The translations under genes and the position numbers were made by a program. A stretch of 64,000 nt of DNA, from the IMG/VR virus record IMGVR_UViG_3300034062_002027. One strand, written 5' to 3'. Positions 1 through 64,000 of the stretch are shown piece after piece; within the stretch, counting starts at the first letter, position 1; each line of letters begins with the position of its first letter. This DNA comes from a virus. The notes beneath the pieces were generated by a model that worked only from the letters and a program-made list of their open reading frames with translations, was not told the DNA's origin and made no database searches.

Positions 1-231
1 CGAGTTCACGTATTGCCCGCCCATGCACACGCCAACAATGTTGCCAGAGTCAGTTGTGGTGGATTTAACGAGAAAACCATCGCTGTTGATTACAACGGTA
101 TCGCCATCAAAGATGGCAGTGCCGAAGCCAGCAGCTACGGGAATCTGACGAATTGCACCTGCGTACGGCATGCCATCAATACGATTGATTGCTTGCAGGC
201 CGAAGGGTGCCGAAACGGTGGGGTAAGCCAT
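1..231 (-). CDS. head-module protein, first 77 codons only (gene continues past left edge); possible capsid accessory/cement protein
   Basis: ATG at 231-229 with GGAG 7 nt upstream. My translation MAYPTVSAPFGLQAINRIDGMPYAGAIRQIPVAAGFGTAIFDGDTVV... stays open to base 1. It follows the scaffold-like genes on the same strand. Function is guessed from position only. Confidence 0.45.
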   Translation of the reverse strand, partial: MAYPTVSAPFGLQAINRIDGMPYAGAIRQIPVAAGFGTAIFDGDTVVINSDGFLVKSTTTDSGNIVGVCMGGQYVNS

Positions 232-249
232 GTTTGGACTCCAAAAAAA

Positions 250-717
250 TTAAATGCCTTTACCGAAAGTGACCTTTGTGCTGCGCTCTTTGAAAAGCGG
301 CATACGCGGGTCGTTCTCTCGCATGTAGGTGTTATCCACTGATTGCATCTGCGCATCTGCCTGTTGGGCGTAATACGCGTTCCGCTGCTCGGTGAACTCC
401 ACAGGTGTTTTGCAAAGCAACAAGCCACCAACTTCGATGCTGTCGGGGTAGTGGTTTTGCCCACTATTAAACAAGCGAATCTCAGGATGATCTGATGCTT
501 TAACGGGCTCCCAGCCCTCTCGCCATTTGCCGGAAGCGTTCATGGCATCAGCCTTGCCAAGCGTGGCAATCCGAATCCAGCGATAAGCGTAACCCTCTTC
601 CGGTGTCGGATCGGGCAAAAGCTGGGGTGGCATCCATTTTTTTGGACGCTCGGTTGTTTCACGCGTTTGCAGAGCACGAGGCTCGCGGTTATCAAGTTCT
701 GTTTTAGCCATTTTCAT
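250..717 (-). CDS. hypothetical head-module protein (155 aa)
   Basis: ORF-track ORF whose start overlaps the stop of the upstream scaffold-like gene by 4 nt (coupling). No diagnostic motif seen. Confidence 0.55.
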   Translation of the reverse strand: MKMAKTELDNREPRALQTRETTERPKKWMPPQLLPDPTPEEGYAYRWIRIATLGKADAMNASGKWREGWEPVKASDHPEIRLFNSGQNHYPDSIEVGGLLLCKTPVEFTEQRNAYYAQQADAQMQSVDNTYMRENDPRMPLFKERSTKVTFGKGI

Positions 718-1670
718 TTCCTCATTTCTGCCGCAACTGCACGGGCGTACTGCTCATTCGTCAGTCCCAACCGCTTAGCGAGTTCCACCTGCGTCCTTGT
801 CAGCACGATCTTTTTAGGCGCTGTGCTGCGAGTTGCTGGTGCAACAACATTCGATTTCTTTGGAGAAGGAGTCGCATCCCCCAAAACTTCAGTATCCCCG
901 GACTCGAACGCATCCGGAAAGACTTGTTTCATACGAGCATCGATGCGCTCGTAATATTCAGACGATGACGGCGTAATTCCAGATTTAACCAGCTTGTTGT
1001 GGAACCCCAATGCAAAGCTGGTCATCTCGTCGTCATTGCCAAACCATGTGTTCTTATCTGTCCATTCCTGAGTTTTCGCATCAAGTTTGGGCCGAACTGG
1101 TTCAGCGGTAGGTATTTGTACCTGTTTTTCCTGCTCTTGTACAGGTGCTGGCCGAAAATTGTTTACACGCTCAGCTTTCATCTGAATCGAGGTCATTTTC
1201 AACTGGGCCGCAGTCAAGGCGTCAGAATCGCCACTTTCGTGAGCGGCCTTGAACTCTCGCTGCGCGTCCGCCAGCTCACTGGCTACAACCTTTTTAGCCT
1301 GCTCGAGGAGGGCGCTCTGGCCTTGGTGCAAGCTGCCTTTGAGTTTTTTGTTCTCTTCGACAACCTGCTGGGCAAGACGTACGGCCTCTTCGCGTTCCCG
1401 CAAAGCAGACTCTTTGGCTCTACGCTCTTCGTGGTAGCCCTTGGTGAAGTGCTGAATGCGTTTACGAACGCCCTCGTCGTACTTGGAAAGCTCTTCGTCG
1501 GTTACATCCTTAGGAGGCTCTTCCATTGGCTTTCTGCCACGGTCCTCCTCGGGGGTGTCGTCAACAATCTCAACTTCTGGCTCGGCCTCTACAGCCTTTG
1601 ATCCAGCGCGGGATTGCTTTTCCTCCACCTCGTCGGGGAAGGTAAATTCGGTTTTGTCAATTTCTGCCAT
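714..1670 (-). CDS. putative scaffolding protein
   Basis: 318 aa with an acidic N-terminus (EPEVEIVDDTPEED) and a long E/K/Q/A-rich coiled-coil-like centre. Located downstream of the portal gene within the head-gene block. Confidence 0.55.
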   Translation of the reverse strand: MAEIDKTEFTFPDEVEEKQSRAGSKAVEAEPEVEIVDDTPEEDRGRKPMEEPPKDVTDEELSKYDEGVRKRIQHFTKGYHEERRAKESALREREEAVRLAQQVVEENKKLKGSLHQGQSALLEQAKKVVASELADAQREFKAAHESGDSDALTAAQLKMTSIQMKAERVNNFRPAPVQEQEKQVQIPTAEPVRPKLDAKTQEWTDKNTWFGNDDEMTSFALGFHNKLVKSGITPSSSEYYERIDARMKQVFPDAFESGDTEVLGDATPSPKKSNVVAPATRSTAPKKIVLTRTQVELAKRLGLTNEQYARAVAAEMRK

Positions 1671-1679
1671 GGTTCCTCC

Positions 1680-2081
1680 TTAAACGCGCTGAATGCCGCG
1701 TGGGTCTTCGACCACAGCCTCGACAGAGTCATCGTTGATGATCCGCCACTCGGTCCCGTGAATCTTCATTCGCGTTCCAGTGTTGGGTCTCACGATCACA
1801 AAGTCACCCACCTTGCAGCTTGGGCCGCTTGGGAAACGTTTCTCATCTTTGAATGCATCTGGCCCGATCTTTGCCACAAACAGCACGGGCGACAGCAGCT
1901 CTTCAAACTGCATTGTCTGGTTGGCTTTAAGTAAGCCGCCCTCGTACTCTTCCTTGGCTTCTGGGAGCATGCACAGAAGATGGTAGGTTTGCGGGTCTGG
2001 AATCTGTGTGGCCTTGTCCTCAACAGTCTTGTTGAGAAGGCCAGACAGATCAACCGCCTGAACATCAAAGTTAGTCGTCAT
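1680..2081 (-). CDS. GroES/Cpn10-like small protein (possible head-assembly co-chaperonin)
   Basis: 133 aa. The layout LLCMLPEAKEEYEGGLL...KIGPDAF...CKVGDFVIVRPNTGTRMKIHGTEWRIINDDSVEAVVED parallels GroES. Similarity judged by eye only. Confidence 0.35.
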   Translation of the reverse strand: MTTNFDVQAVDLSGLLNKTVEDKATQIPDPQTYHLLCMLPEAKEEYEGGLLKANQTMQFEELLSPVLFVAKIGPDAFKDEKRFPSGPSCKVGDFVIVRPNTGTRMKIHGTEWRIINDDSVEAVVEDPRGIQRV

Positions 2082-2268
2082 TGTCGTCTTTCAGTTTACG
2101 CACGAGGTCGCCAATTTCACGCTGTGCGGTCTGGAGACCTCGGATGACCCCGCACAACTCTCGGTAGTTGGCATAGTCTTTCGACTGGCCCACCACCAAA
2201 GCTTCTGAATGACTTTTGACATGCTCCTCAATTCTTTTGTTGAGAAGCTCCAAAATTTGGTTGTCCAT
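2071..2268 (-). CDS. hypothetical small helical protein (65 aa)
   Basis: ORF directly after the portal stop on the same strand, with an acidic C-terminus. Confidence 0.5.
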   Translation of the reverse strand: MDNQILELLNKRIEEHVKSHSEALVVGQSKDYANYRELCGVIRGLQTAQREIGDLVRKLKDDNDD

Positions 2269-2276
2269 GTTTCCTC

Positions 2277-4778
2277 TTAGTTCTCCGGCGATTTAGCAGC
2301 CGGTCTGTTTAAACGCTCCATCAGCTTAGCCTGCATCTTGGCGGATGCTTCCTGTTGCTTTTGGCTCATCTTTTGTTCAAACTCCTGCTGACGCTGAGCC
2401 ATCTCTTGCTCGTGCAGTTGTCTGTCCATGATCATTTCTTGCTGCATTTTTGCTGCGGCAACCTCCGGGTTCTCGCCCTGACGGTTTGCGGCCTCTTGGG
2501 CTTTGAGCTGAAGTTCTTGCTGGCGGACAGCCAAGTCGCCCTGAACCTTTTGCTCTTTGATTGAGGCGTCTTTCATCTTGATCTGCAGCTCTTGTTGCTG
2601 CATTTGGACCAGTGGGTCTTGGGCTTGTTGCTGGGCTTGCTGCTGAGCAGCCTGACCTTTGCTCTGAGCTAGAACCTGCTGGGATGCTTGAGCAACCAGA
2701 CGCGACAACTGAACCTCAACATCCTCTGGCAGGTCTTCATCGGGCTTGGGCATGGGCACGCCCAACTGCTCTTCGACCTTCTTGCGGTAGGCAAATGCCA
2801 AGTGCTCTGAGATGTGGGCCATGATTTCGGCCTGCATCTTTTGCGCTTGTGGGTTCTGACCAATCTGCGCGGCCATCAGGGGGTCTTGCATCAAAGCCAT
2901 GTGGACTGCGATGTGTGCGTCATGGTCTTGGTAGATGAACGCCTTGGTGGGCTTTCCGTTCAGAAATGCCATGTTCTCGCTGACTGGGTCGCGTGGCTTC
3001 ATGTCATCATCAATTGGAACCAGCTTGTCTGCGTTCTTGATTCCCAAGACCTCGATCATCTGACGGTGCAACTGCGGTAGGTCATAGATTTGAGGAGCCT
3101 GCGCGGCCAACTGAATCACAGCTTGGTACTGCATGATCCGCTGGGCCATTGTGGAGCTGTTTGGATCACTGACCGGGATAACCTCGACCATGTCGTAGTC
3201 TTCCCGCTTAGCCATGCGGTCACCGCCTTGGGGCTCGTACTCGTATTCGCTTGGGGTGTTGTCGCGGATGATTTCCTTGAGCAGTTTAAATTCCTGCTTC
3301 ATGGCGTAGTGGACCCGGGCTTGAACTGCGCTCATGGTTTTGAGTTGACGCTCCAGCAACGCCAGAGTTGTGCCGACAGGAGAGTTGGCACTCATGTCGC
3401 TGATGTTCATATCAGCGATGGAGCCCAGACGGCGGCCCTCTTCTGTGATGCGGTCAAGCAGAACAGCCAGAACTTGTGACGGCTCCTTGTATGGCAGGGG
3501 CATGATGTTGTCACGCACTGTGCCACCGGGCACGTCCACATCTCGCCATTCTCCGGGAGCGATTGGGGTGTCATCTCCTTTAATCCGCAGACCACGCGAC
3601 TTCAAGCCACCGGGCAGGTTGGACAGAGTTCCTGCGTCCACCAACTGACGGATCAGGGATGTACCCGCACGGGCATAGCCGCCGATCAGGTGGATGTAGC
3701 CGAAACCATAAGCGCCAAAACCGGGTACGTAGTCATACTGAACGAAATGCTGGCGCTTGATTTTTTTCTTGTCGGTCTCGTTCCAGTTACGGTAGACCGA
3801 CAGAACCTTGCTGGTTCCCTTGTCGATGGTAACGATGTAAGGAAGAGCAATGCCATCCTTGTCCTCGTACCCGGGCATGTCGTAGTCCACTTGAATCTCA
3901 AGGAACTGATAACGCTCGTCTTCGGTGACGGAGTAGCCCTGCTCTTCGGCTTTCTTTTTCTCCACATCGTTGTGGATCATGACGGGCTCACCCAGCTCAA
4001 CATCACGGTAGAAGCCTGCGACCTGAAGCTTCTTGACATCGTTCTTTGTCTTGCGCATCACATGGGTAACGCGCTCGGCAGAGCGAGCACCCGATGAGCC
4101 GTAGGGGATGACGATGTCTTCGGCGGGGCAGAAGATGGCTACCTGACGGCCAAGGCCGGGATCGAAGTAAACCTTCTTGAAGGCGGAGCCTGCCAGACCC
4201 AAGTTGAACAGCATGCGCTCATGCTCCGGGCGGTATTCAGGCATGCCGTCAACCAACTGGAAGTTCATGTCGGTGCGGACTCGCTCGGCTGCGTCTTCTT
4301 TCAATTTGTCGATTGCGCCAATGATCTGCGTTTTGACGGGGCCTTGAGCGGGGAAGGTCTCAATGATGGTCTCGGACTGGAAGCGGACTGCGGCTTCTGT
4401 CAGGAGGGTGGAGAAGACGCCACAGGCCCCCGTCCAAGGCTCGGTGCGCTCCTCATACTTCATGCCAAGGACCTCGAGCCCTCGCACATACATCTCTACC
4501 CATTCTTTACGAGATGAGATGTCAGATTCCACTTCTCCTACCAAGTCAGAGCCAAGCTTTTCAAGCTCACCCTCATCCATAAACTCTGCCAAGTTGGCCT
4601 CGAACGACTCCTCTTCTTCTGGCATAAGGTCGATTGCCATGCCGTCGATGCCGATGATTACATCGTCGGGGTTCTCGATGATGATCTCCACTGCGGGGGT
4701 GTCATCTTGAATCATGTCTGAGAAATCAATCCCCTCAGGGGCCGGGGAGAGAGACGAAACCATGCTGCTTGTTGCCAT
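2277..4778 (-). CDS. portal protein
   Basis: 833-aa ORF immediately downstream of terL, with size and position typical of a portal. The C-terminal ~170 aa are Q/A/E/K-rich and coiled-coil-like (QQQAQQQAQDPLVQMQQQELQIK...). Confidence 0.8.
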   Translation of the reverse strand: MATSSMVSSLSPAPEGIDFSDMIQDDTPAVEIIIENPDDVIIGIDGMAIDLMPEEEESFEANLAEFMDEGELEKLGSDLVGEVESDISSRKEWVEMYVRGLEVLGMKYEERTEPWTGACGVFSTLLTEAAVRFQSETIIETFPAQGPVKTQIIGAIDKLKEDAAERVRTDMNFQLVDGMPEYRPEHERMLFNLGLAGSAFKKVYFDPGLGRQVAIFCPAEDIVIPYGSSGARSAERVTHVMRKTKNDVKKLQVAGFYRDVELGEPVMIHNDVEKKKAEEQGYSVTEDERYQFLEIQVDYDMPGYEDKDGIALPYIVTIDKGTSKVLSVYRNWNETDKKKIKRQHFVQYDYVPGFGAYGFGYIHLIGGYARAGTSLIRQLVDAGTLSNLPGGLKSRGLRIKGDDTPIAPGEWRDVDVPGGTVRDNIMPLPYKEPSQVLAVLLDRITEEGRRLGSIADMNISDMSANSPVGTTLALLERQLKTMSAVQARVHYAMKQEFKLLKEIIRDNTPSEYEYEPQGGDRMAKREDYDMVEVIPVSDPNSSTMAQRIMQYQAVIQLAAQAPQIYDLPQLHRQMIEVLGIKNADKLVPIDDDMKPRDPVSENMAFLNGKPTKAFIYQDHDAHIAVHMALMQDPLMAAQIGQNPQAQKMQAEIMAHISEHLAFAYRKKVEEQLGVPMPKPDEDLPEDVEVQLSRLVAQASQQVLAQSKGQAAQQQAQQQAQDPLVQMQQQELQIKMKDASIKEQKVQGDLAVRQQELQLKAQEAANRQGENPEVAAAKMQQEMIMDRQLHEQEMAQRQQEFEQKMSQKQQEASAKMQAKLMERLNRPAAKSPEN

Positions 4779-4786
4779 GACGATCC

Positions 4787-6280
4787 TTAATAGAAGGCGG
4801 TTTTGCGCCGGAAATAACGCTGCTCTTCGGGCTCATCAGATTCAATCTGAATGAATCCACCTCTTCTAAATCGAAGCAAGGCTTGGCTTGTTGAGTCCAC
4901 AAGGTCGTCGTTTTCGCCGTTTGGGAACGCGGCCAACTCCTCCATCAACTCATCTGCCCATCGGGTTTCTGGACACCAAACAACTCCGGAAGCGAAAAGG
5001 TCTGAGATAGCGTTTACACGCGCAATCTTATCGCTTCCTTTGCCCGGTGTGTACTCCTCAAGCAAGATTCCTGTCTGCCGAAGCTCATAGATCAGCGGAG
5101 CGCCTGCCGCTTTCTTCTCCACAATCAGGGTATCTGGCTCCCATTCCTTGTACATCTCAAAAGCTTTTTGTTTAAGCTCAGGAAACTCCATGCGAGCTTT
5201 AAACGCATCCAGACAGATGATGTTGGTCTTCAGATTGCCCAAGCTGTCGGGGTGCTCGAAGATTCCCCACGTTGTGCAGGCTGAATAGTCTGCCCTGTTG
5301 GACTTTTCAAAGGCGGTATCCCAGCTTTGGATGATGTAATCGCACTGCGGAGCGGTGTCCGACTCCCAAATGCGCCACTGATCACGCTTAATGATCGCGC
5401 CTTCTTCGGATGTGGGGTTCTGTTGGTACTGCGCTTCCCATTTGGCGACAGGAATCTCAGCCTTGATGGCTTCAAGTTCCGTTTTCTTCCAAAATCCGGG
5501 CCACAAAGGGGTTCCTGAGGGCAAAATCGCAGGAAACTCTATAACTTCCCAGTCATCCACGCCATCTTTTGAGGCATTTTTAAGAATCTGCCCAGTCAAA
5601 TCTCTCTTTGACCAGCGCGTCATCACGATGATGATCGCTCCCCCGGGCTGTAAACGCTGACGAGGGCCGGATGTGTACCACTCATACACGTTGTCATACA
5701 CAGCGGGGTTGCCTTGCTTGGCCTCCTGCTCCGAATGCGGGTCATCAATGATCAGAAGGTCGGCTCCCTTACCCGTGACGGCTCCGCCGACACCAATAGC
5801 GAAGTAGTCGCCGCCTGCGTGGGTGTTCCAGCGACCTGCTGCCTTTGAATCAGAGGACAGTTTGGTGTCAAACACCCGGGAGAAGGCCTCAGAGGAGACC
5901 AAGTTCCTCACCTTCCGGCCAAAGCCTACGGCAAGTTCTGCGGTGTGGGCAGTCTGGATGATCTTTTTCTCCGGGAATCTGCCCAAGAACCACGCAGGCA
6001 GGAGGTAGGAGGCAAACTCAGACTTGGTGTGCCGAGGAGGCATGTTGATGATGAGCCTCTTGAGTTGCCCCTTGGCAACTCTCTCAAAAGCATTCGCCAT
6101 GATCTGGTGGTGCTTCCCAGAGATAAACCCCGGCCACATGTGGGAGGCGTAATAAATGAAGGACTCTTGGCACTTCTCCACTCTGTCGTACTCAAGAAGC
6201 ATCATGATCTTGGCACGCTCCGCCTCATCCACAAGAGGAATCAATGCCCGGTAATCCTCCACCTCCTTACGGCTCATCAT
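4787..6280 (-). CDS. terL: terminase large subunit
   Basis: 497 aa with P-loop-like NMPPRHTKS, Walker-B-like LLIIDDPHSE, and RNaseH-like nuclease motifs IIQSWDTAFE and ENDDLVDSTSQAL. Confidence 0.9.
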   Translation of the reverse strand: MMSRKEVEDYRALIPLVDEAERAKIMMLLEYDRVEKCQESFIYYASHMWPGFISGKHHQIMANAFERVAKGQLKRLIINMPPRHTKSEFASYLLPAWFLGRFPEKKIIQTAHTAELAVGFGRKVRNLVSSEAFSRVFDTKLSSDSKAAGRWNTHAGGDYFAIGVGGAVTGKGADLLIIDDPHSEQEAKQGNPAVYDNVYEWYTSGPRQRLQPGGAIIIVMTRWSKRDLTGQILKNASKDGVDDWEVIEFPAILPSGTPLWPGFWKKTELEAIKAEIPVAKWEAQYQQNPTSEEGAIIKRDQWRIWESDTAPQCDYIIQSWDTAFEKSNRADYSACTTWGIFEHPDSLGNLKTNIICLDAFKARMEFPELKQKAFEMYKEWEPDTLIVEKKAAGAPLIYELRQTGILLEEYTPGKGSDKIARVNAISDLFASGVVWCPETRWADELMEELAAFPNGENDDLVDSTSQALLRFRRGGFIQIESDEPEEQRYFRRKTAFY

Positions 6281-6507
6281 AGCGAAGCAACTTCCCGAAC
6301 ACTGCGGTCAATTACCCGGATGGAGTTGAACTGGTACGGCTTCACCGCAACCAATCCCTCATCCTTCAATTTATGGATGATCCGGTGAATGTTGGACTTA
6401 CTGCGCATGCTGAGACCCTTGGCAATCACAGCATAAGACGGCGATACACCATGAAGCTTGATGTAAGCCTTGATGAAGTCCAGCACCAATTTATGTTTCT
6501 CCGGCAT
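6277..6507 (-). CDS. winged-helix DNA-binding protein resembling the LexA N-terminal domain only (no peptidase domain)
   Basis: MPEKHKLVLDFIKAYIKLHGVSPSYAVIAKGLSMRSKSNIHRIIHKLKDEGLV matches the LexA-DBD/wHTH pattern. I prefer the start at 6507 (GAGG RBS) over the track start at 6564. The stop overlaps the terL start (ATGA). Confidence 0.6.
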   Translation of the reverse strand: MPEKHKLVLDFIKAYIKLHGVSPSYAVIAKGLSMRSKSNIHRIIHKLKDEGLVAVKPYQFNSIRVIDRSVREVASL

Positions 6508-6546
6508 AGCCACCTCGTGTAAACAGCGGTAGTTTAAACGCAAAAC

Positions 6547-6566
6547 GAACGTTCGTGCGAACATTC
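6547..6566. promoter_or_regulatory. imperfect 20-bp palindrome GAACGTTCGTGCGAACATTC, candidate operator upstream of the wHTH gene
   Basis: Contains the nested palindromes GAACGTTC and GTTCGTGCGAAC, about 40 nt upstream of the 6507 start, with a TATATAT stretch just upstream (6575-6590). Confidence 0.35.
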
Positions 6567-6807
6567 TGAAAAATATATATACCCCCGGGGGGTGGGGAAT
6601 TTGGAAGCAATGGGGGTATGTTGGGGAATGTGATGGGATGTGTGGATTACAGCGTAAGCGGGAGCGGGGCCGTCAGCGAGCATTTGGGGTGGTGGGGGAT
6701 GGGTGGGGTCGCCGTCCCAGCCGTTTACACGCACCGCCTGCCAGCCACAGGTGATAGTTCCCCCTCCCTGATGACCGTTGCCCTTCCCCATGCCTCTCCC
6801 CTTGCGT

Positions 6808-7446
6808 TTACACGGCCTTGGCCTTGAGTGGCTTCACGTTGTCCAGTAGCTTGAGGTGACCTGAGAGTTCCTTACGCAACTGCTCTGCGCTGACCTTCTC
6901 AGTGGTCTCTGCGGCCTGTGGTTGGAACATCCCTGCGGCTCTGCCCATGAGTTCCAAGGCCTTTAAACGGGAGCCTTCTTGCTTGCCTCCCTTGCTAAGT
7001 GCCAAAAGCTCTTTGAGCACATACCGTTTGGTTGCGGATACGTCTTCGGCTAAGACCTCGACTGTCTCCCCCCAAGCTTCCTGAAGTGCCTTCTGTATCC
7101 GTTCATCCTTGCTCAGTCTGTATGCACTGGATGTGATCACCTGATCATTGCCCTTGGCGTTTGGGTATGCATCCCTGTAGGCTTGTCTCATGGTTTTCCC
7201 AATGATCATGCCCTTTGTGAATTCCATCTGGCTTGCTGTCAATGGCTTGGGTCTGCTGTATGCATCTGCTCCCTTTGGCTTTCCATCTACTCTCATAGGC
7301 GGTGGGCTTGCGTGAGCGGCTAACCGTTCCGCTTCGCTCAGTTCTGCCTCATCCTCCCAGCCCTCGCCGTCTGTTTCATCCATCGCCTCCAGTGCGTCCA
7401 ACAGTTCGTTTTTGCTGGCCCGTCCCGGCATCCTTGTCTCATCCAT
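6808..7446 (-). CDS. terS: terminase small subunit
   Basis: 212 aa. LTASQMEFTKGMIIGKTMRQAYRDAYPNAKGNDQVITSSAYRLSKDERIQ resembles the HTH core of Terminase_2-type small terminases. It is the first gene of the leftward late block. Confidence 0.7.
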   Translation of the reverse strand: MDETRMPGRASKNELLDALEAMDETDGEGWEDEAELSEAERLAAHASPPPMRVDGKPKGADAYSRPKPLTASQMEFTKGMIIGKTMRQAYRDAYPNAKGNDQVITSSAYRLSKDERIQKALQEAWGETVEVLAEDVSATKRYVLKELLALSKGGKQEGSRLKALELMGRAAGMFQPQAAETTEKVSAEQLRKELSGHLKLLDNVKPLKAKAV

Positions 7447-7500
7447 CGCAGTTCCCCTGTAGTTTCATCCAGCCTGTGTGTTTACACAGCACCGTTCTCA

Positions 7501-7595
7501 TTATCCACAGCCTGTGCATAACGTCAAGTTATCCACAGCCACCTGTGGACAGTGTGGATAACCTTGTCCACACCTTATCCCCAGCTTTATTCACA
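7501..7595. promoter_or_regulatory. DnaA-box cluster (candidate replication origin or DnaA-controlled promoter)
   Basis: Perfect TTATCCACA at 7501-7509 and 7529-7537, and inverted at 7553-7561. One-mismatch boxes are TTGTCCACA at 7564-7572, TTATCCCCA at 7575-7583 and TTATTCACA at 7587-7595. Confidence 0.6.
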
Positions 7596-7793
7596 CCCTC
7601 TCTTTTGTGTACCACAGTGCTACTGCAACCATCAAATGTAAGCGCGAACTGTATAAACATACATGGCTCTAGAATCGATTTAAACAGGCCTTCCAGCCAC
7701 TTTGACCCTTACCCGCCACTACCCCCCTAGCTTCTCATTTGACCCCCCTTGCTGGCCGTTTTAACGAATATCAGTACTTGCTTATCCTTAACG

Positions 7794-7821
7794 AAAGTAC
7801 TCAGTTTCATGTGAGTACTTT
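7794..7821. promoter_or_regulatory. perfect 10-bp inverted repeat AAAGTACTCA-N8-TGAGTACTTT (operator or hairpin)
   Basis: Seen directly in the sequence. A third AGTACT lies at 7773-7778. The repeat sits in the 780-bp non-coding divergent region and is followed by TTT. Confidence 0.45.
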
Positions 7822-8226
7822 TTAGTCCAACTCACCAGAATGCACCCAACATATATAGATACACACCATCTGGCAGTCACCCTGTAGACCCCCTCACCAT
7901 CAGCACCCAGCACCTCATCATCTGGAGTACCCACACGGTTTACTCGGGTATTGTTTGACACCTGTTTACACACTAGTGGTATCATTCGTCCATGCACTAG
8001 CAATAGCGCTCCGGTGATCTCACCAGACCCTGTCCCCGGACAGTCAGTCAGCGGACAGCCCGCTCTAAGGTTGGTCTGAGGCGATACCCGCAAGGGAGCA
8101 AGTCAGACAGGGTTTAGCCCTGTAGCTGTCCACTGTGACGCTAGATAAAACTCTGACATAGATGCAACCGTCAAGCCCACTCTGTGGGCTTCGCAGTGCC
8201 ATCTTGCACATAACTGGAGAGACCAC

Positions 8227-8472
8227 ATGACCAAGACTCAAATCGCCAAAGCCTACGCCGCCCTGCAAGCCATCGGCGCACCAGTGTTCAACAAGCCTGA
8301 CTGGTTTGTGATCAGCGGTGAAGACAACTACGACAAAGACACCAAGGAATACAAAACTTGGGCACTCGCAGAGTTCGACTTCATGCACCCTGACATTGTC
8401 GCCATCCTGAAAAAGAACGGCCTCAATTACGAATGGTATGACGGCGGCACTGCAAAAATCTTCGCCGCCTGA
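8227..8472 (+). CDS. hypothetical early protein (81 aa)
   Basis: ORF preceded by the conserved ACTGGAGAGACC Shine-Dalgarno cassette. First gene of the rightward block. Confidence 0.6.
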   Translation: MTKTQIAKAYAALQAIGAPVFNKPDWFVISGEDNYDKDTKEYKTWALAEFDFMHPDIVAILKKNGLNYEWYDGGTAKIFAA

Positions 8473-8531
8473 CATTTCAGCGGTCAGCCCTACGGGGTTG
8501 ACCAGTGCAATGTCGCACTACTGGAGAGACC

Positions 8532-8726
8532 ATGCAAAAACTCATTGACCGCTATCGTGCCAACCCCACTGAAGCAAACGCCCGTGCCGTGCTGGCCTAC
8601 GACATCAAGCACCCCTTCTCTTCCCTGCTGTTGGACAAGAAAGACGTTGTCTTGCTGGCCCGCCTGTTGGTTACCGATTGGGCAACCGATAACTGGTTGC
8701 CGATTGAATCAATCGAGGGAGTCTGA
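8532..8726 (+). CDS. hypothetical early protein (64 aa)
   Basis: ATG at 8532 lies 4 nt after ACTGGAGAGACC. The track start at 8505 (GTG) is less likely. Confidence 0.55.
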   Translation: MQKLIDRYRANPTEANARAVLAYDIKHPFSSLLLDKKDVVLLARLLVTDWATDNWLPIESIEGV

Positions 8727-8728
8727 CC

Positions 8729-8899
8729 ATGACCAGAGCACAACGTGCAATCCACAACTTCAACTATTGGTTCAACTGGCACGGGCACTGGATGTACAGC
8801 ACAAAAGAGGCGGCATTCAAAACGTGGGTTGACCGAGGCATTATTGACTTGGATGACGCACCCGCTGGCATCGCTTTTGCCGACTTGACCACAGCATGA
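8729..8899 (+). CDS. hypothetical small protein (56 aa, below ORF-track cutoff)
   Basis: Hand translation MTRAQRAIHNFNYWFNWHGHWMYSTKEAAFKTWVDRGIIDLDDAPAGIAFADLTTA. GAGGGA RBS; the start is 2 nt after the previous stop. Confidence 0.45.
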   Translation: MTRAQRAIHNFNYWFNWHGHWMYSTKEAAFKTWVDRGIIDLDDAPAGIAFADLTTA

Positions 8900-8962
8900 C
8901 TGATGAGGCCTGACGGGCCGAAACCCCTGCGGGGGTCTCATGCAACTAACTGGAGAGACACC

Positions 8963-9265
8963 ATGTCCATCAATGCCGCCCATCTGCAAACCCTGAATGA
9001 AGCCGCTGGCCTGATCAAGCTTGAATTGGTCGCCGCCCAAAAGGCGTTTAACAAACTGCCCAACTCCACCAACTGGCAGGTGTGCCTTCGGGCCATGTTC
9101 TCCCACCAGCAGATCGACCATGCCGTCCGCTCCCACACCGTTGACCGAGCCAAGCTGGCCGTTGATCTGCACACAAGCGCCCGGGGCGAGTGGCAGAACA
9201 TCATATGCCGAGCCACTTTGGGCCTTGGCATTCGGGACTGCATTCAAGAGTTCGCCGTTTTCTAA
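8963..9265 (+). CDS. hypothetical early protein (100 aa)
   Basis: Internal ATG at 8963 follows ACTGGAGAGACACC. The track start at 8903 lacks an RBS. Confidence 0.55.
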   Translation: MSINAAHLQTLNEAAGLIKLELVAAQKAFNKLPNSTNWQVCLRAMFSHQQIDHAVRSHTVDRAKLAVDLHTSARGEWQNIICRATLGLGIRDCIQEFAVF

Positions 9266-9282
9266 TTCACTGGAGACCAACC

Positions 9283-9462
9283 ATGAACAACATCAACGCC
9301 CGTGATGCAAAACGCATCATCCGAGAACTGCGCCTGATCCTGTCAGCCACACCGATTGATGCCCTGCCCCATGTAGCCAAGGGGTTGGCTCAGTCCTACA
9401 ACCTGCCCCAGCGGGTCATGCTCAAGGCAATGGCCCGATTCACCCGTACCCAGCGCAACTGA
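9283..9462 (+). CDS. hypothetical early protein (59 aa)
   Basis: ATG at 9283 is preceded by CACTGGAGACCAACC. Confidence 0.5.
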   Translation: MNNINARDAKRIIRELRLILSATPIDALPHVAKGLAQSYNLPQRVMLKAMARFTRTQRN

Positions 9463-9531
9463 TTCCACCGTGATGCCCAGCGTGCTGGGTATTGCAGTGC
9501 AACCTGTTTAAACACCAACTGGAGAATGACC

Positions 9532-9738
9532 ATGAAATTTGTACACCACGACACGGGCGAATGGGTTCGCCACAACCACAACACTGCGGCAACACGCACA
9601 TCCAGCAGTGTCGTTGAATACGAAAACCTCAACGACATCGACAACAACTTTGTGCGGGACACCTTTGCATGGATGCTGGACAACGGCATGACTGTGACTA
9701 ACTGCGGCTCCAGCGTGTTTCAAATTCGCACCGCTTGA
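9532..9738 (+). CDS. hypothetical early protein (68 aa)
   Basis: ATG at 9532 (or 9526) follows AACTGGAGA. Confidence 0.5.
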   Translation: MKFVHHDTGEWVRHNHNTAATRTSSSVVEYENLNDIDNNFVRDTFAWMLDNGMTVTNCGSSVFQIRTA

Positions 9739-9785
9739 CCCCTTCCATTTAAACAAGATACAATCACTAGCACTGGAGAATTGAT

Positions 9786-10364
9786 ATGACTACAACCAAC
9801 CGTGAAGACTGGCTTTCAGCCGCCGTGAGTGAACTGCGCCCCTTCTTCGATGCAGTGGGTGCGCCCCTGCCAGCGAACGTTCGTGTGACCTGTGGTTTCC
9901 CGTCCAACGCCAAGCGCTCGGGTGCGATTGGTGAATGCTGGGCAGACACTGCCTCCGCTGATCAGACCTTTGAGGTTTTGATCAGCCCTGTGCTGGATGA
10001 CCCCTTGCGGGTGTTCGATGTGCTGGTGCATGAGTTGTGCCATGCCACTGCTGGGGCAATGAACCACGGTGTCAACTTCCAAAAGGTTGCCGCCTTGATG
10101 CACCTTGTGCCGAGCGCTGGCCCCAAGGGCTGGAAAGCCACTGGCCCGTCAGCCTCATTCATCCCTACATTCGGGTCAATCATTGACTCGCTGGGCTCAT
10201 ACCCTCATGCCGCCCTGACCATGTCCAACCGCAAGGTGCAGACCACAAGGATGCTCAAAGCAGTGTGCCCGTCCTGTGGGTACACCGTGCGCCTCACCTC
10301 TAAGTGGGCGGCCCTTGGCCTCCCTTCCTGCCCCGTCGATTCCGACACCCTCAACCTCGCTTAA
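9786..10364 (+). CDS. SprT-like zinc metalloprotease-domain protein with C-terminal zinc ribbon
   Basis: HExxH motif (VLVHELCHATAG) and C-terminal CPSCGYTVRLTSKW...SCP. CTGGAGA RBS. Confidence 0.6.
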   Translation: MTTTNREDWLSAAVSELRPFFDAVGAPLPANVRVTCGFPSNAKRSGAIGECWADTASADQTFEVLISPVLDDPLRVFDVLVHELCHATAGAMNHGVNFQKVAALMHLVPSAGPKGWKATGPSASFIPTFGSIIDSLGSYPHAALTMSNRKVQTTRMLKAVCPSCGYTVRLTSKWAALGLPSCPVDSDTLNLA

Positions 10365-10377
10365 TTGGAGACCTGCC

Positions 10378-11841
10378 ATGACTGACCTGCAACTCAAAAT
10401 CAAAATCTTGGAATTGCCCATCGCAGTGGTGCTGGGTGCTCATGCCCAGTATGGGCGGGGCACTTTTTCGGGCACACCGTCCGAGCAAAAGTCCAAGGCC
10501 GCTGATTACCTGATCTCTTGCATTCGGGCCAACAACCTGACCCTTGATGAAATCAGGAACGCCACACCCGTGAAGCCCGTGTCCACATCCGCTCCATCGG
10601 TGGATGTGTCTGCCATCACCGCCGTTGCCAACCGTGCCGAGGCGTCTGCCCTTGATGCCCACTCCAGCCTGAGTGCCTTGCGACTCACCCTGCGGGATGT
10701 GGAGAGCCAACTCACCTGTGAGATCAGAGACCGCCGTGATGACATCCTTGATGTCAAAGATGCCCTCGACAAGATGGCCTTCCAAGTCGGACAGGTTTCC
10801 ATTGATGACCGTAAGGTTCAAGATGCCGTTGCCAAGGTGGTCGCTGATGCGTTTAAACCCTTTGAGCAAGCCGTGAAAGCCGCCGGGGCTCAGGCTGTAG
10901 TCGCAGACCTTGCATCTGTCCAAGTGGTGGATGTCAAAACCTGCTATGACGCTTTTGGTGTCGATGTGGTGGATACCAAGGGAAACCCCCTGAACGTGAG
11001 CATCTGGAATGACCCGTCTGCCCCTGCGGTTGACCCTCACTTCATCTGGACTGATGACATTCTCCAGCACCTGATCTTGTCTCAGGACTCGGGTGAGTCG
11101 GTCTGGTTCGGTGGGCCAAAGGGTACAGGTAAATCCGAGACCGCCCGTCAGTTTGCCGCCGTTACGGGCCGTGCGTTTAAACGCATCAACTTCCACAAGT
11201 ACACCAGCGCCGAGGATTACATCGGTGCGGTGGGTTTGGAAAACGGGCAGACCGTGTTCAAGCGAGGCGACTTCCTCGCCGCCTTTACGCACCCCTCGAC
11301 CGTCATCCTGTTGGATGAGGTGACCAACGCTGACCCCGGTGAACTGGCCCCGTTGAACGGCTTTTTGGAGCCCAACAGCGCCGTGTCATTCGGTGGGTCT
11401 GTCCAGACCCGTGCCCCCGGTGTGCTGGTGTTTGCCGCTGACAACACGCTGGGCAATGGTGACGATACAGGCCGCTACGCTGGCACACGCCAGATGAACA
11501 GCGCCCTTGTTGACCGCTTCGCCCGTGTGGTGCAGTTTGACTACCTGCCCCTAGCCTCTGAGGTGGAAGCCTTGGTGCGTCACACTGGATGCAACCCCAA
11601 GCTTGCCCTGCACATCCTTGAGGCTGTCCATGTGGCTCGGCGTCAGGTGCTGACAGGCGAGGTGATAGATGCTCCCTCCATTCGGTCGGTGATCGCCTTC
11701 ATTCGTGCCTTGCGTGTCTTGCCTGTAGACAAGGCATGGGCGACAACCATTGCCGCCCGTCAACCAGCCGAGTCCCTTCCGGGCTTGTCTGCTATCTATG
11801 CGTCTTGCATCTGCGAGACAACAATCAACAACTACTTGTGA
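10378..11841 (+). CDS. AAA+ ATPase, MoxR/CobS-like (AAA_5 type)
   Basis: Walker A GGPKGTGKSE and Walker B VILLDEVTNA, then LVFAADNT...NSALVDRFARVV. The start at 10378 follows TTGGAGACC; the track start at 10276 would overlap the upstream gene. Confidence 0.8.
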   Translation: MTDLQLKIKILELPIAVVLGAHAQYGRGTFSGTPSEQKSKAADYLISCIRANNLTLDEIRNATPVKPVSTSAPSVDVSAITAVANRAEASALDAHSSLSALRLTLRDVESQLTCEIRDRRDDILDVKDALDKMAFQVGQVSIDDRKVQDAVAKVVADAFKPFEQAVKAAGAQAVVADLASVQVVDVKTCYDAFGVDVVDTKGNPLNVSIWNDPSAPAVDPHFIWTDDILQHLILSQDSGESVWFGGPKGTGKSETARQFAAVTGRAFKRINFHKYTSAEDYIGAVGLENGQTVFKRGDFLAAFTHPSTVILLDEVTNADPGELAPLNGFLEPNSAVSFGGSVQTRAPGVLVFAADNTLGNGDDTGRYAGTRQMNSALVDRFARVVQFDYLPLASEVEALVRHTGCNPKLALHILEAVHVARRQVLTGEVIDAPSIRSVIAFIRALRVLPVDKAWATTIAARQPAESLPGLSAIYASCICETTINNYL

Positions 11842-11848
11842 GGTTCCC

Positions 11849-13462
11849 ATGAACATCGAAACCATCCTGACCCGCCCCTCTGTGCGTGGTCTTGAATTCC
11901 GTCTCGGCCTTGAAGCCTACGCCCACAAGGTGGGGTCTGCCCTTGGCCTGTCCCGTGTGCGTGTCCTCTGGAGGGCAGATGTCCAGACTGCTGGCATCAA
12001 TGCCAACGGCGACCTGTACTTGGCGGGTGTGCCTGATGATGCCAAGGTGAGCCGCGCCTTGGTGGTCAAGTACGCCGCCTATGTGGTGCATGAGTTGTTG
12101 CACCACAAGTACACCGACTTTGATGTCATGTCCCCTGAACAGTACATTCGCACCCTGCACAATGCGGTGGAGGATGGCTGGATTGAGAACACCGGGATTG
12201 CCTCTGGCTTGCTGGGTAACATCGGCCCCCTGCTGGGTGAGATGATCGACACCATGACCCGTGAGGCTTTGGCGACCGTCAAGGATTGGAACGATCCCCG
12301 CCAGTACCCCTACATCCTCGCTGTGCATTGCCGTAAACACGCCACTGTCAAGTGCCCCACCAACCCCAAGTTGACCGCCATCTTCGATGAGGCCGCACGT
12401 TGGTGCTTGACTGCAAAGGACAGCAACCAGACCCTCGCAATTGCCGAGTGGGTTTATGAGCAGATCAAGCAAGCCAGCAAGGATGAGCCCAAGGGTGATG
12501 GCAAGAAAGACAAGGACAAGGACGGCAAGGACGGCCCAAGCAAGCCCTCAGACGGGCCTACAAGCCCCGATCAGCCCGAGGGTGAGGACAAGGGTGCAGA
12601 CAAGGCCGATAAGGGCTCTGACGGCCCCGCTGGCCCCGTGCAATCACCCGAGGGTGTCGAGGCCGACCCCGTGGAGCCCAAGCTTGGCGAGGGTGGCATT
12701 GCTGGCGCTTACTCCACTGACGTTTCACTCAGGGATGAGCGCTTCCACCTGTCCAGCCGCACCATCCCTGACTTGGTCAACGCACCCGTCCCTGCCAAGC
12801 TTCGCTATGAAGTTAAGCGCCTGTTTGATGACTCGGGTCTGTCTGACTTCACCCGCAACCGCAAGGCCGGGGTTGTCAACATCCATGCCCTGCCAACAGT
12901 GGCCACTGGCAACGACCGTGTGTTTAAACGCCGCCTTGAGGTGGAGGGCATTGACTCTGCGGTGGTGATCTGCCTTGATGTCTCGGGCTCCATGTTTGAG
13001 GTGGAGTCTTGGAGACCAAAGCCCCTGATCGGCCCCGCTGTTCAGGCTTGCCGTGCCCTGCTGGAGACGCTGGATGCGGCTGGGGTCAAGACTGCAGTGC
13101 TGTGCTTTGGTGGGCAGATTTCAGTGCCCAAGGGCTTCAACAAGAACGTCAAACAGGCAAGCACCCTGCTGGGCACGGTACAGGCTGGCGGTGGTACGAA
13201 CGACTACGCCGCCCTGCGCTACGCCCACCAGATGCTGGCCCAGCGCCCCGAGCGCCGCAAGATCGCCTTTGTGATCACTGACGGGTACGGCAAGCCTGAT
13301 GCTGTGAAACAGCAAGTCGCATCGGGTAAAGCCTTGGGTGTGACAACCATCGGCATCGGCATCGGTGCTGATGTGTCGTGGATATACGGGCAAGCAGTGA
13401 CTGTCCGGGACATTGCCGACCTCGGCAACGCAAGCTTCAAGCAGATCAAGCTTGCGGCATAA
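11849..13462 (+). CDS. VWA-domain protein, CobT-like, with N-terminal HExxH motif
   Basis: MIDAS-like motifs VICLDVSGSM...GGTNDYAAL...FVITDGYG. The N-terminal region has VVHELLHHKYTD, and the central linker is K/D/G/P-rich. The ATG at 11849 lies 7 nt after the AAA+ stop. Confidence 0.75.
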   Translation: MNIETILTRPSVRGLEFRLGLEAYAHKVGSALGLSRVRVLWRADVQTAGINANGDLYLAGVPDDAKVSRALVVKYAAYVVHELLHHKYTDFDVMSPEQYIRTLHNAVEDGWIENTGIASGLLGNIGPLLGEMIDTMTREALATVKDWNDPRQYPYILAVHCRKHATVKCPTNPKLTAIFDEAARWCLTAKDSNQTLAIAEWVYEQIKQASKDEPKGDGKKDKDKDGKDGPSKPSDGPTSPDQPEGEDKGADKADKGSDGPAGPVQSPEGVEADPVEPKLGEGGIAGAYSTDVSLRDERFHLSSRTIPDLVNAPVPAKLRYEVKRLFDDSGLSDFTRNRKAGVVNIHALPTVATGNDRVFKRRLEVEGIDSAVVICLDVSGSMFEVESWRPKPLIGPAVQACRALLETLDAAGVKTAVLCFGGQISVPKGFNKNVKQASTLLGTVQAGGGTNDYAALRYAHQMLAQRPERRKIAFVITDGYGKPDAVKQQVASGKALGVTTIGIGIGADVSWIYGQAVTVRDIADLGNASFKQIKLAA

Positions 13463-13500
13463 ACCAACCGCCCCTTCGGGGGCTTTCAAGGAGAATTGAA

Positions 13501-13680
13501 ATGAACGCAGAACATGAATGGCACATTGAGTTGGACTACATCCTGAGCAAGGTGCGCTACGCCAAAGAGATTCTCGGTGAGGGCGGTCTCGACTGCGCCT
13601 ACCGAGCCAACAAGGAACTGGAGCCTGTGCTGTTTAGGCTTCAAGAACTGTGCGAGATAACCAAAGGAGAGACAGCATGA
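13501..13680 (+). CDS. hypothetical protein (59 aa)
   Basis: AAGGAGA RBS before ATG 13501. The stop overlaps the next start (ATGA). Confidence 0.5.
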   Translation: MNAEHEWHIELDYILSKVRYAKEILGEGGLDCAYRANKELEPVLFRLQELCEITKGETA

Positions 13681-14432
13681 AGACATTCACACCAGACTGG
13701 ATTGCATGGATCAAGACCAACGTGGAGGCTGGTGTAAACAAGGATGCCATCTTCAAGATACTGCTGGACGCTGGTCATGCTCACGACTACATCCAAAAGG
13801 AGATGGGCTACACACCCAGCCTTTGGCTTGGAGTGTCAGACAACCCTCGCAGGGCATTGCATGAATTCCTTCCGAACTACACCCGCACAGGCTTTACAAA
13901 GCTTCCAGCCCCGACCCTTTTGTTTCGCAAGATACTGGAGTTTTATCGTGTGGGGCTGGAGTCTCAAAAGGACGAGTTTGTGGAGGGGGAGTTCATTGTC
14001 AACCCCTCCACGCCGAGCCGAGCGCCCAGCACCCTGATTGACCTGCCTGATGAACTGCGCACAGAGATACACGACACCCTCAAGCCACTGATTGAGGCGT
14101 GGTGCGGCCTGTCTGTTGAGCCGTCCTATGTGTACGGGATTCGCCTGTACAGGGACAAGGCCGTACTCAAGCCGCACCGTGACCGCATTGAGACCCACAT
14201 CTTTGGGGTCATCTTGAACGTTGACCAGAACGTAAGGGAGGACTGGCTTTTGATGATTGAGGATCATGCGTACAACGAGCATCAAATCACCCTCAAGCCG
14301 GGGGAGATGTTGTTCTACGAGAGCGCCCGTTTAAAGCATGGCAGACCAATCCCGCTCGAGGGTAGCGTCTTCGCCAATATCTTTTCCCATTTCACACCCA
14401 CTGGTTACATACCGCCAAAGGAGACAACATGA
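13677..14432 (+). CDS. 2OG-Fe(II) oxygenase, prolyl-4-hydroxylase-like
   Basis: HxD...H facial triad candidates (KPHRDRIETH ... ARLKHGRP) in a jelly-roll-sized C-terminal half. 4-nt overlap with the upstream gene. Confidence 0.65.
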   Translation: MKTFTPDWIAWIKTNVEAGVNKDAIFKILLDAGHAHDYIQKEMGYTPSLWLGVSDNPRRALHEFLPNYTRTGFTKLPAPTLLFRKILEFYRVGLESQKDEFVEGEFIVNPSTPSRAPSTLIDLPDELRTEIHDTLKPLIEAWCGLSVEPSYVYGIRLYRDKAVLKPHRDRIETHIFGVILNVDQNVREDWLLMIEDHAYNEHQITLKPGEMLFYESARLKHGRPIPLEGSVFANIFSHFTPTGYIPPKETT

Positions 14433-14548
14433 GACATGACCCGTTTGAATTCCACGGACTTACCCGTGCCGAGCGATGGTGGCGAATCGTTTTCTTGGTG
14501 GCCCTCATCGCCGTGCTGGGCCTTGATGTTTTTTACTGGAGACCCTGA
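14429..14548 (+). CDS. small membrane peptide (39 aa, below ORF-track cutoff)
   Basis: Hand translation MRHDPFEFHGLTRAERWWRIVFLVALIAVLGLDVFYWRP contains one hydrophobic helix. Strong AAAGGAGA RBS, and overlaps on both sides (ATGA, TGATG). Confidence 0.5.
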   Translation: MRHDPFEFHGLTRAERWWRIVFLVALIAVLGLDVFYWRP

Positions 14549-14781
14549 TGACCGTAGAGCAGGTGACAGATGATGACTTGTTTAAACGCATGAGCAGTGC
14601 GTACGACCAAGTGGTGGCGGTGCTTGATGCGCACAAACTTGACAGGGATGAGGGCTTTTCCTTGATGGCGCAGATTCTCTGCCAGTTGTCGCATGACAAC
14701 CGTGAGGACTTTATATGGAAGATGGACAAGTTTTACAGCATGGAGCGCTTTTTGCGCCCACAACCAACGGAGGTGCATTGA
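14548..14781 (+). CDS. hypothetical protein (77 aa)
   Basis: ORF-track ORF with a CTGGAGACC RBS, coupled to its neighbours. Confidence 0.55.
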   Translation: MTVEQVTDDDLFKRMSSAYDQVVAVLDAHKLDRDEGFSLMAQILCQLSHDNREDFIWKMDKFYSMERFLRPQPTEVH

Positions 14782-15011
14782 TGATAGAACTGATTCAAAA
14801 ACTGCGTGACGAGCATCTTAAGGTCACGATCCACGACATTGGCGAGGACAAGCCCGTGTTTGCTCTGGCTGTTGTGATTGACGAGCCTTTAGACGTTTGG
14901 TATGTGGCATTTGCGATAGGGTATGGGTTCACGCCTAAAATTATCGGCAAACTGCTGGTGTTCCCGCAATTGGTGGTGGACGTAAAGACCTACGACTTCA
15001 TCTGTGCGTAA
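14781..15011 (+). CDS. hypothetical protein (76 aa)
   Basis: Internal ATG at 14781 overlaps the previous stop (TGATGA). Confidence 0.5.
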   Translation: MIELIQKLRDEHLKVTIHDIGEDKPVFALAVVIDEPLDVWYVAFAIGYGFTPKIIGKLLVFPQLVVDVKTYDFICA

Positions 15012-15237
15012 GGTCTCGACCCTGATTGACCCCTGCCCTCACTTTGCCCGACAGGCCTTGAAATACTCCCACCTTCTGGAGATCACCAATGACACAACTA
15101 ACGTCAAGCGAAACGAGCGGTTCATCAGGTACAACCCAACCCGGCAGGTCTGGTGCGTTTACACGCAATCAACGACTCCCCAAATCTACGGGAGATATAC
15201 CAACGTGATGAGCGCCGTGTTTCATGCGCTCAAATGA
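15004..15237 (+). CDS. hypothetical protein (77 aa), GTG start uncertain
   Basis: Last ORF before the strong terminator. No clear RBS. Confidence 0.35.
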   Translation: MRKVSTLIDPCPHFARQALKYSHLLEITNDTTNVKRNERFIRYNPTRQVWCVYTQSTTPQIYGRYTNVMSAVFHALK

Positions 15238-15239
15238 AA

Positions 15240-15277
15240 GGGGGGAGAAGTTTCGGCTTCTCCCCCCTGTTTTTTTT
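15240..15277. terminator. rho-independent terminator at the convergence of blocks B and C
   Basis: 11-bp perfect stem GGGGGGAGAAG/CTTCTCCCCCC with a 6-nt loop, followed by T8 on the plus strand. Weaker T-run on the minus strand. Confidence 0.8.
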
Positions 15278-15289
15278 CGTCTGTACTTT

Positions 15290-16984
15290 TCAGAAATTGT
15301 CCAGATTCTCCGAGTACGTCCCTGCGGTCTTGTTGAAGATCAGGGTTGTCTCGCCTTGAGTGCCTACCCAGCGGTAGCGACTCTTCCAGACTGCCAACTC
15401 CGTGTAGGTGTCCTTGCGGTGTATCGTAATGCCGCAGTCTGTCTTCGCCCACCATGCCATCGACCCACTGATTGACATCCCGTCTGGACGGGGTTGCTCA
15501 ACACCAGAGCGGTTGATCTTGCTTGGATGGGCGACAAACCATGTGTGAACGTCATGTGCCATGCAGAACTTCTTGACCCGTGTCAGCATATCGCTGATGG
15601 CATTGGTCTCGGTCTTGTCCTTGCCTTCCATCTCAATGTAGTTGTACGGGTCAATCACCAGACCCCTCACCCCCATTCTCTTGACCGCCGCCTTGGCCCT
15701 TGTGAGGATTGAGTCCAAGGTGCTGGGCTCTTCGCCGTTGGTGTCGATGAAAAGGAAGTGGTCATTCACCCAGTTAAACGCATCCTTCTTCACCTGATCG
15801 GACATCCTGTCCCGGCCCTCATAGAACGATTGGTGGCTGTACAACTCCATCAGGCGGGTGATGTGGACTTCGGGTTGATTCTCAAAGGAGCAGATCGCAA
15901 ACTTCCAATCGGATGATCTTGCGAGGTTGACCATCAACTGATCAACAAAGTTGGACTTGCCTGATGACGGGTAACCTGTGACCACCGTCAACTGCCCCGG
16001 CGCTACGGTGTAAATGTTGTCCACCGATGGGTAGCCAGTGCTGAACCCCTTGCCCGTACCCTTGTTGTACAGGTCGTTGATCTTGTCAAAAAATGTTGAT
16101 GCTTCTGAAATGCCGTTGATGGGATAGGCTTCTGCGCCTTCGATGATTTTGTTTAAACGTTCCTTCGGGCCGTCGTCAGCCGTCGGGTCGTCGTCCATCC
16201 ATGCTTCGTTTAAATCCTTCCATGCAAACTTGGCGAGTCGGCATTTCTCTTTTCCGATGCGTCTTGCCAGTTCCTCTGCAAGAGCCTGTCCCGGCCCGTC
16301 CTGATCGGTGGCGAGGACAACGTAGGGGGCGGCATCGATGATCTCTCTGGCGTTCCACACAAAGGCAAACTTCTTGTCTTCGGTCGGCAGCACTTTGCCA
16401 TCTGCGACCTTGACGGGAGCGCCGCCCGGAACACTGACCACATTGTTTAAACCTGCTTCGATGGCGGTCAAACAATCCATCTCTCCTTCGACAATGATGA
16501 TCGGTTCACCCTTGACCACCTGATCGATCCCAAAGAAATCGTGGGCTCCACCTGCGTCCTGTGTGAAGTCCTTCGCTTCGATACTTCGGTACTTTGCCGA
16601 GACGAGCGCCCCGCCTCTGTAATAGGGGAACCCAACTGCCTGTGTGGGTTTGCTGAGACGGGAGAAAAACTTTTCTGCTGAGAACAACCGCATCCTGTCT
16701 GCGGTTTCTTTTGAGATGCCCCGAGACTTGAGCCAGTCGTAGTGGGGAGGTGATAGTTTGTTGCTGGTTATCGTTGGTGACGGGACGGCGGTCAATTTAA
16801 ACTCCTTGGGTTGCACCGATCCTGATGCAGAGCAGTGATGGCAGTGGTAGACAACGGCCCCGTCCGTCTTGCGGGTCAGCGTCATGTCTTTGATGTTTTG
16901 TTTTCTGCGGTCTGGAGAACAGAACGGGCAGATCACTCGGGTTGTTTCGTTGAAGTACGTCTCTTGGACGAGGGCTTCAATCAT
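15290..16984 (-). CDS. bifunctional DNA primase/helicase (T7 gp4/Twinkle-like)
   Basis: N-terminal Cys4 zinc finger (CPFCSPD...CHHCSASG), TOPRIM (IIIVEGEMDCLTAIEAG, VSVPGGAP), and DnaB-like Walker A GYPSSGKSNF with LVIDPYN. Confidence 0.85.
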   Translation of the reverse strand: MIEALVQETYFNETTRVICPFCSPDRRKQNIKDMTLTRKTDGAVVYHCHHCSASGSVQPKEFKLTAVPSPTITSNKLSPPHYDWLKSRGISKETADRMRLFSAEKFFSRLSKPTQAVGFPYYRGGALVSAKYRSIEAKDFTQDAGGAHDFFGIDQVVKGEPIIIVEGEMDCLTAIEAGLNNVVSVPGGAPVKVADGKVLPTEDKKFAFVWNAREIIDAAPYVVLATDQDGPGQALAEELARRIGKEKCRLAKFAWKDLNEAWMDDDPTADDGPKERLNKIIEGAEAYPINGISEASTFFDKINDLYNKGTGKGFSTGYPSVDNIYTVAPGQLTVVTGYPSSGKSNFVDQLMVNLARSSDWKFAICSFENQPEVHITRLMELYSHQSFYEGRDRMSDQVKKDAFNWVNDHFLFIDTNGEEPSTLDSILTRAKAAVKRMGVRGLVIDPYNYIEMEGKDKTETNAISDMLTRVKKFCMAHDVHTWFVAHPSKINRSGVEQPRPDGMSISGSMAWWAKTDCGITIHRKDTYTELAVWKSRYRWVGTQGETTLIFNKTAGTYSENLDNF

Positions 16985-17229
16985 TTCATAGCCCCTGAGC
17001 TTGTGCGTTTAAACGAGCGGTTGGCTGACGCGGGCTTGGCCACGATGTTGCTGCGGGTTGTTGTGCCACCTTTCGAGAGGGGCCGCTTGTGGTCTACGTC
17101 CTTGCCGTCACCCTTTTGGACAACCCCTTCACGCTCCAACATTCTTCGGGCCTTGTTTCTCTGCGCTCTTTTCTTTTTTACTTCGGGTGTGCCGTCATAG
17201 TTGGCATACTCGGCTTTGTAATCTCTCAT
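16981..17229 (-). CDS. small basic protein with HNH-like motif (82 aa)
   Basis: MRDYKAEYANYDGTPEVKKKRAQRNKARR...GDGKDVDHKRPLSKGG. The start at 17229 has a CAGGAGAAG RBS. The longer track ORF is unlikely. Confidence 0.5.
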   Translation of the reverse strand: MRDYKAEYANYDGTPEVKKKRAQRNKARRMLEREGVVQKGDGKDVDHKRPLSKGGTTTRSNIVAKPASANRSFKRTSSGAMK

Positions 17230-17330
17230 GGCTTCTCCTGTTCGAGAGGGGCGGGGTACTCGCTGCGTCTGTGCTTGCTGTATTCCCAGCAAAACTGGGC
17301 AGGGCACAGCATCCGCTTTCCCCCGATTAA

Positions 17331-17546
17331 TCAATAGTCCATTGCTTGGCGAATGTCACGAATCCGCATCTTCAAAAGCGGAGCCAAGTCCTGCTTGCTC
17401 TGTTGCAATCGCTCAATCTCAGCCTGAAGATGACGAATTTTAATGTCAATGTTTTCTTCAACGGTTGGGTTTACATCTACTGCGCTAATTTGGTTTGCGT
17501 AGTGCCGATGTTTTTCTTGCATTGCGTACAGTTGTTGTTCAACCAT
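17331..17546 (-). CDS. hypothetical coiled-coil protein (71 aa)
   Basis: ORF-track ORF with a heptad-like sequence, on the same strand as its neighbours. Confidence 0.5.
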   Translation of the reverse strand: MVEQQLYAMQEKHRHYANQISAVDVNPTVEENIDIKIRHLQAEIERLQQSKQDLAPLLKMRIRDIRQAMDY

Positions 17547-17561
17547 GTCTTCTCCTGTTGG

Positions 17562-17711
17562 TTAAAAGCAGTTGGTGGTGCAGTTGCTGCCGTAGCAGCA
17601 AGTCGTGCAAGTCACAAACCGACCGTTCATGGTGTAGCTGTGGGTGGTGCAAGATGCCCACGCCATGGTGGCGAGGGTGGCGATGTAAACACCGATGATT
17701 GCTTTCTTCAT
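17562..17711 (-). CDS. small secreted cysteine-rich peptide (49 aa, below ORF-track cutoff)
   Basis: Hand translation MKKAIIGVYIATLATMAWASCTTHSYTMNGRFVTCTTCCYGSNCTTNCF. It has a signal-peptide-like N-terminus ending AWA and 6 Cys in the last 30 aa. TTGGAGAA RBS. Confidence 0.5.
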   Translation of the reverse strand: MKKAIIGVYIATLATMAWASCTTHSYTMNGRFVTCTTCCYGSNCTTNCF

Positions 17712-17725
17712 TTCAGTTCTCCAAT

Positions 17726-17932
17726 TTAAGGGCGGGGTGGTGCGGGGTTGATGAAAGAGCCAACATAGTTGCCCCTTGGTTGGTCAAAGAAGACACGATC
17801 CTTGAGGCTGCTCTCGGTGTGGAACAGGTCTGGGCGCTCCTCATGAACTCTGCGGATGGTTGCATCCAAGATTGAAGTCTTGGCGGCAAACTTCAAATTG
17901 TTTTGCAATTGAATTGGCAAAAGGGAGTGCAT
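17726..17932 (-). CDS. hypothetical protein (68 aa)
   Basis: ORF-track ORF, tightly spaced with its neighbours. Confidence 0.45.
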   Translation of the reverse strand: MHSLLPIQLQNNLKFAAKTSILDATIRRVHEERPDLFHTESSLKDRVFFDQPRGNYVGSFINPAPPRP

Positions 17933-17935
17933 GGT

Positions 17936-18151
17936 TTAACTCTCCAAGTTGAGTTCAGATTGATCGGGGTCACGGTAGTTCTCCACTGTAATGCCAGCAG
18001 ACACCGCCTCAACGATGTCATCCTGCGTTGCCTTGCGGACAACAAACAAGCTGTTGGCTACATGGGACAAAGCTTGCTGTCGGTTTGTGGAACGCACCAG
18101 ACGGACATTGTTGCCCGGAGTGCCGATAAAGTAAATACGAACGTTGCTCAT
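17936..18151 (-). CDS. hypothetical protein (71 aa)
   Basis: Internal ATG at 18151 (MSNVRIYFIG...) with an AAGGAAAACC RBS. The longer track ORF would overlap the upstream gene. Confidence 0.5.
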   Translation of the reverse strand: MSNVRIYFIGTPGNNVRLVRSTNRQQALSHVANSLFVVRKATQDDIVEAVSAGITVENYRDPDQSELNLES

Positions 18152-18159
18152 GGTTTTCC

Positions 18160-18393
18160 TTAAGTTGAAGTGCCTTGCGGCTCTTGGTGTGATTGGTTGA
18201 TCTGCGTCACCTTTTTTTGTATCTCCCTGTAGATTTCTTTGAACCTCTTCTCGTCTATCTGCCAGTGTCTGTTCGCCGCCAAGATGTCCGATGCCTCCCT
18301 CTTGGTCAGCCATATCAATGGCTTCCTCTTCCTGTATTCGAGGTGATCCCGTAACTCTTGCGTGACCGCCTTGTAGTATTCCTCAGAGGGCAT
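18160..18393 (-). CDS. hypothetical protein (77 aa), possible DNA-binding
   Basis: Start at MPSEEYY (AAGGA RBS). The segment WLTKREASDILAANRHW looks HTH-like. Confidence 0.4.
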   Translation of the reverse strand: MPSEEYYKAVTQELRDHLEYRKRKPLIWLTKREASDILAANRHWQIDEKRFKEIYREIQKKVTQINQSHQEPQGTST

Positions 18394-18868
18394 TTCTATC
18401 CTTGATACGCCGGATGGATAATTTCCACCCAAAGACCCCCTACCCCACGGGATGTGAGGCGAGGGGAAGGTTCCACCCCTGCAAAGCAGGATCATCATGT
18501 TACGGATTGTCCGTATACCCTCGGCTTGATGATGCGACCAGCCGCACGGATTATTCGGGAACTGCCCCCTAGACCAAGGTCATACCGTGTCGCGGTTTTC
18601 TTCCGAGCGGCCCCACTTGCGGCCCCTGCTGTCGTGCGGAGTACGGAAGGCGTGGAAAGTACAGACGAAAAAAAGCCGCTTGCAACTGCGATCCCGGTAG
18701 CAACCTTGCCTAATACCTCTCAACAGAGCATTAGGAAAGGCGGAATCGCATGTGTAAGCGGCCTCAATTTTTCGTTACTTGCTACGGCAACAGCTTCACT
18801 GTATCACAGCTTTTTGGAACTTGCAATAAAAGATTGCGAACGTTCTTAGGGGTTTACCCTATACATGT

Positions 18869-18943
18869 TGGTTGCGGAGGACGGACTCGCACCGTCGATC
18901 TTCTGGTTATGAGCCAGACGGATTACTTCTTTCCCACCCCGCA
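18869..18943 (-). tRNA. tRNA-like gene, anticodon CAT (Met or Ile2), with non-canonical D and T loops
   Basis: Hand-folded cloverleaf:
- Acceptor TGCGGGG/CTCCGCA, including one G-U pair.
- D stem GGA/TCC.
- Anticodon stem TCTGG/CCAGA with loop CTCATAA.
- Variable loop AGATC.
- T stem GACGG/CCGTC with loop TGCGAGT.
- Discriminator A plus an encoded CCA.
U8, A14, G15:C48, U33 and G53:C61 are present, but G19 and T55 are not. Confidence 0.6.
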
Positions 18944-19064
18944 GTTAAAGTTTAAACGATGGTGGCTCAGCCTGCAAGCTCATCTGGTGAGCCTGCGTGC
19001 AAGCCTGCGTGCCTTTCGTGTAAACTGCACTGGCGGGAACCTCCCCCCGCAGTTGCTTCTCCTT

Positions 19065-19499
19065 TTAGCCCCGGCCCTTGCGCTGGGGCTTCTTTTTTGG
19101 GGCAACCTCTTCTATCTTCTCGATCATGATCTCTGCCCGAGGGTTCTCAGGATCAAGGCCCCAGTACGCATGGCGCTCTTTGACCTGACGGTCGTTCTCA
19201 TATATCAGTCCCTGCATCAGGTCGAGGATCAGCGTCTCGTCCAAGTCAGGTCTGCGGCTTGCGTAATAGATATGCAGCGTCACCCGAAGGTCGCCGGTCA
19301 TAAGGCAGGCGAGCGGCCTGCATTGCTGTTTAAACACATCTGAGTAGTTGAGCGCCTTTTCGGACTTGATGAGCCGGGACACCCCGCCGAAACGTACCAT
19401 CCTGCGACTGTTGCTTTTTGATGCTGGCTCACCAAAAATAATTTGCACTAGGGCTTGCAATTCTGTTGTATCATCACTATTATTGAGTTTCTCAGTCAT
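19065..19499 (-). CDS. rusA: RusA-family Holliday junction resolvase
   Basis: FGEPASKSNSRRMV...LHIYYASRRPDLDETLILDLMQGLIYENDRQV matches the RusA layout. Confidence 0.7.
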   Translation of the reverse strand: MTEKLNNSDDTTELQALVQIIFGEPASKSNSRRMVRFGGVSRLIKSEKALNYSDVFKQQCRPLACLMTGDLRVTLHIYYASRRPDLDETLILDLMQGLIYENDRQVKERHAYWGLDPENPRAEIMIEKIEEVAPKKKPQRKGRG

Positions 19500-19519
19500 A
19501 CAAACCTTTTGGAGATGTA

Positions 19520-20377
19520 ATGGAAGTTACGAACGTTCATGGTGTACCAGAGCCTCTGGTCACCCTCGCAAAGCGGGAATACTACAGCAAGGGGGACTCG
19601 CAGTACAGCGTTACTGAGATCATGTCTCCCCCGAAGATTCGCAGGATGCGGGAAAAATACAACGACCAGATCAAGCAGGACGCAAGCGATATGTTGTGGA
19701 CTCTGCTTGGCTCTGCCCTCCACGTTGTGATGGAGAGGGGCGAGACACCCGGGTGGCTCAAGGAAGAGCGCATCTTTACGGAGGTCAATGGGGTCAAGAT
19801 CAGCGGGGCGATTGACCTGCAAGAGGAAACGCCCGAGGGCGTGATCATCCACGACTACAAGTTCACCTCTGCATGGGCAGTCATGCAAGAGAAGGAAGAG
19901 TGGACTCAGCAACTCAACATCTACAAATGGCTGGTGGAGACCGTCAAGCGCAAGAAGGTGGTGGGCCTGAAGATTTGCGCCTTGGTGCGGGACTTCAACA
20001 GGCATGACCGTAAGGAAGGCTACCCAGCCGCTCCCATCGCCATGGTGGACGTTCCTATGTGGGACAGCGTACAGACCGAGACGTATATACGGGAGCGTCT
20101 GGAGATGCACCGTGAGGCCAAGATGAGGGCGGACTTTGGGGAAGACCTCCAGAACTGCTCCAACGAGGAACGCTGGATGTCGGAAACGACATTCGCTGTG
20201 AAGAGGGAGGGCAGGAAGACTGCCATCCGTGTGTTTAAAACCATCGAAGAAGCCAGCACATTAGCTGAGAAGGAGAAGGGCTATGTCGAGACAAGACTTG
20301 GAGAAGCACGGCGCTGTGCCGGGAACTACTGCGGTGTCTCGCAGTGGTGCGACCAGTACCAGAAAGAGCTTTCGTGA
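19520..20377 (+). CDS. PD-(D/E)xK nuclease, Cas4/RecB-like with C-terminal Cys cluster
   Basis: Motifs GSALH and GAIDLQEE...IIHDYKF, plus the C-terminal RRCAGNYCGVSQWC. Confidence 0.7.
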   Translation: MEVTNVHGVPEPLVTLAKREYYSKGDSQYSVTEIMSPPKIRRMREKYNDQIKQDASDMLWTLLGSALHVVMERGETPGWLKEERIFTEVNGVKISGAIDLQEETPEGVIIHDYKFTSAWAVMQEKEEWTQQLNIYKWLVETVKRKKVVGLKICALVRDFNRHDRKEGYPAAPIAMVDVPMWDSVQTETYIRERLEMHREAKMRADFGEDLQNCSNEERWMSETTFAVKREGRKTAIRVFKTIEEASTLAEKEKGYVETRLGEARRCAGNYCGVSQWCDQYQKELS

Positions 20378-20663
20378 AAAGAAAGAGGCTTGGTGGGCTT
20401 GGCACAAGGAGAACCCTCAGGTGTGGGTTCTGTTCCAGAGGTTCTCGCTCGAAGCCATAGCCCATAGACACAAGAAGATTAGCCACTGGCTGATCATCAA
20501 CCGAATCAGATGGGAGACAGCCATCGTTACAACCGGAGGAGATTTCAAAATATCAAATGATTACATTGCTTTTTACGCCCGTCTTTGGAAAGCAAAGTAC
20601 CCCGAACACAAAGACTTGTTTAACACGAAACGAATGATTGGAGAGATACATGAGCCAGATTGA
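20283..20663 (+). CDS. conserved-looking hypothetical protein; start uncertain
   Basis: The ORF overlaps the 3' end of the nuclease gene by 95 nt. In-frame GTGs at 20316 and 20334 are alternative starts. The Trp-rich core is AWWAWHKENPQVWVLFQRF...IRWETA. Confidence 0.45.
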   Translation: MSRQDLEKHGAVPGTTAVSRSGATSTRKSFREKKEAWWAWHKENPQVWVLFQRFSLEAIAHRHKKISHWLIINRIRWETAIVTTGGDFKISNDYIAFYARLWKAKYPEHKDLFNTKRMIGEIHEPD

Positions 20664-21318
20664 ACTCTTGAAGCTGAACGTCAACGAGCACGTTGAGAAG
20701 AAGCAAAACCTGTCTTACCTGTCATGGGCATGGGCATGGGCAGAAGCCTTGAAGGCCGACCCTGCCGCCACCTTTGAGGTCAAGACGTTCAAGCATGACG
20801 CTTACACGGAAGTGCCGTACATGGCAGTCAATGGAACTGCGATGGTCTGGGTCACCGTCACCGTATTTGGGAAGGCCATGACTTGCTTCCTGCCCGTCAT
20901 GGATCACCGCAACAAACCCATCCAGAACCCTGACGCATTTCAGGTCAACACAGCCATCATGCGATGCATGGTCAAGGGGCTGGCACTGCACGGATTAGGG
21001 CTCTATATCTATGCGGGTGAGGACTTGCCTCAAGTCGAAGAAACAGCGCCTGTAATCGTCAAGGCGCTCACTCCAGACGGCACTGCGATGGCAGATGTTC
21101 AGGTCAACACCGGACAGGCAGATGCCAATGCCGAATTGTTTGCCGAAGGGATGATGACCTACACAAACCATTGCACTGATGTCAAAGGTTTAAACAGTTA
21201 CTGGAAAGCCAATCAAGGGCAGCTTGATGGTCTCAAAGTAAGCCACCCTGATCTTTATGGTCAGGTTCGTAACCGCTTCGCAGAACTCAAGAAGCAACTC
21301 ACGGAGAAAGCAGAATGA
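20650..21318 (+). CDS. Rad52-like single-strand annealing protein (Sak/DUF1071 type)
   Basis: LSYLSWAWAWAEALKADP...LPVMDHRNKPI...RCMVKGLALHGLGLYIYAGEDLP. GGAGAG RBS before ATG 20650. Confidence 0.7.
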   Translation: MSQIELLKLNVNEHVEKKQNLSYLSWAWAWAEALKADPAATFEVKTFKHDAYTEVPYMAVNGTAMVWVTVTVFGKAMTCFLPVMDHRNKPIQNPDAFQVNTAIMRCMVKGLALHGLGLYIYAGEDLPQVEETAPVIVKALTPDGTAMADVQVNTGQADANAELFAEGMMTYTNHCTDVKGLNSYWKANQGQLDGLKVSHPDLYGQVRNRFAELKKQLTEKAE

Positions 21319-21635
21319 CCTACCAAACCAAAGCACCCGAGTACAAGCCGTACCCCGACAGCGGCTCCCTGCGCTCATCGACATCCAAGAAGGGGCCAAA
21401 GTCTCCCGACTACTGGGGGAACATTGCCATCAACCTGAAGGACATGACCAACATTAAAACGGAAGACGGTTTGACCATCGTTAAGCTGTCTGGCTGGAAG
21501 AAGGTCGGCAAGGATGGCAAGACCTATCTGTCCATCGGCGTTGACCGCTTTGTGCCAGAGCAAAAGAATGGCGGCTATACCGCCCCAGCCACCCGCCAAG
21601 AAGATGACTTTGGCGATTCTGATGTCCCATTTTGA
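21315..21635 (+). CDS. small SSB-like protein with bacterial-SSB-type acidic tail
   Basis: 106 aa. The C-terminal tip DDFGDSDVPF resembles the SSB tail DDDIPF. It is coupled (ATGA) to the annealase gene. Confidence 0.5.
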   Translation: MTYQTKAPEYKPYPDSGSLRSSTSKKGPKSPDYWGNIAINLKDMTNIKTEDGLTIVKLSGWKKVGKDGKTYLSIGVDRFVPEQKNGGYTAPATRQEDDFGDSDVPF

Positions 21636-21645
21636 GGAAAGCAAC

Positions 21646-22017
21646 ATGACTTTAAAAGCAAAGATTCTTGAGCACAAGAAAAACAACCCTGAGGCCACCG
21701 TTGCAGAGATTGCAACGCTCCTCAACACCTCCAAGACTTACGTCTACCAGACCATCATGGATTACAAGACGCCTATGAGGCCAAAACCCGTTAAGGCGGA
21801 GAAAAAGGAAGCGGCTCCAACGGTGGCTCAGTTGACCAACCAGATTAGTTTTTTGGAGAAACAAATTCTCACCCTCAGAAGCGATGTCTATGAGCAGGAG
21901 GCTGTTGCCAAAGCCTTGAGGTTGCAAAACCGTGGTCTCTCAAATGTGATCACTTATCTTGAGAGCAAGTTGGGTATCGATGAAATCGATGCACGGCTCG
22001 AGGCCACAAGGGACTAA
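21646..22017 (+). CDS. HTH DNA-binding protein with C-terminal coiled coil
   Basis: ATVAEIATLLNTSKTYVYQTI is HTH-like. GAGGAAA RBS before ATG 21646. Confidence 0.55.
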   Translation: MTLKAKILEHKKNNPEATVAEIATLLNTSKTYVYQTIMDYKTPMRPKPVKAEKKEAAPTVAQLTNQISFLEKQILTLRSDVYEQEAVAKALRLQNRGLSNVITYLESKLGIDEIDARLEATRD

Positions 22018-22018
22018 C

Positions 22019-22411
22019 GTGGCACTTCAGTTTGAAGCCCGTAAGGTGGCGTTGAAACAAGACCGCACAGGTTTTGTCTTGACGCTGGCGATCCACCCCG
22101 ACGAGTGCCCAGAAGAGATTCTGCGTGACTTCGTTGGGGCGCGATACGGTTGTGCTCTGGTGCGGATTCAAGATGACGAGTCCGCCACTCAGTACAACAA
22201 CAGGGTTCAGAAGGCAGGGATGCTCTGCCGGGAACCCAAGTTCCATGACCTCCTTGAGGTCAGCAGTGAAGCAGAGGCTGCGCTTGAGTTGTGTAAACGA
22301 TGCGGCATAGAGAGCCGCACGGAGCTTCACGGGAACGAGGTTGCCAAGCAGTTGTTTGATGATCTTGTCAAAGAATACGAAGATTACAAATGGCCGGACG
22401 ATCCGTTTTAA
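22019..22411 (+). CDS. hypothetical protein (130 aa), GTG start
   Basis: GTG at 22019 lies 1 nt after the upstream stop, with AAGGGA upstream. The ATGs at 21959, 21980 and 21989 would overlap the previous gene. Confidence 0.45.
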   Translation: MALQFEARKVALKQDRTGFVLTLAIHPDECPEEILRDFVGARYGCALVRIQDDESATQYNNRVQKAGMLCREPKFHDLLEVSSEAEAALELCKRCGIESRTELHGNEVAKQLFDDLVKEYEDYKWPDDPF

Positions 22412-22421
22412 GGGAAAGAAA

Positions 22422-22745
22422 ATGACATTCAGTACAAACTACAAACCGTTCATGACGTACCTGACGCCCAAGGACATCATCAGGTTGAAGCGGTTTTCTA
22501 AGACCGCCAAGACGCCGATGAGCCAGATTGTCAGAGATGCCTTGAGTGCCAAGCTGGCATCTGGCGATCCTTACACCAGCGGGTTCAATGATGGCTTAAA
22601 GAAGGCAGTAGACGTTGTCTCTGGTATCCAAGCTGCGCAGATGAGGTTTCCCTCGGGGCTGTCGTTTGCGGAGCTGGTAGACCAAGAGGTATGCAAACAT
22701 GAAATCCTTTCAGGAGGTCATCATGCGTCTGACGGGGAATCGTAA
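22422..22745 (+). CDS. ribbon-helix-helix (CopG/Arc-like) protein
   Basis: MTYLTPKDIIRLKRFSKTAKTPMSQIVRDALSAKL fits an RHH N-terminus. AAGGGAAAG RBS. Confidence 0.5.
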   Translation: MTFSTNYKPFMTYLTPKDIIRLKRFSKTAKTPMSQIVRDALSAKLASGDPYTSGFNDGLKKAVDVVSGIQAAQMRFPSGLSFAELVDQEVCKHEILSGGHHASDGES

Positions 22746-22959
22746 TCAATGCCAAGGGTGCAAGCAGTACTTCAACAGCACCACAGCATTTGACATGCAT
22801 AGGACTGGAGAGCACGGCGTTGATCGTCGTTGCAGGACAACCGACGAGATGACCGCACTCGGGATGCTTGTTAATCATGCGGGGTTTTGGATAACGGAGA
22901 AATATGATGGAAACATGGACAGCCGATCACCTGAGCAATCAGAGCCCAACGAGGGTTGA
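22723..22959 (+). CDS. C2H2-type zinc-finger protein
   Basis: CQGCKQYFNSTTAFDMHRTGEH. AGGAGG lies 6 nt upstream of ATG 22723; the alternative start is at 22699. Confidence 0.5.
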   Translation: MRLTGNRNQCQGCKQYFNSTTAFDMHRTGEHGVDRRCRTTDEMTALGMLVNHAGFWITEKYDGNMDSRSPEQSEPNEG

Positions 22960-23104
22960 ACCCACGCGCCGCATAAGCGATCCAAAGTTTAAATGGCGGG
23001 ACCCGTCAAAGACTGATGTGCAACGAACATGGCGCAAGGCAAGACTGCTACTGCGTTTAAATGGAGAAGCCTATGAAAGCCGTGCTCGAGTTCAACTATC
23101 CTGA
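22904..23104 (+). CDS. hypothetical protein (66 aa), doubtful
   Basis: GGAG RBS, but the ORF overlaps both neighbours (56 and 32 nt). Confidence 0.3.
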   Translation: MMETWTADHLSNQSPTRVEPTRRISDPKFKWRDPSKTDVQRTWRKARLLLRLNGEAYESRARVQLS

Positions 23105-23258
23105 AGACGAGAACAAGCTGGAGCATGCGCTAAAAGGCACTGCCTACCACGAGGCGTTAACCGCTATCGACACCATCCTGACTGCTCCATTTACAAAAGC
23201 AGAAGCACACAGCAGGGTCAGGAAGATCATTGCACAAGTACTAGGAGAAGCACCATGA
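23073..23258 (+). CDS. hypothetical protein (61 aa)
   Basis: GGAGAAGCC RBS before ATG 23073. Confidence 0.5.
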   Translation: MKAVLEFNYPEDENKLEHALKGTAYHEALTAIDTILTAPFTKAEAHSRVRKIIAQVLGEAP

Positions 23259-23395
23259 AAGCATTGTTTGAATACATCAAGAAGTTGTTCACCCGTGTGC
23301 CACCAGTTGTTGTGGACGAGCACTGCCCCTACTGCATGGGCCTTGGCTATGACAGCAGTGGGTTTACATGTAGCTGTTTGAGGGAGAAGAAATGA
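23255..23395 (+). CDS. small Cys-rich protein (46 aa, below ORF-track cutoff)
   Basis: Hand translation MKALFEYIKKLFTRVPPVVVDEHCPYCMGLGYDSSGFTCSCLREKK. ATGA overlaps at both ends and a GGAG RBS. Confidence 0.45.
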   Translation: MKALFEYIKKLFTRVPPVVVDEHCPYCMGLGYDSSGFTCSCLREKK

Positions 23396-23754
23396 AAACC
23401 ACGATAGACATGGCCCGAGAAGTCAAGATGCCCTATGACTTTGTGACGGGTGAGCCAATCAACCTTGAAAAACTCAAAGCCTTTGAAGCCCTTGTTCGTG
23501 CTGATGAGCGCATGAGTTTTTATGGGCAAGACAAGCCAGCAGAATGCGCCGATGGTTGCCCACCAAACCAGATTTGTGATTACTGCCAAGTGGTTGCATC
23601 TGTTAAGGCAATGATCCTTGCCGAGCGTGAGGCGTGTGCAAAGGTGTGTTCTGACCTTGTTCCTGATATGTCGCGCACAGCAAATGACGCATCCGTTTGG
23701 GATGTTGCCACATTTGATTGCGCCGCCGCCATCCGAGCAAGGGGGAACACATGA
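23392..23754 (+). CDS. hypothetical protein (120 aa)
   Basis: ORF-track ORF within the coupled gene chain. Confidence 0.55.
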   Translation: MKTTIDMAREVKMPYDFVTGEPINLEKLKAFEALVRADERMSFYGQDKPAECADGCPPNQICDYCQVVASVKAMILAEREACAKVCSDLVPDMSRTANDASVWDVATFDCAAAIRARGNT

Positions 23755-24329
23755 AAGACGAAGCACTACGCATGGCGCTGGAGGCGTTGGAATGGATTTC
23801 CAATTTAGAAACAGGTCGCTTCATTCGCCAAAAAGCAACGGAGCCAATTGCCGCCATCAAGCAAGCCCTTGCAGCACCTGTGCAGCCTGTAAAGCCATCC
23901 CTGTGGGAGCAATACCATGCAGCACAGCCAGCACCTGTGCAGGAGCCTGAGTCGTTTGAGCAATGGAATGCCAAGCAGCACGGCGACCCGGAGGAAATCG
24001 GATTCCTGCAAGCCTTGCGAATTGCGTATTGCTCTGGGCAAGACAGCGTGATGAAAGCTACCCCACCCGCACAACCAGCACCTGTGCAGCCTGTGGCGTG
24101 GGGCGTTTTTGAGGGCGGCAACCTACACGACATGTTTTTTACTAGAGAGGAGGCAGACAACATGGCGCACCTCAAAGGCTTACATGCAGAGATCAGGCCA
24201 CTCACCACCCCACCCGCAGCACAGCCAGCCGTGCCCGATGCGTTTGGAACGCGAGAGGGTGAGCATCCCCAATACATCCAAGGCTGGAACGATTGCAGGG
24301 CAGAGATGTTGAGGGGGATGAAACCGTGA
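23751..24329 (+). CDS. hypothetical protein with AQPAPVQ repeats (192 aa)
   Basis: Internal ATG at 23751 overlaps the previous stop. The motif (A)AQPAPVQ(E/P) occurs twice exactly (AAQPAPVQEP, PAQPAPVQPV), with two looser variants (LAAPVQPV, AAQPAVPD). Confidence 0.5.
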   Translation: MKDEALRMALEALEWISNLETGRFIRQKATEPIAAIKQALAAPVQPVKPSLWEQYHAAQPAPVQEPESFEQWNAKQHGDPEEIGFLQALRIAYCSGQDSVMKATPPAQPAPVQPVAWGVFEGGNLHDMFFTREEADNMAHLKGLHAEIRPLTTPPAAQPAVPDAFGTREGEHPQYIQGWNDCRAEMLRGMKP

Positions 24330-24562
24330 CCCCGAAACAAGAACAAGCCTTGCGAGAATATTTGCGTGAGGCTGTCGTGCCGCTGATCGAAGATGTGCTG
24401 GCTAAAAAGCTGGGGCAAGCCATGACGTTTGCAAAAGAAGAACTTACTCAGCCTAAACGTGAGTGGCAAGGCCTGACAGAAGATGAACGCGATACGATTT
24501 TGAGATCAGAAAGCAGCATCTTTGAAATGACCGAAGCTATTTTGAAAGCGAAAAACACATGA
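24326..24562 (+). CDS. hypothetical protein (78 aa), GTG start
   Basis: GTGA overlap with the upstream stop, and GAGGGGGA upstream. Confidence 0.45.
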   Translation: MTPKQEQALREYLREAVVPLIEDVLAKKLGQAMTFAKEELTQPKREWQGLTEDERDTILRSESSIFEMTEAILKAKNT

Positions 24563-24750
24563 CCCCCGAAGAACGTGAGAAGGCCATCAAGCGCAAGCCA
24601 TGGAAGTTCTGCCGCAAGTGCAAGTGCGACATAAAGTCGCCAACGCAATACTGCTATGACTGCTACAAGGGTCATAACTTTACCGCCAGCCCCTACGGGC
24701 TTATCAACGCCAACAAAGCGTTCAAATTCGTACCTTCGGAGAACAGATGA
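24559..24750 (+). CDS. zinc-ribbon protein (63 aa)
   Basis: CRKCKC...YCYDC. ATGA coupling. Confidence 0.5.
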   Translation: MTPEEREKAIKRKPWKFCRKCKCDIKSPTQYCYDCYKGHNFTASPYGLINANKAFKFVPSENR

Positions 24751-25019
24751 TGACCGACATGGAAATACTGCAATTAGCAGATCAGTGTGGCGTCGTTGCC
24801 GTGACCAAACACGAGTGGGATGGGAAAAAATTCAACCATACCAATGACCAATTGGACGGGGATGGCGCGGCTTTAATTGTTTTTGCAAGACAGTTGATTC
24901 AACGCCAGTGGATCGGCCTCACGGATGAGGAAGTGGGTGATTTGTCTGATTTTGCTTACGCCAACGATGAAGAGTTTGTGCGCAATGTAGAAGCCAGGAT
25001 TAAGGAGAAGCAAGCATGA
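24747..25019 (+). CDS. hypothetical protein (90 aa)
   Basis: ATGA coupling at both ends. Confidence 0.5.
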   Translation: MMTDMEILQLADQCGVVAVTKHEWDGKKFNHTNDQLDGDGAALIVFARQLIQRQWIGLTDEEVGDLSDFAYANDEEFVRNVEARIKEKQA

Positions 25020-25261
25020 CCCTTGAGGAGCTGCAAAAGATTCCGCTGCAATACACCTTCGGCTACAGCGCCGAGGGCCATGCCCTGCGCCAGTACATCA
25101 GCGATGACAACCTGATTGCCAAGCAGGTCTACACCCCTCGGAACAAGAAGACGGGCGAGTGGGGCAACGGCGAGACTACGTTTAAGCTGACAGACACCAA
25201 CGAAGAGTTCGACACCCTCCAAGGGCTGTTGGACGCCATCAACGCAAGGGAGAAGGCATGA
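25016..25261 (+). CDS. hypothetical protein (81 aa)
   Basis: ATGA coupling at both ends. Confidence 0.5.
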   Translation: MTLEELQKIPLQYTFGYSAEGHALRQYISDDNLIAKQVYTPRNKKTGEWGNGETTFKLTDTNEEFDTLQGLLDAINAREKA

Positions 25262-25443
25262 AAGAAGATGACGACGACATTCAAGACTACGTGACCGCAA
25301 GGGACAGGATTCTGGCGACAACGATGCGTCAAGTTGTACGCAACGAGACTCTGGAGGAGGTTGCCCGAGAGTTTGACAAGATGAAGTCTCTTGGTGACAC
25401 CGCCGCATCCTTTGCGGCATATGTGAGGAACATGAAGAAATGA
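25258..25443 (+). CDS. hypothetical protein (61 aa)
   Basis: ATGA coupling at both ends. Confidence 0.45.
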   Translation: MKEDDDDIQDYVTARDRILATTMRQVVRNETLEEVAREFDKMKSLGDTAASFAAYVRNMKK

Positions 25444-25649
25444 AAAAAGAAATCAAGGCATGGGCCATCAAAGCCAGAGGGCGCAGCTTCTACCAAGACA
25501 CCTATGGCATTCCCTTTCTGTATCCAACGCGCCGTCTTGCAGCGGAACAAGCCGATAGGATTGCGGACTGGAAGAACAGGAACCCGATGAACAGAAGCCG
25601 ATCAACCGAAGTAGTCCGCGTCAGAGTACGCATAGAGGAGATAACATGA
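25440..25649 (+). CDS. hypothetical protein (69 aa)
   Basis: ATGA coupling with the upstream gene. Confidence 0.45.
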   Translation: MKKEIKAWAIKARGRSFYQDTYGIPFLYPTRRLAAEQADRIADWKNRNPMNRSRSTEVVRVRVRIEEIT

Positions 25650-25695
25650 TCGACGTATACCCAACCCGCATTGAGGCTGTAGACGAGGAAAAGAA

Positions 25696-25887
25696 ATGAA
25701 CCCGTTTGAATGGAAGAAAGACCCACGCCCAAGCATCTTTATGAAGGATGCTGCGTTTAAACCAAGAGCCGCGCAGACCTACGCTCACCTGACTCCAGCG
25801 GAAAACTTGGTGGCTTACAAAGCCTTCAGTATCCACAGTCGGGCGCACCCGAAAACCAAGCCAAGTTTAAACAAGCACGAAATTTGA
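25696..25887 (+). CDS. hypothetical protein (63 aa)
   Basis: ORF-track ORF with GAGGAAAAG upstream. Confidence 0.45.
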   Translation: MNPFEWKKDPRPSIFMKDAAFKPRAAQTYAHLTPAENLVAYKAFSIHSRAHPKTKPSLNKHEI

Positions 25888-25898
25888 AAGGATTTATC

Positions 25899-26222
25899 AT
25901 GCAAGAAGATTTGTTTAGCGCATCAGAGAAGGGCTATGCCGCTGCACAAGCATCGGCTGAACGAGCCGACCGCGAGATTGATGATTGGACACTGAAGGCT
26001 GTGGCCTTGTTTTCCGAATACGCAGTAAAGGCGCAGTCTCCATTCCTCACGGAGGAGGCCCGGGTGTTTGCCGAGTCCCATGGACTGCCAAGCCCCCCGG
26101 ATGGTCGAGCTTGGGGGCACATAGCCAAGCGCTGCCAACGCGACGGCACAATCATCTCTGCTGGCTTTGGAGCAGCCAAATCATCCAACGGATCACCCAA
26201 AGTTTTGTGGAAAAGAAAATGA
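25899..26222 (+). CDS. hypothetical protein (107 aa)
   Basis: ATG at 25899 follows AAAGGA. The track start at 25884 is a non-ATG codon. Confidence 0.5.
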   Translation: MQEDLFSASEKGYAAAQASAERADREIDDWTLKAVALFSEYAVKAQSPFLTEEARVFAESHGLPSPPDGRAWGHIAKRCQRDGTIISAGFGAAKSSNGSPKVLWKRK

Positions 26223-26407
26223 ACACAAACAAGATGCAGGAGTTTCTAGGGAAAGAATCTGTGGAAAACGATGAAGGCTGGTCGGAAGAAGTCTGGGGTG
26301 CTGGATACAAAGCTGCGGTAGCCGATGCAATCGATATGTTTAAATCTCTTGGCAGGGTTCCCTTTGCGGCGGATGAGGTGGTCACGCAGCTTGAGAAGCT
26401 TAAGTGA
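26219..26407 (+). CDS. hypothetical protein (62 aa)
   Basis: Internal ATG at 26219 overlaps the upstream stop (ATGA). Confidence 0.5.
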   Translation: MNTNKMQEFLGKESVENDEGWSEEVWGAGYKAAVADAIDMFKSLGRVPFAADEVVTQLEKLK

Positions 26408-26640
26408 GATGCCCCGAGTGCGGGACAAAGGTCTTTGACGTTCTGGAGACTCGAACCAGAAAGAAAGACGGAGTTGTTGTCAGGCGCAAAGAATGCGGCA
26501 ACGGCCACAGATTCACAACCGAGGAGAGAATAGTTGTATCGAAACCAAAAGCTATTAGAAGCAGTGAGGAGCTGTCCCTGTCAGGCGTGTGGAGCGCAAG
26601 ACGGTACGGTGGTGGCGGCTCACTCGAACCAACTGATTGA
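26404..26640 (+). CDS. NrdR-like zinc-ribbon protein (no ATP-cone)
   Basis: MRCPECGTKVFDVLETRTRKKDGVVVRRKECGNGHRFTTEE parallels the NrdR N-terminal zinc ribbon. GTG start with a GTGA overlap. The last ~107 nt overlap the next gene. Confidence 0.45.
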   Translation: MRCPECGTKVFDVLETRTRKKDGVVVRRKECGNGHRFTTEERIVVSKPKAIRSSEELSLSGVWSARRYGGGGSLEPTD

Positions 26641-26824
26641 CGGCAAGGGCAGAGGCCTCAAGGCCCATGACTACCGGATAGCAGCCCTGTGCTACCGGTG
26701 TCATGCCGAGTTGGACCAAGGATCAAAGATGTCTAAGCAAGAGCGTGTAAACATGTTCAATGAAGCCCATCGGTCAACGATAGGCTGGCTCTTCGAGAAC
26801 AACATCATTGGGCTTGTGCGATAG
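26534..26824 (+). CDS. DUF1364/YbcO-like putative nuclease
   Basis: LLEAVRSCPCQACGAQDGTVVAAHSN...GKGRGLKAHDYRIAALCYRCHAELD matches the prophage YbcO-type Cys/His pattern. TTG start. Confidence 0.55.
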   Translation: MYRNQKLLEAVRSCPCQACGAQDGTVVAAHSNQLIDGKGRGLKAHDYRIAALCYRCHAELDQGSKMSKQERVNMFNEAHRSTIGWLFENNIIGLVR

Positions 26825-29800
26825 CCTTTTTGATCTCTTGGATGTTTGAGGTGATTGCGCTTTCCACTCGGCTGATTTCCAGCAGGGAGTCCCGCTTCTC
26901 ATCTGCGGTCATCGTGGATGCCCTAATGGCTACCCGCATCTCCCGCAGGTCTGTCATGGTCTTCTCGGTGTCCCGAACATAGTCCTTGAATGCCAGAGTG
27001 CCTTGGTTCTTAATCAGGTACTCCGTGTATTCTTCGGGCTGGTCGGTCTTCTCGAGCAGGTTCATGGTCCTGACGGTCGTGTCCACTGCGTCCTTGAGTT
27101 CGTAGTACTGCGTCACAAACCCACGGGCCTCTGGATCAGAGGCAAACCTCTTGATGACGGGAAGCTGCTCAAACCTTTTGCTGGGCTTTGGGCTGTCCCC
27201 GAACTGATCCATCACGATGTCGATGGTGTCAATCGCGTACATGCCGATTGTCCCCGTGTAGCCCTTGATGATGTGATCTACCTTCATGGGTGACAGGCCC
27301 AAGTTCTGAGCAAGCAGCTTGGCAAAGTTGGATGTGCTTGGCCCAACCTGAAACTCTGGCTCAATGTCCTTCATGCCCTGCCCGAGGATCGGACGCATCG
27401 TGAACATGTTGTAGTCAACGTACGCCTCGAGTATTGGCTTGACGGTCTGCGGGATTGGGTTGAAAGCAAACGTCGAGACTGCGGCCCTTATCATGGACTT
27501 CTGCAAGTCCTCACCCGTGTCATTGCCGAATGAGTAGGCCATGATCCGCTCGGGGATCACCTTGAACAACACACCCACCTCGAACGGGATTGGAATCTTT
27601 GCGCCAATGGCGGGGATGATCCAGTTGTTGTCCTTGGTCTCTTGCTCCTGCTTCTTGTACTCCTCGTCATCCGAGACCAGCATCCAGTACAGACCCGACA
27701 GGGCCATCATGGTCATGCCACGCGCAAAGAACTGGCGCTGGATAGATTCAGCGTCCTTGTTGTTCATGTTGCCTGTGGAGGCGCGGTAGAACAAATCCAG
27801 ACCCTGTAGACGGGCGTTGAAGAACGGAACGGCGGCGGTCAGCACCCGGATCAAGGGAGAGCTTCCCTTGCGGTGGAAGTTCATCACCTCCAGAGATCGG
27901 TACAGGGCCTCTGCCTCGTTGCCCGTGTCGGCCAGAACACGCTCATAGATCAAGGCGCGGGTAGCTGCATCGGAGGCTGTTGTGCCTTTACCCAGAGCGT
28001 CCCAGACGGATGTAAACGGGCGAAGATAGATTGGGTCTTTCTTGCCTGCTTTCTTGGCCAAGTCGTCTTCCAGTTTAAACCCGGACTGCTCGATGTTCTC
28101 GCTGAACTCGTAGCCGCCAATGATGCCAGCGTCCAGCATCGCCTCGAAGCCGGGAGACTTGCGTGCAAGCCCTTTGCCGAAATTGATGACCGTACCTGCG
28201 ATGGGCGTCATCTTTGTGCCCGAAGTCACCCACGCAGACAGTGAGTCACGCATCATGTTTGCCATCATGAACCCCGGCTCCTTGGTCACCAAGTTACGCA
28301 GGAGGTCGGCTGGCGCAGACAGGAAGCCCATGAAGGGCAGCTCTGACTGGTTCAGGCTCATCATGGCGTTTACAAGCAATGGGTCCGGCGTGCGGTAGGA
28401 GACAAGGTTTCCCTTCTCCAGCACGTTAATGATGTCAGGCCCATCCTCTTTTGTATTTAAACGTACAGCGCCCATACCCGGTGCTTGGACCTGCACCGCC
28501 ACGTCAAGCGCTCTTTGAGCTGCGTAGTTCTTGATGCCAGCCTGAATGGAGGACTGAGTGTTACGCACCATCGTCTCGAGGAAGTCTGCCAGCGGGGCTT
28601 CATCAGCAACGGCTCCCTTGAGCTTCTTCGGTGGCTTAACCCCAGACAGAGACTGGAACAGGTTTGGCCCGAGGGTCTTGTCCCCGTCCATCTGACGATA
28701 GAAGGGGATGTAGTCGGCGTACTTGGTATATATCTGGCCGCGCTCTTTGGAAAGAACACCCGTGTCCACCATGTACTGAACCAGCCCGTTGTTGAAGGCA
28801 ATCAGGTCTTTCTGAACGCTGACAAATTCAGGGTGCTTCTGCTCAAGAATCTTTGCAAAGGCCACGTCGGCGCTATCGATACCGGTCAGCGTGCCTTGTT
28901 TGTTTAAACGTTGTCCACGCTTAACCATCGCCCAGTATTGATAACGCTGGTAGACCGCTGGATCACCACGCTCAGCCAAAGGAGCAAGAGAGGCGATCAA
29001 GCCTTTGACTCTCTTGTCGATGGTGGTGATGCCGTTACGCAGGACAGGGATGCCGCCGTTGCGATCATCAAAGCCCATGGCAGAAGCCGCAACACCAGCG
29101 CCAAGGTCAGACATCAACGCAGCAGACTCTGCGCTCTGATCTGCAAGGAGGGCAGCCCCGCCCATTTGCTCTGCCCTCTTCTTGTCATAGACAGACATCT
29201 GGTTGTAGCGGTTGAGGTACTTCGCACGGAAGTCGGCAGCGCTGGCTGGCGTGATGGCATCAACAATGTTCTGGATGACAGTCTTGCGTTCGCGCCTTGA
29301 TGTGGTCTCACCCATCCGGTCCTGAAGATTCTGCGGGATGGTTGGCAAGCTGAACCGCATGTCCTTGGACTCGCGGCTGAAGTCACCAATGTTGCCAGTG
29401 ATGGACTTGACCTGCTCTGCTTTAAACACAGCGAGGTTCTTCTCACCACCCTCATTGACGAAGAAAGAATCAAAGCCCAAAGCCTTGATGGCGTCTTGAA
29501 CCTGCTTGTCCTCAATGTTTTCCCAGTGGCCTTGATTAAAGAACGCAGGCTGCTTGCCTTTGAGTGTCTTGTCCCCGGCCATTCTGTTCATGACCTGCTG
29601 CACATGTTCGGGGTTTTCGTAGTCAAACGGCGTCTCGGCTCTCACCCAAAGCGGGTACACGTTTACAGACTCACCCTTTTCAGCACGCCTGCCGCCATAA
29701 CGCTCAGCCTCTTCTGCGCTTGGGCTGACAAAGATTGGCTTGTTCTCGCGGAACTGCGTAAATATGTCTTGCGATCCATGAAACATTGGGACTGCGCGGC

Positions 29801-32800
29801 CCTCGTCCATGATAGTGCTGCCACCAAAGAAGAGCTTGAACTCTCTGGTTGATGGCGGGGCCTTGTCGTAAGCTGCGTCTTCAGCTTCCTTGGCAGTTGG
29901 AAAGCTGGTGCGTAGGCTTAGCTTTGCGCCTTTGGTAGGCTCTCCACCAGCTTCTTGAGTGTCAGATATCTCTGATCGGGATTCATCCCCACGGTCAGCT
30001 CTTTTATCGAAGACCACACTTGGTCTTGCTCGTCCAGAACCCTGATCGGCTTGGGCGATGATTGCTTCTTCGTATCCGATGTCATCTGCTTTTCTCCCGC
30101 TAAGTTTTTCATACAAGCGTTTCTCATAGTACCAAAGAGCGGCTTGAATGTCAGCCAAACTTAAGTTGATGTTTTCTTTGCGCAACAAGGCCTGAGCCTT
30201 GCGTGCTGCGTCGTACATAAACTTTCTGTCGGTTGCTGTAAACGGAGCCTCCTCCAGCATTTCAAACTCGTTTTTGTAAATGGTGTTAGCCATCTTTTCG
30301 AGGTTGTGTTCAAACAGCAATTGCTCGTAGGCATCACCAGCCACTTCCTCTGCCTTCTTAAACCAAGCTGGCTTGGCATCTTTGGTGGCTGGCTCTTTGG
30401 CTCCGGCCAAATGCTCAAGTTCACTGTTCCAGCCGTACTCCTCATACTTGTTGCGCAGAGGAATGGTGGCTGCAGCAACCTCATCACGGGTTGCATCAGG
30501 CGCTTCCATCATGTCGCGGAACTTACTGATGGACGCCTCTGTGGCTTTAGGAATAAGCAAGCCGCGCATACGGTTGATGGATCGTGTCCACCACAGGTCC
30601 ATCGTCAGGTAGCCCTCGGAACCAGACAAGTTGGCGTAGAAAGCACCAAGCTTGGGGCCGAAGTAAACCGCTGCCGCCGGAACGACTGTGTTGGCAAGAT
30701 AGCTGCCATCAGCTTTCTCACCCATCTCCCGCAGACGGGCGTTCATTTCTTTAACGGTGATCTCTTGAAGTAAAACTTTCTCAAAGTTCTCGCCGTGGTC
30801 GGCCATCAAGTTTTCAATGACCTTAAGGTTGTTCTCGAGTGCAGTGGCCCGTCGGTTGCCCATTGCAACCAAAGGCTTGCCCTTGCGGAGTTCGCTGTAA
30901 AGCTTGATGGCGTTGTCAATATTCTTGGCAACACGCTCCCCGTTGGAAGTCACGGCCACAATCGCAGAAAAAACTGACCGAGCATATTTGCTTGTGCTCA
31001 ACTCAGGGAAACGCTTGCCCAAACGTTTAACGGCGTTTGGATAGTTGTTGGAATACCAACCTAAACCTGTACCAGTCTTGGAGGATGTCTGTAACTGGTA
31101 GGCAACCTCGTCGGCAATCGCTTCCGCAATTCTTGTGGACTCGTCTTGAGTCAGCTTGTTGCGATCCATCGCGCCAAGCTGGTCCAAGGTCTGTTGGTTC
31201 AGAGCCTTGGCAATGTCCCGGACGTTGTTAAAACGACCGCGCTTGGCTTCGGTGTTTAAACCAATATCTTGCTGCGCCACGGCAGTCTGGTTCTCCATGA
31301 GCTTGCGCGTGGACATCGGGACGCCTTCACCCGCAAGGCTGTACTTGGCTTTAGGAGTCTCTTTGGTAGGCTCCTCTTTAGCTTGTACCGCTGGCCCTTT
31401 CTCGGCAGGTTCTTTTGCCTTGACGGGTTCTTTTGGCTCAGCCTTGGGTTCAGCCTTTACTTCAGCCTTTGGCTTGCGGGACTTCAACTCGCCACGCTCA
31501 ACACGCTGGAACACATCATCCGCAGACTCAAAGCCTGCACCACGCAGAGCTTGGCCGAAGTTCAGGAAGAAGTTCTTGAGCTTCTTAAACAGGGCCGCAA
31601 TCATGCCGGGGGGCGGCGTAGCGCCCCTGTCGTAAGCCCCGAAGGCATCGGCAATAGCTTCCTCAACAATCGCCTCCTGCGTGTACCCCAGCCTCTTGTA
31701 GGCATCCAGACGGCTCATGCTCTGTGGCTTGCCGTCCACCTCAATCACAGACTGTTGATCTTGCAGGTACTCCTTGATCCACTGCTTGTTTGCACGCTCA
31801 GTCAGAGCCTTCCATTGCTGCGGGGTGAAGAACTGCAAGTCCTTCAGCGCATGCAGGGATTCATGGCGCATTGTCTGGATTGGGGCGTCCCCCCTCAAGG
31901 AGATGTCAATCAGTCTATCCAGAGAGCTATATCTGCCGCCTGCGTCGTTCTCAATCTTTGCAACAACGTTTAAACCCACATCTTGCAGGCCAAACTTAGC
32001 CAGCATGGGCGTTAACGTATTTTTAAGTTGCGTAACGCGGTCGTCGGTCTTTGCTTGTGCCTGCTGCTCAGCTTGTTTAAACGTCTCGGGCTCGATCTCC
32101 CGGAGCTTTGTCTCGGCGTCTTGCAACGTTGGAAATGCGCCAATCTCTTGGTCGCCACGCCTTACAACGTAGTCACTCTGCACATCGGTGCGAGAGCCAA
32201 CAGGCGCGACGGTTAGGGGGGTGGAGTAGCTGGCGATCCGGTCGTTAAGTTCCGCAACCTGCTGGGCAGCCTCCTCCTCTCGCTGGAGCAGAGCTTCTCT
32301 ACTTTGCACATATTGGTCGGTGTCTGTCTGGCCTGTGGCCTCCAGAACATCCAGCTTGCGCCGCTCAGCAAGGATTTCTTTGTCGATCTTGTCGGACTCA
32401 GCAAGCAAACGGGCTTGCTCTTCAGCGCGAATCTCTGTCAGGGTCTGAAGCTTGGCTTGCGCCTCTTCCTGCGTTTTAACGGTGCTCAAAGGCTTGTCTG
32501 CGCCTTCAGGGAAGATGCCATAAGACTCAGGCACATCCTGACGAGACAACTCTCTGCGGGTTGCTGTGTAGCCACCGGGGAACTCTGTGGGAGCTTCTGG
32601 CTCTTTAACCTCTACAGGCTTGGTCTCGCCAAACCCTTTGCGGAACTCTGCCTCTTCCTGTTTGAATGCGTCAACCTCCTTGGCAGCTTGTTCTGATTCA
32701 CTGCGCCGTGGTGCAAGCGCTCCAGCAGCGCCGCCAATGCCAGCAGCACCAAGCGTAGCCATTGCCGCAGTTTCTCCAGTACCGGCCAACAACTCCCGAT

Positions 32801-33716
32801 CAAGTCCAGCTTGTCGCGCAGCAACGTTTTGCGCAATACGACCGCCAACTTCTTCGATGTTCTCGCTGGGAATTTCTTTAAGAGCAGTTACAGCGCCCGA
32901 GCCAATGCGGCTTCCGGTAATTTTTTTGCCAGCCAAAATTTCTTCAAGAGCCTTGCCGCCGGGGAGGTATCGGTTTGCCAAGACGGATAGTCCGTAGCCA
33001 GTCAAACCAGCAGCGCGTGCCTTGTTAATTGTCTCGGCAGCAGCTTGCTCTTCAGACATGCCTTTGGCGCGAAGCTCGCCGTAGATTTCGTCATATGACC
33101 CTGCGCCTATGTCTGAGCCCTGCATGACAGCGTTAGTTTGAACGGCGGCAGTGGTTCCAGCCTTGGCTCCAGCACTCTTGCCTGCGGCAGCGGCAGCTTC
33201 TTTGGTAGCACCCTTTGCCAAAGCGGCAGCAGAGGCTCGTCCAGCGGTCAAGGCGGCAGTAGCACCGCCGGTCAAAATCATTGGGAGAATGTTTGGAACT
33301 TGCTCGGCAATGAAAGATGTAAACAAAGCCGGGTCAGTGATGGTTTCACCAAAGCCAGCTTTAAACGCAGAAAACTGACCTTCCTTCTCTGCTTCTTGTA
33401 CCTTGGCAGCACGCTCAGCTTCACGGGCCTTCAAACCCGCAGACTTCATCTCTTCGCCGTATTTGGCAATATCTTCCCCGAGGCCCAATGCGCCAGTCTT
33501 GGAGAAGTTGCCTGTAGCTAAGCCGTAAAGCTGGCCGGGAAGCTGAACAAGAGAGCCAGCGCCAGACACAAGTCCAGCGCCAACATCTTTAAAAGCTTCG
33601 CCAACCGTGCGCTCTTTGGAAGCGGGTGCTGCGGGTGGTTGAGCAATCTTGTCTTGGCTCCACCACTCGTTTTTATCCTTAACGATGGTGTCTTTTTCCC
33701 AGAAGTTATCAGCCAT
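26805..33716 (-). CDS. giant multidomain virion/ejection protein (2303 aa), polyvalent-protein-like
   Basis: Single uninterrupted ORF with a Gly/Ala-rich N-terminal region. HExxH (MRHESLHALKD) is encoded at 31851-31865. A possible ART-like segment (VPMFHGSQDIF...FVSPS...NLAVFKAE) lies around 29390-29830. It is the last gene of the late block. Confidence 0.8.
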   Translation of the reverse strand: MADNFWEKDTIVKDKNEWWSQDKIAQPPAAPASKERTVGEAFKDVGAGLVSGAGSLVQLPGQLYGLATGNFSKTGALGLGEDIAKYGEEMKSAGLKAREAERAAKVQEAEKEGQFSAFKAGFGETITDPALFTSFIAEQVPNILPMILTGGATAALTAGRASAAALAKGATKEAAAAAGKSAGAKAGTTAAVQTNAVMQGSDIGAGSYDEIYGELRAKGMSEEQAAAETINKARAAGLTGYGLSVLANRYLPGGKALEEILAGKKITGSRIGSGAVTALKEIPSENIEEVGGRIAQNVAARQAGLDRELLAGTGETAAMATLGAAGIGGAAGALAPRRSESEQAAKEVDAFKQEEAEFRKGFGETKPVEVKEPEAPTEFPGGYTATRRELSRQDVPESYGIFPEGADKPLSTVKTQEEAQAKLQTLTEIRAEEQARLLAESDKIDKEILAERRKLDVLEATGQTDTDQYVQSREALLQREEEAAQQVAELNDRIASYSTPLTVAPVGSRTDVQSDYVVRRGDQEIGAFPTLQDAETKLREIEPETFKQAEQQAQAKTDDRVTQLKNTLTPMLAKFGLQDVGLNVVAKIENDAGGRYSSLDRLIDISLRGDAPIQTMRHESLHALKDLQFFTPQQWKALTERANKQWIKEYLQDQQSVIEVDGKPQSMSRLDAYKRLGYTQEAIVEEAIADAFGAYDRGATPPPGMIAALFKKLKNFFLNFGQALRGAGFESADDVFQRVERGELKSRKPKAEVKAEPKAEPKEPVKAKEPAEKGPAVQAKEEPTKETPKAKYSLAGEGVPMSTRKLMENQTAVAQQDIGLNTEAKRGRFNNVRDIAKALNQQTLDQLGAMDRNKLTQDESTRIAEAIADEVAYQLQTSSKTGTGLGWYSNNYPNAVKRLGKRFPELSTSKYARSVFSAIVAVTSNGERVAKNIDNAIKLYSELRKGKPLVAMGNRRATALENNLKVIENLMADHGENFEKVLLQEITVKEMNARLREMGEKADGSYLANTVVPAAAVYFGPKLGAFYANLSGSEGYLTMDLWWTRSINRMRGLLIPKATEASISKFRDMMEAPDATRDEVAAATIPLRNKYEEYGWNSELEHLAGAKEPATKDAKPAWFKKAEEVAGDAYEQLLFEHNLEKMANTIYKNEFEMLEEAPFTATDRKFMYDAARKAQALLRKENINLSLADIQAALWYYEKRLYEKLSGRKADDIGYEEAIIAQADQGSGRARPSVVFDKRADRGDESRSEISDTQEAGGEPTKGAKLSLRTSFPTAKEAEDAAYDKAPPSTREFKLFFGGSTIMDEGRAVPMFHGSQDIFTQFRENKPIFVSPSAEEAERYGGRRAEKGESVNVYPLWVRAETPFDYENPEHVQQVMNRMAGDKTLKGKQPAFFNQGHWENIEDKQVQDAIKALGFDSFFVNEGGEKNLAVFKAEQVKSITGNIGDFSRESKDMRFSLPTIPQNLQDRMGETTSRRERKTVIQNIVDAITPASAADFRAKYLNRYNQMSVYDKKRAEQMGGAALLADQSAESAALMSDLGAGVAASAMGFDDRNGGIPVLRNGITTIDKRVKGLIASLAPLAERGDPAVYQRYQYWAMVKRGQRLNKQGTLTGIDSADVAFAKILEQKHPEFVSVQKDLIAFNNGLVQYMVDTGVLSKERGQIYTKYADYIPFYRQMDGDKTLGPNLFQSLSGVKPPKKLKGAVADEAPLADFLETMVRNTQSSIQAGIKNYAAQRALDVAVQVQAPGMGAVRLNTKEDGPDIINVLEKGNLVSYRTPDPLLVNAMMSLNQSELPFMGFLSAPADLLRNLVTKEPGFMMANMMRDSLSAWVTSGTKMTPIAGTVINFGKGLARKSPGFEAMLDAGIIGGYEFSENIEQSGFKLEDDLAKKAGKKDPIYLRPFTSVWDALGKGTTASDAATRALIYERVLADTGNEAEALYRSLEVMNFHRKGSSPLIRVLTAAVPFFNARLQGLDLFYRASTGNMNNKDAESIQRQFFARGMTMMALSGLYWMLVSDDEEYKKQEQETKDNNWIIPAIGAKIPIPFEVGVLFKVIPERIMAYSFGNDTGEDLQKSMIRAAVSTFAFNPIPQTVKPILEAYVDYNMFTMRPILGQGMKDIEPEFQVGPSTSNFAKLLAQNLGLSPMKVDHIIKGYTGTIGMYAIDTIDIVMDQFGDSPKPSKRFEQLPVIKRFASDPEARGFVTQYYELKDAVDTTVRTMNLLEKTDQPEEYTEYLIKNQGTLAFKDYVRDTEKTMTDLREMRVAIRASTMTADEKRDSLLEISRVESAITSNIQEIKKAIAQAQ

Positions 33717-33719
33717 GAC

Positions 33720-35441
33720 TTACCCTTTGATTCGCGTTGTCCCGTCCGGTGCTATGTAGCTTGCGCCTTTTGGCAGAGCATCATACTGTGCCTTCGTGGT
33801 TGGCGTCCCACCACCGCCGCTGCCTCGCAGTATTTCTCGCTCCATGCGATCAAGCTCTGCAAGTCTCTTTGCTCCAATTTCTCCCGGCATGCCTGCGGCT
33901 TCAACTCTGGCTTTATAGATTGGCTCGAGCTTCATCTTTAGGATTTGATCCGTCTGGTTCTTGCCAGCACCCTTAAACTCATCAAGGCTGTCCAAAAGCA
34001 TCTGCGCTTGTTGTGTTTTACCCTCAGACTTGAGCTTTAGGAATTGAGCAAACAACTGTTGGTCTGGAGTGCCCCGAGCAGACTCTGCCATACGCAGCTT
34101 TTGAATTTCCATTTGGCTCAAGCGATCAAGAGCAGAATCAATGGCTCGTTGATCCACGCCAGCCATCTGAGCCAGCACTTCAGAGCGCGACTTCAGTCGG
34201 TCTTGGAATGACTTGTTGGCTTCTTTCATTGCGCCTGTACGAGCACCAAACAGCTCCTTACCGCCTTCGTACTCACGCTTGTCAACGTTTGTCAGGAGTT
34301 CGTTCTGGCGCTGCTCCATTGCCAACTCTTCAGCACGTCTTTGTTGTTGGTTTGCGGTGTAAGCCGGGGCCAAGCCAGACAGGCCTTTGTACTGACCCGA
34401 CTGACCAAACACACGAATCAGGTCATCCAAGCCAGAAGGACGAGTTTTCTCAAACGCAGCACGCTCACCAGCAGCACGTTGACGCTGCTCTTCCGAGCGC
34501 CTCTTCATGAAATCTTCTTGCATGGTCTCTGGAGACAGGGCCCTCTGCTCAGCAATGATGCCCTCTGGTGTTGGCGCGGCAATTGGTTTTGCCAAGTCTG
34601 CATTGACTTGAGTAAAGTAAGGAGAGCGTGCGGGAAGGGCTGTGGGCAAACCGCCTTGAGGAGCGGCAGGAGCAGCAGCCATTGGTGGGCGGGGAGGGCG
34701 TGGGGGAGCCTTGACCTCTGCTGCAGCCTTAACGCCACTTACAGGAACTGCGGCTTGAGGGCCAGCCATCATTGTGGCCTGAGCTTCAGACACCGGGCGG
34801 ACTGGTGGCCTTGTTTCTCTTGTCCTTCCGGTGGCTTTAAACTCTTCAAGTTCTGCACGAGCTGCGGCTTCTTGCGGTGCTCCAGCTTGGGCCAAAAAAG
34901 CCACTTTTTGTTCAAGTTCCGCCCGTTTTCTTGATAGCCGCTCTTCTCTCGCCTTTAGCTCCCTTGCACTCTCCGCAAGTTCTGACTCCATTATGTTTGA
35001 TGTGCCCATGGTGTCGCCGCCCGATTGAAACGCAACAATGCCGCCACCTGCATACTCAAACATATCGCTGCGCACAGGAATCCTTGCCAGACCACCACGA
35101 GCAGCCATCATGGGTGCTTCTGGCTGTGGCTCTGGCTGTGGGACGTTTTCAGGCGCAGGCATAGGGCCACGAGGCTGAGATATTTGCTGGGCCATTTTTT
35201 GCTGCTGCATTTGCTGCAAAGCCATTAAGCCAGCCCTCTGCTCAATCTGTTCTTTGACGCTTGGCTGTGGGCCTTGCATTCCGCCCTGAGCGGTAGCCAT
35301 TTGCTTGTTTGACAACTCGCGGCGCTGCAACTCTCCTAGCGCCAAGTAAGGAGGAACCTCTGGGTTCATGCCGTTGGCGTACTGCTTGATGACTGACTCA
35401 GGCAAGTCTTTTAGGCGTTCGTTAATTTGTACGAGGTTCAT
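33720..35441 (-). CDS. internal virion/ejection protein (573 aa)
   Basis: Q/A/P/M-rich low-complexity and coiled-coil regions. Contains the YAGGGIVAFQSGGD motif shared with neighbouring virion proteins. Confidence 0.6.
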   Translation of the reverse strand: MNLVQINERLKDLPESVIKQYANGMNPEVPPYLALGELQRRELSNKQMATAQGGMQGPQPSVKEQIEQRAGLMALQQMQQQKMAQQISQPRGPMPAPENVPQPEPQPEAPMMAARGGLARIPVRSDMFEYAGGGIVAFQSGGDTMGTSNIMESELAESARELKAREERLSRKRAELEQKVAFLAQAGAPQEAAARAELEEFKATGRTRETRPPVRPVSEAQATMMAGPQAAVPVSGVKAAAEVKAPPRPPRPPMAAAPAAPQGGLPTALPARSPYFTQVNADLAKPIAAPTPEGIIAEQRALSPETMQEDFMKRRSEEQRQRAAGERAAFEKTRPSGLDDLIRVFGQSGQYKGLSGLAPAYTANQQQRRAEELAMEQRQNELLTNVDKREYEGGKELFGARTGAMKEANKSFQDRLKSRSEVLAQMAGVDQRAIDSALDRLSQMEIQKLRMAESARGTPDQQLFAQFLKLKSEGKTQQAQMLLDSLDEFKGAGKNQTDQILKMKLEPIYKARVEAAGMPGEIGAKRLAELDRMEREILRGSGGGGTPTTKAQYDALPKGASYIAPDGTTRIKG

Positions 35442-35450
35442 GTTTTTTCC

Positions 35451-37430
35451 TTACTTAACGCCAAGGCCAGCCAGTGTTTTATAAAGTGATGCCAGACCGC
35501 CGACATCGCTTTGAATTTTTGCAAGCGCGTCAGGGTTCACCGAGGCCGTGCTTGCTCCAATCGGAAGCCCGGACAATAGGCCCAACTGATACTGCGGCAT
35601 CTTGTAGGCAAAGTCACGCTCTTCTTGGAACTGCGCTTTATCAGCAGCCAATCCTTCGGAGGTAATGCCTCGCTGCACTGCGCCAAGATCAGCCAACTGA
35701 CCAACGGACTTGAGGCCAAAGTCGGCACTGTATTGACGGGACTTTTCTTGTGCAGCTTGATCTGCGGCAAAGCGAGAAGCTCCAGTGTCAAACGCACTCC
35801 TGTAGCCCTGACCAATCACGTCCTGCTGCTTGTCCAATAGGTTGCGGCGGCCTTCCGATTCCATGATGGCCTGACGGCTACCGCCATAAGCGCCAGCCTT
35901 GGTCAAACGTGAAGCATCATCCAAACGGGCAATGTCGGATTGGCGCTTGAGTTCCTTTAACTGCGGGTCAAGCGAGGCCTGAATGTACGGGTTCATGTAC
36001 TGGTTGGCTTGTGTTGCATCAAAGCTACCCATGAACGAACCGGGCGTGTAACCACCCATAGCAATTTCACTGCCCCCGGTAAACGCTTGTTGTTGAAGGT
36101 TGGATGCGCCAGCGGTCAATGGGCCTTGATAGGCTTGATAAGGGGCATTTGCCAGTGCAGCACCCTGACCAAGCGCGTTGGTCACATAGTCGCCAACCCA
36201 AGGAGATAGGGTAGATGTGCGTGACGTGTCCTGCGCAATACCACCGCCTGCGGCTGGAGGTGTTGGCGTAGGGGCAACCACTGAACTGCCGCCCGTTTGA
36301 AACCTCTGCACTTCACCGCCGCCAGCATAAGCAGCCATCAAGCCACCTGAGGCTGCCGCAAGAAACTTGTCGGCATTGATCTCTTTGCCTTGTTCTTTGG
36401 TTCCGGTACGTGCCTCGCGGATTCGGTCCATCATGCTGTACAGCTTCTCGGCTCCGGCTTCGGAGTTTCCGTTACCCAAATGGGATACCACATCCGCAGG
36501 AATCACGAACTCTCCGTGACTGAGAAGGGCAGGCTGTTCGCCGTCAATGCTGGTCTCGATCTCGTCAGCCATACCGTCCGTCTTGCCTTGCAGGTAACGC
36601 CCTGCATCAGCAATACCACCTCGGGCCATCTTGATCCCGCCTTCTGCGGTAAGTTGCTCCGCGTTTGGTACAGCAAGCAAGCCAGCGCCTTCTTTTGGAG
36701 CTGCAGCCACCGGAGTAGGGTTGTATGCCATCGGTATCTTCCCTGCGTATGGATTGGGAGCGGGAGCTGCGTATCTGGGGGCGGCAGCGGCCAACCCGGC
36801 AGCTTGAGCCTGCGAGGCGGTGGTGGCAGCGGTCATGTTTGCCGTGTCGCCCTGAGCAACAAACAATGGGTTGGTCATGTAACGACGACCAGCCTCGCCC
36901 GGGCGACGGTTGGCGTCGTTATAGTCCACTTGTTGCTGGACCACATCTACCTTTGGGACTGGTTTGTTGTAGCCGCCAGACTCATCTCCGCCTTTAAATG
37001 CCTTAGCTGCTGCCAGTGCGGTCAACAAACTAGCGCCCGGATTTTTCATTACATTTTGAAGAACCTTTGCAGCCGTCGGGCCAAGGTTAGACGCAGTCCA
37101 AGAAAGAGCCCTATTAAATGCGGCAGAATTTCCCGTGGCGGTAGGGCTATCAGTGCTTCCAACGGGCGCACCATCTGGACCAACCGTCATCGTAGAGCCG
37201 TCATCGTACTTGTACGTTATGTTTCCACTTGAAGCGTCAACCGTTGTTTCTGAACCAGCATCTCCGGGGGCATCTCCCCAGCCAGTAAACCCGGAATCAT
37301 CAAATCCAAGGTATTCATTGGCTCTGTCGTTTGGGTTGACATAAAAATCTGAAGAATCAAAGTCGCCAACGTAAGTGCTTCCAGCGCCGTCGTCAATATC
37401 AAAGCCCAATTCGCCTGCATAGTTGTCCAT
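35451..37430 (-). CDS. internal virion/ejection protein (659 aa)
   Basis: Contains MARGGIADAGRYLQGKTDGMADEIETSIDGEQPALLSHGEFVIPADVV and AGGGEVQRFQTGGS motifs. Lies in the structural operon. Confidence 0.6.
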   Translation of the reverse strand: MDNYAGELGFDIDDGAGSTYVGDFDSSDFYVNPNDRANEYLGFDDSGFTGWGDAPGDAGSETTVDASSGNITYKYDDGSTMTVGPDGAPVGSTDSPTATGNSAAFNRALSWTASNLGPTAAKVLQNVMKNPGASLLTALAAAKAFKGGDESGGYNKPVPKVDVVQQQVDYNDANRRPGEAGRRYMTNPLFVAQGDTANMTAATTASQAQAAGLAAAAPRYAAPAPNPYAGKIPMAYNPTPVAAAPKEGAGLLAVPNAEQLTAEGGIKMARGGIADAGRYLQGKTDGMADEIETSIDGEQPALLSHGEFVIPADVVSHLGNGNSEAGAEKLYSMMDRIREARTGTKEQGKEINADKFLAAASGGLMAAYAGGGEVQRFQTGGSSVVAPTPTPPAAGGGIAQDTSRTSTLSPWVGDYVTNALGQGAALANAPYQAYQGPLTAGASNLQQQAFTGGSEIAMGGYTPGSFMGSFDATQANQYMNPYIQASLDPQLKELKRQSDIARLDDASRLTKAGAYGGSRQAIMESEGRRNLLDKQQDVIGQGYRSAFDTGASRFAADQAAQEKSRQYSADFGLKSVGQLADLGAVQRGITSEGLAADKAQFQEERDFAYKMPQYQLGLLSGLPIGASTASVNPDALAKIQSDVGGLASLYKTLAGLGVK

Positions 37431-37440
37431 TTTGATTCCT

Positions 37441-42114
<4,674 letters not shown>

Positions 42115-42134
42115 GTCTATTCCTTATTGCGTTG

Positions 42135-42443
42135 TCATCCGACACGCCAATTTGTACCGTCTGAGTACACGGGGGTCTTCACTGCTCCGCCACCAACGAC
42201 TACGCTGCCAAATGTTGGGCCTGTCGCATTGGACACAAACGCCCTTGCACCTGAGCCAGCATCCGCCGCGCTTGGTAGCTCGGCTACAAGAAAGTTTGTG
42301 TTTGAAGCAAGCTGACCCAGCGTGGCCTGTATCTGGTTGAAGTACAGACGCAAGATGTTGTTCAGTTGGTCCTGATACTGCTGCTCAAACTGTTTGGGCG
42401 ACAGAGGCAGCGAAGGCGAGGCAAAGATTTGTACGATAGCCAT
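42135..42443 (-). CDS. virion-module hypothetical protein (102 aa)
   Basis: Start at MAIVQIFASPS (42443) overlaps the stop of the upstream endonuclease gene by 1 nt. Confidence 0.5.
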   Translation of the reverse strand: MAIVQIFASPSLPLSPKQFEQQYQDQLNNILRLYFNQIQATLGQLASNTNFLVAELPSAADAGSGARAFVSNATGPTFGSVVVGGGAVKTPVYSDGTNWRVG

Positions 42444-43063
42444 TAAGCAACCCCCCAATGCAGACGCTCAAGTTCCTTACGTGCGGCAGCGGCTTCTTCC
42501 AAGTTTGTAAAACACTTGGAGTAAAACTTTTTTGTTTTAACGGTGATGGCGGCGTAATACCGATTGTTGTGAAACAACACGCCAGTAACTCCGGTTTTGC
42601 TGGTTTTTGGCACTCTAATATTCCTTGCTTGAATTGCCGGAGAGGCCCATCTTACATTTCCCGGCTCGTAGCTACCGTTGGGGTCAATTCGATCAAGCGT
42701 TTCTTTACCTGCTGGCTCCCCAACCGCGAGCGCAAAAGACACGTAATCATGCCACGCTGCATGCACCAAAATTCCACGCCCTCCCCATTTTGGGTAGTCT
42801 TTGTCGGCAGAGTTGTAACACCTGCGCATCATGGCTCGCCATGTGTTGTACGAGCCTTTACCCGTGCCACCATGCTTAAAGTTTTTACCAATACAACCGC
42901 ACGACGTTGTGTTGCCTGTTACCAAGCTGCCAGAAACAACCACAACTTCTTTGCCGCATTCACACTGGCAGCGCCACAAAACCTTTTTTAAATTGTTGCG
43001 CCCAGCCTGCTCTAAGACGGTTAAGTTTCCAAAAACCTGTTTAGTTCGATCAACAAATTTCAT
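42443..43063 (-). CDS. AP2-domain putative homing endonuclease
   Basis: Start at MKFVDRT (AAGGAG RBS). Contains a Cys cluster (CQCECG...SCGC) and a C-terminal AP2-like TGVTGVLFHNNRYYAAITVKTKKFYSKCFTNLEEAAAARKELE. Local AT-richness. The track extension to 43261 overlaps the upstream gene. Confidence 0.6.
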   Translation of the reverse strand: MKFVDRTKQVFGNLTVLEQAGRNNLKKVLWRCQCECGKEVVVVSGSLVTGNTTSCGCIGKNFKHGGTGKGSYNTWRAMMRRCYNSADKDYPKWGGRGILVHAAWHDYVSFALAVGEPAGKETLDRIDPNGSYEPGNVRWASPAIQARNIRVPKTSKTGVTGVLFHNNRYYAAITVKTKKFYSKCFTNLEEAAAARKELERLHWGVA

Positions 43064-43124
43064 ACCAAGACTCCTTAATTTAAGAGTCTTCAGTATACAC
43101 ATATTTTTTAGATCAGTATACATG

Positions 43125-45032
43125 TCACCTGTGTCCATCTTTCTTGATGTCAATGCGGGGCACACCAAGCTGCCACGTTGTACCCAGTCGGTCGGAGTCC
43201 ACCTTGAAGATGAGCTGCCTGCCGCGCACACGGATGTACACCTGCCCCGTGAACTCCTCAATCGGAGCTGTGGCGATGCGTTGAATCTGAGCCGAGCTTG
43301 TGCCGTTTGTAGACGCAGGCGTTGTAAACCCAGAGCCAGAGTTGCGCATTGGGATCAGCGTCATGTTGCACTGAGGCGTCAAAGCGCCCGTGGAGTTCCG
43401 GAAGGTTATGTCCGGAAGTACACGCCAAATAAAGCCAAAGTTGTGCCCGTCGTCAATATCAAACTCAGACGAACTAATAAGCGCTGCAATAGCAGTAGGA
43501 GTGCCTGTTTGATTGTCATCTACACCTTGCTCATGGTTCACCAAGTTATAGGTATACGTAGCAGCCAATGGGTAGTCGCGCAGACCCGAGTCCAGCCATG
43601 CCGTGCGGCCTAGAGTGCCGTAGTACCAAATGTCTTCTGCGTAGTTGTACACCACATACTTGTCCACCACGTTGCTGCCAGCAGAGCAGTAGTACCACCA
43701 GACCTCATTGAAGCCTTCGTTCGTCCCAGCAAACACTTGCTGGTTCTGGAGCTGGTTGATGTCGCTGAAGATGTACTGGCGCAGGTCGCAGCGTAGGGTC
43801 TGGGTACGACCGTCGTACTTATAGAATTTGTCTACGCCCATCCAGTAGATCACACCAGAAGCTACGGCCTTTGCGTTTGGCCCATAGATGGAGATGTTGC
43901 TTGCTAGAAGCTGGGTACTCCACACCGCAGGGACGCCCACATACTGCAACGAGTACAGGGCCGAATCGGTCCACGTCACAATTTCTTGCCGGGTTTGCAA
44001 GCAGGTGATCAATTCGGAACCATCAGACAACTGGATGCTTCCAGCTTGACCTGTGGGCGCAGGAGTCCAGTCCACCGCCGACTCTTGGTCCGACCAGCGA
44101 ATCAGCATGGGGTTTTGGGTGGCCGAGCCGTAGTCGTTGCAGCCAAACGCAAAAACAAACCGACTGATATCCGACACAAAGATGAACTTCTGCACCGTCG
44201 GCACATCTGATGCGCCGCCCAAAGACGACAACAAAACCCCGCGAGTGCTAACTCCCGAGGTGGCATCCCAGTAATAAATTTGCCCGTCACGCGGTGCAAA
44301 GATCAAGTCCTCGCCAAAATTGATCTGACTCCACAACCGCAGGGAGGCTTGGGAAGTTCCGCCAAAGCCCCAAACTCCAGCGCCCCAAGTGCCCGAGCCC
44401 CAGCCAGTGGTTGGAATTTGATATTCAGGACCGACATTGATCTGGTACGCGGTTGTCACCGTACCGCCGCCGGGAGAGCCCGACACGTCCGTAGCGTTGG
44501 CATTGACGCCAACATTGATTGTGTAGGAGTTTGCGCCGACTATGGTGACTTGATACTCCTTGTTGAGCACCGTTGCAGTAATGTTACCTCCCAGACCTGT
44601 AGCCCCGCTGTAAGTCACAAAGTCCCCTGTAACGCAGCCGTGCGCCGTATCTGCGACAGTGATGATTGCCGAGCCGTTGGTAGCGGTAAAAGGGTTGGTT
44701 AGAGTAACCGTATCCCGAATGGGCGTGATGTCGTAATAGGCTGCGCCGCGTTCAATGTAAAACTTGAGGTTTGTGCCAACGCCGACAAGGTTAAGAGAAC
44801 CAAGCGTCACCCAGTTCCACAGGGAGCGACAAACCCCAAGGAACGTGCTGGCAGAAATACGCTGCCAGCCGCCAATCTTCTCTGGCATGCCGGAGCGAAA
44901 GCGCACCTTCTCGGATTCATACCAACCACCAACAACTTGAGTTGCAGGTGCGGAAGCGCCGATCACCTCAGCGGCGTAGCGGGTTTGCTCCCGGTTTACG
45001 CCCGGGCGAAAGATTATGGACTTCAGTGGCAT
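43125..45032 (-). CDS. tail structural protein (635 aa)
   Basis: Large ORF in the tail region. The N-terminus GGWYESEKVRFRSGMPEKIGGWQRI is typical of podovirus tail proteins as I remember them. No enzymatic motif. Confidence 0.55.
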   Translation of the reverse strand: MPLKSIIFRPGVNREQTRYAAEVIGASAPATQVVGGWYESEKVRFRSGMPEKIGGWQRISASTFLGVCRSLWNWVTLGSLNLVGVGTNLKFYIERGAAYYDITPIRDTVTLTNPFTATNGSAIITVADTAHGCVTGDFVTYSGATGLGGNITATVLNKEYQVTIVGANSYTINVGVNANATDVSGSPGGGTVTTAYQINVGPEYQIPTTGWGSGTWGAGVWGFGGTSQASLRLWSQINFGEDLIFAPRDGQIYYWDATSGVSTRGVLLSSLGGASDVPTVQKFIFVSDISRFVFAFGCNDYGSATQNPMLIRWSDQESAVDWTPAPTGQAGSIQLSDGSELITCLQTRQEIVTWTDSALYSLQYVGVPAVWSTQLLASNISIYGPNAKAVASGVIYWMGVDKFYKYDGRTQTLRCDLRQYIFSDINQLQNQQVFAGTNEGFNEVWWYYCSAGSNVVDKYVVYNYAEDIWYYGTLGRTAWLDSGLRDYPLAATYTYNLVNHEQGVDDNQTGTPTAIAALISSSEFDIDDGHNFGFIWRVLPDITFRNSTGALTPQCNMTLIPMRNSGSGFTTPASTNGTSSAQIQRIATAPIEEFTGQVYIRVRGRQLIFKVDSDRLGTTWQLGVPRIDIKKDGHR

Positions 45033-45041
45033 GGGTCACCT

Positions 45042-45479
45042 TTATTTGCTGGCAACGCCTTTAGTCTTCTCAAAAGACCTCATGCCAGCGATGCCCAAGA
45101 TGCCCGATAATATCACCCAGAGCTGGTCTGCGTCCAGTACAGGAGGGGGCTCCAAGCCCGCAGGAATCCACCCGGTAGCCTGCGCCCACTTCCAACCCCA
45201 CTGAAACAGCGGGTAGGCTAGAAACTGATAGCCCATAGCTGCAACGCCAATCCAGCCGATAGCAGGTCGCCAGCCAGAAACAAAGACGCTGGAGCTTGCG
45301 GCCTCGATCTTGTTGACCTCAATCTGGGCAAGGTCGGTGGCTTGGTCGATGCGCTTTTCTTCAAGGTCGAGCTTGCGCTGTTCAACCTCCATCTCCATCC
45401 GCTCTTTGTCGGTGGTGATAAGGTCTCCCGCAACCTTTCCGACCGCTTCAATGATTGATCCAACGCCAAGTAAGCTCAT
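45042..45479 (-). CDS. holin-like membrane protein ('3TM holin' type)
   Basis: Start at MSLLGVGSII (ATGA overlap with the upstream gene). Coiled N-terminal half, then a hydrophobic C-terminal half (VFVSGWRPAIGWIGVAAMGYQFLAYPLFQW...WVILSGILGIAG). Confidence 0.55.
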   Translation of the reverse strand: MSLLGVGSIIEAVGKVAGDLITTDKERMEMEVEQRKLDLEEKRIDQATDLAQIEVNKIEAASSSVFVSGWRPAIGWIGVAAMGYQFLAYPLFQWGWKWAQATGWIPAGLEPPPVLDADQLWVILSGILGIAGMRSFEKTKGVASK

Positions 45480-45973
45480 GCGGCACTCCTGTGATGGCTG
45501 CAATAAATCTCTTCCGCCTTACGCCGAGCCGCCACGGCATCCTCAATTGAGGCAAACAACCCAAGGTAAACGTGCCGCCCAAGATGAGTAATTTGCGCAA
45601 CGTACTTTTTAGCCCTTTTGTGCCAGCTAACCCCGAGAACTCCGGTGGCGCTATTTGATTTGGCCTTTGCGTGCTGGTTGTTTTCCGCATTGGTTGCGGG
45701 TCTTAGGTTGGAAATTCTGTTGTCCGCCCTGTCAAAATTGATGTGGTCAATCTGATTTTCAGGCCATGAGCCATTTATGTAAAGCCAAGCCAGTCTGTGG
45801 GCGTAATACTGCTTGCCCTTTATGCACAACTTCCTGTACCCGGTGGATTTATCAAGGGAACCCTGCGTAACAGCGCCAACAGACGCGCCTTTACCCGTGC
45901 CAAGCAAACGAACAAAGTCTCCCGTATCAGGGTTGTAGGTCACAAATGTTTTTAAAGTTTCTTGCGTAATCAC
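45476..45973 (-). CDS. HNH + AP2-domain homing endonuclease
   Basis: YYAHRLAWLYINGSWPENQIDHINFDRADNRISNLRPATNAENNQH (HNH) followed by TGVLGVSWHKRAKKYVAQITHLGRHVYLGLFASIEDAVAARRKAEE (AP2). GTG start at 45973 overlaps the lysozyme stop (GTGA). Confidence 0.7.
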   Translation of the reverse strand: MITQETLKTFVTYNPDTGDFVRLLGTGKGASVGAVTQGSLDKSTGYRKLCIKGKQYYAHRLAWLYINGSWPENQIDHINFDRADNRISNLRPATNAENNQHAKAKSNSATGVLGVSWHKRAKKYVAQITHLGRHVYLGLFASIEDAVAARRKAEEIYCSHHRSAA

Positions 45974-46485
45974 TTGAGGCCCCTTAATGTTCTTGCGACC
46001 CAACCCTTCAGGAACTTGACCTGCACAGGGTTCTTGTTGCAAATCTCAACATAACGAGCAATTTTGGCCAAGGCGTACTGCTCCTTGAAGCGTTGGCCGT
46101 CAGGTATCTGGTTGAGCTTCTCTACCGTCTTTGCGCCTACGCCGCCGTCAGGGGTAGCCCCAACAACGAGCTGCGCCAGCTTCACGGCCATGCCCATGCC
46201 AGCGTTTACGCCGAAGTTGAAGATGGTGTTGGCTACGTCTTGGTTGCTGATCTCGTTGCCGCGCATCTTGTCCCAAAACTCGGTACGGTAGAACTCACGC
46301 ACCATGGGGGTGAGAGACCCGCCAAGCTCCTTCTTGTCTACCAGCGCCCAACCGGGCCACTGCGGGTTCTTGTTCCGGGCAATGCCTGCGTAGGTCATGC
46401 CCCCAGTGTCGCCGGGAACTTCGTGGAGGACGTAGCCGCCCTCGTCTTGCATCATCAGCTCAAAAGCTGGCTCAAACTGTGCCAT
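45970..46485 (-). CDS. endolysin, GH108-like lysozyme with C-terminal peptidoglycan-binding-like region
   Basis: N-terminal MQDEGGYVLHEVPGDTGGMTYAGIARNKNPQWPGW matches the GH108 signature. Confidence 0.7.
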   Translation of the reverse strand: MAQFEPAFELMMQDEGGYVLHEVPGDTGGMTYAGIARNKNPQWPGWALVDKKELGGSLTPMVREFYRTEFWDKMRGNEISNQDVANTIFNFGVNAGMGMAVKLAQLVVGATPDGGVGAKTVEKLNQIPDGQRFKEQYALAKIARYVEICNKNPVQVKFLKGWVARTLRGLK

Positions 46486-46489
46486 TTCT

Positions 46490-46945
46490 TTACCCTTTCA
46501 ATTCAAAGCTGAGATTGGGATGGCGGGGATACTGCACAACACGCTCCCCTTCAGGACATTTGTATTTGATGGTTGCCAGCAAAGTGGCTTTGCCGGGTGC
46601 AACTTTCTCTTTTCTCACCATCGTAAGTTGGTAGGTGAAAGTGTCAATTTCTGGCCCTGCTGGCCCACTGAACTTGCTTGCCGTAGTGGTGGCTTCATGC
46701 ACCATACCTGCCGCATCGCGGATACTTGGCGTGAAGCTCTCAACCGAGCAGTCGTCCCGTTTTTTGATCCGTGCAACCGTCACGTTGATGGGCTTTCCGG
46801 CCTCGGCCACAATTTTAAAATGCTCAGGCGTCCACTCAATGATGGCCCGATCAAGCAAGCCAAACTTGTCGGCAAGTGTGTAACTGCCACCCAGTGCGGC
46901 AACACTTGCAGCAACAGCCCCAATGGCTTTGGCAAGATCAACCAT
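46490..46945 (-). CDS. membrane-anchored protein of lysis cassette (151 aa)
   Basis: N-terminal hydrophobic helix (AIGAVAASVAALGG). Adjacent to the endolysin gene. Confidence 0.45.
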   Translation of the reverse strand: MVDLAKAIGAVAASVAALGGSYTLADKFGLLDRAIIEWTPEHFKIVAEAGKPINVTVARIKKRDDCSVESFTPSIRDAAGMVHEATTTASKFSGPAGPEIDTFTYQLTMVRKEKVAPGKATLLATIKYKCPEGERVVQYPRHPNLSFELKG

Positions 46946-47033
46946 AAACCACTCCTATAAAAACGTATGCACACCAAACCACAAGGCCAACAAGAAGGGC
47001 CGCTGCAATAAATGCAACAGCCCAGTCTTTCAT
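46938..47033 (-). CDS. tiny single-TM peptide (31 aa, below ORF-track cutoff)
   Basis: Hand translation MKDWAVAFIAAALLVGLVVWCAYVFIGVVYG. Overlaps the next gene start (ATGGTTGA). Confidence 0.4.
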   Translation of the reverse strand: MKDWAVAFIAAALLVGLVVWCAYVFIGVVYG

Positions 47034-47035
47034 GA

Positions 47036-47236
47036 TCAGAGTCCCAGCAGCTTCTTCACCATCTCAGCCGCAACGCCGGGGCCAAGCAACACGGCAGCGA
47101 TTACTGCGTAGAGCAGGTATTCAATCTTGGTCATGCGCTTCTCGCCAGCGTCAAGAGAGTCGTTGATCTTTTCGTAACGCTGGGCGCAAACGGCTTCATG
47201 GACTGACATACGGGTCTCCATAGATTCCTCGGACAT
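47036..47236 (-). CDS. tail-anchored membrane protein (66 aa)
   Basis: C-terminal TM helix IEYLLYAVIAAVLLGPGVAA, in the lysis cluster. Confidence 0.5.
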   Translation of the reverse strand: MSEESMETRMSVHEAVCAQRYEKINDSLDAGEKRMTKIEYLLYAVIAAVLLGPGVAAEMVKKLLGL

Positions 47237-47255
47237 GGACTACCTCATCAAAGAT

Positions 47256-47369
47256 TTAACCGCCAAATGGTGTTGACATGATTGGGCCTCCAGAGAAGGT
47301 TCCACTGACAATCAAAACCCCAGCGCCCCCGTAGGAGCCACCGACAAAAGCCAAAACAATGCCACTCAT
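47256..47369 (-). CDS. glycine-zipper membrane peptide (37 aa, below ORF-track cutoff)
   Basis: Hand translation MSGIVLAFVGGSYGGAGVLIVSGTFSGGPIMSTPFGG. GGAG RBS 7 nt upstream. Confidence 0.4.
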   Translation of the reverse strand: MSGIVLAFVGGSYGGAGVLIVSGTFSGGPIMSTPFGG

Positions 47370-47370
47370 G

Positions 47371-47643
47371 TCAGACTCCATACGTAAAGATTGCGATCTC
47401 GTCTGCCACAAAGACCACGTTGATCAAACACCTTGGCGGGAACTCCAAGTGGCTCTTCACCTTGGGCATCCCCGACCTGTAGGTCTGAGCCATCTTGGAC
47501 TCAATAGTGGTGAACTTGTCCGTGTTGTTGAACATCACAAGAATGTCGCCCTGTTTAAAGACGCTCTCAGGCAGCGTCACCACCGTCAGCTCGTCAAACC
47601 GAACGATCTTGCCAAGATGCTCTCTGGACAGGACAAAGTTCAT
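47371..47643 (-). CDS. hypothetical protein (90 aa)
   Basis: Start at MNFVLSRE overlaps the upstream stop (ATGA). The track start at 47724 would overlap the upstream gene. Confidence 0.5.
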   Translation of the reverse strand: MNFVLSREHLGKIVRFDELTVVTLPESVFKQGDILVMFNNTDKFTTIESKMAQTYRSGMPKVKSHLEFPPRCLINVVFVADEIAIFTYGV

Positions 47644-48083
47644 AGCCAAGAAGGTTTGGGGTTGTTGGTCTTCACGGCCTGAATCTGGGCCTGCATGTCC
47701 GTGGCTGCATCGCCACCTTTCCACTGCGCATCCAACTGGTCACCCAAAGCAGGGTACTCGGCGCGGCGCTTGGCGTAGTAGTCAGGAACATCCGGGCGCA
47801 CCACCTCAGACTTGTCGATGTCCACGGTGATTGTCTCGCCCGTCATGGGGTCAAGACTCTCGCGGGTCTTGGGCGTCAGTGCAGCCCACTCAGCCTCTTT
47901 GGCGTCGATCTCGGCCCCCACGCTGGCATTCAAGCCGGAAACGAACTGCGACAGGTCTACGCCAGCAGGGACGTATCGCTGCCAGTCATAGGTCTGTCCG
48001 TTGTGCTCGACCTTCAAAATAGCAATGGCGCGGTCTTCACCTGCCATGCCTGATTGCAAACCTTCAAGGGATACGGTGGTCAT
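47640..48083 (-). CDS. tail-fibre assembly chaperone-like protein
   Basis: The C-terminal RRAEYPALGDQLDAQWKGG...IQAVKTNNPKP resembles the conserved end of phage Tfa proteins. Confidence 0.45.
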   Translation of the reverse strand: MTTVSLEGLQSGMAGEDRAIAILKVEHNGQTYDWQRYVPAGVDLSQFVSGLNASVGAEIDAKEAEWAALTPKTRESLDPMTGETITVDIDKSEVVRPDVPDYYAKRRAEYPALGDQLDAQWKGGDAATDMQAQIQAVKTNNPKPSWL

Positions 48084-49435
48084 TTAACTGCCTCCAATCT
48101 AAAGTTTTTACCCGGATGCTGCCCTTCTACTGGCAGAATTTTAATGTCTTTAAAGCCGACCGCCGTACACAAGTCAGCCAGTGACTTCGGTGTGTAGCCC
48201 CACAGATGTGGAGACAAAGCGCCTTTCTCTTGCGTCTCAGGAGTAATGCGGTCTACGTGAGCGCCATAGATACACATTGCCGTCATGTGCTGATCTGCGC
48301 CGTCTTGTTCAAGGTAGTCTTTGCACAGGCCCGCAAGGTCGGGCGTTTCCATCACCAGCATACCGCCGTCTTTCAGCGTAGCCAGCCACTTCTCTAAGAC
48401 TTTAGGAGCGCGATGCTGGGGGATATGCTCAATCACATGGCTGGCAAATATCTCGTCAGCGCACTGCTCTGGCAAGTCTAACTTCATGATGTCTTGCTTG
48501 ATGTCCGCTGTATCGCTGTGCATATCAACACCAAGGTAGCCTTCAATACGATCACGCCCACAGCCCATGTTGAACTTAATTGGCTGACCTTCTTCTAGCA
48601 GCTTGGCAATGACAGACTTGTAACTACCAGTACCTTCAGGCAGACGATCAGCCCAGCGACGGTCAATAAACTCCTTGTCGTCCAGCGTAAGAGGGCGGGT
48701 GGGCTTGATGTTGGTGTAGTAGTTCTTCAGGTCAACCGAAGGATGCGCGGTGTACATACCTGTCGCCAAGTCCATGTGCAGGCACTGAACGTCCGTGTTC
48801 ACCAGCAGCTTGGTTCCGCGCTTGTGCAGGCGGTGGACGAAAAAGTTGTCCTCACCAATAAACGGGATGACGCCCTTGGGGCCATCAATTTGGCTGCCAA
48901 TGCAGGTAAACGGCAGGTCAGGCGCTTCGTCCTTCATCTTCTGAAGAAGACTGATCGGGATCATCATGACATCCATGCCGGTCTGCCACGCCTCAATCAG
49001 TTGGCCGGGGTCTACGTTGGGGATGGTGATCCAATCCTTGTTGCGTACCATAATCATTGCGTCTGAGCATTTGATGTAGTACACCCCAGTCACCACAGCG
49101 TCAGGGTTCTTCTCTGCTGTCTCGTGCAGCACCTTGAAGCCATCGTAAGGCAAAACGGTGTCCTCACCGATGAACAGCAGGTACTTAGCCCCGGAGGTCA
49201 ATGCCTGCTCAATCAGGTAATTCCGAGCAACGTCAACCTTCTCGCCGCCGATGTGAACAAACCCGTGGGAGAACCCCATTAGGTCAATGTGGAGGCCGTC
49301 GTACCCGTCAAAGTTTTGGGCGGCGGTTTCGGCAAGGTCTCGGCGGGGTTGGGCGATCAGCACATAGGGCGCAATCGACTTGGACTCGTCGTAAATTTCC
49401 TGCATGACGTCAATGATCTTGTCGCGGTTGTACAC
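48080..49435 (-). CDS. fusion of GT-A-type glycosyltransferase (N-terminal) and class I SAM-dependent methyltransferase (C-terminal)
   Basis: The GT part has KYLLFIGEDTVLPYDGF (DxD-like). The MT part has IKFNMGCGRDRIEGYLGVDM...ADEIFASHVIEHI...GGMLVMETP. Confidence 0.7.
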   Translation of the reverse strand: MYNRDKIIDVMQEIYDESKSIAPYVLIAQPRRDLAETAAQNFDGYDGLHIDLMGFSHGFVHIGGEKVDVARNYLIEQALTSGAKYLLFIGEDTVLPYDGFKVLHETAEKNPDAVVTGVYYIKCSDAMIMVRNKDWITIPNVDPGQLIEAWQTGMDVMMIPISLLQKMKDEAPDLPFTCIGSQIDGPKGVIPFIGEDNFFVHRLHKRGTKLLVNTDVQCLHMDLATGMYTAHPSVDLKNYYTNIKPTRPLTLDDKEFIDRRWADRLPEGTGSYKSVIAKLLEEGQPIKFNMGCGRDRIEGYLGVDMHSDTADIKQDIMKLDLPEQCADEIFASHVIEHIPQHRAPKVLEKWLATLKDGGMLVMETPDLAGLCKDYLEQDGADQHMTAMCIYGAHVDRITPETQEKGALSPHLWGYTPKSLADLCTAVGFKDIKILPVEGQHPGKNFRLEAVK

Positions 49436-49453
49436 GGGCTCTCCTTGCTGCGG

Positions 49454-50830
49454 TTAAAATTTATTGAAAAACGGACTTAAAGCATAACCTACTTTTTGCT
49501 GTACGTTGGTGGAGATTGTTTGGCCGACTACACCGTTTCGCGGAACAAAATGTATATCGCCATTAGGCGCAAGGACGCCGCCAGCGTATGCGTCTAATAT
49601 CGTGTAAACCAATGAATAAGTTGAGACTACTCCAGCAGCAGATATTTTCTGACCTCGGTTGGCGTTATAAGAAACAAAATGTATATCACCGTTGGGAGCA
49701 AGGACACCGCCAGCGTATGCCTCACTTCTTGTGTACACTAGCGAGTAGGTAGAGACTACACCCGCTGCTGATATTTTTTGGCCTCTGTTTGCGCTTTGCG
49801 GAACAAAATGAATATCACCATTTGGGGCTAGGACGCCGCCTTCGTATGCGTTTGATGCCGTGTACACTAGAGAGTAAGTTGAGACTACTCCAGCAGCAGA
49901 TATTTTCTGACCTACTACTGCGTCAAGTGGAACAAAATGTATGTCTCCATTTGGGGCTAAAACTCCACCTGCGTATGCTCCGCTTGCTGTGTAAACCAAG
50001 CTATACGTTGAAACAACTCCCGCTGCGGATATTTTTTGACCTACTGCTGCGCCATTAGGAACAAAATGTGTATCTCCGTTGGGAGCAAGGACGCCGCCTT
50101 GGTATGCTCCGTTTGCTGTGTAAACAAGTGAATAAGTTGAAACAACACCGGATGCAGAAATCTTCTGTCCTCGTCTGCCGCTAAGAGGCACGAAGTGAAT
50201 ATCTCCGTTGGGGGCGAGGACACCTCCGCTGTATGCAACTGATGTTGTGTAGACCAGTGAATAGGTTGATACAACTCCAGCAGCAGATATCTTCTGCCCT
50301 CTGTTGGCTGAATAAGGTACGAAGTGTATATCCCCATTAGGGGCTAAGACACCGCCAACGTATGCGCTTGCTGTTGTGTACACCAGTGAATACGTACTGA
50401 CAATCCCACCCACACCATTGTTGTTGAACGGCACACCATTGACCACCCCGGCGTCAAGGTACTTCTTCAGGTTTGTCCACTCCACCAGATTGGTGCCGAC
50501 CGATGAGTTGTCCGCTGTGGGCACTGTGCCCTGAGTAGCATCAGCCGGGTAGGTGGTGATAACGTCTTTATCGCCTGCGCTCCAGTTTACGGCAGCGTTG
50601 CTGTTGCTTGATTCAAGGATCGTGGTGCGTGCCAGCGTTGTGCCAGAGGCGGTGTATGTGCCAATGCCGATTTCCCAGTCCGTACCGTCAGTCACGCTGT
50701 AGTACGTGGTGTTCCCATCCCCAACCACGGAGAAGTCTTGGAACCCATCAGCGGCTGTTCCCAGCGTGTACGTGCCAGTGCCCGTTGTGGTCGTTGTTGT
50801 CTTGACCCGGTCGTTCAGAACCAATGCCAT
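49454..50830 (-). CDS. tail fibre / receptor-binding protein paralogue 3 (seven 42-aa repeats, beta-propeller-like)
   Basis: N-terminus [24 protein letters not shown]..., then 7 copies of [43 protein letters not shown]. Confidence 0.7.
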
Positions 50831-50839
50831 GGTGCGTCC

Positions 50840-52228
50840 TTAAAACTTGTTCAGATAGCTGCTCAGGCAGACATCGGATGGGAAGGGGATGGCGGGGCAG
50901 GTAGAGATTTTTTGACCTAAAGCGGCACTATGGGGGATAAAATAAATATCTCCATTAGGTGAGAGAATGCCGCCAATATAAGAACTTCCTGTTGTATAAA
51001 CTAAAGAATAGGTTGAAACTACTCCTGCTGCTGATACTTTCTGGCCTCTTGCGGCGCTGAGTGGAACAAAATGAATATCTCCATTAGGGGCCAATAAGCC
51101 TCCTTGATATGCGTTTCCAGCCGAATAAATTAATGAGTACGTAGAAACCACACCTGCCACTGATACTTTTTGCCCAATAAGATTATCTGTACTTGGAATA
51201 AAATGAATATCCCCGTTGGGGGCTAGAACGCCACCAGTATAAGCACTAGATGCTGTATAAATTAACGAATAAGTTGAAACAACCCCCGCTGCTGATATTT
51301 TTTGACCAACTTCTGCGCTTTTTGGAACAAAATGAATATCTCCATTGGGTGCTAAGACTCCGCCTTTATAAGCGCCGTTTATTGTATAAACTAAACTATA
51401 AGTAGAAACTACGCCTACTGCCGATACTTTCTGCCCTTTATTTGCATCTTCTGGAATAAAATGTATATCCCCGTTAGGCGCAAGTACGCCGCCAGCATAG
51501 GCGCTTCCCGCTGTATAAACAAGGGAGTATGTAGAAACAACGCCAGATGAATTTACTTTTTGACCTCCGACGGCAAAAGCAGGTACAAAATGAATATCGC
51601 CATTTGCGGCCAATACACCACCTTTATAAGCATTTGCTCTTGTGTAAACAAGTGAGTATGTAGAAACAACTCCAGTTAAAGTGTTTATTTTCTGACCTAT
51701 GTTGGCAGATAGAGGAACAAAATATATATCGCCGTTAGGTGCGAGTACGCCTCCTGTATATGCTCCAGTTGTTGTATAAATCAAAGAATACGTACTAACA
51801 ATCCCCGCTGTATCATTGTTATTAAACGCCACACCGCCGTTCACGCTGAGCTGGAGCTTCTTCTGGAAGTTCTGGAACGCAACGCCGTCCGTGCCAATGC
51901 TGCTGTTGTCTGCTGTAGCGTTTGCCAAGCCCGACGTTTCCGCAGGCAGGGGAATAAATACCGTCTTGTCACCAGCACCCCAGTTGACCAACGCACCGCT
52001 GTTGCTAGATGCAAACACCTGTTGACGGCTCAGGGTCGTGCCCGATACCGTGTAAGTGCCGATCCCAACTTCCCAGTCAATATTGTTTGTAATGGTGTAG
52101 TAGGTTTGGTTGCCGTCGCCGACGTTGGTGAAGTCTTGGTAGCCAACAGAGGCCGCTCCAAGCGTAAGCGTGCCAGTCCCTGTGGTGGTCGTGGTGACCT
52201 GAACGCGATCTTTGAGTAAGAATGTCAT
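50840..52228 (-). CDS. tail fibre / receptor-binding protein paralogue 2 (AT-rich repeat domain)
   Basis: Start at [20 protein letters not shown] (52228). It has seven repeats as in the other paralogues. The repeat-coding part (~50840-51830) is visibly more AT-rich than the surrounding sequence. Confidence 0.7.
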   Translation of the reverse strand: MTFLLKDRVQVTTTTTGTGTLTLGAASVGYQDFTNVGDGNQTYYTITNNIDWEVGIGTYTVSGTTLSRQQVFASSNSGALVNWGAGDKTVFIPLPAETSGLANATADNSSIGTDGVAFQNFQKKLQLSVNGGVAFNNNDTAGIVSTYSLIYTTTGAYTGGVLAPNGDIYFVPLSANIGQKINTLTGVVSTYSLVYTRANAYKGGVLAANGDIHFVPAFAVGGQKVNSSGVVSTYSLVYTAGSAYAGGVLAPNGDIHFIPEDANKGQKVSAVGVVSTYSLVYTINGAYKGGVLAPNGDIHFVPKSAEVGQKISAAGVVSTYSLIYTASSAYTGGVLAPNGDIHFIPSTDNLIGQKVSVAGVVSTYSLIYSAGNAYQGGLLAPNGDIHFVPLSAARGQKVSAAGVVSTYSLVYTTGSSYIGGILSPNGDIYFIPHSAALGQKISTCPAIPFPSDVCLSSYLNKF

Positions 52229-52230
52229 GG

Positions 52231-53616
52231 TCAGAACTTGTTCAAAAATGAGCTGAGGCACACGCCCAAGCCCAAAGGTTGACCGGGATTTGTGGAGATT
52301 GTTTGGCCCCTATTGGCAACGTCTGGAACAAAGTGTATATCACCGTTGGGAGCAAGAACACCTCCAGCGTATGTGCTTGTTGCTGTGTAGACGAGAGAGT
52401 ATGTACTTACAACCCCAGAGGCAGATATTTTCTGGCCTACGTTGGCACTAGCCGAAACAAAATGTATGTCTCCATTTGGGGCTAGGACGCCGCCTTGGTA
52501 TGCGGATGTTGTTGTATAAACTAAAGAGTAGGTTGATACAACCCCAGATGGAGATATTTTTTGACCTTGGTTGGCGCTATAAGGCACAAAGTATATATCT
52601 CCGTTAGGAGCAAGCACGCCACCTTCGTATGCGGATGTTGTTGTATAAACTAAAGAGTAGGTTGATACAACACCTGTAGCTGAAATCTTTTGTCCAACAG
52701 CAGCATTTCTCGGGACAAAATGAATGTCTCCGTTGGGGGCGAGAACCCCACCAGCGTATGCGGCTGATTCTGTATAAACAAGAGAATACGTTGAAACAAC
52801 ACCCGCAACAGATATTTTCTGTCCTCGGTTGGCATTATACGGAACGAAATGAATATCACCGCTAGGTGCAAGGACGCCGCCTTGGTATGCGGTTGTTGTG
52901 GTGTAGACAAGCGAATACGTACTCACAACTCCAGAGGCAGAGATTTTCTGGCCTCTGTTTGCGCCTGAAGGAATAAAATGAATATCTCCGTTAGGGGCAA
53001 GCACCCCGCCTTGGTATGCGCCTGTTGATGTATAAACCAATGAATAAGTAGAAACTACTCCAGCAGCGGATATCTTCTGGCCTCTGTTGGCGCTACGAGG
53101 CACAAAGTAAATATCCCCATTAGGGGCAAGTACGCCGCCAACGTATGCGCCCCCAGCATTTGTATAAACCAAACTGTAAGTGCTGACGATTCCGTTCGTG
53201 CCGTTGTTGTTGAACGTCTGCCCACCTACAACACCTTGGTTTAGCGCAGCCTGCAAAGCTGACCAGCCTGCCAGATCGGCGCCAATGTCCGAGTCGTCGC
53301 AAAAAGGAATGCCCGGTTGAGTGACCGCCGAGGGTTGAGCGCACAGCACGTCCTTGGTTCCAGCACCCCAGTTCACCAGAGCGTTGGAGTTGGATGAGGC
53401 GTAGACCTGATCTCGGCTCAAGGTGGTTCCTGACGCTGTGTACGTCCCCAGACCTGTTTCCCAGTTGATTTGGTCTGTGATCAGGTAGTACGTGGTGTTG
53501 GCGTCGCCAATGGCGGAGAAAGCCTGATACCCAGTTGCAGCAGCGCCGAGCGTGAGTGTCCCCGTACCAGTCGTCGTGGTTGTGGACTTGACGCGGTTTT
53601 TGAGGACGAGAGCCAT
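52231..53616 (-). CDS. tail fibre / receptor-binding protein paralogue 1
   Basis: Start at [20 protein letters not shown] (53616, TAATG overlap with the upstream stop). Seven repeats. Confidence 0.7.
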   Translation of the reverse strand: MALVLKNRVKSTTTTTGTGTLTLGAAATGYQAFSAIGDANTTYYLITDQINWETGLGTYTASGTTLSRDQVYASSNSNALVNWGAGTKDVLCAQPSAVTQPGIPFCDDSDIGADLAGWSALQAALNQGVVGGQTFNNNGTNGIVSTYSLVYTNAGGAYVGGVLAPNGDIYFVPRSANRGQKISAAGVVSTYSLVYTSTGAYQGGVLAPNGDIHFIPSGANRGQKISASGVVSTYSLVYTTTTAYQGGVLAPSGDIHFVPYNANRGQKISVAGVVSTYSLVYTESAAYAGGVLAPNGDIHFVPRNAAVGQKISATGVVSTYSLVYTTTSAYEGGVLAPNGDIYFVPYSANQGQKISPSGVVSTYSLVYTTTSAYQGGVLAPNGDIHFVSASANVGQKISASGVVSTYSLVYTATSTYAGGVLAPNGDIHFVPDVANRGQTISTNPGQPLGLGVCLSSFLNKF

Positions 53617-54653
53617 TACGAGACGTTTCCAGTGATGACACAAACTGTGCCAGAAATGAACAAGATGTTGCACACGCCACGAGTAGACAGCGTAACAGAT
53701 GCCACATCAGTGTCTGTCCCGGCAATGTAGGCTGTGGTGATCGTGCAAGTAACCGTGATGTCACCAGTGGTGTTGTTGAACACCAGCACCGCATCACCAG
53801 CCGCAAAGGTTGCGTCAGGGATTGTGATTGAGCCACCAGTGCCCACGCCAACCACCTCACCAACATCGCCAACAGCCAACGAGTAAGAAGTGGTCTTGTC
53901 TGTCACATATGGGATGTTCTTGTAGCCGACCAGATTGGTGCCATCAACAGTTGTTGAACTGGCCGACCCCACCTTGATTAGTTTCCCGGTCGTGCCATCA
54001 AACGCTACAAGGACGTTGTTCGTGGCGGATGCCGGTCCCACCACGTCGCCCGCCCCTACCCCAGTTGCAGCAATCGTAATAGACCCATCGCCATTGGTAA
54101 TCGCAATATTAGCGCCTTGAGTCAAAGTGGCTTTTGTCAATCCGCCCGCTGCGTTACCAATCAATAGTTGGCCGCTAGTGTAGGTAGACTCGCCTGTTCC
54201 ACCATTAGCTTCAGGTAATACGCCACTTACGTCCGAAGTAAGCACCACTGGGTTGCTGACGATTTTGACGAAATCAGAGCCGTTCCACGCCACCAGCGCC
54301 CGTGCGCCTGCGGGAAGCGTTACCCCAGTCGTTGGGCCTGCACCACGGATGACGATAGAGCCTGTACCCGCGTTGATCACGATGTAGGGCTTGCTCTGAG
54401 CAGGCGCTGTAATGTTGCGTGTCGTGGCTCCGTTACTGGCTGTCCAACGAATAATCGCCTGACGGGCTTGGTTGGCCGCAAGGACTGTGGTGGTCAGCGT
54501 AACGTCTGCGTCCGCGCTCAGGGTAGTTGTACCCGCAACGGCGGAGTCCACCAGCGAGGTGATCGAGTCGTTGACAACGTCGCCCCATGTGCCGTCAAGT
54601 TCGCCTTCAACCGGCAGTGCCAGTCCAAGCAGCGTGGTATTTCCTGTTGTCAT
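53616..54653 (-). CDS. tail fibre/spike protein (345 aa)
   Basis: The N-terminus LLGLALPVEGELDGTWGDVVNDSITSLVDSAVAG is a common fibre N-terminal signature. The remainder is G/T/V-rich and beta-like. Confidence 0.6.
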   Translation of the reverse strand: MTTGNTTLLGLALPVEGELDGTWGDVVNDSITSLVDSAVAGTTTLSADADVTLTTTVLAANQARQAIIRWTASNGATTRNITAPAQSKPYIVINAGTGSIVIRGAGPTTGVTLPAGARALVAWNGSDFVKIVSNPVVLTSDVSGVLPEANGGTGESTYTSGQLLIGNAAGGLTKATLTQGANIAITNGDGSITIAATGVGAGDVVGPASATNNVLVAFDGTTGKLIKVGSASSTTVDGTNLVGYKNIPYVTDKTTSYSLAVGDVGEVVGVGTGGSITIPDATFAAGDAVLVFNNTTGDITVTCTITTAYIAGTDTDVASVTLSTRGVCNILFISGTVCVITGNVS

Positions 54654-54662
54654 TTACGACTC

Positions 54663-55412
54663 CTAAGTAACAACATCAACCCATGATGTTGACTGTGTAT
54701 TGGTGATATTTTGCCAGTTGGCGTTTTGAATGTCATCCACTGGCTCCCAGAACCTTCTGCCTGATTGCGTTTCGGTGATTGCCGCCGTCTCTGACCGACT
54801 CACGTTGTACGCCGTAATTGCAAATTCCTGTGCTGTCAGCGCCGCCAACTCGTTGATTGAGGCAACAAACGCGACAGCCGCTTCTTGTGTGGCCGTTGCC
54901 TCTGTGGTCTCATCAACCGATACCAAAAACTCAGCCGCGCCCTCTTCCGCAGAAGTAATTCCCACGGACTCGTCAACCGACTCATTGAAAGCGGAGCCAA
55001 CAATTTGATTGTCAGTAACCCCAGCGCTCTCATTTACCGATAGGGCAAACGTGGCTGCAATAATTTGATCTTCTGCAATCGCCACACTTTCGGAAACTGC
55101 AAAAGCAAATGTGGCTGCAACCGCTTGGGATTCAGCAAGGCCCGAAGTTTCCGACACAGAGACTGTATACGCCACTACGGCAGTTTGGTCTTCTGCAATA
55201 CCCGCACTCTCCGCAACAACAGCCGAAAACCCCACGGCAACAGACTGATCTTCTGTAGCTGCAACGCTCTCAGCAACTGACAGCGCAAATGTAGCAACAA
55301 CTGTCTGAACTTCTGTGATTGAGACGGACTCAGATACGCTGTCGCTGAAAGCAGTAATACCGCCCCAGCCACCAGCGCCCCAAGTTCCTATGCCCCAAGC
55401 ACGTCCGGCCAT
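54663..55412 (-). CDS. structural protein with ten tandem 20-aa repeats
   Basis: After MAGRAWGIGTWGAGGWGG there are ten units of the type F-xxSVxES-xxIxEDQ-xxxAx, with an aromatic residue every 20 aa (coding ~54750-55349). Confidence 0.6.
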   Translation of the reverse strand: MAGRAWGIGTWGAGGWGGITAFSDSVSESVSITEVQTVVATFALSVAESVAATEDQSVAVGFSAVVAESAGIAEDQTAVVAYTVSVSETSGLAESQAVAATFAFAVSESVAIAEDQIIAATFALSVNESAGVTDNQIVGSAFNESVDESVGITSAEEGAAEFLVSVDETTEATATQEAAVAFVASINELAALTAQEFAITAYNVSRSETAAITETQSGRRFWEPVDDIQNANWQNITNTQSTSWVDVVT

Positions 55413-55414
55413 GA

Positions 55415-55978
55415 TTAGGTCAGAGTTGCAGAGTAGCTGACAGCAATTGAGTCACCGTTTACAACGGCCTTCGAGCTGGAAAAATCGCCAGCCGAAAACA
55501 ATGTGCCCGTGGTGTTGTCAATTGTTGCGCTGCCACCAATGTTGATGAAGCAGCCAGCCACCGTGCCTGTCGATGTGATCGAGAAGGTGGAAGCCGAAGA
55601 TGTGGCCTTGCTACCAGCAGCGGCAGCGCTAAACGATGGAGTCTTGCGGTTGCCAGAGTATGTGGGGGCGTTAGCCAGACCCACTTCCAGCCAGCTTGCG
55701 TGCGAGGCTTGGGTGTCCGCTACGTCGGCAGTGCCAACGCCTTTCAAGCCCATCACCACAGCGCCAGCAGCAGAGTTGCCAAGGATGGTGTCCAGCGTCA
55801 GATTCTTGCCCACGGTTGTCACCAAGTTCTTGATGTCGTCTTCCCACTTGACGTTACCCTGCGCGTCGTAGCAGACAGCGTGGTACGAGCCTTGAATGCT
55901 CATCTGGTCAGCGGGTTTTGTGTTGTAGCTGCAAGCAGCCTCCACCTTGTCAGTGGCATTGATGCGGTCTGTGGTCAT
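55415..55978 (-). CDS. virion structural protein (187 aa)
   Basis: ORF in the tail/connector module, S/T/G/A-rich and beta-like. Confidence 0.5.
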   Translation of the reverse strand: MTTDRINATDKVEAACSYNTKPADQMSIQGSYHAVCYDAQGNVKWEDDIKNLVTTVGKNLTLDTILGNSAAGAVVMGLKGVGTADVADTQASHASWLEVGLANAPTYSGNRKTPSFSAAAAGSKATSSASTFSITSTGTVAGCFINIGGSATIDNTTGTLFSAGDFSSSKAVVNGDSIAVSYSATLT

Positions 55979-55987
55979 GGTGACTCC

Positions 55988-56401
55988 TTAAATTGAACTG
56001 CGAATGAGTGCCGTCGTTGCAGTGTTTTGCGGCATGGTGATGGTGAAGCTGGCCGATGTCTTGTCCGAACCAAAGTCCAGCACGGCGATAGACCGGTTGG
56101 CCTTGCTTGCGTTGTAGATCAAAGCGCAGCGTGCAGTTACCGAAGCCCCAAACGCCACGTTGTTGAAGTTGACGTAGGCCGTGTAGCCGGAGGAGCTGAT
56201 AGTCACGCCGGTCAAGGTTACGCCGCCAGCCACATAGCCTGTACCCGTTACTTCGTTGGAAGCTGAATACGCAGTGGTGTCCTCGTTGAGGTTTGCATTG
56301 GCCGTGTACAGCGCAATACGCAGAGTGTCCGTGAGCAGATTGTGAATGCCCTCGTACAACTCCGCCTTGAAGCTGGTGGTCTGTGTCTGAACGATGCTCA
56401 T
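55988..56401 (-). CDS. virion structural protein (137 aa)
   Basis: ORF coupled (ATGA) to the upstream gene. Composition is similar to the 187-aa neighbour. Confidence 0.5.
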   Translation of the reverse strand: MSIVQTQTTSFKAELYEGIHNLLTDTLRIALYTANANLNEDTTAYSASNEVTGTGYVAGGVTLTGVTISSSGYTAYVNFNNVAFGASVTARCALIYNASKANRSIAVLDFGSDKTSASFTITMPQNTATTALIRSSI

Positions 56402-57057
56402 TGGACCGCCGTTCTAACTTGGCCGTTGCGGTACGCGTCACCGCGCTGCTTGCCGTCTGCCAAGTTCTTGTACAGGGCAACTGCCTGAACGTACCGTTCT
56501 TGGTACAGCTTGACCATGTCGGGCTCACCCTTCATGTAGGTCAGCGCCTCGTTCATGGTGCCGTACAAAAGAACAGAGTCAAAGTTGTCGCCCAGCCAAG
56601 TGCGGCCATCAGCAGCGTCCACAATCGACTCAGGGTAGGCGTAGTAGTGCAGCTCAGCGTTGTAAGCGGCATCAGGTGTCGGGCCGAGGATCAACGTCAG
56701 CTCGTCTTCATTGTCCGAGCGAGGACCGAAGATGGCGTAGTGCTTGGGCTTACCTGTGGTAGCCGGATTGGGGTACGCCTGCCGGATGAAGTTCACATCC
56801 TTGTCCAGCAGATATTCATACGAGCCGCCAGCAGCAGGGTAGATCGCCAAGCTGAACACGGACAAGAAGTCCACCGGGCACTGAAGGTACTTGTTCCCCG
56901 CCGTCAACGATCCAGTCACGTTCTTGCGCTGGTTGGCAGGCTGAGCGACGTTGAAGATGCGCTGCTCCGCTTGCCGGATGAACGTGTCCATGTCTACCGT
57001 CGAGAACACGTTCTCACAGTAGTTGGAAACAGCGGTGACCAGTTCGTTGTACGTCAT
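56398..57057 (-). CDS. virion structural protein (219 aa)
   Basis: ORF in the connector/tail module. No enzymatic motif. Confidence 0.5.
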   Translation of the reverse strand: MTYNELVTAVSNYCENVFSTVDMDTFIRQAEQRIFNVAQPANQRKNVTGSLTAGNKYLQCPVDFLSVFSLAIYPAAGGSYEYLLDKDVNFIRQAYPNPATTGKPKHYAIFGPRSDNEDELTLILGPTPDAAYNAELHYYAYPESIVDAADGRTWLGDNFDSVLLYGTMNEALTYMKGEPDMVKLYQERYVQAVALYKNLADGKQRGDAYRNGQVRTAVQ

Positions 57058-57060
57058 TTT

Positions 57061-57327
57061 TTACGCCATCGGGCCTCGGGCCATGATGCCTTTGGTAGCA
57101 GCGCCAGTGCCACGGATTTTGATGCCGCTGGTCTTGGTGCCCATGCCGTCAGGCTTGTTGCTGATGCCGCCCACGCTCATATTTACCGTGTCGGCATTGC
57201 TGCGGTTTGGCTCTTTACCGGGGCTGCTGGATGCTTTGACAACCTTGCCCTTCATGGTGTGAGGTTCTGCGTAGACGCTGGCTTGACCAACTTCTTTACC
57301 CATCATTTTGTGACTGAATTTAGCCAT
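57061..57327 (-). CDS. small basic virion protein (88 aa)
   Basis: Start at MAKFSHKMMGKE (AAGGAAA RBS). The C-terminus GIKIRGTGAATKGIMARGPMA resembles the basic protein family at 58.7-60.7 kb. Confidence 0.5.
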   Translation of the reverse strand: MAKFSHKMMGKEVGQASVYAEPHTMKGKVVKASSSPGKEPNRSNADTVNMSVGGISNKPDGMGTKTSGIKIRGTGAATKGIMARGPMA

Positions 57328-57337
57328 GTCGTTTCCT

Positions 57338-57721
57338 TCAAGATATTGCAACTGTACCAACAAACGCTGTCGCTACCAAGTAGTTCTGCGTCAGGGCTAC
57401 GTCAAAAAAACTGGCCCCACCCACAGGGTTCCAGCCCCACTGAATGTCCCTTGAGCCGCCCGACAAGTTGCCCTCGTCGTTTAAACCAGAGGTCACGTAG
57501 GTTGTGTCCCTGCGTGGGTTCCTAAGCGCCTGTGGGTCATCCACAGGGAACGTGCCAAGCATCAACTGCGGCTGATCAGGGTCCCAGCACTCCGGGCACA
57601 CCAGCAGCTCGTACTTGCGCTGCTTGATGATCTCTGTCTTGAGCTGCTTGAGCTTAAACTGCTGCCCGCAGCGGTCGCACATGGCAATCGCTTTGTGACC
57701 TGCTGCAAACCGGTTTGACAT
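57338..57721 (-). CDS. zinc-ribbon virion protein (127 aa)
   Basis: CDRCGQQF...CPECWDP. Coupled to the upstream gene. Confidence 0.5.
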   Translation of the reverse strand: MSNRFAAGHKAIAMCDRCGQQFKLKQLKTEIIKQRKYELLVCPECWDPDQPQLMLGTFPVDDPQALRNPRRDTTYVTSGLNDEGNLSGGSRDIQWGWNPVGGASFFDVALTQNYLVATAFVGTVAIS

Positions 57722-58425
57722 CAGTAGCCACCGCTTCCTATGCGAGTGGCGCGTGGCACAAACCTGACTGCAGCCTTCTCACGGTCTTCGGACGAGGCGA
57801 GGTCCCAAGCTTCGTCGTATTGTTGCTTCAAAATTGGCAGGCGGTCCATCGACCCCGGAATTTTCAGCGCAAGGTGGTAAGCCAGCCCAGCCGTCATAGC
57901 CTCATAGAAGCGAAAAGGCATATCCATTGTGTTTACACCGCCCCCAGCGTCTTGCATGCGGCGCAGACGCCAGTACACAAACACGTAAGGCTGCGAGTTG
58001 TCTGGAACGGGCCAGACGTTTATTCGGGGGGAGTCAGTCAAGCGTTCAATCCAAACCTGAATTGGACGGGCTTGCTGGAGCTTGTTAGGAATCGTGGCGT
58101 ATGTAGAGACACTGATCCGGGTGATGGTCAGGTCTGCTTGTGTTGAAACGTTACCCGCGCCCGTGCGGATGACGTGCTCCAAAAGGTCCACTGTGTCCGC
58201 AGGAAGGTTGTACGTTGCTTGGCCGGGGGTCAAATTAATCGACCCCTGCTCATACGTGAACATGTTTAAACCACGATTTGCCCACTGGGCGAACATCAGG
58301 TTCATGGATCGACTGGCCGTGCGTAAGTCGTAGCCCGTGCGCAACTCACCACCAGCGCGTTCAAACGCTTCCTCCACGATCTCCGTGAGGTCCATGTTAA
58401 ACGCTGCTGTGCCTGATGTTGCCAT
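57721..58425 (-). CDS. putative head-tail adaptor/connector protein (234 aa)
   Basis: The N-terminus FNMDLTEIVEEAFERAGGELRTGYDLRTASRSMNLMFAQWANRGLN is a pattern I recall from podovirus adaptor proteins. Positioned between the head and tail genes. Confidence 0.45.
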   Translation of the reverse strand: MATSGTAAFNMDLTEIVEEAFERAGGELRTGYDLRTASRSMNLMFAQWANRGLNMFTYEQGSINLTPGQATYNLPADTVDLLEHVIRTGAGNVSTQADLTITRISVSTYATIPNKLQQARPIQVWIERLTDSPRINVWPVPDNSQPYVFVYWRLRRMQDAGGGVNTMDMPFRFYEAMTAGLAYHLALKIPGSMDRLPILKQQYDEAWDLASSEDREKAAVRFVPRATRIGSGGY

Positions 58426-58658
58426 TATCTAAAACCTGCTGTTTTCTTTGCGATGGTCTTGGGCTGGGCCACAAACTGTTTACCCGCCGCCTTGCCAGCA
58501 CGTTTGGCTTTTGTGGTGGCTGCATACTCTGCGGGGCTGAGCGATTTTATCGCCTTCTCCGGTAAATACCGCTCACCAGTTTTTGAAGACGGCTTCCCAC
58601 TCTTGGTGCGCCATTTCTGGTCGCCCCAGTCTTTGAGGGATTGCTGGGGAGCCTTCAT
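58425..58658 (-). CDS. small basic protein (77 aa)
   Basis: K/A-rich. The motif GERYLPEKAIKSLSPAEYAATTKAKRAGKAAGKQFVAQP is recognisable as a recurrent small phage/bacterial protein. Confidence 0.5.
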   Translation of the reverse strand: MKAPQQSLKDWGDQKWRTKSGKPSSKTGERYLPEKAIKSLSPAEYAATTKAKRAGKAAGKQFVAQPKTIAKKTAGFR

Positions 58659-58763
58659 TTAGTCGTCCGCCAGCAGGCCAGCTTCTTCCAATTCCAAATC
58701 CTGCAAGACTTCTTCAGTCCCACAAGTGCAAGGGCCGTCTTCATGTACGGCGCAATCTTCCAT
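58659..58763 (-). CDS. tiny acidic peptide (34 aa), doubtful
   Basis: Hand translation MEDCAVHEDGPCTCGTEEVLQDLELEEAGLLADD. It fills the gap between two genes exactly. Confidence 0.3.
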   Translation of the reverse strand: MEDCAVHEDGPCTCGTEEVLQDLELEEAGLLADD

Positions 58764-58767
58764 ATGA

Positions 58768-59043
58768 TTAGTCACGATAACTACCTCCTGCGGCTTTGTA
58801 TTTCTTTGCTACAAGCTGAGCTTTACGGGCTGACCACTGGCCTGCGCCGGTGCCCTGTGTTGCGGCAGCTTTCACTTGGCTGACAATCCGCTTGCGCAGA
58901 TCGGGCTTGGTGTAATTGCCAGCCGCATTGACTTTACCGCCTTCAGCATATTGCGTGAAGTTGGTGTTGTCCCGGCGAGCTTTACGCACGCCTTTGGGCA
59001 TCTTTGAGGGGAGGATGTCTCCCATGCCGCGACTGGCTCTCAT
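58768..59043 (-). CDS. small basic protein (91 aa)
   Basis: YAEGGKVNAAGNYTKPDLRKRIVSQVKAAATQGTGAGQWSARKAQLVAKKYKAAGGSY. Confidence 0.5.
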   Translation of the reverse strand: MRASRGMGDILPSKMPKGVRKARRDNTNFTQYAEGGKVNAAGNYTKPDLRKRIVSQVKAAATQGTGAGQWSARKAQLVAKKYKAAGGSYRD

Positions 59044-59044
59044 G

Positions 59045-59275
59045 TCAGCACATCCCGCCGCCAGCCATTTTGATCATCTTGCCCTTGGTGTGGGCCTTGG
59101 TGACGCAACCATCGGCGCGAGTAACACTGCCACCACTGGCGTACTTCTTTGGCTTGCGTGGCTTGGGAGCCGAGCCGCCATCGATGTCTTGAGGAGGAGG
59201 CATGCCGGAGTCTTCTGTGTAAACACCATCTTGCAGACCACGAGGGGGTTTTTTCTTCATCATCATGTCGTTCAT
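59045..59275 (-). CDS. small basic protein with ADG..KGK C-terminal module (76 aa)
   Basis: KKYASGGSVTRADGCVTKAHTKGKMIKMAGGGMC. Confidence 0.5.
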   Translation of the reverse strand: MNDMMMKKKPPRGLQDGVYTEDSGMPPPQDIDGGSAPKPRKPKKYASGGSVTRADGCVTKAHTKGKMIKMAGGGMC

Positions 59276-59284
59276 GTCAGCTCC

Positions 59285-60295
59285 TTAACGCATTTTGCAG
59301 CGTGTCTTACCTTTGATTGCAGCACCGTCTGCGCGTTTTGATGCGCCAGACACAGAACCACCAGACGCCATTTTCTTGATTGGCATGGCTTTTTTCACAG
59401 AGCCACCCTTCTTCAAAGCGAAATCTTTACCGCCAAGGCCTTTTCTTACTGCGCCTGCGGCCGCTTCGTAACCGGGAGAGCTTTCATCAAGCCCGTAACG
59501 TTTGGCGTTTTCTTTGAGCATCTCACTCTTGCGAGCTTCGGCTCTTTCTGCGCGTTTGCGTGCAACTGCGCCAGCTTTGTCGTAAGTCAGGCGCTTTGTT
59601 GGCGCTGGAAGCGCCTCTTGGGAGTACTTTGCCATCTTTGGCGTGGCAAGTTTCTTTGCCAGAGATTGCAAAGCTTTTAAACCAACGCCACCAGCCATAG
59701 CAGATGCGGTTTCTAAACCTTTTTGGGTTTGCTCTGCGGTTGGCTTAATTGAATCAATTTCTTGTTCAATTTGTTGTTTTTTGGTTAGCTTAGCTGGCGG
59801 CTTGTAGTTGGCAAGCTCGTCTGCCGTTGGGCCGCCACTACGTTCGTAGGTTTTGGTGGTTGGCTGCGCCCCCGTCATTGGGTAAGCGGAAGTCTTGGCA
59901 GGAGAAGATTTGGCTGGCGCGGACTTAGTTGGCGCAGAGGGTTTGGCTGCCTGAGTGTTTACACGAGGCTTTTCTACCTTTGGGCCAGCAGGAACCGGAA
60001 TGCGCTCTCGTGCATTTGCCGCTTCCAGCTCATCCATTGCTGCGGCGGCAGGCATTGCTTGCGCAGAAGCCGTTGGACGGGTTACCGGAGTTGCAGCCAT
60101 AGTCTCTACTGGAGTGCGTTCTGCCTTGCCCCGGCCAGCACCAAAACGACGATAGGCCTCAGAGCCCTCGTCATCAATGTTGCCCATGCGAAGGCGTTCA
60201 AAGAAGCCAACCTTGTCCTCTTTCGAGGCTTCCAGCCCACGGTCTTTGTCAGACATGCCGCCCTCTTGAAAGCGTTTGATCTTCTTTGTCGCCAT
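59285..60295 (-). CDS. basic A/K/P-rich head protein (336 aa) with the same C-terminal module
   Basis: KRFQEGGMSD at the N-terminus, and KKMASGGSVSGASKRADGAAIKGKTRCKMR at the C-terminus. Confidence 0.55.
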   Translation of the reverse strand: MATKKIKRFQEGGMSDKDRGLEASKEDKVGFFERLRMGNIDDEGSEAYRRFGAGRGKAERTPVETMAATPVTRPTASAQAMPAAAAMDELEAANARERIPVPAGPKVEKPRVNTQAAKPSAPTKSAPAKSSPAKTSAYPMTGAQPTTKTYERSGGPTADELANYKPPAKLTKKQQIEQEIDSIKPTAEQTQKGLETASAMAGGVGLKALQSLAKKLATPKMAKYSQEALPAPTKRLTYDKAGAVARKRAERAEARKSEMLKENAKRYGLDESSPGYEAAAGAVRKGLGGKDFALKKGGSVKKAMPIKKMASGGSVSGASKRADGAAIKGKTRCKMR

Positions 60296-60304
60296 GATTA
60301 TTCC

Positions 60305-60718
60305 TTAGCAGGTCTTGCCGCCACGGGCCATTTTGATCATAGCGCCCTTGGTTTTACCCTTGGATGCAATGCCGTCTTTGCTTGGGGCTGCGGTACGCAC
60401 TGAACCCATCTTGGTTGTGCCGACAGAGCCGCCAGCCTTCAAGCCTTTGTGAGCCTTAGAAGCTGGCATACCGGCATGCTTAGCCAAAGCGGGTGGCATA
60501 CCTTTTTTAGCCATGTCGGCTTTAGCCATGCCACGACCTTCTTTTTTCATCATCATGTTTTCGGATTTCATATCGCCACCTTTAGAAAATTTGCGGCCCT
60601 TGTCCGCGTTGGAGAAATCTTTGCCCACAGATTGTGGGACGCCTGCCTTCTTAGCAAACGCTGGGTTGTTAGCCACCGCCGCCATGAAATTATGTTGTTT
60701 CTTGCTAACTGAGGGCAC
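60305..60718 (-). CDS. basic protein (137 aa) with the same C-terminal module
   Basis: N-terminal MPSVSKKQHNFMAAVANNPAFAKKAGV. C-terminal KDGIASKGKTKGAMIKMARGGKTC. Confidence 0.55.
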   Translation of the reverse strand: MPSVSKKQHNFMAAVANNPAFAKKAGVPQSVGKDFSNADKGRKFSKGGDMKSENMMMKKEGRGMAKADMAKKGMPPALAKHAGMPASKAHKGLKAGGSVGTTKMGSVRTAAPSKDGIASKGKTKGAMIKMARGGKTC

Positions 60719-60953
60719 TGCGATGCTCCTTCATAAAGTCATCAATCTTGCTCTCAAGACGGTCCAACCGGGCCAGAACACGATTAATATCGCCATGCAC
60801 ATCTGCCTTGGTCACATACTTCTCAGCATTCTCTTCGCGGGTCTTGCTCAACAAGATGCTCAGGCGCTTCACTTCATCGTGAGACACCTTTACCCAAAAT
60901 AGCAACGCCGCTGACGCAAACGACAACAGCACATTCCAAGCCATCAGTTCCAT
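60705..60953 (-). CDS. membrane-anchored coiled-coil protein (82 aa)
   Basis: N-terminal TM helix (AWNVLLSFASAALLFWV), then a helical region. Confidence 0.45.
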   Translation of the reverse strand: MELMAWNVLLSFASAALLFWVKVSHDEVKRLSILLSKTREENAEKYVTKADVHGDINRVLARLDRLESKIDDFMKEHRSALS

Positions 60954-60954
60954 G

Positions 60955-61209
60955 TCAGCACTTCCATCGCGCCAGTGACGCGGCTTTACGAGTGGGCTTG
61001 CCCTTCTCGTCTTTCATTGGGCCCGGCATGCCCGACATGCGTGCGCAGAACGAATCCTTGCGCTTGCCACCCTGCGGTTGCGGGGCCTTCAGGTTGCTGC
61101 CGGTCGCAGCGTTATATTTCTGGCGTCCTTTGGCAGTCAAGCCCGCCCCCTTAGAGGCAGGCAGCTTCTCGCCACGACCGATTGCAAGGGATGGGGTCTT
61201 CTTAGCCAT
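60955..61209 (-). CDS. small basic protein (84 aa)
   Basis: GLTAKGRQKYNAATGSNLKAPQPQGGKRKDSFCARMSGMPGPMKDEKGKPTRKAASLARWKC is a recurrent small phage protein pattern. Confidence 0.5.
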   Translation of the reverse strand: MAKKTPSLAIGRGEKLPASKGAGLTAKGRQKYNAATGSNLKAPQPQGGKRKDSFCARMSGMPGPMKDEKGKPTRKAASLARWKC

Positions 61210-61951
61210 TGACGACTTTCAGTTTGGGTGTGCAGTGCTGCTCGATCAGCGGCATCAGCACAGCTTCTTTAAAGCTGCGGTGGTATTCCTGAGAGCCAAC
61301 GTGCGGCAGGGTAATCTCTGGGTCAACAAACACCGTAAAGCCATCTGCGCGTGCGCGTTTGCAGAACGTGTAGTCCTCGCCAACGTACTGCCCATTGCTC
61401 AACTCAAAGTCGAACATGGCGCTTTCGTCGCGGTTGTACACGTCATTAAAGTAAGTCCACTCGGGGTGACCCGCAACCATCTTCTCCAGCACATGGCGCT
61501 GGATCATCATAAAGCCTGTAGCTACGTTCTCGACCCGCAGCATGCCGTGCGGATCAAACTCGAGTGTGTTGGCCTCGTCGATGTAGATGTCCAAGAAGAA
61601 CTTGCGGTCTTCAGCTCTGCGGGTGTACATCCCGGCTGTAATGTCCTTGCCAGTGCTCAGCGCCAGCAGGCGAAGCACAGACTCTGCGTCCACCACGATG
61701 TCGGCATCGACGAACAACATGTCCGTGCAATCCGACTCCAAGAAGTTGGCGACCAGAATGTTTCTGGCCTTGGTGATCAAAGAGCAGCCCGACAGATGCG
61801 ACAGTTGCACCTGAACACCAAACTGCGAAGCCTTGACCACCAGATCGGCCAAGGCAAACGAAGTCTTGATGTTCAACTTGCCGTCGTAGGCGGGTATCGC
61901 AATCATCAGTTTGCGACCTGCAACATCCATGGGGCGTGTCTCTTCAGCCAT
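61202..61951 (-). CDS. GT-A-type glycosyltransferase (249 aa)
   Basis: MIAIPAYDGK...ARNILVANFLESDCTDMLFVDADIVV (DxD) ...GEDYTFCKRA. The start at 61951 overlaps the upstream stop by 8 nt. Confidence 0.65.
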   Translation of the reverse strand: MAEETRPMDVAGRKLMIAIPAYDGKLNIKTSFALADLVVKASQFGVQVQLSHLSGCSLITKARNILVANFLESDCTDMLFVDADIVVDAESVLRLLALSTGKDITAGMYTRRAEDRKFFLDIYIDEANTLEFDPHGMLRVENVATGFMMIQRHVLEKMVAGHPEWTYFNDVYNRDESAMFDFELSNGQYVGEDYTFCKRARADGFTVFVDPEITLPHVGSQEYHRSFKEAVLMPLIEQHCTPKLKVVNG

Positions 61952-62459
61952 AGTAAATCTGCGCTGCGTCAATGCCGCTCATGTAGGAATAAATTCCATT
62001 TACCGCCAACACACCTTCGCCGGGGATAAGCGGAGCATTTTGAAACTCGTCGGAAGAGTGGGTTTCATAGGTCAACAGCCAACGATTTGCACCACTAACA
62101 TAAATTGCTGCTGGAGTAGCTGTGATGTTTCCAGTGTTGATGTCTGTGAGTGTAAATGTGTCAGCATCTACTCTGGTAATGCTGTAGTTCCCATCGGTGG
62201 CAGCACCGCCAGTGCCAGTGTCAAAGTGAATGCCTACAATGTTTCCGGTAGCAAGACCGTGAGCTGTTTTGGATATTGTTACCGTGGTTCCAGAGCGACC
62301 GTATGTAACGCTTGAAGTTACTGGGGCTGAGGTTGAATCAAACAAAACCAAAGTCCCGCTACCACCAAAAAAAGAAACGCCTTTAACGCGGTTTCTTCCA
62401 AGAACAAAAAACCCACTCTGGTTTAGATGTCCTTGTTTTACGTCAGTTTGCATGCCCAT
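61944..62459 (-). CDS. head-module structural protein (171 aa)
   Basis: ORF between the capsid-proximal genes and the glycosyltransferase, T/G/S-rich and beta-like. Confidence 0.5.
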   Translation of the reverse strand: MGMQTDVKQGHLNQSGFFVLGRNRVKGVSFFGGSGTLVLFDSTSAPVTSSVTYGRSGTTVTISKTAHGLATGNIVGIHFDTGTGGAATDGNYSITRVDADTFTLTDINTGNITATPAAIYVSGANRWLLTYETHSSDEFQNAPLIPGEGVLAVNGIYSYMSGIDAAQIYYG

Positions 62460-62501
62460 ATCAATCTCCTGTAAAGCAGGGGCCGAAGCCCCCTGAGTTG
62501 A

Positions 62502-63035
62502 TTAAGCGTCAGCAAACGGAGTGACAACAGAGCCAGAGGCCAGCAAAACACCAGTGACCATGTACTTGTTAGCCGCCAAGACAGTCACAGTGATGGTGGA
62601 GCCAGCAATACCGCCAGTGGTCGAGCCGTCCAAGTTGATGACATCGTTGGTTGCGCCGGGGGCAAAAGCCGTCACTGCGCCAGAGCTGTCGGTGTCAACC
62701 ATGATAATGGAGCCAACAAACTTGTCAGTGCCGTTGGTCTTGATAGCCACGGCAGTGGCAGCAGTCTCAATGACAAACGTGTAGCTTGTACCCACGTTGT
62801 TAGAGGTGCTTGGGTCTTGGCCGGGACCAGATGTCACAGGATTGGCTGTGGCATTGATGGTAGGTAGTGTGATGACCAGCGTAGCGTCATTGGTACGAAT
62901 GGTCTTGCCAGCGTACGAAGCCACATCCAGAGTCACGGTATTGGTGCCGTTAGCCAGATTGACAATAGAAGCTGGGCCTTGGGTAATAAAGCCAGCCAAT
63001 GAACGGACTGGGCCTTGGAAAGTAGTCAGAGCCAT
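62502..63035 (-). CDS. abundant head protein, possible decoration protein (177 aa)
   Basis: First gene after the capsid-gene terminator. T/A/G/V-rich and Ig-like in composition. A hairpin follows it at ~62476-62496. Confidence 0.5.
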   Translation of the reverse strand: MALTTFQGPVRSLAGFITQGPASIVNLANGTNTVTLDVASYAGKTIRTNDATLVITLPTINATANPVTSGPGQDPSTSNNVGTSYTFVIETAATAVAIKTNGTDKFVGSIIMVDTDSSGAVTAFAPGATNDVINLDGSTTGGIAGSTITVTVLAANKYMVTGVLLASGSVVTPFADA

Positions 63036-63130
63036 GATGATTCCTCACATGCGAGTTGAGGCGTCCTGTCTGCATGTCGTCGGCCCGGAGCCGTCAGGAA
63101 CGCCGGATAGTCCGGGTTTAAACAAATATA

Positions 63131-63162
63131 CAGCAAAAGAAAAGGCCCCACAAGGGGGCCTT
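63131..63162 (-). terminator. rho-independent terminator after the major capsid gene
   Basis: The minus strand reads AAGGCCCC-loop-GGGGCCTT followed by TTCTTTTGCTG, about 20 nt after the capsid stop. Confidence 0.7.
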
Positions 63163-63181
63163 CTCAAATAATCCCGAAGGA

Positions 63182-64000
63182 TTAAGCGCCGGGGGAACCG
63201 AACACGCCCAGTGGGTCAGAGACGCCGAAGCTATAACGCTCACGGGCCTTGTAACGCACGTTGCCTGTGTCGAAATCGCCGTCCATGCTGTTAGCCAGCG
63301 GGGAACGAACGAAGTGCTTCAGGCCGTTGGGCACATCAGTCAACAGGAACCAAGCGTTGGTGTCAGTCAAGAAGTTGTTGACTGTGTAACCACCGGGGAT
63401 GGAGCCGTTGTTCTTGATGGCGTTGATGTCGTTGTCAGCAGTGCCGACGCGGAGTTCAGTTTCCAACAAGCGGGTTGCAACGAATTGCAGCGATGGAGGA
63501 ACCACCAGCTTCTTAGGCTTAGCTGCAATCAGCAGGCCGCGTTCGTCTGTCCAAGCTGCGATTTGAATGACGGCGTTTTCCAACGAAGTCTCGTTCAAGT
63601 CGGCTGCTGTAGAAGGACGGTTGCTGTTGACGCCACCAGACACCAGAGGGTGCGCAGTCGAGAACAAGGTCACGCCGTCACCGTAGGTGGGGCCGGTGAA
63701 ACCGGTGTTCAGGATGGCAGCGGCTTTGACCTGCTTGGTGTAAGACATACCACGGGCCAGAGCTTTGGTGTATCGGCTGGACAAGCTGTCATACAGGTTG
63801 TCTTCGATGGCCTCTTCAGTGATGGAGAAGCCCAAAGCGATGGTTTCGTGGGTGTAGCGAGCTGTAAAAGCTTCCTGAGCATTGTCATAAGCGATGGCTG
63901 CGCCTTCGTTCTTGACAGGAGCTGCGGAGAAGCCGGACAACTTAACTTCCTCTTCAAAGCTACGCTCTGAAGTCTCGGTCTCGTAGATTTCCTTGTGCTG
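63182..64000 (-). CDS. major capsid protein (HK97-fold-like), C-terminal part; 5' end lies beyond the right edge
   Basis: The reading frame is open from 63182 to 64000; the track 'M' at 63940 is a TTG. Its composition, its own terminator and its position upstream of the decoration-like gene fit a major capsid protein. Confidence 0.65.
   Translation of the reverse strand, partial: QHKEIYETETSERSFEEEVKLSGFSAAPVKNEGAAIAYDNAQEAFTARYTHETIALGFSITEEAIEDNLYDSLSSRYTKALARGMSYTKQVKAAAILNTGFTGPTYGDGVTLFSTAHPLVSGGVNSNRPSTAADLNETSLENAVIQIAAWTDERGLLIAAKPKKLVVPPSLQFVATRLLETELRVGTADNDINAIKNNGSIPGGYTVNNFLTDTNAWFLLTDVPNGLKHFVRSPLANSMDGDFDTGNVRYKARERYSFGVSDPLGVFGSPGA

Follow-up and report, generated by a model that had tools for sequence, protein, structure and literature searches.

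The octamer palindrome GTTTAAAC, strongly over-represented in the viral DNA analysed here (a stretch of 64,000 nucleotides, hereafter the window), is probably the cognate site of a phage-encoded SprT-like protein and would serve as the operator of a stoperator-like global regulator. As the motif tracks this protein in phages of unrelated bacteria, it is most likely the protein's previously unrecognised DNA docking site; the link between the two is well supported. Among the options raised in an earlier note on this DNA, a protein binding site is the one that the evidence suits best. As binder, the evidence favours the 192-aa SprT-like protein (9786-10364) rather than the small proteins encoded at 21.6-26.8 kb that had been put forward.

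Recounting returned the same 24 exact copies, at the same positions, that had been found by a scan by hand, and the same distribution (20 copies in 2-33 kb, one in 34-57 kb and three in 57-64 kb); the spread within the genome is strongly non-uniform. The rough expectation of about one copy or fewer per 64 kb held in dinucleotide-preserving shuffles (mean 0.82, maximum 3), while Markov models of order 1-3 predicted 0.6-2.3 sites per window; GTTTAAAC was the top over-represented octamer of the window. We then saw 17 in-gene copies versus 1.28 ± 1.0 (maximum 5) under a codon-aware null, in which synonymous codons were permuted inside each of our own gene calls (1000 permutations). In all genes together there are 35 positions where the octamer could be written synonymously, and 17 of them (49%) are used; the structural region (34-57 kb) offers only six such opportunities. 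Codons ending in A or T are indeed used against the bias: TTA makes up 5% of Leu codons, yet it occupies 10 of 10 NGT-Leu-Asn contexts. The enrichment, the codon null and the use of opportunities all uphold the proposal of selection at the DNA level against codon bias. Apt, too, was the comment that palindromes are normally depleted in phages; since 18 of the 64 hexamer palindromes, as well as all CCWGG sites, are missing in this genome, the excess of GTTTAAAC is the more striking.

In-gene copies are read as Phe-Lys or Leu-Asn, as had been observed; this is forced rather than chosen, because the third frame, GTT-TAA, contains a stop. Our gene calls placed 17 copies in genes, fewer than the 20 or so supposed earlier, and seven in intergenic or uncalled sequence. 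The flanks also differed from the proposed SGTTTAAACS: in 573 pooled sites a pyrimidine occupied position -1 in 84%, and the fuller motif is a 10-bp palindrome, YGTTTAAACR, of which GTTTACAC and GTTTAAAT are best explained as tolerated variants. One-mismatch variants are more numerous than the twenty estimated; most copies of GTTTATAC and GTTTCAAC, together with four of GTTTACAC, are unrelated, belonging to 129-bp coding repeats at 49.4-53.6 kb. GTTTACAC was present at all four positions reported for the control regions (6723, 6806, 7480, 7964), and it swaps with GTTTAAAC at homologous positions between the window and its relatives; the sites at 6517, 7480 and 7964 align with exact GTTTAAAC in relatives (Table 1).

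Table 1. Motif sites and associated features of the window (L numbers are handles of compared contigs)
Feature	Position	Strand	Context	Relatives
Exact GTTTAAAC	2307..2314		3′ end of portal gene (R-L-N)	kept in L001, L002, L003, L006
Variant GTGTAAAC	6517		adjoins 6532 site	exact GTTTAAAC in L004
Exact GTTTAAAC	6532..6539		upstream of LexA-like wHTH gene	kept in L019, L004, L001, L003
Variant GTTTACAC sites	6723..7971		control regions	7480 and 7964 exact GTTTAAAC in L019 and L003
DnaA-box cluster	7500..7600		TTATCCACA twice, TGTGGATAA, degenerate copies; adjoins 7480 site; possible origin or DnaA-regulated control region	
Exact GTTTAAAC	9506..9513		4 nt upstream of Shine-Dalgarno (ACTGGAGA) of small early gene 9526-9738	
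Sigma70-like promoter, TTGACC-18-TACAAT	9735..9764	+	best predicted in early region	
Variant ATTTAAAC	9747-9754		spacer of promoter 9735..9764, directly upstream of SprT-like gene; putative autoregulatory operator of that gene	exact GTTTAAAC in L019
SprT-like gene	9786..10364	+	192 aa, PHROG 6361, candidate motif reader	
Three exact in-gene GTTTAAAC	10851, 11175, 12922 (10851..12929)		CobS-like AAA and CobT-like VWA genes, all Phe-Lys	11175 and 12922 kept in L019; 10851 a lineage-specific gain (CTTCGCAC in L019)
Exact GTTTAAAC	14580..14587		no called gene; between ferrochelatase-like gene and small gene 14715-15011	
Three exact in-gene GTTTAAAC	16151, 16445, 17007 (16151..17014)		first two in primase-helicase gene, third in adjacent HNH-like gene	
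Exact GTTTAAAC	18950 (18950..19335, with next)		long intergenic region, with variant GTGTAAAC at 19018	
Exact GTTTAAAC	19328		RusA gene	
Exact GTTTAAAC	21188..21195		Sak single-strand-annealing protein gene (G-L-N)	
Exact GTTTAAAC pair, 110 bp apart	25755..25872		intergenic, upstream of gene 25884-26222	
Five exact GTTTAAAC	28073, 28902, 31254, 31968, 32075 (28073..32082)		2303-aa polyvalent-protein gene	
Exact GTTTAAAC	39123..39130		sole exact copy of 34-57 kb structural region	
Two exact in-gene GTTTAAAC	57479, 58264 (57479..58271)		born of multiple synonymous changes versus relatives	57479: GTTCAAGC in L019; 58264: GTTCAGGC in L002 (GC-CTG-AAC to GT-TTA-AAC)
Exact GTTTAAAC	63116..63123		intergenic, beside terminator hairpin	kept in L004, L001

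Considering relatives anchored on the primase-helicase gene (GC 41-59%), we found GTTTAAAC enriched in 52 of 52, ranking first or within the top four octamers in each; one of them carries 32 copies in 21.7 kb versus 0.38 expected. Site positions turn over in the primase-helicase gene itself (43 relatives, seven alignment columns, 1.3 sites per gene), and comparison with relatives shows sites gained via two to three simultaneous synonymous changes. In L119 most of the full palindromes are replaced by GTTTAAAT. The relatives of the window phage come from similar freshwater habitats.

Mosaic relatives make it possible to follow the motif by module. All 22 loci with TerL of at least 66% identity have the early module and one to eight upstream copies; none of the 19 loci with TerL of 62% identity or less has upstream copies, L002 and L036 included, despite portals 86-91% identical to that of the window. 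In mosaic relatives, presence of the motif goes with the TerL/early-replication module rather than with the structural one.

The SprT-like protein was the sole window protein common to unrelated motif-dense contigs (one of them, L371, has 21 sites in 6.3 kb); it alone was present in 11 of 11 divergent motif-bearing genomes and absent from both motif-free controls. Cultured phages with a homolog told the same: GTTTAAAC occurs 14 times in Dinoroseobacter phage R26L (0.08 expected) and 7 times in Burkholderia phage Mica (0.21 expected; third-ranked octamer), and GTTTACAC occurs 22 times in Microbacterium phage Zeta1847 (0.11 expected) and 15 times in Arthrobacter phage MaGuCo (0.32 expected); one or other of these words is the top octamer in R26L, Zeta1847 and MaGuCo. 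The excess was weak in E. coli phage ECO1230-10, which also has a homolog (5 copies versus 0.72 expected). Curtobacterium phage Cappuccino, syntenic with MaGuCo and without the SprT-like gene, has 0 copies of every variant.

In a sample picked solely for encoding a SprT-like homolog (80 contigs; 154 loci), a family word was the single top octamer in 36 of the 80 contigs and reached a z of at least 8 in 123 of the 154 loci (80%); a strong family word was not found in the other 31, which, like the weak excess in ECO1230-10, counts against the proposed reading. In 42 of 97 loci the 200 nt upstream of the SprT-like gene contain a site, versus 23 expected (p = 2e-5), a pattern that would suit autoregulation. 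Sites of Zeta1847 fall in -35/-10 spacers and those of MaGuCo at -10/+1; in actinophages the asymmetric variant is biased in orientation with respect to transcription (27 sense, 10 antisense). The motif was found in phages of Actinobacteria and of Alpha-, Beta- and Gammaproteobacteria, with GC of 34-72%. An association exclusively with the SprT-like gene is shown across host phyla.

Proteins of the PHROG 6361 type are present in thousands of phages of unrelated bacteria. The window's protein has a weak Pfam SprT-like match; its confident AF2 model (pLDDT 85) consists of a minimal metallopeptidase domain, with the HExxH motif H82-E83-L84-C85-H86, and a C-terminal zinc ribbon (C161, C164, C182). 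The best fold match was 4JIU; a weaker one was CapP, a DNA-responsive repressor-cleaving protease. Just before the zinc ribbon, in a conserved QTTR segment, lies R155, invariant in 127 of 127 unique proteins. Three lineages changed the motif to CTTTAAAG, and exactly those three lost R155, replaced by A, S or Y in 3 of 3 proteins (Fisher p = 3e-6, a value that ignores phylogeny, the three proteins representing one or two independent events). The comparison shows that R155 and the motif's outer base pair covary. In Cluster AZ, whose phages are temperate and without identified repressor, the SprT-like protein is conserved and a predicted DNA binder, and HHpred matches it to the SprT protease domain of mammals at a probability >99%; Liebe and Maureen differ by 4 nt, and a natural N-terminal truncation of this protein turns turbid plaques into clear ones (bioRxiv 10.1101/2025.05.26.655371).

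We propose that the SprT-like protein would bind the short palindrome, probably as a dimer, with Arg155 reading the outer guanine of each half-site. It could occupy an operator within its own promoter's spacer, with autoregulation as the result, arrays in control regions beside DnaA boxes and downstream of the primase-helicase gene, as well as dozens of single sites within early and replication genes on both strands, and so regulate or silence the early region on a genome-wide scale. Selection for many sites would have driven synonymous, and some non-synonymous, substitutions wherever protein sequence permits. Direct binding, dimeric reading and repression as the output are what we infer for this protein; its metalloprotease domain might serve self- or partner cleavage or make it a DNA-tethered protease. 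A contiguous palindrome of 8-10 bp is unusually compact for a dimeric regulator, which counts against the proposal, and a model of an 'early-gene silencer' alone would not predict the five sites in the late polyvalent-protein gene. Because no integrase is recognisable in the window phage, one cannot simply transfer a role as lysogeny repressor from the actinophages.

One could speculate that a different phage protein (a small HTH/RHH protein or the LexA-like wHTH protein upstream of TerL) reads the motif, with the SprT-like metalloprotease as obligate partner; in one form the protease would cleave the repressor in the manner of ImmA/IrrE/CapP and co-occur with the motif without binding it. We give this a small chance. 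The weak match to CapP, which cleaves its cognate repressor, is in its favour, along with a sigma-like HTH protein adjoining the SprT-like gene in actinophages and motif sites upstream of the window's wHTH gene; small DNA-binding proteins diverge fast, and the association could come from the SprT-like gene travelling with a small, fast-evolving binder missed by tblastn. However, no other window protein is common to the divergent motif-bearing genomes, and no conserved partner of the SprT-like protein was detected across them; motif-free Cappuccino does have the sigma-like HTH protein; the wHTH promoter has another conserved palindrome, GCGAACGTTCGC, better suited to a LexA-like dimer; and it is in the SprT-like protein itself that a residue covaries with the change of the motif's outer base.

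Improbable, too, is that the sites serve replication, as iterons or for loading, titration or handcuffing of a phage initiator, which could be the SprT-like protein or the primase-helicase; the dispersed copies would then control replication instead of transcription. The arrays show a phasing of 21 bp (L263) and 24-26 bp (L120), in many relatives they begin right after the primase-helicase stop codon, and copies of the motif border perfect DnaA boxes in the window (7480-7600), in L100, L103, L106 and L179, and in the non-homologous contig L215; such arrays would suit a role in replication no less than one in transcription. Yet the replication modules are unrelated (Pol I plus primase/helicase in actinophages, P2-like in Mica), most of the motif-dense contigs are without a primase-helicase homolog, numerous sites occupy promoter spacers or the +1 position, and dozens of single intragenic sites are atypical for iterons. 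This alternative differs from regulation by the SprT-like protein in output only, not in the identity of the reader.

A feature of the host lineage copied by amelioration (HIP1-like mutation or repair bias, methyltransferase with very-short-patch repair, host factor site or uptake sequence) is very unlikely. The similar freshwater habitats of the relatives would suit it, and HIP1, the octamer palindrome GCGATCGC of cyanobacteria, reaches densities similar to those of GTTTAAAC (PMC5861425); HIP1 itself has 0 copies in the window. No bacterial lineage emerged as enriched when 185,579 species genomes were scanned for triple arrays; the hits were scattered tandem repeats. The same motif occurs in phages of several phyla; upstream copies are zero in mosaic relatives with the structural but without the early module, as are all copies in syntenic Cappuccino; the distribution is non-uniform within the genome; and GTTTAAAT, the expected deamination product, is enriched, not depleted. 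The earlier suggestion of a host-lineage iterated palindrome gives way to a motif that follows a phage gene and the early module, and that of a DNA-uptake signal was not supported.

A restriction-modification or nuclease target (PmeI/MssI, nicking, homing or Chi-like) or a -1 frameshift heptamer U-UUA-AAC is scarcely credible: GTTTAAAC is the PmeI site, L119 shifted to GTTTAAAT as if dodging an 8-bp cutter with the core kept, the phage encodes its own recombination genes and nine in-gene copies are in the T-TTA-AAC frame, but neither a methyltransferase nor an obvious site-specific nuclease was found in the subset of window proteins scanned, enrichment is the opposite of what a restriction target predicts since the genome purges restriction sites, promoter spacers and phased arrays are not places where one expects Chi-like signals, and frameshifting cannot explain the set because half of the in-gene copies are Phe-Lys and seven copies are non-coding.

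Among known systems, the stoperators of Cluster A mycobacteriophages offer a parallel: the L5 repressor gp71, an HTH protein, reads about 24-30 sites genome-wide, 13-bp and asymmetric, mostly in short intergenic gaps. The proposed system would likewise combine one phage regulator, an early-promoter operator and dozens of dispersed cognate sites; sites are kept as a class while individual positions vary, and an orientation bias with respect to transcription is seen, here for the asymmetric variant in actinophages. Unlike stoperators, the present motif is palindromic, 8-10 bp long and found for the most part within coding sequence, on either strand; as candidate reader it has a SprT-like metalloprotease/zinc-ribbon protein, not an HTH protein; and the system spans phages of several bacterial phyla, apparently lytic ones included. 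P1 C1 operators and the RK2 KorA operator and KorB OB sites are also (near-)palindromic sites of one regulator dispersed over a mobile genome, and the KorA operator, GTTTAGCTAAAC, has a half-site, GTTTA, that may resemble the one here; however, in these systems the sites number about 7-20 and almost all are in promoters, with HTH readers, no saturation of synonymous positions and no protease domain. Like HIP1, GTTTAAAC is a palindromic octamer that exceeds expectation by one to two orders of magnitude and sits in coding sequence in spite of codon preference; HIP1 is a genome-wide property of host chromosomes, whereas GTTTAAAC accompanies a phage gene across host phyla, and close phage relatives without that gene do not have the motif.

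As modelled, the SprT-like protein resembles SprT, Spartan and Wss1 in that its HExxH metallopeptidase core precedes a small module for binding zinc and DNA. Spartan and Wss1 are DNA-dependent proteases that degrade DNA-protein crosslinks and are not sequence-specific, which counts against our reading; the present family, with putative protease activity, differs in being tied to a specific 8-10-bp motif and a covarying arginine, and these imply sequence-specific recognition. In ImmA/IrrE/CapP systems a zinc metalloprotease is likewise linked to the transcriptional switch of a mobile element or defence operon, as we propose here. There, a separate XRE-type repressor is both DNA reader and protease substrate; here, the DNA-reading determinant, R155, appears to lie within the protease-family protein itself.

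The octamer GTTTAAAC is under selection at the DNA level in the window. All 24 exact copies that the earlier note had listed from a hand scan were recovered, and GTTTAAAC is the top over-represented octamer of the window: Markov models of order 1-3 predict 0.6-2.3 sites, and dinucleotide-preserving shuffles contained 0.82 copies on average and never more than 3. The sites are single or paired, the majority of them intragenic; 20 of the 24 fall in 2-33 kb and one in 34-57 kb. Genes were called with a model that we self-trained, and all in-gene counts are based on these calls. The claim that the motif is written into genes against codon bias was borne out; we observed 17 in-gene copies vs 1.28 ± 1.0 (maximum 5) in 1000 within-gene synonymous-codon permutations. 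Across all window genes 17 of the 35 synonymous opportunities for the octamer are used, and TTA, a rare codon (5% of Leu codons), is chosen in each of the ten NGT-Leu-Asn contexts. That in-gene copies are always read as Phe-Lys or Leu-Asn is correct as an observation; it carries no signal, as the outcome is forced by the third frame, which reads GTT-TAA.

Related words are enriched in the window as well: GTTTACAC (21 copies), GTTTAAAT (11) and GTTTAAAG (7). The GTTTACAC sites at 6517, 7480 and 7964 correspond to exact GTTTAAAC at the aligned positions of the related loci L004, L019 and L003; therefore, the two forms are interchangeable in function. Furthermore, position -1 is a pyrimidine in 84% of 573 unique sites pooled from the window and its relatives, thus the motif is better described as a 10-bp palindrome, YGTTTAAACR. 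On the other hand, GTTTATAC and GTTTCAAC were rejected as variants: most of their copies are an artefact of 129-bp (43-aa) coding repeats. These repeats, at 49.4-53.6 kb, are likewise the source of four GTTTACAC copies of the window, which have no relation to the motif. The tandem repeats lie in three consecutive genes (458, 473 and 461 aa; 49454-53616, minus strand), whose products are probably tail-fibre-like repeat-domain proteins.

The window is a nearly complete, circularly permuted podovirus-like genome, present in several metagenome assemblies at 100% identity. It encodes portal, TerL, TerS, a T7 gp4-like primase-helicase, a Sak single-strand-annealing protein, RusA, a PD-(D/E)XK exonuclease, a CobS/CobT-like pair and a 2303-aa polyvalent protein, whose gene ends the long leftward operon. 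No close cultured phage was found by megablast of 20 kb against cultured phages; judged by portal and primase-helicase, the nearest isolates are cyanophages MinM2, Pag-Yong1 and Pra-JY27 (GC 69%), which have zero motif copies and were uninformative in this respect. The earlier remark that phages deplete palindromes is true of this genome: 18 of the 64 hexamer palindromes are missing, some of them expected at 20-30 copies (CAGCTG ~30, GCCGGC 23-30, GTGCAC 28, GCGCGC 24, CACGTG 21), and neither CCWGG nor RGATCY occurs. Since the window purges palindromes, the excess of GTTTAAAC is a sharp exception; TTTAAA, unlike the purged words, is six-fold enriched. Site avoidance as extreme as this implies hosts rich in restriction-modification systems. 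CCWGG is absent also from nearly all clade relatives (L087-L138; 30-60 expected); one exception, L119, has it 102 times, and most motif copies there end in T (GTTTAAAT).

With the primase-helicase as anchor, 52 IMG/VR loci were compared (62-89% amino acid identity, GC 41-59%), and every one is strongly enriched in GTTTAAAC, which ranks first or within the top four octamers of each; one example has 32 copies in 21.7 kb (0.38 expected). At ~78% nucleotide identity part of the sites are positionally conserved, and others were gained by two to three simultaneous synonymous changes, e.g. GT-TTA-AAC at 58264 of the window, where L002 has GC-CTG-AAC. Within the primase-helicase gene, sites occupy seven alignment columns over 43 sequences, sometimes with amino acid changes. 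This positional turnover, together with new synonymous gains, argues that selection keeps the number of sites more than their position.

Among loci covering TerL, all 22 in which it is at least 66% identical to that of the window have the early module and 1-8 copies in the upstream 4 kb; at 62% identity or less, 0 copies were found in all 19 loci. The latter include L002 and L036, with portals 86-91% identical to the window portal, TerL at 58-59% and an unrelated early module. Thus, the motif follows TerL and the early module, not the structural module. Comparison with L002 and L036 also reveals a sharp mosaic boundary between the portal and TerL genes (2277-6280 of the window).

When IMG/VR was scanned for motif arrays, many contigs turned out to have an even higher dispersed density (e.g. 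21 sites in 6.3 kb or 34 in 14 kb), and these motif-dense contigs share almost nothing with the window. The sole window protein common to them is the 192-aa product of 9786-10364, matched over its full length at 27-39% identity; tblastn located homologs, annotated as 'SprT-like protease', in 164 cultured phages. A sample of these was examined for the motif: in Dinoroseobacter phage R26L (GC 63%), GTTTAAAC occurs 14 times (0.08 expected) and ranks second, behind its own sub-word CGTTTAAA, with CGTTTAAACG present ten times. GTTTACAC is the top octamer both in Microbacterium phage Zeta1847 (GC 71%; 22 copies, 0.11 expected) and in Arthrobacter phage MaGuCo (GC 68%; 15 copies, 0.32 expected). Burkholderia phage Mica has 7 copies vs 0.21 expected (rank 3), and the excess is weak in E. 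coli phage ECO1230-10 (5 vs 0.72 expected). Curtobacterium phage Cappuccino served as a negative control: it is syntenic with MaGuCo over nearly the whole genome and keeps the neighbouring sigma-like HTH protein and integrase; the SprT-like gene is missing from it, and not one copy of any variant occurs. R26L (locus L398) also carries a 7-deazaguanine DNA-modification set (QueC/D/E/F, FolE, tgt/DpdA-like; 25888-35076); no such genes were seen among the window proteins scanned, therefore the motif is independent of that modification.

For a viral sample of 80 contigs the sole selection criterion was an encoded SprT-like homolog; a word of the motif family turned out to be the single top over-represented octamer in 36 of them. 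A family word reaches z ≥ 8 in 123 of the 154 loci that bear a homolog (by type, GTTTAAAC in 109, GTTTACAC in 9, CTTTAAAG in 3 and GTTTAAAT in 1), and a strong family word is missing in 20%. Of all window proteins, only the SprT-like one occurs in each of 11 divergent motif-bearing genomes and is missing from both motif-free controls. Across host phyla the motif is associated exclusively with the SprT-like gene, in a sample that makes up a small part of a family of ~3200 clusters at 50% identity.

The protein matches PHROG 6361, a family annotated as function unknown, strongly, and the Pfam SprT-like profile weakly, under the gathering cutoff (E = 0.004; 17.5 bits vs 25.6); against PDB chains its sequence gave no significant match. 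HELCH at residues 82-86, an HExxH signature, is invariant in homolog alignments, and a zinc ribbon (C161-x2-C164...C182-P), modelled as a beta-hairpin plus helix and predicted to be a DNA-binding module, is conserved at the C-terminus. The confident AF2 model (pLDDT 85) consists of a minimal metallopeptidase domain, a linker and the zinc ribbon; its best Foldseek match is abylysin, 4JIU (probability 1.0, E = 7e-3), and a weaker one is CapP, a repressor-cleaving protease.

In three lineages, L412, L416 and L409, GTTTAAAC is replaced by CTTTAAAG (28 vs 0.42, 25 vs 0.06 and 7 vs 0.08 expected, respectively), which changes the outer G of the motif to C. R155, the arginine of a conserved Q-T-T-R segment immediately preceding the zinc ribbon, is kept by every one of the 127 unique proteins with another motif type; it is A, S or Y in all three CTTTAAAG-type proteins (Fisher p = 3×10⁻⁶, with no phylogenetic correction and with three proteins only, that of L416 being 52% identical to those of L409 and L412). 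Arginine is a typical guanine-contacting residue. At the level of aligned sequences, then, one residue of the SprT-like protein covaries with one position of the motif, and the three lineages look like a natural specificity switch. We infer that the SprT-like protein would bind the motif directly, probably as a dimer; alternatively, the true reader could be an undetected partner protein of it.

In 42 of 97 unique loci the 200 nt upstream of the SprT-like gene contain a cognate site, with 23 expected from local site density (p = 2×10⁻⁵). Measured from a conserved N-terminal anchor, the distances are commonest at 40-60 nt, and two of the three switched lineages have CTTTAAAG at that place. In L019 an exact GTTTAAAC stands in place of the window's ATTTAAAC in the spacer of the predicted promoter of the SprT-like gene. 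About half of the Zeta1847 sites are in a conserved predicted-promoter spacer, TTGCGC-N4-GTTTACAC-N5-TATGAT, and the sites of MaGuCo overlap predicted -10/+1 positions.

Intergenic copies of the clade form operator-like or iteron-like arrays. In relatives, arrays of two to four copies start directly after the stop codon of the primase-helicase, and pairs of motif copies enclose two perfect DnaA boxes ahead of a LexA-like wHTH gene. The window has a dense DnaA-box cluster in the intergenic stretch from which the TerS/late operon and the early genes diverge; this cluster may serve as a replication origin or as a switch under DnaA control. DnaA boxes are flanked by the motif also in L215, a non-homologous contig, and arrays were found in L263, L120 and L277, where no homology to window proteins was detectable save for the SprT-like one where present. 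An alternative to a regulatory role of such sites is that the arrays next to DnaA boxes act in replication.

Features of the window and motif arrays of other contigs (window coordinates unless a contig is named)
Feature	Coordinates	Strand	Details
LexA-like wHTH gene	6277-6564	-	
Second conserved palindrome, TTGCGAACGTTCGCA	6545-6566 and about 18830		wHTH promoter region; also in L104, L109 and L126
Dense DnaA-box cluster	7500-7600		TTATCCACA twice, TGTGGATAA and degenerate copies; adjoins GTTTACAC at 7480
Best σ70-like predicted promoter of early region	9735-9764		TTGACC-18-TACAAT; ATTTAAAC in spacer (site 9747), 22 nt before ATG
CobS/MoxR-like AAA ATPase, CobT-like VWA protein, 'ferrochelatase'-PHROG protein	10315-14432		auxiliary gene set, directly downstream of SprT-like gene
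Polyvalent protein, 2303 aa	26805-33716	-	ART-PolyVal (ADP-ribosyltransferase) and LPD38 domains; five motif copies
Array in L120	10297-10422		six sites, 24-26 bp spacing
Array in L263 (contig in Betaproteobacteria MAG)	399-525		seven sites phased at exactly 21 bp
Array in L277	7450-7787, contig end		nine sites in about 340 bp

Other readers were considered. The LexA-like wHTH protein co-occurs with the motif within the clade, yet it is not shared with unrelated motif-rich contigs, and its own promoter bears a different palindrome, GCGAACGTTCGC; the conserved TTGCGAACGTTCGCA is probably the operator of this protein. GAACGTTC occurs four times in the window (0.8 expected). The sigma-like HTH protein of actinophages was rejected, being present in motif-free Cappuccino. 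The gene upstream of that for the LexA-like wHTH protein encodes the small terminase (212 aa, PHROG 51), which prompted a pac-site reading; this was given up, since the terminases of motif-bearing phages are unrelated.

The earlier note had also offered a host-lineage iterated palindrome and a PmeI/MssI site as options; neither held. A triple-array scan of 185 579 species genomes gave taxonomically scattered tandem repeats and no enriched lineage among the matches listed, in a search that detects arrays only and leaves a host with sparse dispersed enrichment outside its reach. A HIP1-like host trait is at odds with the occurrence of the motif in phages from four host phyla or classes, and a HIP1-like uniform distribution with its regional placement in the window and the 0 copies in mosaic relatives with another early module. 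The phage-like matches of that scan, short contigs, came from freshwater Burkholderiaceae and Betaproteobacteria MAGs, a weak hint at the host of the window phage. As a restriction-modification target the site should be avoided, and it is enriched in a genome purging 18 hexamer palindromes and CCWGG; no methyltransferase, type II endonuclease or site-specific nuclease was seen among the window proteins scanned (Pfam/PHROGs; not all small ORFs). Programmed -1 frameshifting (U-UUA-AAC) suits only the copies in the Leu-Asn frame. We consider the host-lineage, restriction-modification and frameshifting readings effectively excluded. Primase recognition or a Chi-like site finds no support in the regional bias and promoter/array placement, and an origin by very-short-patch repair is contradicted by GTTTAAAT being enriched, not depleted.

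The most far-reaching interpretation is tentative, and we rate it nearly, not quite, as probable as its opposite: a large phage SprT-like family, spanning phages of Actinobacteria and of Alpha-, Beta- and Gammaproteobacteria, evolved sequence-specific recognition of YGTTTAAACR, with a specificity tunable to the GTTTACAC and CTTTAAAG variants. Dozens of docking sites would be written in genes, and the protein would coat or patrol the early/replication half of the genome. Occupancy of these sites would silence or time that region in a stoperator-like manner, with the metalloprotease domain as a switch or effector; the family could be an immunity repressor or global silencer of a new kind. The other option is that the SprT-like protein is a DNA-tethered protease, which could clear DNA-bound host proteins such as defence nucleases, silencers or stalled complexes from the phage DNA.

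In the literature library searched, no relevant description of GTTTAAAC turned up, either as a phage motif or as an iterated palindrome, and a paper on Microbacterium phage diversity leaves the motif unmentioned. Cluster AZ Arthrobacter phages are temperate, with an immunity repressor not identified there, and all members have the SprT-like protein, with HEXXH and a small predicted DNA-binding domain (10.1101/2025.05.26.655371). A natural frameshift truncates this protein in phage Liebe, which makes clear plaques; Maureen, its near-identical sibling (4 nucleotide differences), makes turbid ones, and no DNA site was reported for the protein (10.1101/2025.05.26.655371). These phenotypes fit a regulator role, and the GTTTAAAC motif fits as the missing candidate operator.

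If the SprT-like protein does recognize the motif as proposed, the Spartan/SprT superfamily would gain its first sequence-specific member, and Cluster AZ/EB/EH actinophages their missing repressor, a candidate that comes with its operator. The case would also mean that selection for regulator sites can fill half of the synonymous coding opportunities, beating codon bias in a palindrome-purging genome. A specific DNA motif is here paired with a very common uncharacterized family (PHROG 6361, annotated 'SprT-like protease'), which leads to a directly testable hypothesis of function, with homologs in tractable phages: Mica, MaGuCo/Maureen/Liebe, Zeta1847, Dinoroseobacter R26L/R5C and ECO1230-10. 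The natural change of the outer G to C along with the loss of a single arginine provides a handle for testing and re-engineering recognition, and the motif could be used as a sequence signature of the regulatory system in metagenomic phage contigs.

With dispersed-operator systems the case shares one short motif conserved as a class in related phages, a phage-encoded putative cognate protein whose presence predicts the motif, and sites that overlap promoters, predicted ones here, including that of the candidate regulator itself. An iteron role would call for helically phased tandem repeats, bound by the initiator, next to DnaA boxes or an AT-rich region; phased arrays occur in L263 and L120, and sites flank DnaA boxes, whereas the window sites are single or paired and mostly intragenic. 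The likeness to the Spartan/SprT family lies in the HExxH minimal metallopeptidase fold and the C-terminal zinc module of the phage protein. DNA-dependent proteolysis by Spartan/SprT itself is sequence-nonspecific and acts on DNA-protein crosslinks; the tight tie of the phage subfamily to one motif argues, from sequence comparison, that this subfamily may differ from its nonspecific relatives.

Follow-up and report, generated by a model that had tools for sequence, protein, structure and literature searches.

A SprT-like protease gene lies contiguous with a CobS/CobT-like ATPase–VWA pair in a transcription unit of an uncultured tailed phage

Three contiguous genes, encoding a SprT-like protease (ORF1), a CobS-like AAA+ ATPase (ORF2) and a CobT-like VWA protein (ORF3), open a non-structural transcription unit in an uncultured tailed phage of ~64.6 kb. 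We propose, with a probability of about 0.55, that ORF2 and ORF3 act as an ATP-driven motor and an adaptor with a protease head, directed at a protein target early in infection, and that they are not a cobalt chelatase. Judged from sequence comparison, the unit is a composite, in which this lineage-core trio is followed by an exchangeable tail of small genes, ORF4–ORF9. Here, we describe its domains, the conservation of its motifs, its synteny and the boundaries of the operon, and we weigh other readings of the same genes.

Layout of the transcription unit

The window, i.e. the whole stretch of phage DNA analysed, is 64,000 nucleotides long. The interval under study (9786–14548) makes up most of one transcription unit, about 9765–15268, situated between packaging genes and primase/recombination genes. 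Its features, in window coordinates, are as follows.

9735–9764, + strand: sigma-70-like promoter candidate (TTGACC, 18-nt spacer, TACAAT; 10/12 consensus positions)
9786–10364, + strand: ORF1, 192 aa, SprT-like zincin with a C-terminal zinc ribbon (H82, E83, H86, H94; C161, C164, C182)
10378–11841, + strand: ORF2, 487 aa, CobS-like MoxR-class AAA+ ATPase (AAA+ part, about residues 183–487; N-terminal extension of ~180 aa)
11849–12484, + strand: ORF3 head, residues 1–212, CobT_N-type, zincin-like (HELLH at 81–85; N105, E108, D109, E113)
12485–12658, + strand: ORF3 linker, residues 213–270, disordered, K/D/G/P/E-rich (pLDDT <50 at residues 215–257)
12659–12946, + strand: ORF3 pre-VWA segment, residues 271–366, conserved (VEP, AKLRYEVKRLF, FKRR)
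12947–13462, + strand: ORF3 VWA domain, residues 367–537, complete MIDAS (D377, S379, S381, T450, D478)
13470–13483, + strand: small GC hairpin, UUCG loop, separating the conserved trio from the variable genes (z-score -0.94)
13501–13680, + strand: ORF4, 59 aa, no recognisable family, apparent variable cargo (4/80 related loci)
13677–14432, + strand: ORF5, 251 aa, prolyl-hydroxylase-like 2OG-Fe(II) oxygenase, apparent variable cargo (H167, D169, H221)
14429–14548, + strand: ORF6, 39 aa, putative gene with one hydrophobic segment, apparent variable cargo (0/80 related loci)
14548–14781, + strand: ORF7, 77 aa, patchily conserved (12/80 related loci)
14781–15011, + strand: ORF8, 76 aa, with its own GGAGG ribosome-binding site (15/80 related loci)
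15004–15237, + strand: ORF9, 77 aa, GTG start (start codon uncertain), last gene of the unit (28/80 related loci)
15239–15268, strand ".": strong intrinsic terminator (13-bp stem followed by T8)

The seven ORFs of the original prediction were recovered as described and with the same spacing, namely gaps of 13, 7 and 38 nt followed by overlaps of 4, 4 and 1 nt. The coupled chain runs on past ORF7 to ORF8, which overlaps ORF7 by 1 nt and was missing from the original list, and to ORF9. Coupling this tight is common among phage genomes and by itself unremarkable.

At the 5' end, the promoter-like site lies inside a 47-nt gap ahead of ORF1, whose ATG is preceded at 7 nt by the ribosome-binding site GGAGA. 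Promoter-like sites are no more numerous in the region than chance would give, and the candidate has only its position to commend it. The terminator is far stronger than expected by chance (-27 kcal/mol, z-score -4.9, with 0/200 shuffles folding equally well) and is common to the unit and to a convergent primase/helicase gene. The hairpin downstream of ORF3 is indistinguishable from shuffles, and its significance is doubtful.

The SprT-like protease and the conserved trio

ORF1 had been read as a SprT-like zinc protease, an assignment that its HELCH motif, H94 and the cysteines C161, C164 and C182 support. It matches phrog_6361 (1.6e-39), and its actinophage homologues in SEA-PHAGES genomes carry the annotation 'SprT-like protease'. 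Like the SprT, Spartan and Wss1 zincins and the phage SprT-like family (phrog_6361), it has an HExxH followed by GHG..F and a zinc-binding C-terminal module; as a point of difference, ORF1 itself scores beneath the Pfam SprT-like threshold (17.5 versus 25.6 bits). That model is matched by 17 of 30 distant homologues. The active-site and cysteine residues are intact in all 119 close relatives and in 121 of 146 distant cluster representatives; about 10% of the distant representatives lack the catalytic residues and keep the zinc ribbon.

We surveyed the neighborhood in 80 related viral contigs, in which the terminase large subunit (TerL) is 74 to 91% identical and the VWA protein 40 to 70%. ORF2 is present in 80/80 of these loci, and ORF1, ORF2 and ORF3 are contiguous in all 76 with enough upstream sequence to be scored. 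Even in relatives with as little as 40% VWA identity, the spacing between ORF1 and the pair stays short, while flanking genes on both sides turn over.

In genomes outside this lineage, the AAA+/VWA pair and the SprT-like gene are found independently of each other. Homologues of ORF1 without the pair are found in actinophages, adjoining primase, polymerase and DNA-binding genes, in sphingomonad plasmids beside parA and repB, and in one bacterial metagenome-assembled genome (MAG). Conversely, the pair lacks an adjacent ORF1 in Mae-Yong1326-1, CRP-810 and the pRA1 and pIFL1 plasmid loci, and among the matches listed, the cultured phage genera with ORF1 homologues and those with ORF3 homologues do not overlap. 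All of this would suit a SprT-type protease that belongs to the replication module and acts on its own, e.g. by clearing phage DNA of trapped or cross-linked proteins, with its adjacency to the pair simply inherited. Common ancestry within one viral family, and not a joint function, may indeed account for the adjacency. Against this stand the unbroken contiguity and short spacing described above amid changing neighbors, and the place of ORF1 as the first gene behind the promoter-like site; we regard an independent ORF1 as a serious possibility, though not the one we favor.

The CobS/CobT-like pair and its proposed action

The assignment of ORF2 to the MoxR/CobS-like AAA_5 ATPases is sound. It matches AAA_5 (1.5e-14), bpMoxR and phrog_249 (7.9e-41), and all motifs are present: Walker A (GPKGTGKS), Walker B (LLDE), the sensor 1 asparagine, the arginine finger and sensor 2. 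Its N-terminal extension is covered in at least 62 of the 80 related loci.

ORF3 (11849–13462, 537 aa) consists of the head, linker, pre-VWA segment and VWA domain listed above, in keeping with the original description of a VWA/MIDAS protein with an N-terminal HELLH and a K/D/G/P linker, which is disordered in the structure model. It matches VWA_2 (8e-13), CobT_C and CobT structures (1.9e-10); the best Foldseek matches are NorD in NorQD complexes, and full-length structural matches are viral CobT/VWFA proteins. Both the HELLH and the five MIDAS residues are invariant among 25 ORF3 homologues. In the pre-VWA segment, V275, E276, P277, R319, F359, K360, R361 and R362 are invariant and the model is partly of low confidence; by analogy, we infer that this segment is a candidate equivalent of the pore-inserting CobT shaft.

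The head, modeled with pLDDT >90 as a helix, a small sheet and further helices, appears to belong to the CobT_N family through a transitive chain of profile comparisons. It aligns with the N-domain of the pRA1 protein (hhalign probability 95.3%, E 2.3e-8), which in turn matches Pfam CobT PF06213 above the gathering score; of nine mobile-element N-domains, three match PF06213. A profile of the mobile-element N-domains has the CobT_N crystal structure as its best, though weak, PDB match (E 0.39), and the direct comparison of the ORF3 head with canonical CobT_N is also weak (34% probability). The HExxH that had been noted in ORF3 is intact, as predicted, and it would belong to the CobT N-terminal domain rather than to an added protease module. 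An N-terminal metallopeptidase in phage MoxR–vWA pairs was described previously (PMC7824862), and the 'peptidase' annotation of a viral CobT-type protein has also been pointed out (PMC8651126).

The signature HExxH...NxxEDxxxE is found in this phage, Mae-Yong1326-1, CRP-810, pRA1, pIFL1 and a T4-like cyanophage 'peptidase', and every phage or plasmid version examined retains it. In two genuine cobaltochelatase CobTs, the HExxH is missing, with DAFAL and DSMAL at that position. Based on these two, the zincin motif would separate mobile-element versions from true CobT. Its retention shows selection on the metal site, which is not a demonstration of proteolysis.

These comparisons bear on the view, proposed in PMC8651126 and used in most phage annotations, that such pairs are vitamin B12 auxiliary metabolic genes, whose CobS and CobT products would commandeer host CobN and increase cobalamin production during infection. 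The family-level similarity and the domain order of ORF3, which is that of cobaltochelatase CobT, agree with it. Nevertheless, the scores fall far below the NCBIfam equivalog cut-offs (for ORF2 against CobS TIGR01650, 61.6 versus 558.55 bits at 6.7e-17; for ORF3 against CobT, 40 versus 759.05 bits), ORF2 carries the extra N-terminal extension, and the zincin site is strictly kept here and lost in the two genuine CobTs. A scan for CobN covered the five largest structural-region ORFs of the window and gave no match. Hundreds of conjugative plasmids of enterobacteria, mostly Klebsiella, Escherichia and Salmonella, carry close relatives with this architecture, and these hosts are not known to encode CobN. 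The pair also recurs amid replication and recombination genes: primase/helicase, exonuclease and Sak annealing protein genes neighbor the operon in this phage, a RecA-family ATPase adjoins the pair in Mae-Yong1326-1, bet and exo in pRA1, and the clamp and clamp-loader genes gp45, gp44 and gp62 in a cyanomyovirus. A role in cobalamin synthesis is therefore unlikely.

The same neighborhoods weigh on another proposal, made for group 2.2 jumbo phages, in which a MoxR–vWA pair is a virion assembly chaperone whose metallopeptidase head processes structural proteins. Exactly such a fusion has been described in jumbo phages, with a precedent in the tail assembly of Acidianus two-tailed virus (PMC7824862), and in our phage the terminase small-subunit, terminase large-subunit and portal genes lie 2.5–7.5 kb upstream of ORF1. 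However, these are on the opposite strand, so that transcription of the operon runs away from the packaging genes and towards the convergent primase/helicase gene; the cyanomyovirus pair is located with clamp and clamp-loader genes; and an identical protein architecture is found in conjugative plasmids, which make no virions. We consider a function in assembly improbable.

For the motor and adaptor that we favor, we infer complex formation, proteolytic activity, expression timing and target, taking as a template the cryo-EM preprint on CobSTN (bioRxiv 10.64898/2026.07.21.739949) and the NorQD structures. By analogy with CobST and NorQD, ORF2 would form a hexameric ring, onto which one ORF3 would dock via its N-domain, with the pre-VWA segment threading into the pore. 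The MIDAS would hold an acidic residue of the target protein, and ATP hydrolysis would drive remodeling of the target. The zincin head probably also cleaves it, since the zincin residues are the only ones invariant across phage and plasmid versions, and ORF1 would be a possible DNA-directed helper protease. The target is more likely to be a protein met at or near the element's DNA early after entry than CobN in cobalt insertion, most likely a host defense complex or another DNA-bound complex.

The variable tail and comparison with known systems

ORF5 has no match in Pfam. Its AlphaFold model (pLDDT 90.5), with a small helical domain at the N terminus, resembles prolyl hydroxylases of the bacterial and HIF types (Foldseek 4iw3_A, 2.5e-8; PHD2), the HxD...H residues are invariant and the family match is phrog_2954, all of which bears out the original call of a prolyl-hydroxylase-like oxygenase. 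ORF6 likewise has the single hydrophobic stretch expected of the transmembrane peptide that had been predicted (Kyte-Doolittle 19-residue mean up to 2.1). Neither gene is conserved with the trio. Of the related loci, 60 extend far enough downstream to be scored for ORF5, and none has it (0/60); ORF6 is in none of the 80 at an E-value threshold of 1e-4. The nearest relatives of ORF5 (64–72% identity) are in unrelated phages, flanked by a DNA polymerase A gene and a PD-(D/E)XK nuclease gene; no AAA_5 or VWA gene is called in the flanks that were read there. Only 88 clusters are related to ORF5, versus at least 409 for ORF3 and 739 for ORF1. On this comparative evidence, ORF5 is strain-specific cargo, outside the conserved module.

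The original prediction had suggested that all seven ORFs could form a machine for host takeover or anti-defense, by which a host complex would be remodeled, cleaved or hydroxylated; translational coupling from one promoter-like site to one terminator speaks for a single machine, and it is scarcely credible when ORF5, ORF6 and ORF4 (4/80) are set against the trio at 76/76, so that co-conservation holds for ORF1–ORF3 and fails for ORF4–ORF6.

The conserved core is thus a widespread phage and plasmid CobS/CobT-like pair joined to a SprT-like protease, a largely ordinary combination. Such pairs had been noted as known in phages with an undefined role, correctly: the two-gene cobS–cobT cluster that tailed phages and archaeal viruses carry (PMC8651126) is the same thing as the phage MoxR AAA+/vWA pair with a metallopeptidase (PMC7824862). 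There too, an AAA_5 ATPase gene stands directly 5' of one for a 540–700 aa HExxH–linker–VWA/MIDAS protein, and HExxH...NxxEDxxxE is common to the known versions and ORF3. Unlike other viral pairs, the one described here is fixed behind a SprT-like protease gene. The extension of ORF2 is shared with Mae-Yong1326-1 and CRP-810 but not with every other viral pair, and identity to any cultured phage is at most 32%.

With cobaltochelatase CobNST (9UKA and related, 21VU), ORF2 shares the ATPase family and motifs, and ORF3 the order of peptidase-like CobT_N, disordered linker, pre-VWA segment and VWA domain with MIDAS; the CobT linker of ~90 residues is the counterpart of that of ORF3 (bioRxiv 10.64898/2026.07.21.739949). 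In contrast, genuine CobT_N has no HExxH, ORF2 and ORF3 fall short of equivalog scores, and their context is a phage replication/early region.

The pairs NorQ–NorD, CbbQ–CbbO and RavA–ViaA follow the same logic, in which each AAA+ hexamer works with a single VWA adaptor. The clients known or proposed for them are metabolic enzymes and complexes of the host, and no such pair is reported to have an active zincin head.

The hde region of IncC, IncA and SXT/R391 elements comprises the Vcrx089 ATPase, Vcrx090, ssb–bet–exo, DUF3150 and a VWA protein (PMC7498323). Its CobS-like AAA_5 ATPase (pRA1; IncC-type plasmids) shares about 28% identity with the AAA+ part of ORF2, its CobT-like VWA protein has the same HExxH head as ORF3 (the 95.3% hhalign match above), and single-strand annealing and exonuclease genes are close by in both cases. 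The plasmid ATPase and VWA genes are split by bet and exo, whereas ORF2 and ORF3 are adjacent, and this phage has no Vcrx090 or DUF3150 homologue. Vcrx089 acts with Vcrx090 to give protection from type I restriction on entry into the recipient, which lends indirect support to the anti-defense role suggested in the original prediction; protection was shown for these two and not for the hde VWA protein, whose gene was not among the five flagged by IncC Tn-seq (PMC7498323).

A three-gene core in a longer transcription unit

The original prediction had described seven ORFs as one tightly coupled early operon, and our ORF table reproduces its figures exactly: from ORF1 to ORF7 there are gaps of 13, 7 and 38 nt, followed by overlaps of 4, 4 and 1 nt. 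The coupling was correctly recognized, but the chain runs on through ORF8 and ORF9. Scanning IMG/VR for patterns derived from the ORF3 alignment retrieved 80 related loci from one viral family, in which identity is 74-91% for TerL and 40-70% for ORF3, and all ORFs were searched against these loci.

Features of the transcription unit, with matches in the related loci
9735-9764, + strand: promoter-like site, TTGACC-18-TACAAT
9786-10364, + strand: ORF1, 192 aa, SprT-like; 76 of the 76 loci that extend far enough upstream, where it always immediately precedes the pair at a short distance
10378-11841, + strand: ORF2, 487 aa, CobS-like AAA+ ATPase; 80 of 80
11849-13462, + strand: ORF3, 537 aa, CobT-like VWA protein; 80 of 80
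13501-13680, + strand: ORF4, 59 aa; 4 of 80
13677-14432, + strand: ORF5, 251 aa, hydroxylase; none of the 60 loci with at least 2 kb downstream
14429-14548, + strand: ORF6, 39 aa, one hydrophobic stretch; 0 of 80
14548-14781, + strand: ORF7, 77 aa; 12 of 80
14781-15011, + strand: ORF8, 1-base overlap with ORF7, own GGAGG site; 15 of 80
15004-15237, + strand: ORF9, next after ORF8; 28 of 80
15239-15268: strong terminator, 13-bp stem, T8, -27 kcal/mol, z -4.9
15290-16984: primase/helicase gene, convergent with the operon

The evolutionary unit is three genes only, ORF1-ORF2-ORF3. Two contigs read gene by gene show a protein of ~200 aa, an AAA_5 ATPase, a VWA protein, unrelated small genes and the convergent primase/helicase, and the small ORFs 5' of ORF1 are as variable as the downstream ones. 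Neighbourhood conservation, which the original prediction proposed as a check, is found for the first three genes but not for ORF4, ORF5 and ORF6. With matches in 4 of 80, 0 of 60 and 0 of 80 loci, the 59-aa ORF, the hydroxylase and the membrane peptide therefore occupy a variable slot as exchangeable cargo, outside any conserved machine. A megablast search of the interval against cultured phages gave no match. When representative genomes were searched for hosts or prophages, the ORF3 profile gave no match and ORF1 found one distant locus, in a bacterial MAG.

A GGAGA lies 7 bases upstream of the ORF1 ATG, and the terminator is common to the operon and the convergent primase/helicase gene. Only its position speaks for calling the promoter-like site a promoter, because such sites do not exceed the chance count in this region. 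A hairpin after ORF3 was no more stable than shuffled sequence. The translation-start contexts of ORF1 (9772-9788, GGAGAATTGATATG) and ORF4 (13487-13503, GGAGAATTGAAATG) are near-identical.

The SprT-like, CobS-like and CobT-like proteins

ORF1 matches the Pfam SprT-like family PF10263 with 17.5 bits (E 0.0038), under the 25.6-bit gathering score, and SprT-like matches were obtained for 17 of 30 distant ORF1 homologues (E < 0.01; best 3.8e-8). A search of its profile against the PDB gave no match. H82, E83, H86 and H94 form an HExxH motif with a third downstream histidine in a GHG..F context; all 119 close representatives and 121 of the 146 distant ones retain both this HExxH...GHG..F arrangement and the C-terminal CxxC...C ribbon. 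The family is large (3232 clusters at 50% identity), and Arthrobacter and Microbacterium phage homologues carry the annotation SprT-like protease. In ~10% of the 50%-identity cluster representatives (P0330, P0331, P0333, P0338 and others), HExxH...H is lost and the zinc-ribbon cysteines are kept, a pattern suggesting that part of this SprT-like family may have a non-catalytic role.

ORF2 has a MoxR-class AAA+ core. It matches Pfam AAA_5 (1.5e-14), bpMoxR and PHROG 249, the phage 'CobS' family (7.9e-41), whereas against TIGR01650 CobS it scores 61.6 bits (E 6.7e-17, residues 187-448), below the equivalog cut-off of 558.55. Alignment with genuine CobS and the ATPase of plasmid pRA1 shows Walker A and B, sensor 1, the Arg finger and sensor 2 to be present. 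The N-terminal extension of ~180 aa (residues 1-180, window 10378-10920) has no family match and is possibly coiled coil in part. Extensions as long or longer occur in the CobS-like proteins of Microcystis phage Mae-Yong1326-1 and Roseobacter phage CRP-810; the plasmid ATPase and genuine CobS lack one. ORF2 and ORF3 constitute a MoxR AAA+/VWA pair, with an AAA_5 gene and a complete-MIDAS VWA gene adjacent across a 7-nt gap and the pair present in 80/80 relatives.

ORF3 has the CobT architecture of an N-domain (CobT_N), a disordered linker and a VWA domain with MIDAS. The C-terminal VWA domain matches VWA_2 (8e-13) and CobT_C, and its MIDAS motif is complete; against TIGR01651 CobT, only the last ~80 residues align, at 40 bits (cut-off 759.05). 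In the AlphaFold model (mean pLDDT 78, both domains > 90), residues 1-212 comprise a helix, a small sheet and six helices, residues 215-257 are a charged disordered linker, and residues 327-366 are conserved but poorly ordered, followed by the VWA fold. Among solved structures, ORF3 is closest to NorD in NorQ-NorD complexes by fold and to CobT by sequence. Across 25 homologues down to 46% identity, H81, E82, H85, N105, E108, D109 and E113 are invariant in the N-domain, as are D377, S379, S381, T450 and D478 in the VWA domain.

The relationship of the N-domain to CobT_N emerges through its mobile-element relatives. Searches with the N-domains of this lineage gave no Pfam match and nothing useful in the PDB, and a direct profile comparison with canonical CobT_N was not significant. 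The lineage profile does match the N-domain of the pRA1 VWA protein (hhalign 95.3%, E 2.3e-8), and Pfam CobT PF06213 is found above threshold in the pRA1 protein and in 3/9 mobile-element N-domains. A broader phage and plasmid profile aligns in register with genuine CobT (34% probability, E 4e-4) and, against the whole PDB, ranks the CobT_N crystal structure first, weakly (E 0.39). The direct comparison is thus suggestive only with this broader profile.

In Synechococcus phage ACG-2014b, a T4-like cyanophage, a 703-aa 'peptidase' gene lies two genes upstream of cobS (contig L098, 479-2590). The protein combines HEVGH and NVLEDARIE with an acidic linker and a DxSxS MIDAS motif, and is therefore CobT-like.

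Residues at the HExxH position of CobT and CobT-like proteins
Sphingomonas CobT (true chelatase): DAFAL
Crystallized CobT (true chelatase): DSMAL
ORF3 of this phage: HELLH
Mae-Yong1326-1: HETLH
CRP-810: HEAGH
pRA1: HEAAH
pIFL1 (plasmid): HENGH
Cyanomyovirus 'peptidase': HEVGH

All six mobile-element proteins also have N-x-x-E-D-x-x-x-E ~20 residues past the HExxH. In an alignment of nine phage and plasmid N-domains, made without the cyanomyovirus protein, the sole invariants are T47, H81, E82, H85, N105, E108, D109, E113, G123 and A199. The motif is kept in mobile elements and lost in the two true CobTs, which points to strong selection in the former and decay in the chelatase. This pattern indicates a conserved metal site in the ORF3 head; conservation alone is no proof of proteolysis.

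The oxygenase and other genes of the window

ORF5 has no Pfam match and no PDB sequence match, and was recognized from its model (pLDDT 90.5). Foldseek matched it to the EF-Tu-bound Pseudomonas putida prolyl hydroxylase (4iw3_A, 2.5e-8) and HIF PHD2 (TM 0.5-0.63). With a double-stranded beta-helix fold and an invariant HxD...H iron triad (H167, D169, H221), it is a prolyl-hydroxylase-type 2OG-Fe(II) oxygenase. Given the Pfam, motif and model evidence on ORF1-ORF3, ORF5 and ORF6, the domain assignments of the original prediction therefore all stand.

The nearest relatives of ORF5 beyond its own cluster (64-72% identity) come from a different kind of phage, where they are flanked by DNA polymerase A on one side and a PD-(D/E)XK nuclease on the other. 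Among the relatives P0267-P0313 and P0317, P0324 and P0327, some contain a fused F420H2-dependent quinone reductase-like domain (PF04075) and others have a second, N-terminal 2OG-FeII_Oxy_3 domain. ORF5 also matches phrog_2954 and phrog_3531, which are labelled 'ferrochelatase' despite the prolyl-hydroxylase-like fold of ORF5; judging from the model, this label looks like a misannotation.

Past the primase/helicase gene, window 19520-21318 (+) encodes an exonuclease and a Sak-like single-strand annealing protein. In relatives L003-L005 these are joined by RusA and by a gene whose product has a LexA-type DNA-binding domain, a possible sign of a temperate lifestyle. On the minus strand, the 2303-aa ORF at 26805-33716 (ART-PolyVal 4.5e-15, LPD38 2.8e-36) is a phage 'polyvalent protein' with an ADP-ribosyltransferase domain. 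Polyvalent proteins are thought to enter with the DNA and counter host defences. The 1557-aa ORF at 37441-42114 (-) has a weak match to RTX calcium-binding repeats (1.8e-5), and the neighbouring large ORFs at 33720-35441, 35451-37430 and 43125-45032 have no Pfam match. A single tRNA-Met (CAT) at 18869-18943 (-), between the primase/helicase and the recombination genes, was the only result of the Rfam search.

Function of the pair and comparison with known systems

A 2026 preprint on CobSTN, based on cryo-EM and crystallography, divides CobT into an N-domain with a fold resembling an M48C peptidase, which docks on the CobS small subdomain, a disordered linker of ~90 residues, a 'shaft' entering the CobS ring, and a VWA domain (bioRxiv 10.64898/2026.07.21.739949). 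ORF3 has the same four-part layout. Tailed viruses infecting bacteria or archaea widely carry a two-gene cobS-cobT cluster, viral cobT often has a peptidase annotation, and the viral genes have been proposed to hijack host CobN (PMC8651126); this agrees with the earlier statement that such pairs are known in phages with an undefined role. In a Foldseek comparison with viral models, CobT/VWFA proteins from Gordonia phages, Thermus phage P74-26 and haloarchaeal viruses matched over the full length. Pairs of AAA+ and VWA-with-HExxH proteins are thus of a known kind, even though the original prediction counted the linkage of two HExxH domains to such a pair as part of an unrecognized combination.

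Taken as a whole, we favour the following reading at a probability of roughly 55%. ORF2 and ORF3 would be the motor and adaptor of an ATP-driven pair like CobST or NorQD, a complex modelled on those structures, in which the zincin head of the ORF3 adaptor is probably active. The target would be a protein met early in infection, at or near DNA, and the pair would not insert cobalt; ORF1 would be a SprT-type protease possibly cooperating with it, and ORF4-ORF9 would be cargo. We are highly confident in the motor-adaptor architecture and consider it probable that the pair is not a chelatase, while a defence or DNA-bound complex as target is a tentative suggestion.

Whether the trio is one functional unit is uncertain. 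ORF1 may work independently of the pair, a possibility that we consider real though not the likelier one. ORF1 homologues occur without the AAA+/VWA pair in actinophages (beside primase, polymerase and DNA-binding genes), in sphingomonad plasmids (beside parA and repB) and in one bacterial MAG, and the pair occurs without an adjacent ORF1 in Mae-Yong1326-1, CRP-810, pRA1, pIFL1 and the T4-like cyanophage. As the 80 loci come from a single viral family, the gene order may reflect shared descent; against independence, adjacency of ORF1 to the pair is absolute in this lineage although both flanks change.

In a search of plasmid proteins, 949 records (839 of them conjugative) had an ORF3-like VWA protein and 2222 an ORF2-like ATPase; most come from Klebsiella, Escherichia and Salmonella. 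On the IncA plasmid pRA1, the order is ATPase, hypothetical protein, bet, exo, DUF3150 and VWA protein. The gene that immediately precedes the CobT-like VWA gene encodes a DUF3150 protein in both plasmids examined (L089, 5499-6776; L090, 4005-5411), and an unrelated phage contig carrying an ORF5 homologue has a faint DUF3150 match (L093, 1-263). In ACG-2014b, the pair sits among the clamp and clamp-loader replication genes gp45, gp44 and gp62, and in Mae-Yong1326-1 a RecA-family ATPase adjoins it. The operon of this window adjoins primase/helicase, exonuclease and Sak-type annealing protein genes.

On IncC plasmid pVCR94, vcrx089, encoding an AAA_5 + CbbQ_C ATPase, and vcrx090 share one operon with ssb, bet and exo, and their expression in the recipient gives protection from type I restriction, as established by Tn-seq, deletion and complementation; the VWA gene is absent from the genes flagged by Tn-seq (PMC7498323). 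It is conceivable, if unlikely, that phage and plasmid CobS/CobT-like pairs are a protease-armed AAA+ counter-defence device. Such a device would strip or degrade restriction or other DNA-bound defence complexes on incoming DNA, and in this lineage would have recruited a SprT-like, DNA-directed protease as a fixed third component. Searches of the PADLOC defence database gave only marginal generic AAA matches.

These pairs are routinely annotated as vitamin-B12 auxiliary metabolic genes. cobS and cobT are, to our knowledge, among the most cited 'metabolic' genes of marine and freshwater phages, and we know of no demonstration of their function. Three observations speak for a function other than cobalt insertion in the mobile-element version: every catalytic-type residue of the peptidase-like head is kept in phages and plasmids but not in true CobT, the pair is repeatedly beside replication and recombination genes, and the enterobacterial IncA/IncC relatives lie in a locus with a demonstrated anti-restriction role. 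As far as we know, Klebsiella, Escherichia and Salmonella hosts have neither CobN nor the aerobic B12 route, so the plasmid versions are unlikely to act as chelatases. In the window, a CobN domain was looked for in the five largest structural-region ORFs, and none was found there. We regard a B12 role for ORF2 and ORF3 as quite improbable. A virion assembly chaperone is equally doubtful. The seven-gene machine originally proposed, which counted the hydroxylase and peptides as parts, is very improbable given their near absence from related loci.

For this window, the outcome is mainly a clean annotation in which a conserved three-gene core is separated from exchangeable cargo. The likeness to the IncA/IncC systems is partial: the ATPase core of ORF2 is homologous but only ~28% identical (pRA1; IncC-type plasmids), and no homologue of the partner Vcrx090 was found in this phage operon. 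The pRA1 counterpart of Vcrx090 was considered as an equivalent of ORF1 or of the ORF2 N-terminal extension and rejected, as neither ORF1 nor ORF2 resembles it. IncC plasmids are amenable to genetic work, which opens the question of function to experiment. The main value of this work lies in the contrast between mobile-element CobT, with its HExxH head kept, and chelatase CobT, as this contrast brings the function of viral cobST within reach of testing.

Follow-up and report, generated by a model that had tools for sequence, protein, structure and literature searches.

The late operon of an uncultured relative of HTVC023P-type phages encodes two soluble, metal-dependent glycosyltransferases of the GT-A fold, their activity being predicted. 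The window, the whole stretch of DNA analysed here, is 64,000 nucleotides long (IMG/VR record IMGVR_UViG_3300034062_002027), and both enzymes, GT1 and GT-MT, lie on its late (minus) strand, in late operons, as a sequence-only reading had proposed. Glycosylation of virion proteins, with optional methylation of the sugar, is the best reading of these genes, and we put it forward tentatively as a candidate function.

GT1 is a soluble GT-A-fold glycosyltransferase, with predicted activity, encoded among head genes:

61202..61951, minus strand: GT1 glycosyltransferase, 249 aa, GT-A fold; DAD at residues 82-84, GEDY at 191-194, PH at 216-217
60955..61209, minus strand: DUF6321 protein, with an 8-nt overlap with the GT1 stop
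61944..62459, minus strand: p171, one of a hypervariable family found always directly upstream of GT1, with a conserved C-terminus (..PGEGIL..FYG)
62502..63035, minus strand: p177, after the capsid gene, 50% identical to HTVC023P gp41 and present in only some relatives
63182..64000, minus strand: gene for the major capsid protein (Phage_capsid_4 / Mu gpT-like), truncated where the window ends
63165-63139: strong terminator-like hairpin near the major capsid protein gene

The GT1 start codon is ATG, and its relatives are 245-250 aa in length. Its motifs are IPAYDG (residues 19-24), VDADIV with the DAD (residues 81-86, nt 61694-61711), GEDYTF (residues 191-196) and LPHVG (residues 215-219). D82, D84, G191-E192-D193-Y194 and P216-H217 do not vary among 38 relatives of 57-93% identity. 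GT1 matches phrog_1574 (8e-36) and two PHROG glycosyltransferase families; the Pfam families Anp1, GT8 and Glyco_trans_2_3 each match below threshold, and transmembrane segments are absent. The AlphaFold2 model (pLDDT 89) finds GT-A enzymes in Foldseek, led by the human LH3 GT domain, COLGALT1 and mimivirus R699 (E 3e-8 to 7e-7), with the generic GT-A enzymes GlfT2, SpsA and TarS/TarP close behind. Fold and invariant motif bear out the earlier description of GT1 as a GT-A-type enzyme with a DAD motif.

GT1 has a fixed place in the head module and is translationally coupled to its neighbours. The overlap with head genes noticed earlier amounts to 8 nt on each side, with the p171 C-terminus at the GT1 start and DUF6321 at its stop. 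Capsid gene, variable genes, GT1 and DUF6321 keep this order at 59-98% GT1 identity, DUF6321 directly follows GT1 in 78 of 79 related loci, and the gene preceding GT1 in relatives encodes a hypervariable protein with a conserved C-terminus. We infer that p171 is a candidate head-surface protein and a candidate acceptor. Farther away, a P22-like podovirus carries a GT1 homologue immediately after its coat gene, and a cyanomyovirus carries one among its tail-collar fibre genes. Other GT1 relatives count against virion glycosylation, as they sit inside replication modules in the T4-like phages Cr30 and DLP6 and beside a GT-B enzyme, away from the capsid, in HTVC023P. The capsid and head proteins of the window have no Ser/Thr-rich C-terminal extensions of the glycosylated mycobacteriophage type, a further point against it.

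The replication-module relatives in Cr30 and DLP6 would suit another explanation, in which GT1 and GT-MT are auxiliary genes unconnected with each other and their operon positions have no functional meaning; GT1 could in that case be a DNA glycosyltransferase, or an enzyme of the NDP-sugar pyrophosphorylase kind. Some GT1 homologues carry the JGI name 'NDP-sugar pyrophosphorylase family protein', and pyrophosphorylases appear at lower rank in the GT1 Foldseek list. However, GT1 has the GT2-type IPAYDG, DxD, GED and His motifs, and the GxGTR pyrophosphorylase loop was not found in it. The T4 DNA glucosyltransferases are GT-B enzymes and require hydroxymethylated bases, and neither a hydroxymethylase nor a DNA polymerase was found among the window ORFs scanned. 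Gene adjacency in 78/79 loci for GT1, and in 72/73 and 70/78 for the GT-MT neighbours described below, is also far from random moron insertion, and we regard this explanation as highly improbable.

The second enzyme, GT-MT (48080-49435, minus strand, 451 aa), is a minimal GT-A domain fused to a class I SAM methyltransferase, again with predicted activity. It is encoded between fibre genes and a small gene of its own strand:

52231..53616, minus strand: fibre paralogue 1, 461 aa, N-terminal anchor domain and 7-bladed beta-propeller
50840..52261, minus strand: fibre paralogue 2, 473 aa as called, anchor domain and 7-bladed beta-propeller
49454..50830, minus strand: fibre paralogue 3, 458 aa, Vgb-lyase-like 7-bladed beta-propeller ending ..FFNKF
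48635..49435, minus strand: GT domain of GT-MT, residues 1-267, minimal GT-A
48080..48625, minus strand: class I SAM methyltransferase domain of GT-MT, residues 271-451 plus stop, with NMGCGRD (motif I), HVIEHI and LKDGG
47640..48083, minus strand: p147, a 147-aa soluble unannotated protein whose start overlaps the GT-MT stop (ATGA)
46997..47023, minus strand: terminator-like hairpin with an 11-bp stem, at which transcription of the fibre / GT-MT / p147 unit would stop

GT-MT starts at a GTG preceded by an AAGGAG ribosome-binding site. Its GT half contains AQPRR (28-32), GEDTV (90-94), GEDNFF (194-199) and CLHMD (218-222), with Q29, P30, R32, R71, Y85, D92, G194-E195-D196 and H220 invariant in the family, and its MT half contains NMGCGRD (289-295), HVIEHI (333-338) and LKDGGML (354-360). 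The protein matches Pfam Methyltransf_23 at 27.4 bits (cut-off 27), phrog_34859 (glycosyltransferase) at 7.6e-8, and Pfam Glycos_transf_2 at E=0.024 only. The best PDB match of its model (pLDDT 90) is the GT-A protein STIV A197 (E 5e-8, TM 0.68 on target), which is also the only glycosyltransferase with E < 0.001 in a sequence-profile search (E 4e-4); the remaining PDB matches are class I SAM methyltransferases. The original assignment of a GEDT-bearing GT-A-like domain joined to a class I SAM methyltransferase holds. The catalytic motifs of both GT1 and GT-MT are invariant across relatives and both enzymes are intact. Transmembrane segments are absent from GT-MT and from p147.

The three fibre paralogues upstream of GT-MT, correctly recognised in the first reading, are mutually 67-73% identical, with seven 43-aa blades each and a DNA period of 129 nt. 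The stop of paralogue 3 lies 18 nt ahead of the GT-MT start, GT-MT and p147 overlap by 4 nt, and no strong terminator was found from the fibres down to position 47023. A Tfa-like chaperone label once given to p147 lacks support, as Pfam and PHROG searches gave no Tfa/Caudo_TAP match and only PHROGs of unknown function. Two suggested substrates are likewise unsupported. The fibre poly-Thr N-terminus is part of an anchor domain common to CRP-6, Venkman and HTVC023P gp58, all from phages without GT-MT, and poly-Thr is absent from the module-bearing propeller protein of locus L012; it is the propeller domain that travels with GT-MT's GT. The Thr-Pro tract is present (residues 1162-1483 of a 1557-aa protein, nt 37666-38631), but nothing ties it to either enzyme.

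GT-MT belongs to a portable three-gene module common to very different phages, and this makes virion glycosylation the leading candidate explanation. We surveyed 80 IMG/VR loci on contigs of 4.5-238 kb. In 72 of 73 loci the gene upstream of the GT encodes a fibre with a 7-bladed beta-propeller and stops 3-75 nt short of the GT, a propeller is upstream in 14 of the 15 assessable 80%-identity clusters, and a p147 homologue lies downstream in 70 of 78 loci. Loci L012, L013, L014 and L177 have the same propeller/GT/p147 arrangement. A related backbone with a Peptidase_S74 fibre (L008) gave no GT-MT in 20.7 kb ending inside the fibre genes, a weak observation. Cylindrospermopsis phages have propeller fibres of the same fold, with a ..LNKF end, and no GT-MT-type GT; the GT is therefore dispensable for the fold, and these fibres count against virion glycosylation.

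The methyltransferase partner of the GT is Methyltransf_11/23 in 56 loci, Methyltransf_24 / rhamnosyl-O-MT-like in 11, and missing in 13. The two fused families are unrelated, and a GT domain found with either, or alone, fits a methylated-sugar product. The methylated sugar suggested earlier from the fusion stands to this extent, with methylation optional. A single pattern-based scan of 185,579 species genomes gave only 2 matches to the GT family of GT-MT, and upstream of one of them, on a contig of 1.8 kb, is a propeller gene; in that scan the family is essentially phage-restricted. Neither an integrase nor a sugar-nucleotide enzyme was found among the window ORFs scanned, and Gtr-type membrane partners (flippase, membrane GT) were not found. 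Near-absence of the family from cellular genomes in that scan, with no integrase, Gtr partners or hydroxymethylase found in the window, makes virion glycosylation the best reading.

If so, GT1 and GT-MT would draw on host nucleotide-sugars and act in the cytoplasm on virion proteins that have just been synthesised and are yet to assemble. The most likely target of GT1 would be the p171-family protein, the hypervariable, presumably head-surface product of the next gene upstream, or else the capsid. GT-MT would be the enzymatic member of the receptor-binding module (propeller fibre, GT with or without MT, p147), and its GT domain may glycosylate the fibre, or else p147 in association with the fibre. 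The methyltransferase half would O-methylate the newly attached sugar using SAM, probably as an accessory step, because the same GT is found with two unrelated methyltransferase folds or none. The likely benefit of a glycosylated virion is that the exposed receptor-binding surface is shielded, stabilised or tuned. GT1 head synteny and the propeller/GT/p147 sandwich strengthen the original proposal of virion glycosylation, and its host-surface-glycan rival stands.

This main rival, which we consider rather unlikely, has GT-MT (with p147) working on a glycan of the host cell envelope, which it would reach from the cytoplasm. The propeller fibre's own receptor, which could be an O-antigen, a capsule or a LOS unit, would be capped with a methylated sugar, and superinfection would be blocked or progeny kept off infected cells and debris. 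Tight linkage and strict co-inheritance of enzyme and receptor-binding domain are expected here as well, because their specificities must match. The nearest sequence relatives of the MT domain are inside giant proteins with several GT2 domains, which we take to be large cellular polysaccharide synthases, and this speaks for receptor masking and against virion glycosylation. So does locus L081, where a GT-MT24 and p147 pair lies in a sugar-nucleotide/GT island beside a GDP-mannose-dehydratase-like enzyme and a GT2, with the propeller absent, a setting that resembles polysaccharide-type chemistry. The Methyltransf_24 partner is of the rhamnosyl O-methyltransferase/CmcI type, and soluble peripheral GTs and terminal methylation (WbdD) are known to work on undecaprenyl-linked O-units in the cytoplasm. 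GTs of these phages have been classed as LPS- or DNA/protein-modifying auxiliary genes (PMC9599517). However, the genes are late and their translation is coupled to that of structural genes, the window ORFs scanned gave no integrase, flippase and membrane GT partner are both absent, and in the one scan the GT family hardly occurs in cellular genomes or prophages. Receptor masking also leaves the fixed head-module position of GT1 unexplained.

We give a small chance to an acceptor that belongs neither to the structural proteins of the virion nor to the glycans of the host envelope. GT-MT might then glycosylate p147 in a non-structural, assembly-factor role, or a protein of the host cytoplasm in the manner of a toxin, or a lipid or small molecule. 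Cytosolic GT-A glycosyltransferases directed at host proteins are known (clostridial toxins, Lgt, NleB), p147 could be assigned to no family, and in L081 it is kept with the GT even without the propeller. However, a host-takeover enzyme is normally early and not placed after fibre genes, and some module-bearing loci (L046-48) are missing p147. In L012, p147 is fused to CBM_5_12 modules, which points to an exposed protein that binds carbohydrate, and away from a cytoplasmic role.

Known seroconversion systems of temperate phages are of the GtrA/GtrB/Gtr type, or are O-acetylases beside tailspike genes in P22- and Sf6-like phages; they need a flippase and membrane-embedded GTs, adjoin int/att, and act in lysogeny. 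Like the GT-MT module, they place a receptor-matched glycan-modifying function next to a receptor-binding protein gene. By contrast, GT1, GT-MT and p147 are all soluble and their genes late and coupled, with no integrase found among the ORFs scanned. Relative to chain-terminating O-antigen methyltransferases (WbdD-type capping) and multidomain GT2-MT polysaccharide enzymes, the MT domain has its closest relatives in multi-GT2 proteins, whereas the GT domain is a distinct family, near phage-confined in one genome scan. The human collagen hydroxylysine glycosyltransferases LH3 and COLGALT1 are protein-glycosylating GT-A enzymes, and the modelled likeness of GT1 to them and to mimivirus R699 (TM ~0.45-0.5, identity 10-14%) shows fold, not acceptor; collagen-like repeats are absent from the window.

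Three precedents speak for virion glycosylation. The first is STIV A197, whose acceptor is, to our knowledge, likewise unproven. This archaeal virus protein (PDB 2c0n) resembles the GT of GT-MT in being a minimal viral GT-A of ~200 aa, with 18% sequence identity and no methyltransferase domain. Capsid and tail-tube proteins of mycobacteriophages are glycosylated (Freeman 2023, as summarised in PMC12619734 and PMC11256854). As summarised there, Che8, Corndog and Myrna encode glycosyltransferases that act on structural proteins of their tailed virions, as proposed here, whereas the hosts are Actinobacteria and it is the capsid and tail-tube subunits that carry the glycans, at their C-termini. 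The Che8 GT is a weak structural match only (rank 21, TM 0.26-0.30). We know of no fibre-linked module or methyltransferase fusion in mycobacteriophage glycosylation. Finally, PBCV-1 A064R (Rha-transferase / Rha-transferase / methyltransferase) builds the methylated rhamnose terminus of a capsid glycan (PMC9614988). It is not among the best 50 structural matches of GT-MT, and therefore no specific homology was found. A064R is a three-domain enzyme of a giant virus of eukaryotes, makes N-linked glycans and is expressed early, whereas GT-MT is tied to a tail-fibre gene and its activity is predicted. Both are virus-encoded, soluble and cytoplasmic, and both hold a GT-A domain and a class I SAM methyltransferase in one polypeptide. 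In A064R the GT-A domain has a DxD, the methyltransferase methylates the sugar just added, and the target is a virion protein.

The 64-kb window is a nearly whole, circularly permuted phage genome. Its left end carries, on the minus strand, the small and large terminase, portal and scaffold-like genes, the capsid gene runs off the right end, and late genes occupy the minus strand from about 64000 down to 26800. By its large terminase, 50-58% identical to those of phage DSL-LC04, 023Pt_psg01 and pelagiphages HTVC027P and HTVC023P and 45% identical to that of a Synechococcus/Planktothrix phage group, the phage is placed as an uncultured relative of HTVC023P-type podoviruses. A megablast search with 24 kb found no match and no near relative among GenBank phages; hundreds of close relatives, on contigs of 60-68 kb, are present in public metagenomes. 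The early region codes for a primase-helicase, a Sak annealing protein, RusA, a PD-(D/E)XK nuclease and a CobS/CobT-like AAA+/VWA pair, and no ORF above 320 aa is left unassigned. Among the scanned ORFs, which include only part of the small ones, there was no homologue of an integrase/recombinase, DNA polymerase, hydroxymethylase or thymidylate synthase. An ORF at 13650-14432 (+) matches phrog_2954 'ferrochelatase' (1.5e-15), the only PHROG family matched, and HTVC023P gp67, which adjoins 2OG-Fe(II) oxygenase genes. It has an HxD...H-like motif by eye and may encode an oxygenase-like protein rather than a ferrochelatase; we dropped it as a prolyl or lysyl hydroxylase partner for the glycosyltransferases on finding no Pfam or PDB support.

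The late strand holds several unusual genes. A 2303-aa polyvalent virion protein with ADP-ribosyltransferase (ART-PolyVal) and LPD38 domains is encoded at 26805-33716 (-). The structural operon is interrupted midway by a lysis cassette (45042-46485, -; GH108 + PG_binding_3 endolysin, GTA-type 3TM holin), which separates the fibre module from the genes for internal virion proteins. The late operon also contains two inserted HNH endonuclease genes (42443-43063 and 45476-46042, -): one separates the endolysin gene from the holin gene, and the other lies just downstream of the gene for a 635-aa virion structural protein. Just upstream of a 345-aa fibre-like gene, 54663-55412 (-) encodes an acidic 249-aa protein made almost entirely of ~21-aa repeats (..ESV.ITE.Q.V.A.FA.SV..), for which no family match was found. 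After the DUF6321 gene comes a run of small Lys/Gly-rich proteins of 77, 91, 76, 336 and 137 aa (58425-60718, -); several share a terminal motif of the form GGSV..ADG..KGKT.GKMIKMAGGG, and the run possibly represents a family of paralogues, basic in charge and either head-internal or DNA-associated. Strong terminator-like hairpins with 11-bp stems lie on the minus strand at 63139-63165, right after the capsid gene, and at 46997-47023, after the small genes that follow p147; the latter overlaps a called 31-aa ORF that is possibly not real.

The sequence-only reading had placed two glycosyltransferases, one of them fused to a SAM methyltransferase, within the structural operon, and fold, motifs and gene overlaps confirm this. 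The genes concerned are as follows.

62502-63035 (-), p177, after the capsid gene
61944-62459 (-), p171, directly before GT1
61202-61951 (-), GT1, GT-A-fold glycosyltransferase, 249 aa
60955-61209 (-), DUF6321 gene, directly after GT1
52231-53616 (-), fibre paralogue 1
50840-52261 (-), fibre paralogue 2
49454-50830 (-), fibre paralogue 3
48080-49435 (-), GT-MT, GT-A domain fused to a class I SAM methyltransferase, 451 aa
47640-48083 (-), p147, 147-aa protein after GT-MT

The ATG start of GT1 is backed by relatives of 245-250 aa. Its motifs IPAYDG, VDADIV, GEDYTF and LPHVG coincide with invariant columns in 38 relatives (57-93% identity), among them D82-A-D84 (the DxD motif), G191-E-D-Y and H217. 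In PHROGs it matches phrog_1574 (8e-36) and two glycosyltransferase families. The AlphaFold2 model (pLDDT 89) has a single Rossmann-like alpha/beta/alpha GT-A fold, and the best Foldseek matches are the human LH3 glycosyltransferase domain, COLGALT1 and mimivirus R699, followed by GlfT2, SpsA, TarS/TarP and ppGalNAc-transferases. Matches at this level (TM ~0.5, identity 10-14%) establish the fold and not the acceptor.

The GT-MT model (pLDDT 90, above 90 in the N-domain) has two domains that join at residues 268-270. The best PDB match of the N-domain is the viral GT-A enzyme STIV A197 (E 5e-8), which a sequence profile also finds (E 4e-4); the remaining PDB matches are class I SAM methyltransferases. 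Q29, P30, R32, R71, Y85, D92, G194-E195-D196 and H220 are invariant in this glycosyltransferase family. The 'GEDT' motif named earlier is a variant of a family pattern, [GD][ED]D[TV], in which D92 is invariant and, in this protein (G90-E91-D92), the first Asp is replaced. The methyltransferase half passes Pfam marginally (Methyltransf_23, 27.4 against a cut-off of 27; Methyltransf_11, 22.7 against 21.2), and the homologue P0244 passes both. The methyltransferase motifs NMGCGRD, GVDMH and DEIFASHVIEH are conserved in the alignment, and Foldseek matches this half to many SAM methyltransferases (E 1e-7 to 1e-6).

In neither glycosyltransferase are the catalytic motifs degenerate, as they form invariant columns in the relatives; the roles of 'ED' as catalytic base and of the C-terminal His as metal ligand are assigned by analogy in both. 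All Pfam glycosyltransferase matches of the two enzymes fall under the gathering score (Glycos_transf_2, 15 bits against 23.3; Anp1, 21.4 against 28.8), and we class both as divergent, unclassified GT-A families. Published work tends to treat glycosyltransferases of aquatic phages as auxiliary genes that modify LPS or DNA (PMC9599517). DNA glycosylation of the T4 alpha-/beta-gt type was rejected, as both enzymes are GT-A, not GT-B, and no hydroxymethylase was found among the scanned ORFs; the JGI label of GT1, NDP-sugar pyrophosphorylase, was rejected for its GT2-like motifs. It is very improbable that these are unlinked auxiliary genes, a pyrophosphorylase or DNA-glycosylating enzymes.

GT-MT, judged by its gene neighbourhoods, belongs to a portable three-gene module, and this is our main new result. 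The order in the window is three fibre paralogues, GT-MT and p147. The fibres are mutually 67-73% identical, and each consists of an N-terminal anchor domain and a seven-bladed propeller of 43-aa blades resembling virginiamycin B lyase. GT-MT starts 18 nt past the last fibre stop with an AAGGAG ribosome-binding site, the start of p147 overlaps the GT-MT stop, and from the fibres through p147 there is no strong terminator-like hairpin until 47023-46997. A tblastn search with GT-MT found no match among GenBank phages, and therefore no cultured phage carries it. Our literature search found no paper on a propeller-fibre/glycosyltransferase module.

A pattern search of IMG/VR with the glycosyltransferase-domain alignment returned 80 loci, whose contigs measure 4.5 to 238 kb and whose domains share 60-94% identity. 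In 72 of the 73 loci with sufficient upstream sequence, the end of a propeller gene precedes the glycosyltransferase by 3-75 nt, and in 70 of 78 a p147 homologue starts -9 to +51 nt from the glycosyltransferase stop. The loci lack independence, grouping into 16 clusters at 80% identity; the propeller is upstream in 14 of the 15 assessable clusters. The propeller gene also ends just upstream of the glycosyltransferase in three distant examples, L012 (49% identity), L013 (beside a T4 gp13-like gene) and L014. One locus of related backbone with other fibres (L008) has no GT-MT in the stretch fetched, a weak point given that the stretch ends inside the fibre genes.

The methyltransferase partner is the variable part of the module. 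Of the 80 loci, 56 have a partner of Methyltransf_11/23 type, 11 have one of Methyltransf_24 type and 13 have none. When 1.84 billion representative proteins were searched with a profile, the same glycosyltransferase domain turned up with Methyltransf_11/23, with a Methyltransf_24 or rhamnosyl O-methyltransferase-like domain, with an N-terminal methyltransferase, or alone; in that search the nearest relatives of the methyltransferase domain lay within giant multi-GT2 proteins. Repeated, independent fusion of one glycosyltransferase to unrelated methyltransferase folds, together with the stand-alone forms, argues that methylation would be an optional step on the glycosyltransferase product.

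The enzyme and fibre could also be inherited together because they must match at the cell surface, GT-MT capping or altering the host envelope glycan that serves as the fibre's receptor. This main rival is unlikely, though it has to be taken seriously. It leaves GT1 unexplained, and it sits poorly with late, coupled expression, with the lack of an integrase among the scanned ORFs and with the lack of a flippase or membrane glycosyltransferase. No segment resembles a membrane helix (maximum Kyte-Doolittle 19-residue window 1.34 for GT1, 1.14 for GT-MT and 0.79 for p147), and the three proteins are predicted to be soluble. Seroconversion of the Gtr type was rejected, as neither the enzymes nor their neighbours include its membrane parts (GtrA flippase, GtrB with TM helices, GT-C transferase) and the scanned ORFs include no integrase, whereas Gtr genes lie beside integrase/att in temperate phages. 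The near absence of the GT-MT glycosyltransferase family from cellular genomes also speaks against a host-envelope role. Only two relatives appeared in a scan of 185,579 bacterial and archaeal species, one genome each, by a pattern that can miss divergent members, and one of the two lies on a 1.8-kb contig, downstream of a propeller gene. The family seems all but confined to phages.

The third gene, p147, had been taken for a Tfa-like chaperone, and every family search (Pfam, PHROGs, PDB, homologue names) came back without Tfa or Caudo_TAP support. It has no Pfam match at E <= 0.1 and no PDB relative, and the PHROGs that it matches are all of unknown function; the 565 homologues found are all unnamed, and the 120 of these listed are 130-148 aa long. 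The L012 homologue carries CBM_5_12 modules, which hints at an exposed carbohydrate-binding role. The L012 contig also encodes, upstream of its propeller/GT-MT module, a 1025-aa protein (3-3080) in which GTS/GTT triplets form long collagen-like repeats. The one locus without a propeller is L081 (IMGVR_UViG_3300032241_000811), a T4-like contig of 109.6 kb in which a Methyltransf_24-type GT-MT and p147 have as neighbours a GDP-mannose-dehydratase-like enzyme, a GT2 and further genes of sugar metabolism, a setting that looks like glycan-pathway chemistry. L081 pairs these two genes in the absence of a propeller and thus shows that p147 is tied more tightly to the glycosyltransferase than to the fibre. 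The same contig has a GT1-like gene upstream of a sliding-clamp gene. Propeller fibres ending in ..SLNKF also occur in Cylindrospermopsis phages without this glycosyltransferase; a locus search with a single such sequence found one close relative only. Acceptors of another kind, such as a non-structural p147, a host protein or a small molecule, are quite improbable.

Two substrates proposed earlier found no support. The poly-Thr fibre N-terminus was rejected as a substrate inherited together with the enzyme: it is part of the anchor domain, which is confined to podovirus-sized contigs and also occurs in fibres of phages without GT-MT. The L012 module has no anchor domain, and its propeller proteins have no poly-Thr N-terminus. 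The Thr-Pro tract is real, but no link to the glycosyltransferases was found. It lies in a 1557-aa protein with RTX-like Gly/Asp repeats (37441-42114, -) and spans 322 residues, of which 148 are Thr and 130 are Pro (nt 37666-38631); its DNA consists of repeats of 6 to 30 nt.

GT1 has a constant position within the head module. It shares 8 nt with each neighbour, its start overlapping the p171 stop and its stop overlapping the DUF6321 start. Two relatives (59-63% identity) share the order terminase, portal, capsid, one or two small genes, GT1, DUF6321 and adaptor. Across a set of 80 IMG/VR loci with GT1 identity of 60-98%, DUF6321 adjoins GT1 in 78 of 79 assessable loci, and the capsid gene ends less than 2 kb upstream in 46 of 50. 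The gene directly before GT1 (p171 in the window; also L097-L176) is hypervariable in length (86-247 aa) and sequence, even where GT1 is 95-98% identical. Nearly all distinct versions recovered keep a C-terminal ..PGEGIL..(~20 aa)..FYG, and the end of the gene overlaps the GT1 start. The pattern of a variable gene followed by a conserved enzyme would suit a surface-exposed head protein under diversifying selection.

More distant relatives of GT1 sit elsewhere. One directly follows the coat gene in a P22-like podovirus (L004, MW202691.1), and another is found among tail-collar fibre genes of a cyanomyovirus, with another glycosyltransferase and a sugar epimerase. Those of Cr30 and DLP6 are within replication modules, and that of HTVC023P adjoins a GT-B enzyme. 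The head-module position is therefore a feature of this clade, not of the whole GT1 family. The L004 homologue (7959-9236, 425 aa) has a C-terminal extension with a weak, sub-threshold Methyltransf_4 match (E 0.0035) and is possibly a further GT-MT fusion.

Glycosylation of virion proteins in the cytoplasm, from host nucleotide-sugars, is the reading that fits most of these facts, and we place it just short of an even chance. GT1 would glycosylate the hypervariable head protein or the capsid, GT-MT would glycosylate the propeller fibre or p147, and the sugar added by GT-MT would next be methylated by its fused partner domain. What the data show is two intact enzymes, three proteins predicted to be soluble, and genes that are late, translationally coupled and tightly linked; the acceptors we infer. 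Our confidence goes no higher because the glycan is a prediction, because no acceptor site was found, and because of the ..SLNKF propellers that lack the glycosyltransferase, the sugar-gene setting of L081 and the CBM_5_12 modules of L012 p147. The earlier proposal of virion glycosylation and methylation is thus partly supported by fold, motifs and synteny, and takes a sharper form: a head-module glycosyltransferase with a hypervariable surface protein, and a mobile fibre/glycosyltransferase/p147 cassette with or without the methyltransferase. In its fullest version, a portable cassette (propeller fibre, phage-restricted GT-A enzyme with a swappable or absent sugar methyltransferase, p147) would move between aquatic phages of podovirus size (~60 kb) and very large ones of up to 238 kb, its enzyme (methyl-)glycosylating the receptor-binding protein, with a second, independent glycosyltransferase serving the hypervariable head-surface protein. 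This whole picture is a real possibility, if the less probable outcome.

There are several ways in which these systems matter. For both glycosyltransferase families, the linkage to structural genes is strong enough for direct testing. If receptor-binding proteins of abundant environmental phages are glycosylated and methylated, sequence-based prediction of host range would be affected. Glycosylation of these proteins would also change the reading of fibre structures, make an enzyme partner necessary for their recombinant production and call for revised ideas on how phages shield or tune their surfaces. If the enzyme instead masks the receptor, it would be a fibre-linked exclusion system of a lytic phage, also new. 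Under either reading, the triad of fibre, glycosyltransferase (with or without methyltransferase) and p147 is a useful marker for annotating receptor-binding modules in metagenomes.

To our knowledge, virion glycosylation in tailed phages has been demonstrated only in a few mycobacteriophages, and a glycosylating cassette of the kind proposed here would be without precedent both for tail fibres and for virions of phages outside the Actinobacteria. The known kind to which we would assign it, from fold, motifs and synteny, is virus-encoded virion glycosylation. Among tailed phages the nearest analogue is that of the mycobacteriophages, with glycosylated capsid and tail-tube subunits according to Freeman 2023 (as cited in PMC12619734). 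The glycans there are on Ser/Thr-rich C-terminal extensions, whereas the C-termini of the capsid protein, p177 and p171 are not such extensions. As to homology with the enzymes of Che8, Corndog and Myrna, the Che8 glycosyltransferase Q855A2 is a weak structural match (rank 21, TM 0.26-0.30). The closest analogue in function is PBCV-1 A064R, in which glycosyltransferase domains are joined to a methyltransferase whose target is the terminal rhamnose on the capsid glycan (PMC9614988). A064R was not among the best 50 PDB and BFVD structural matches, and no homology was detected; membership in either the A064R or the mycobacteriophage system is not supported by these comparisons. The closest structure to the glycosyltransferase domain of GT-MT is STIV A197, a viral GT-A enzyme; together with A064R and the mycobacteriophage system it makes up the three precedents for the proposed virion glycosylation. 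The likeness to A064R lies in the joining of a GT-A domain and a SAM methyltransferase in one polypeptide; the fusion described here recurs with two methyltransferase folds.
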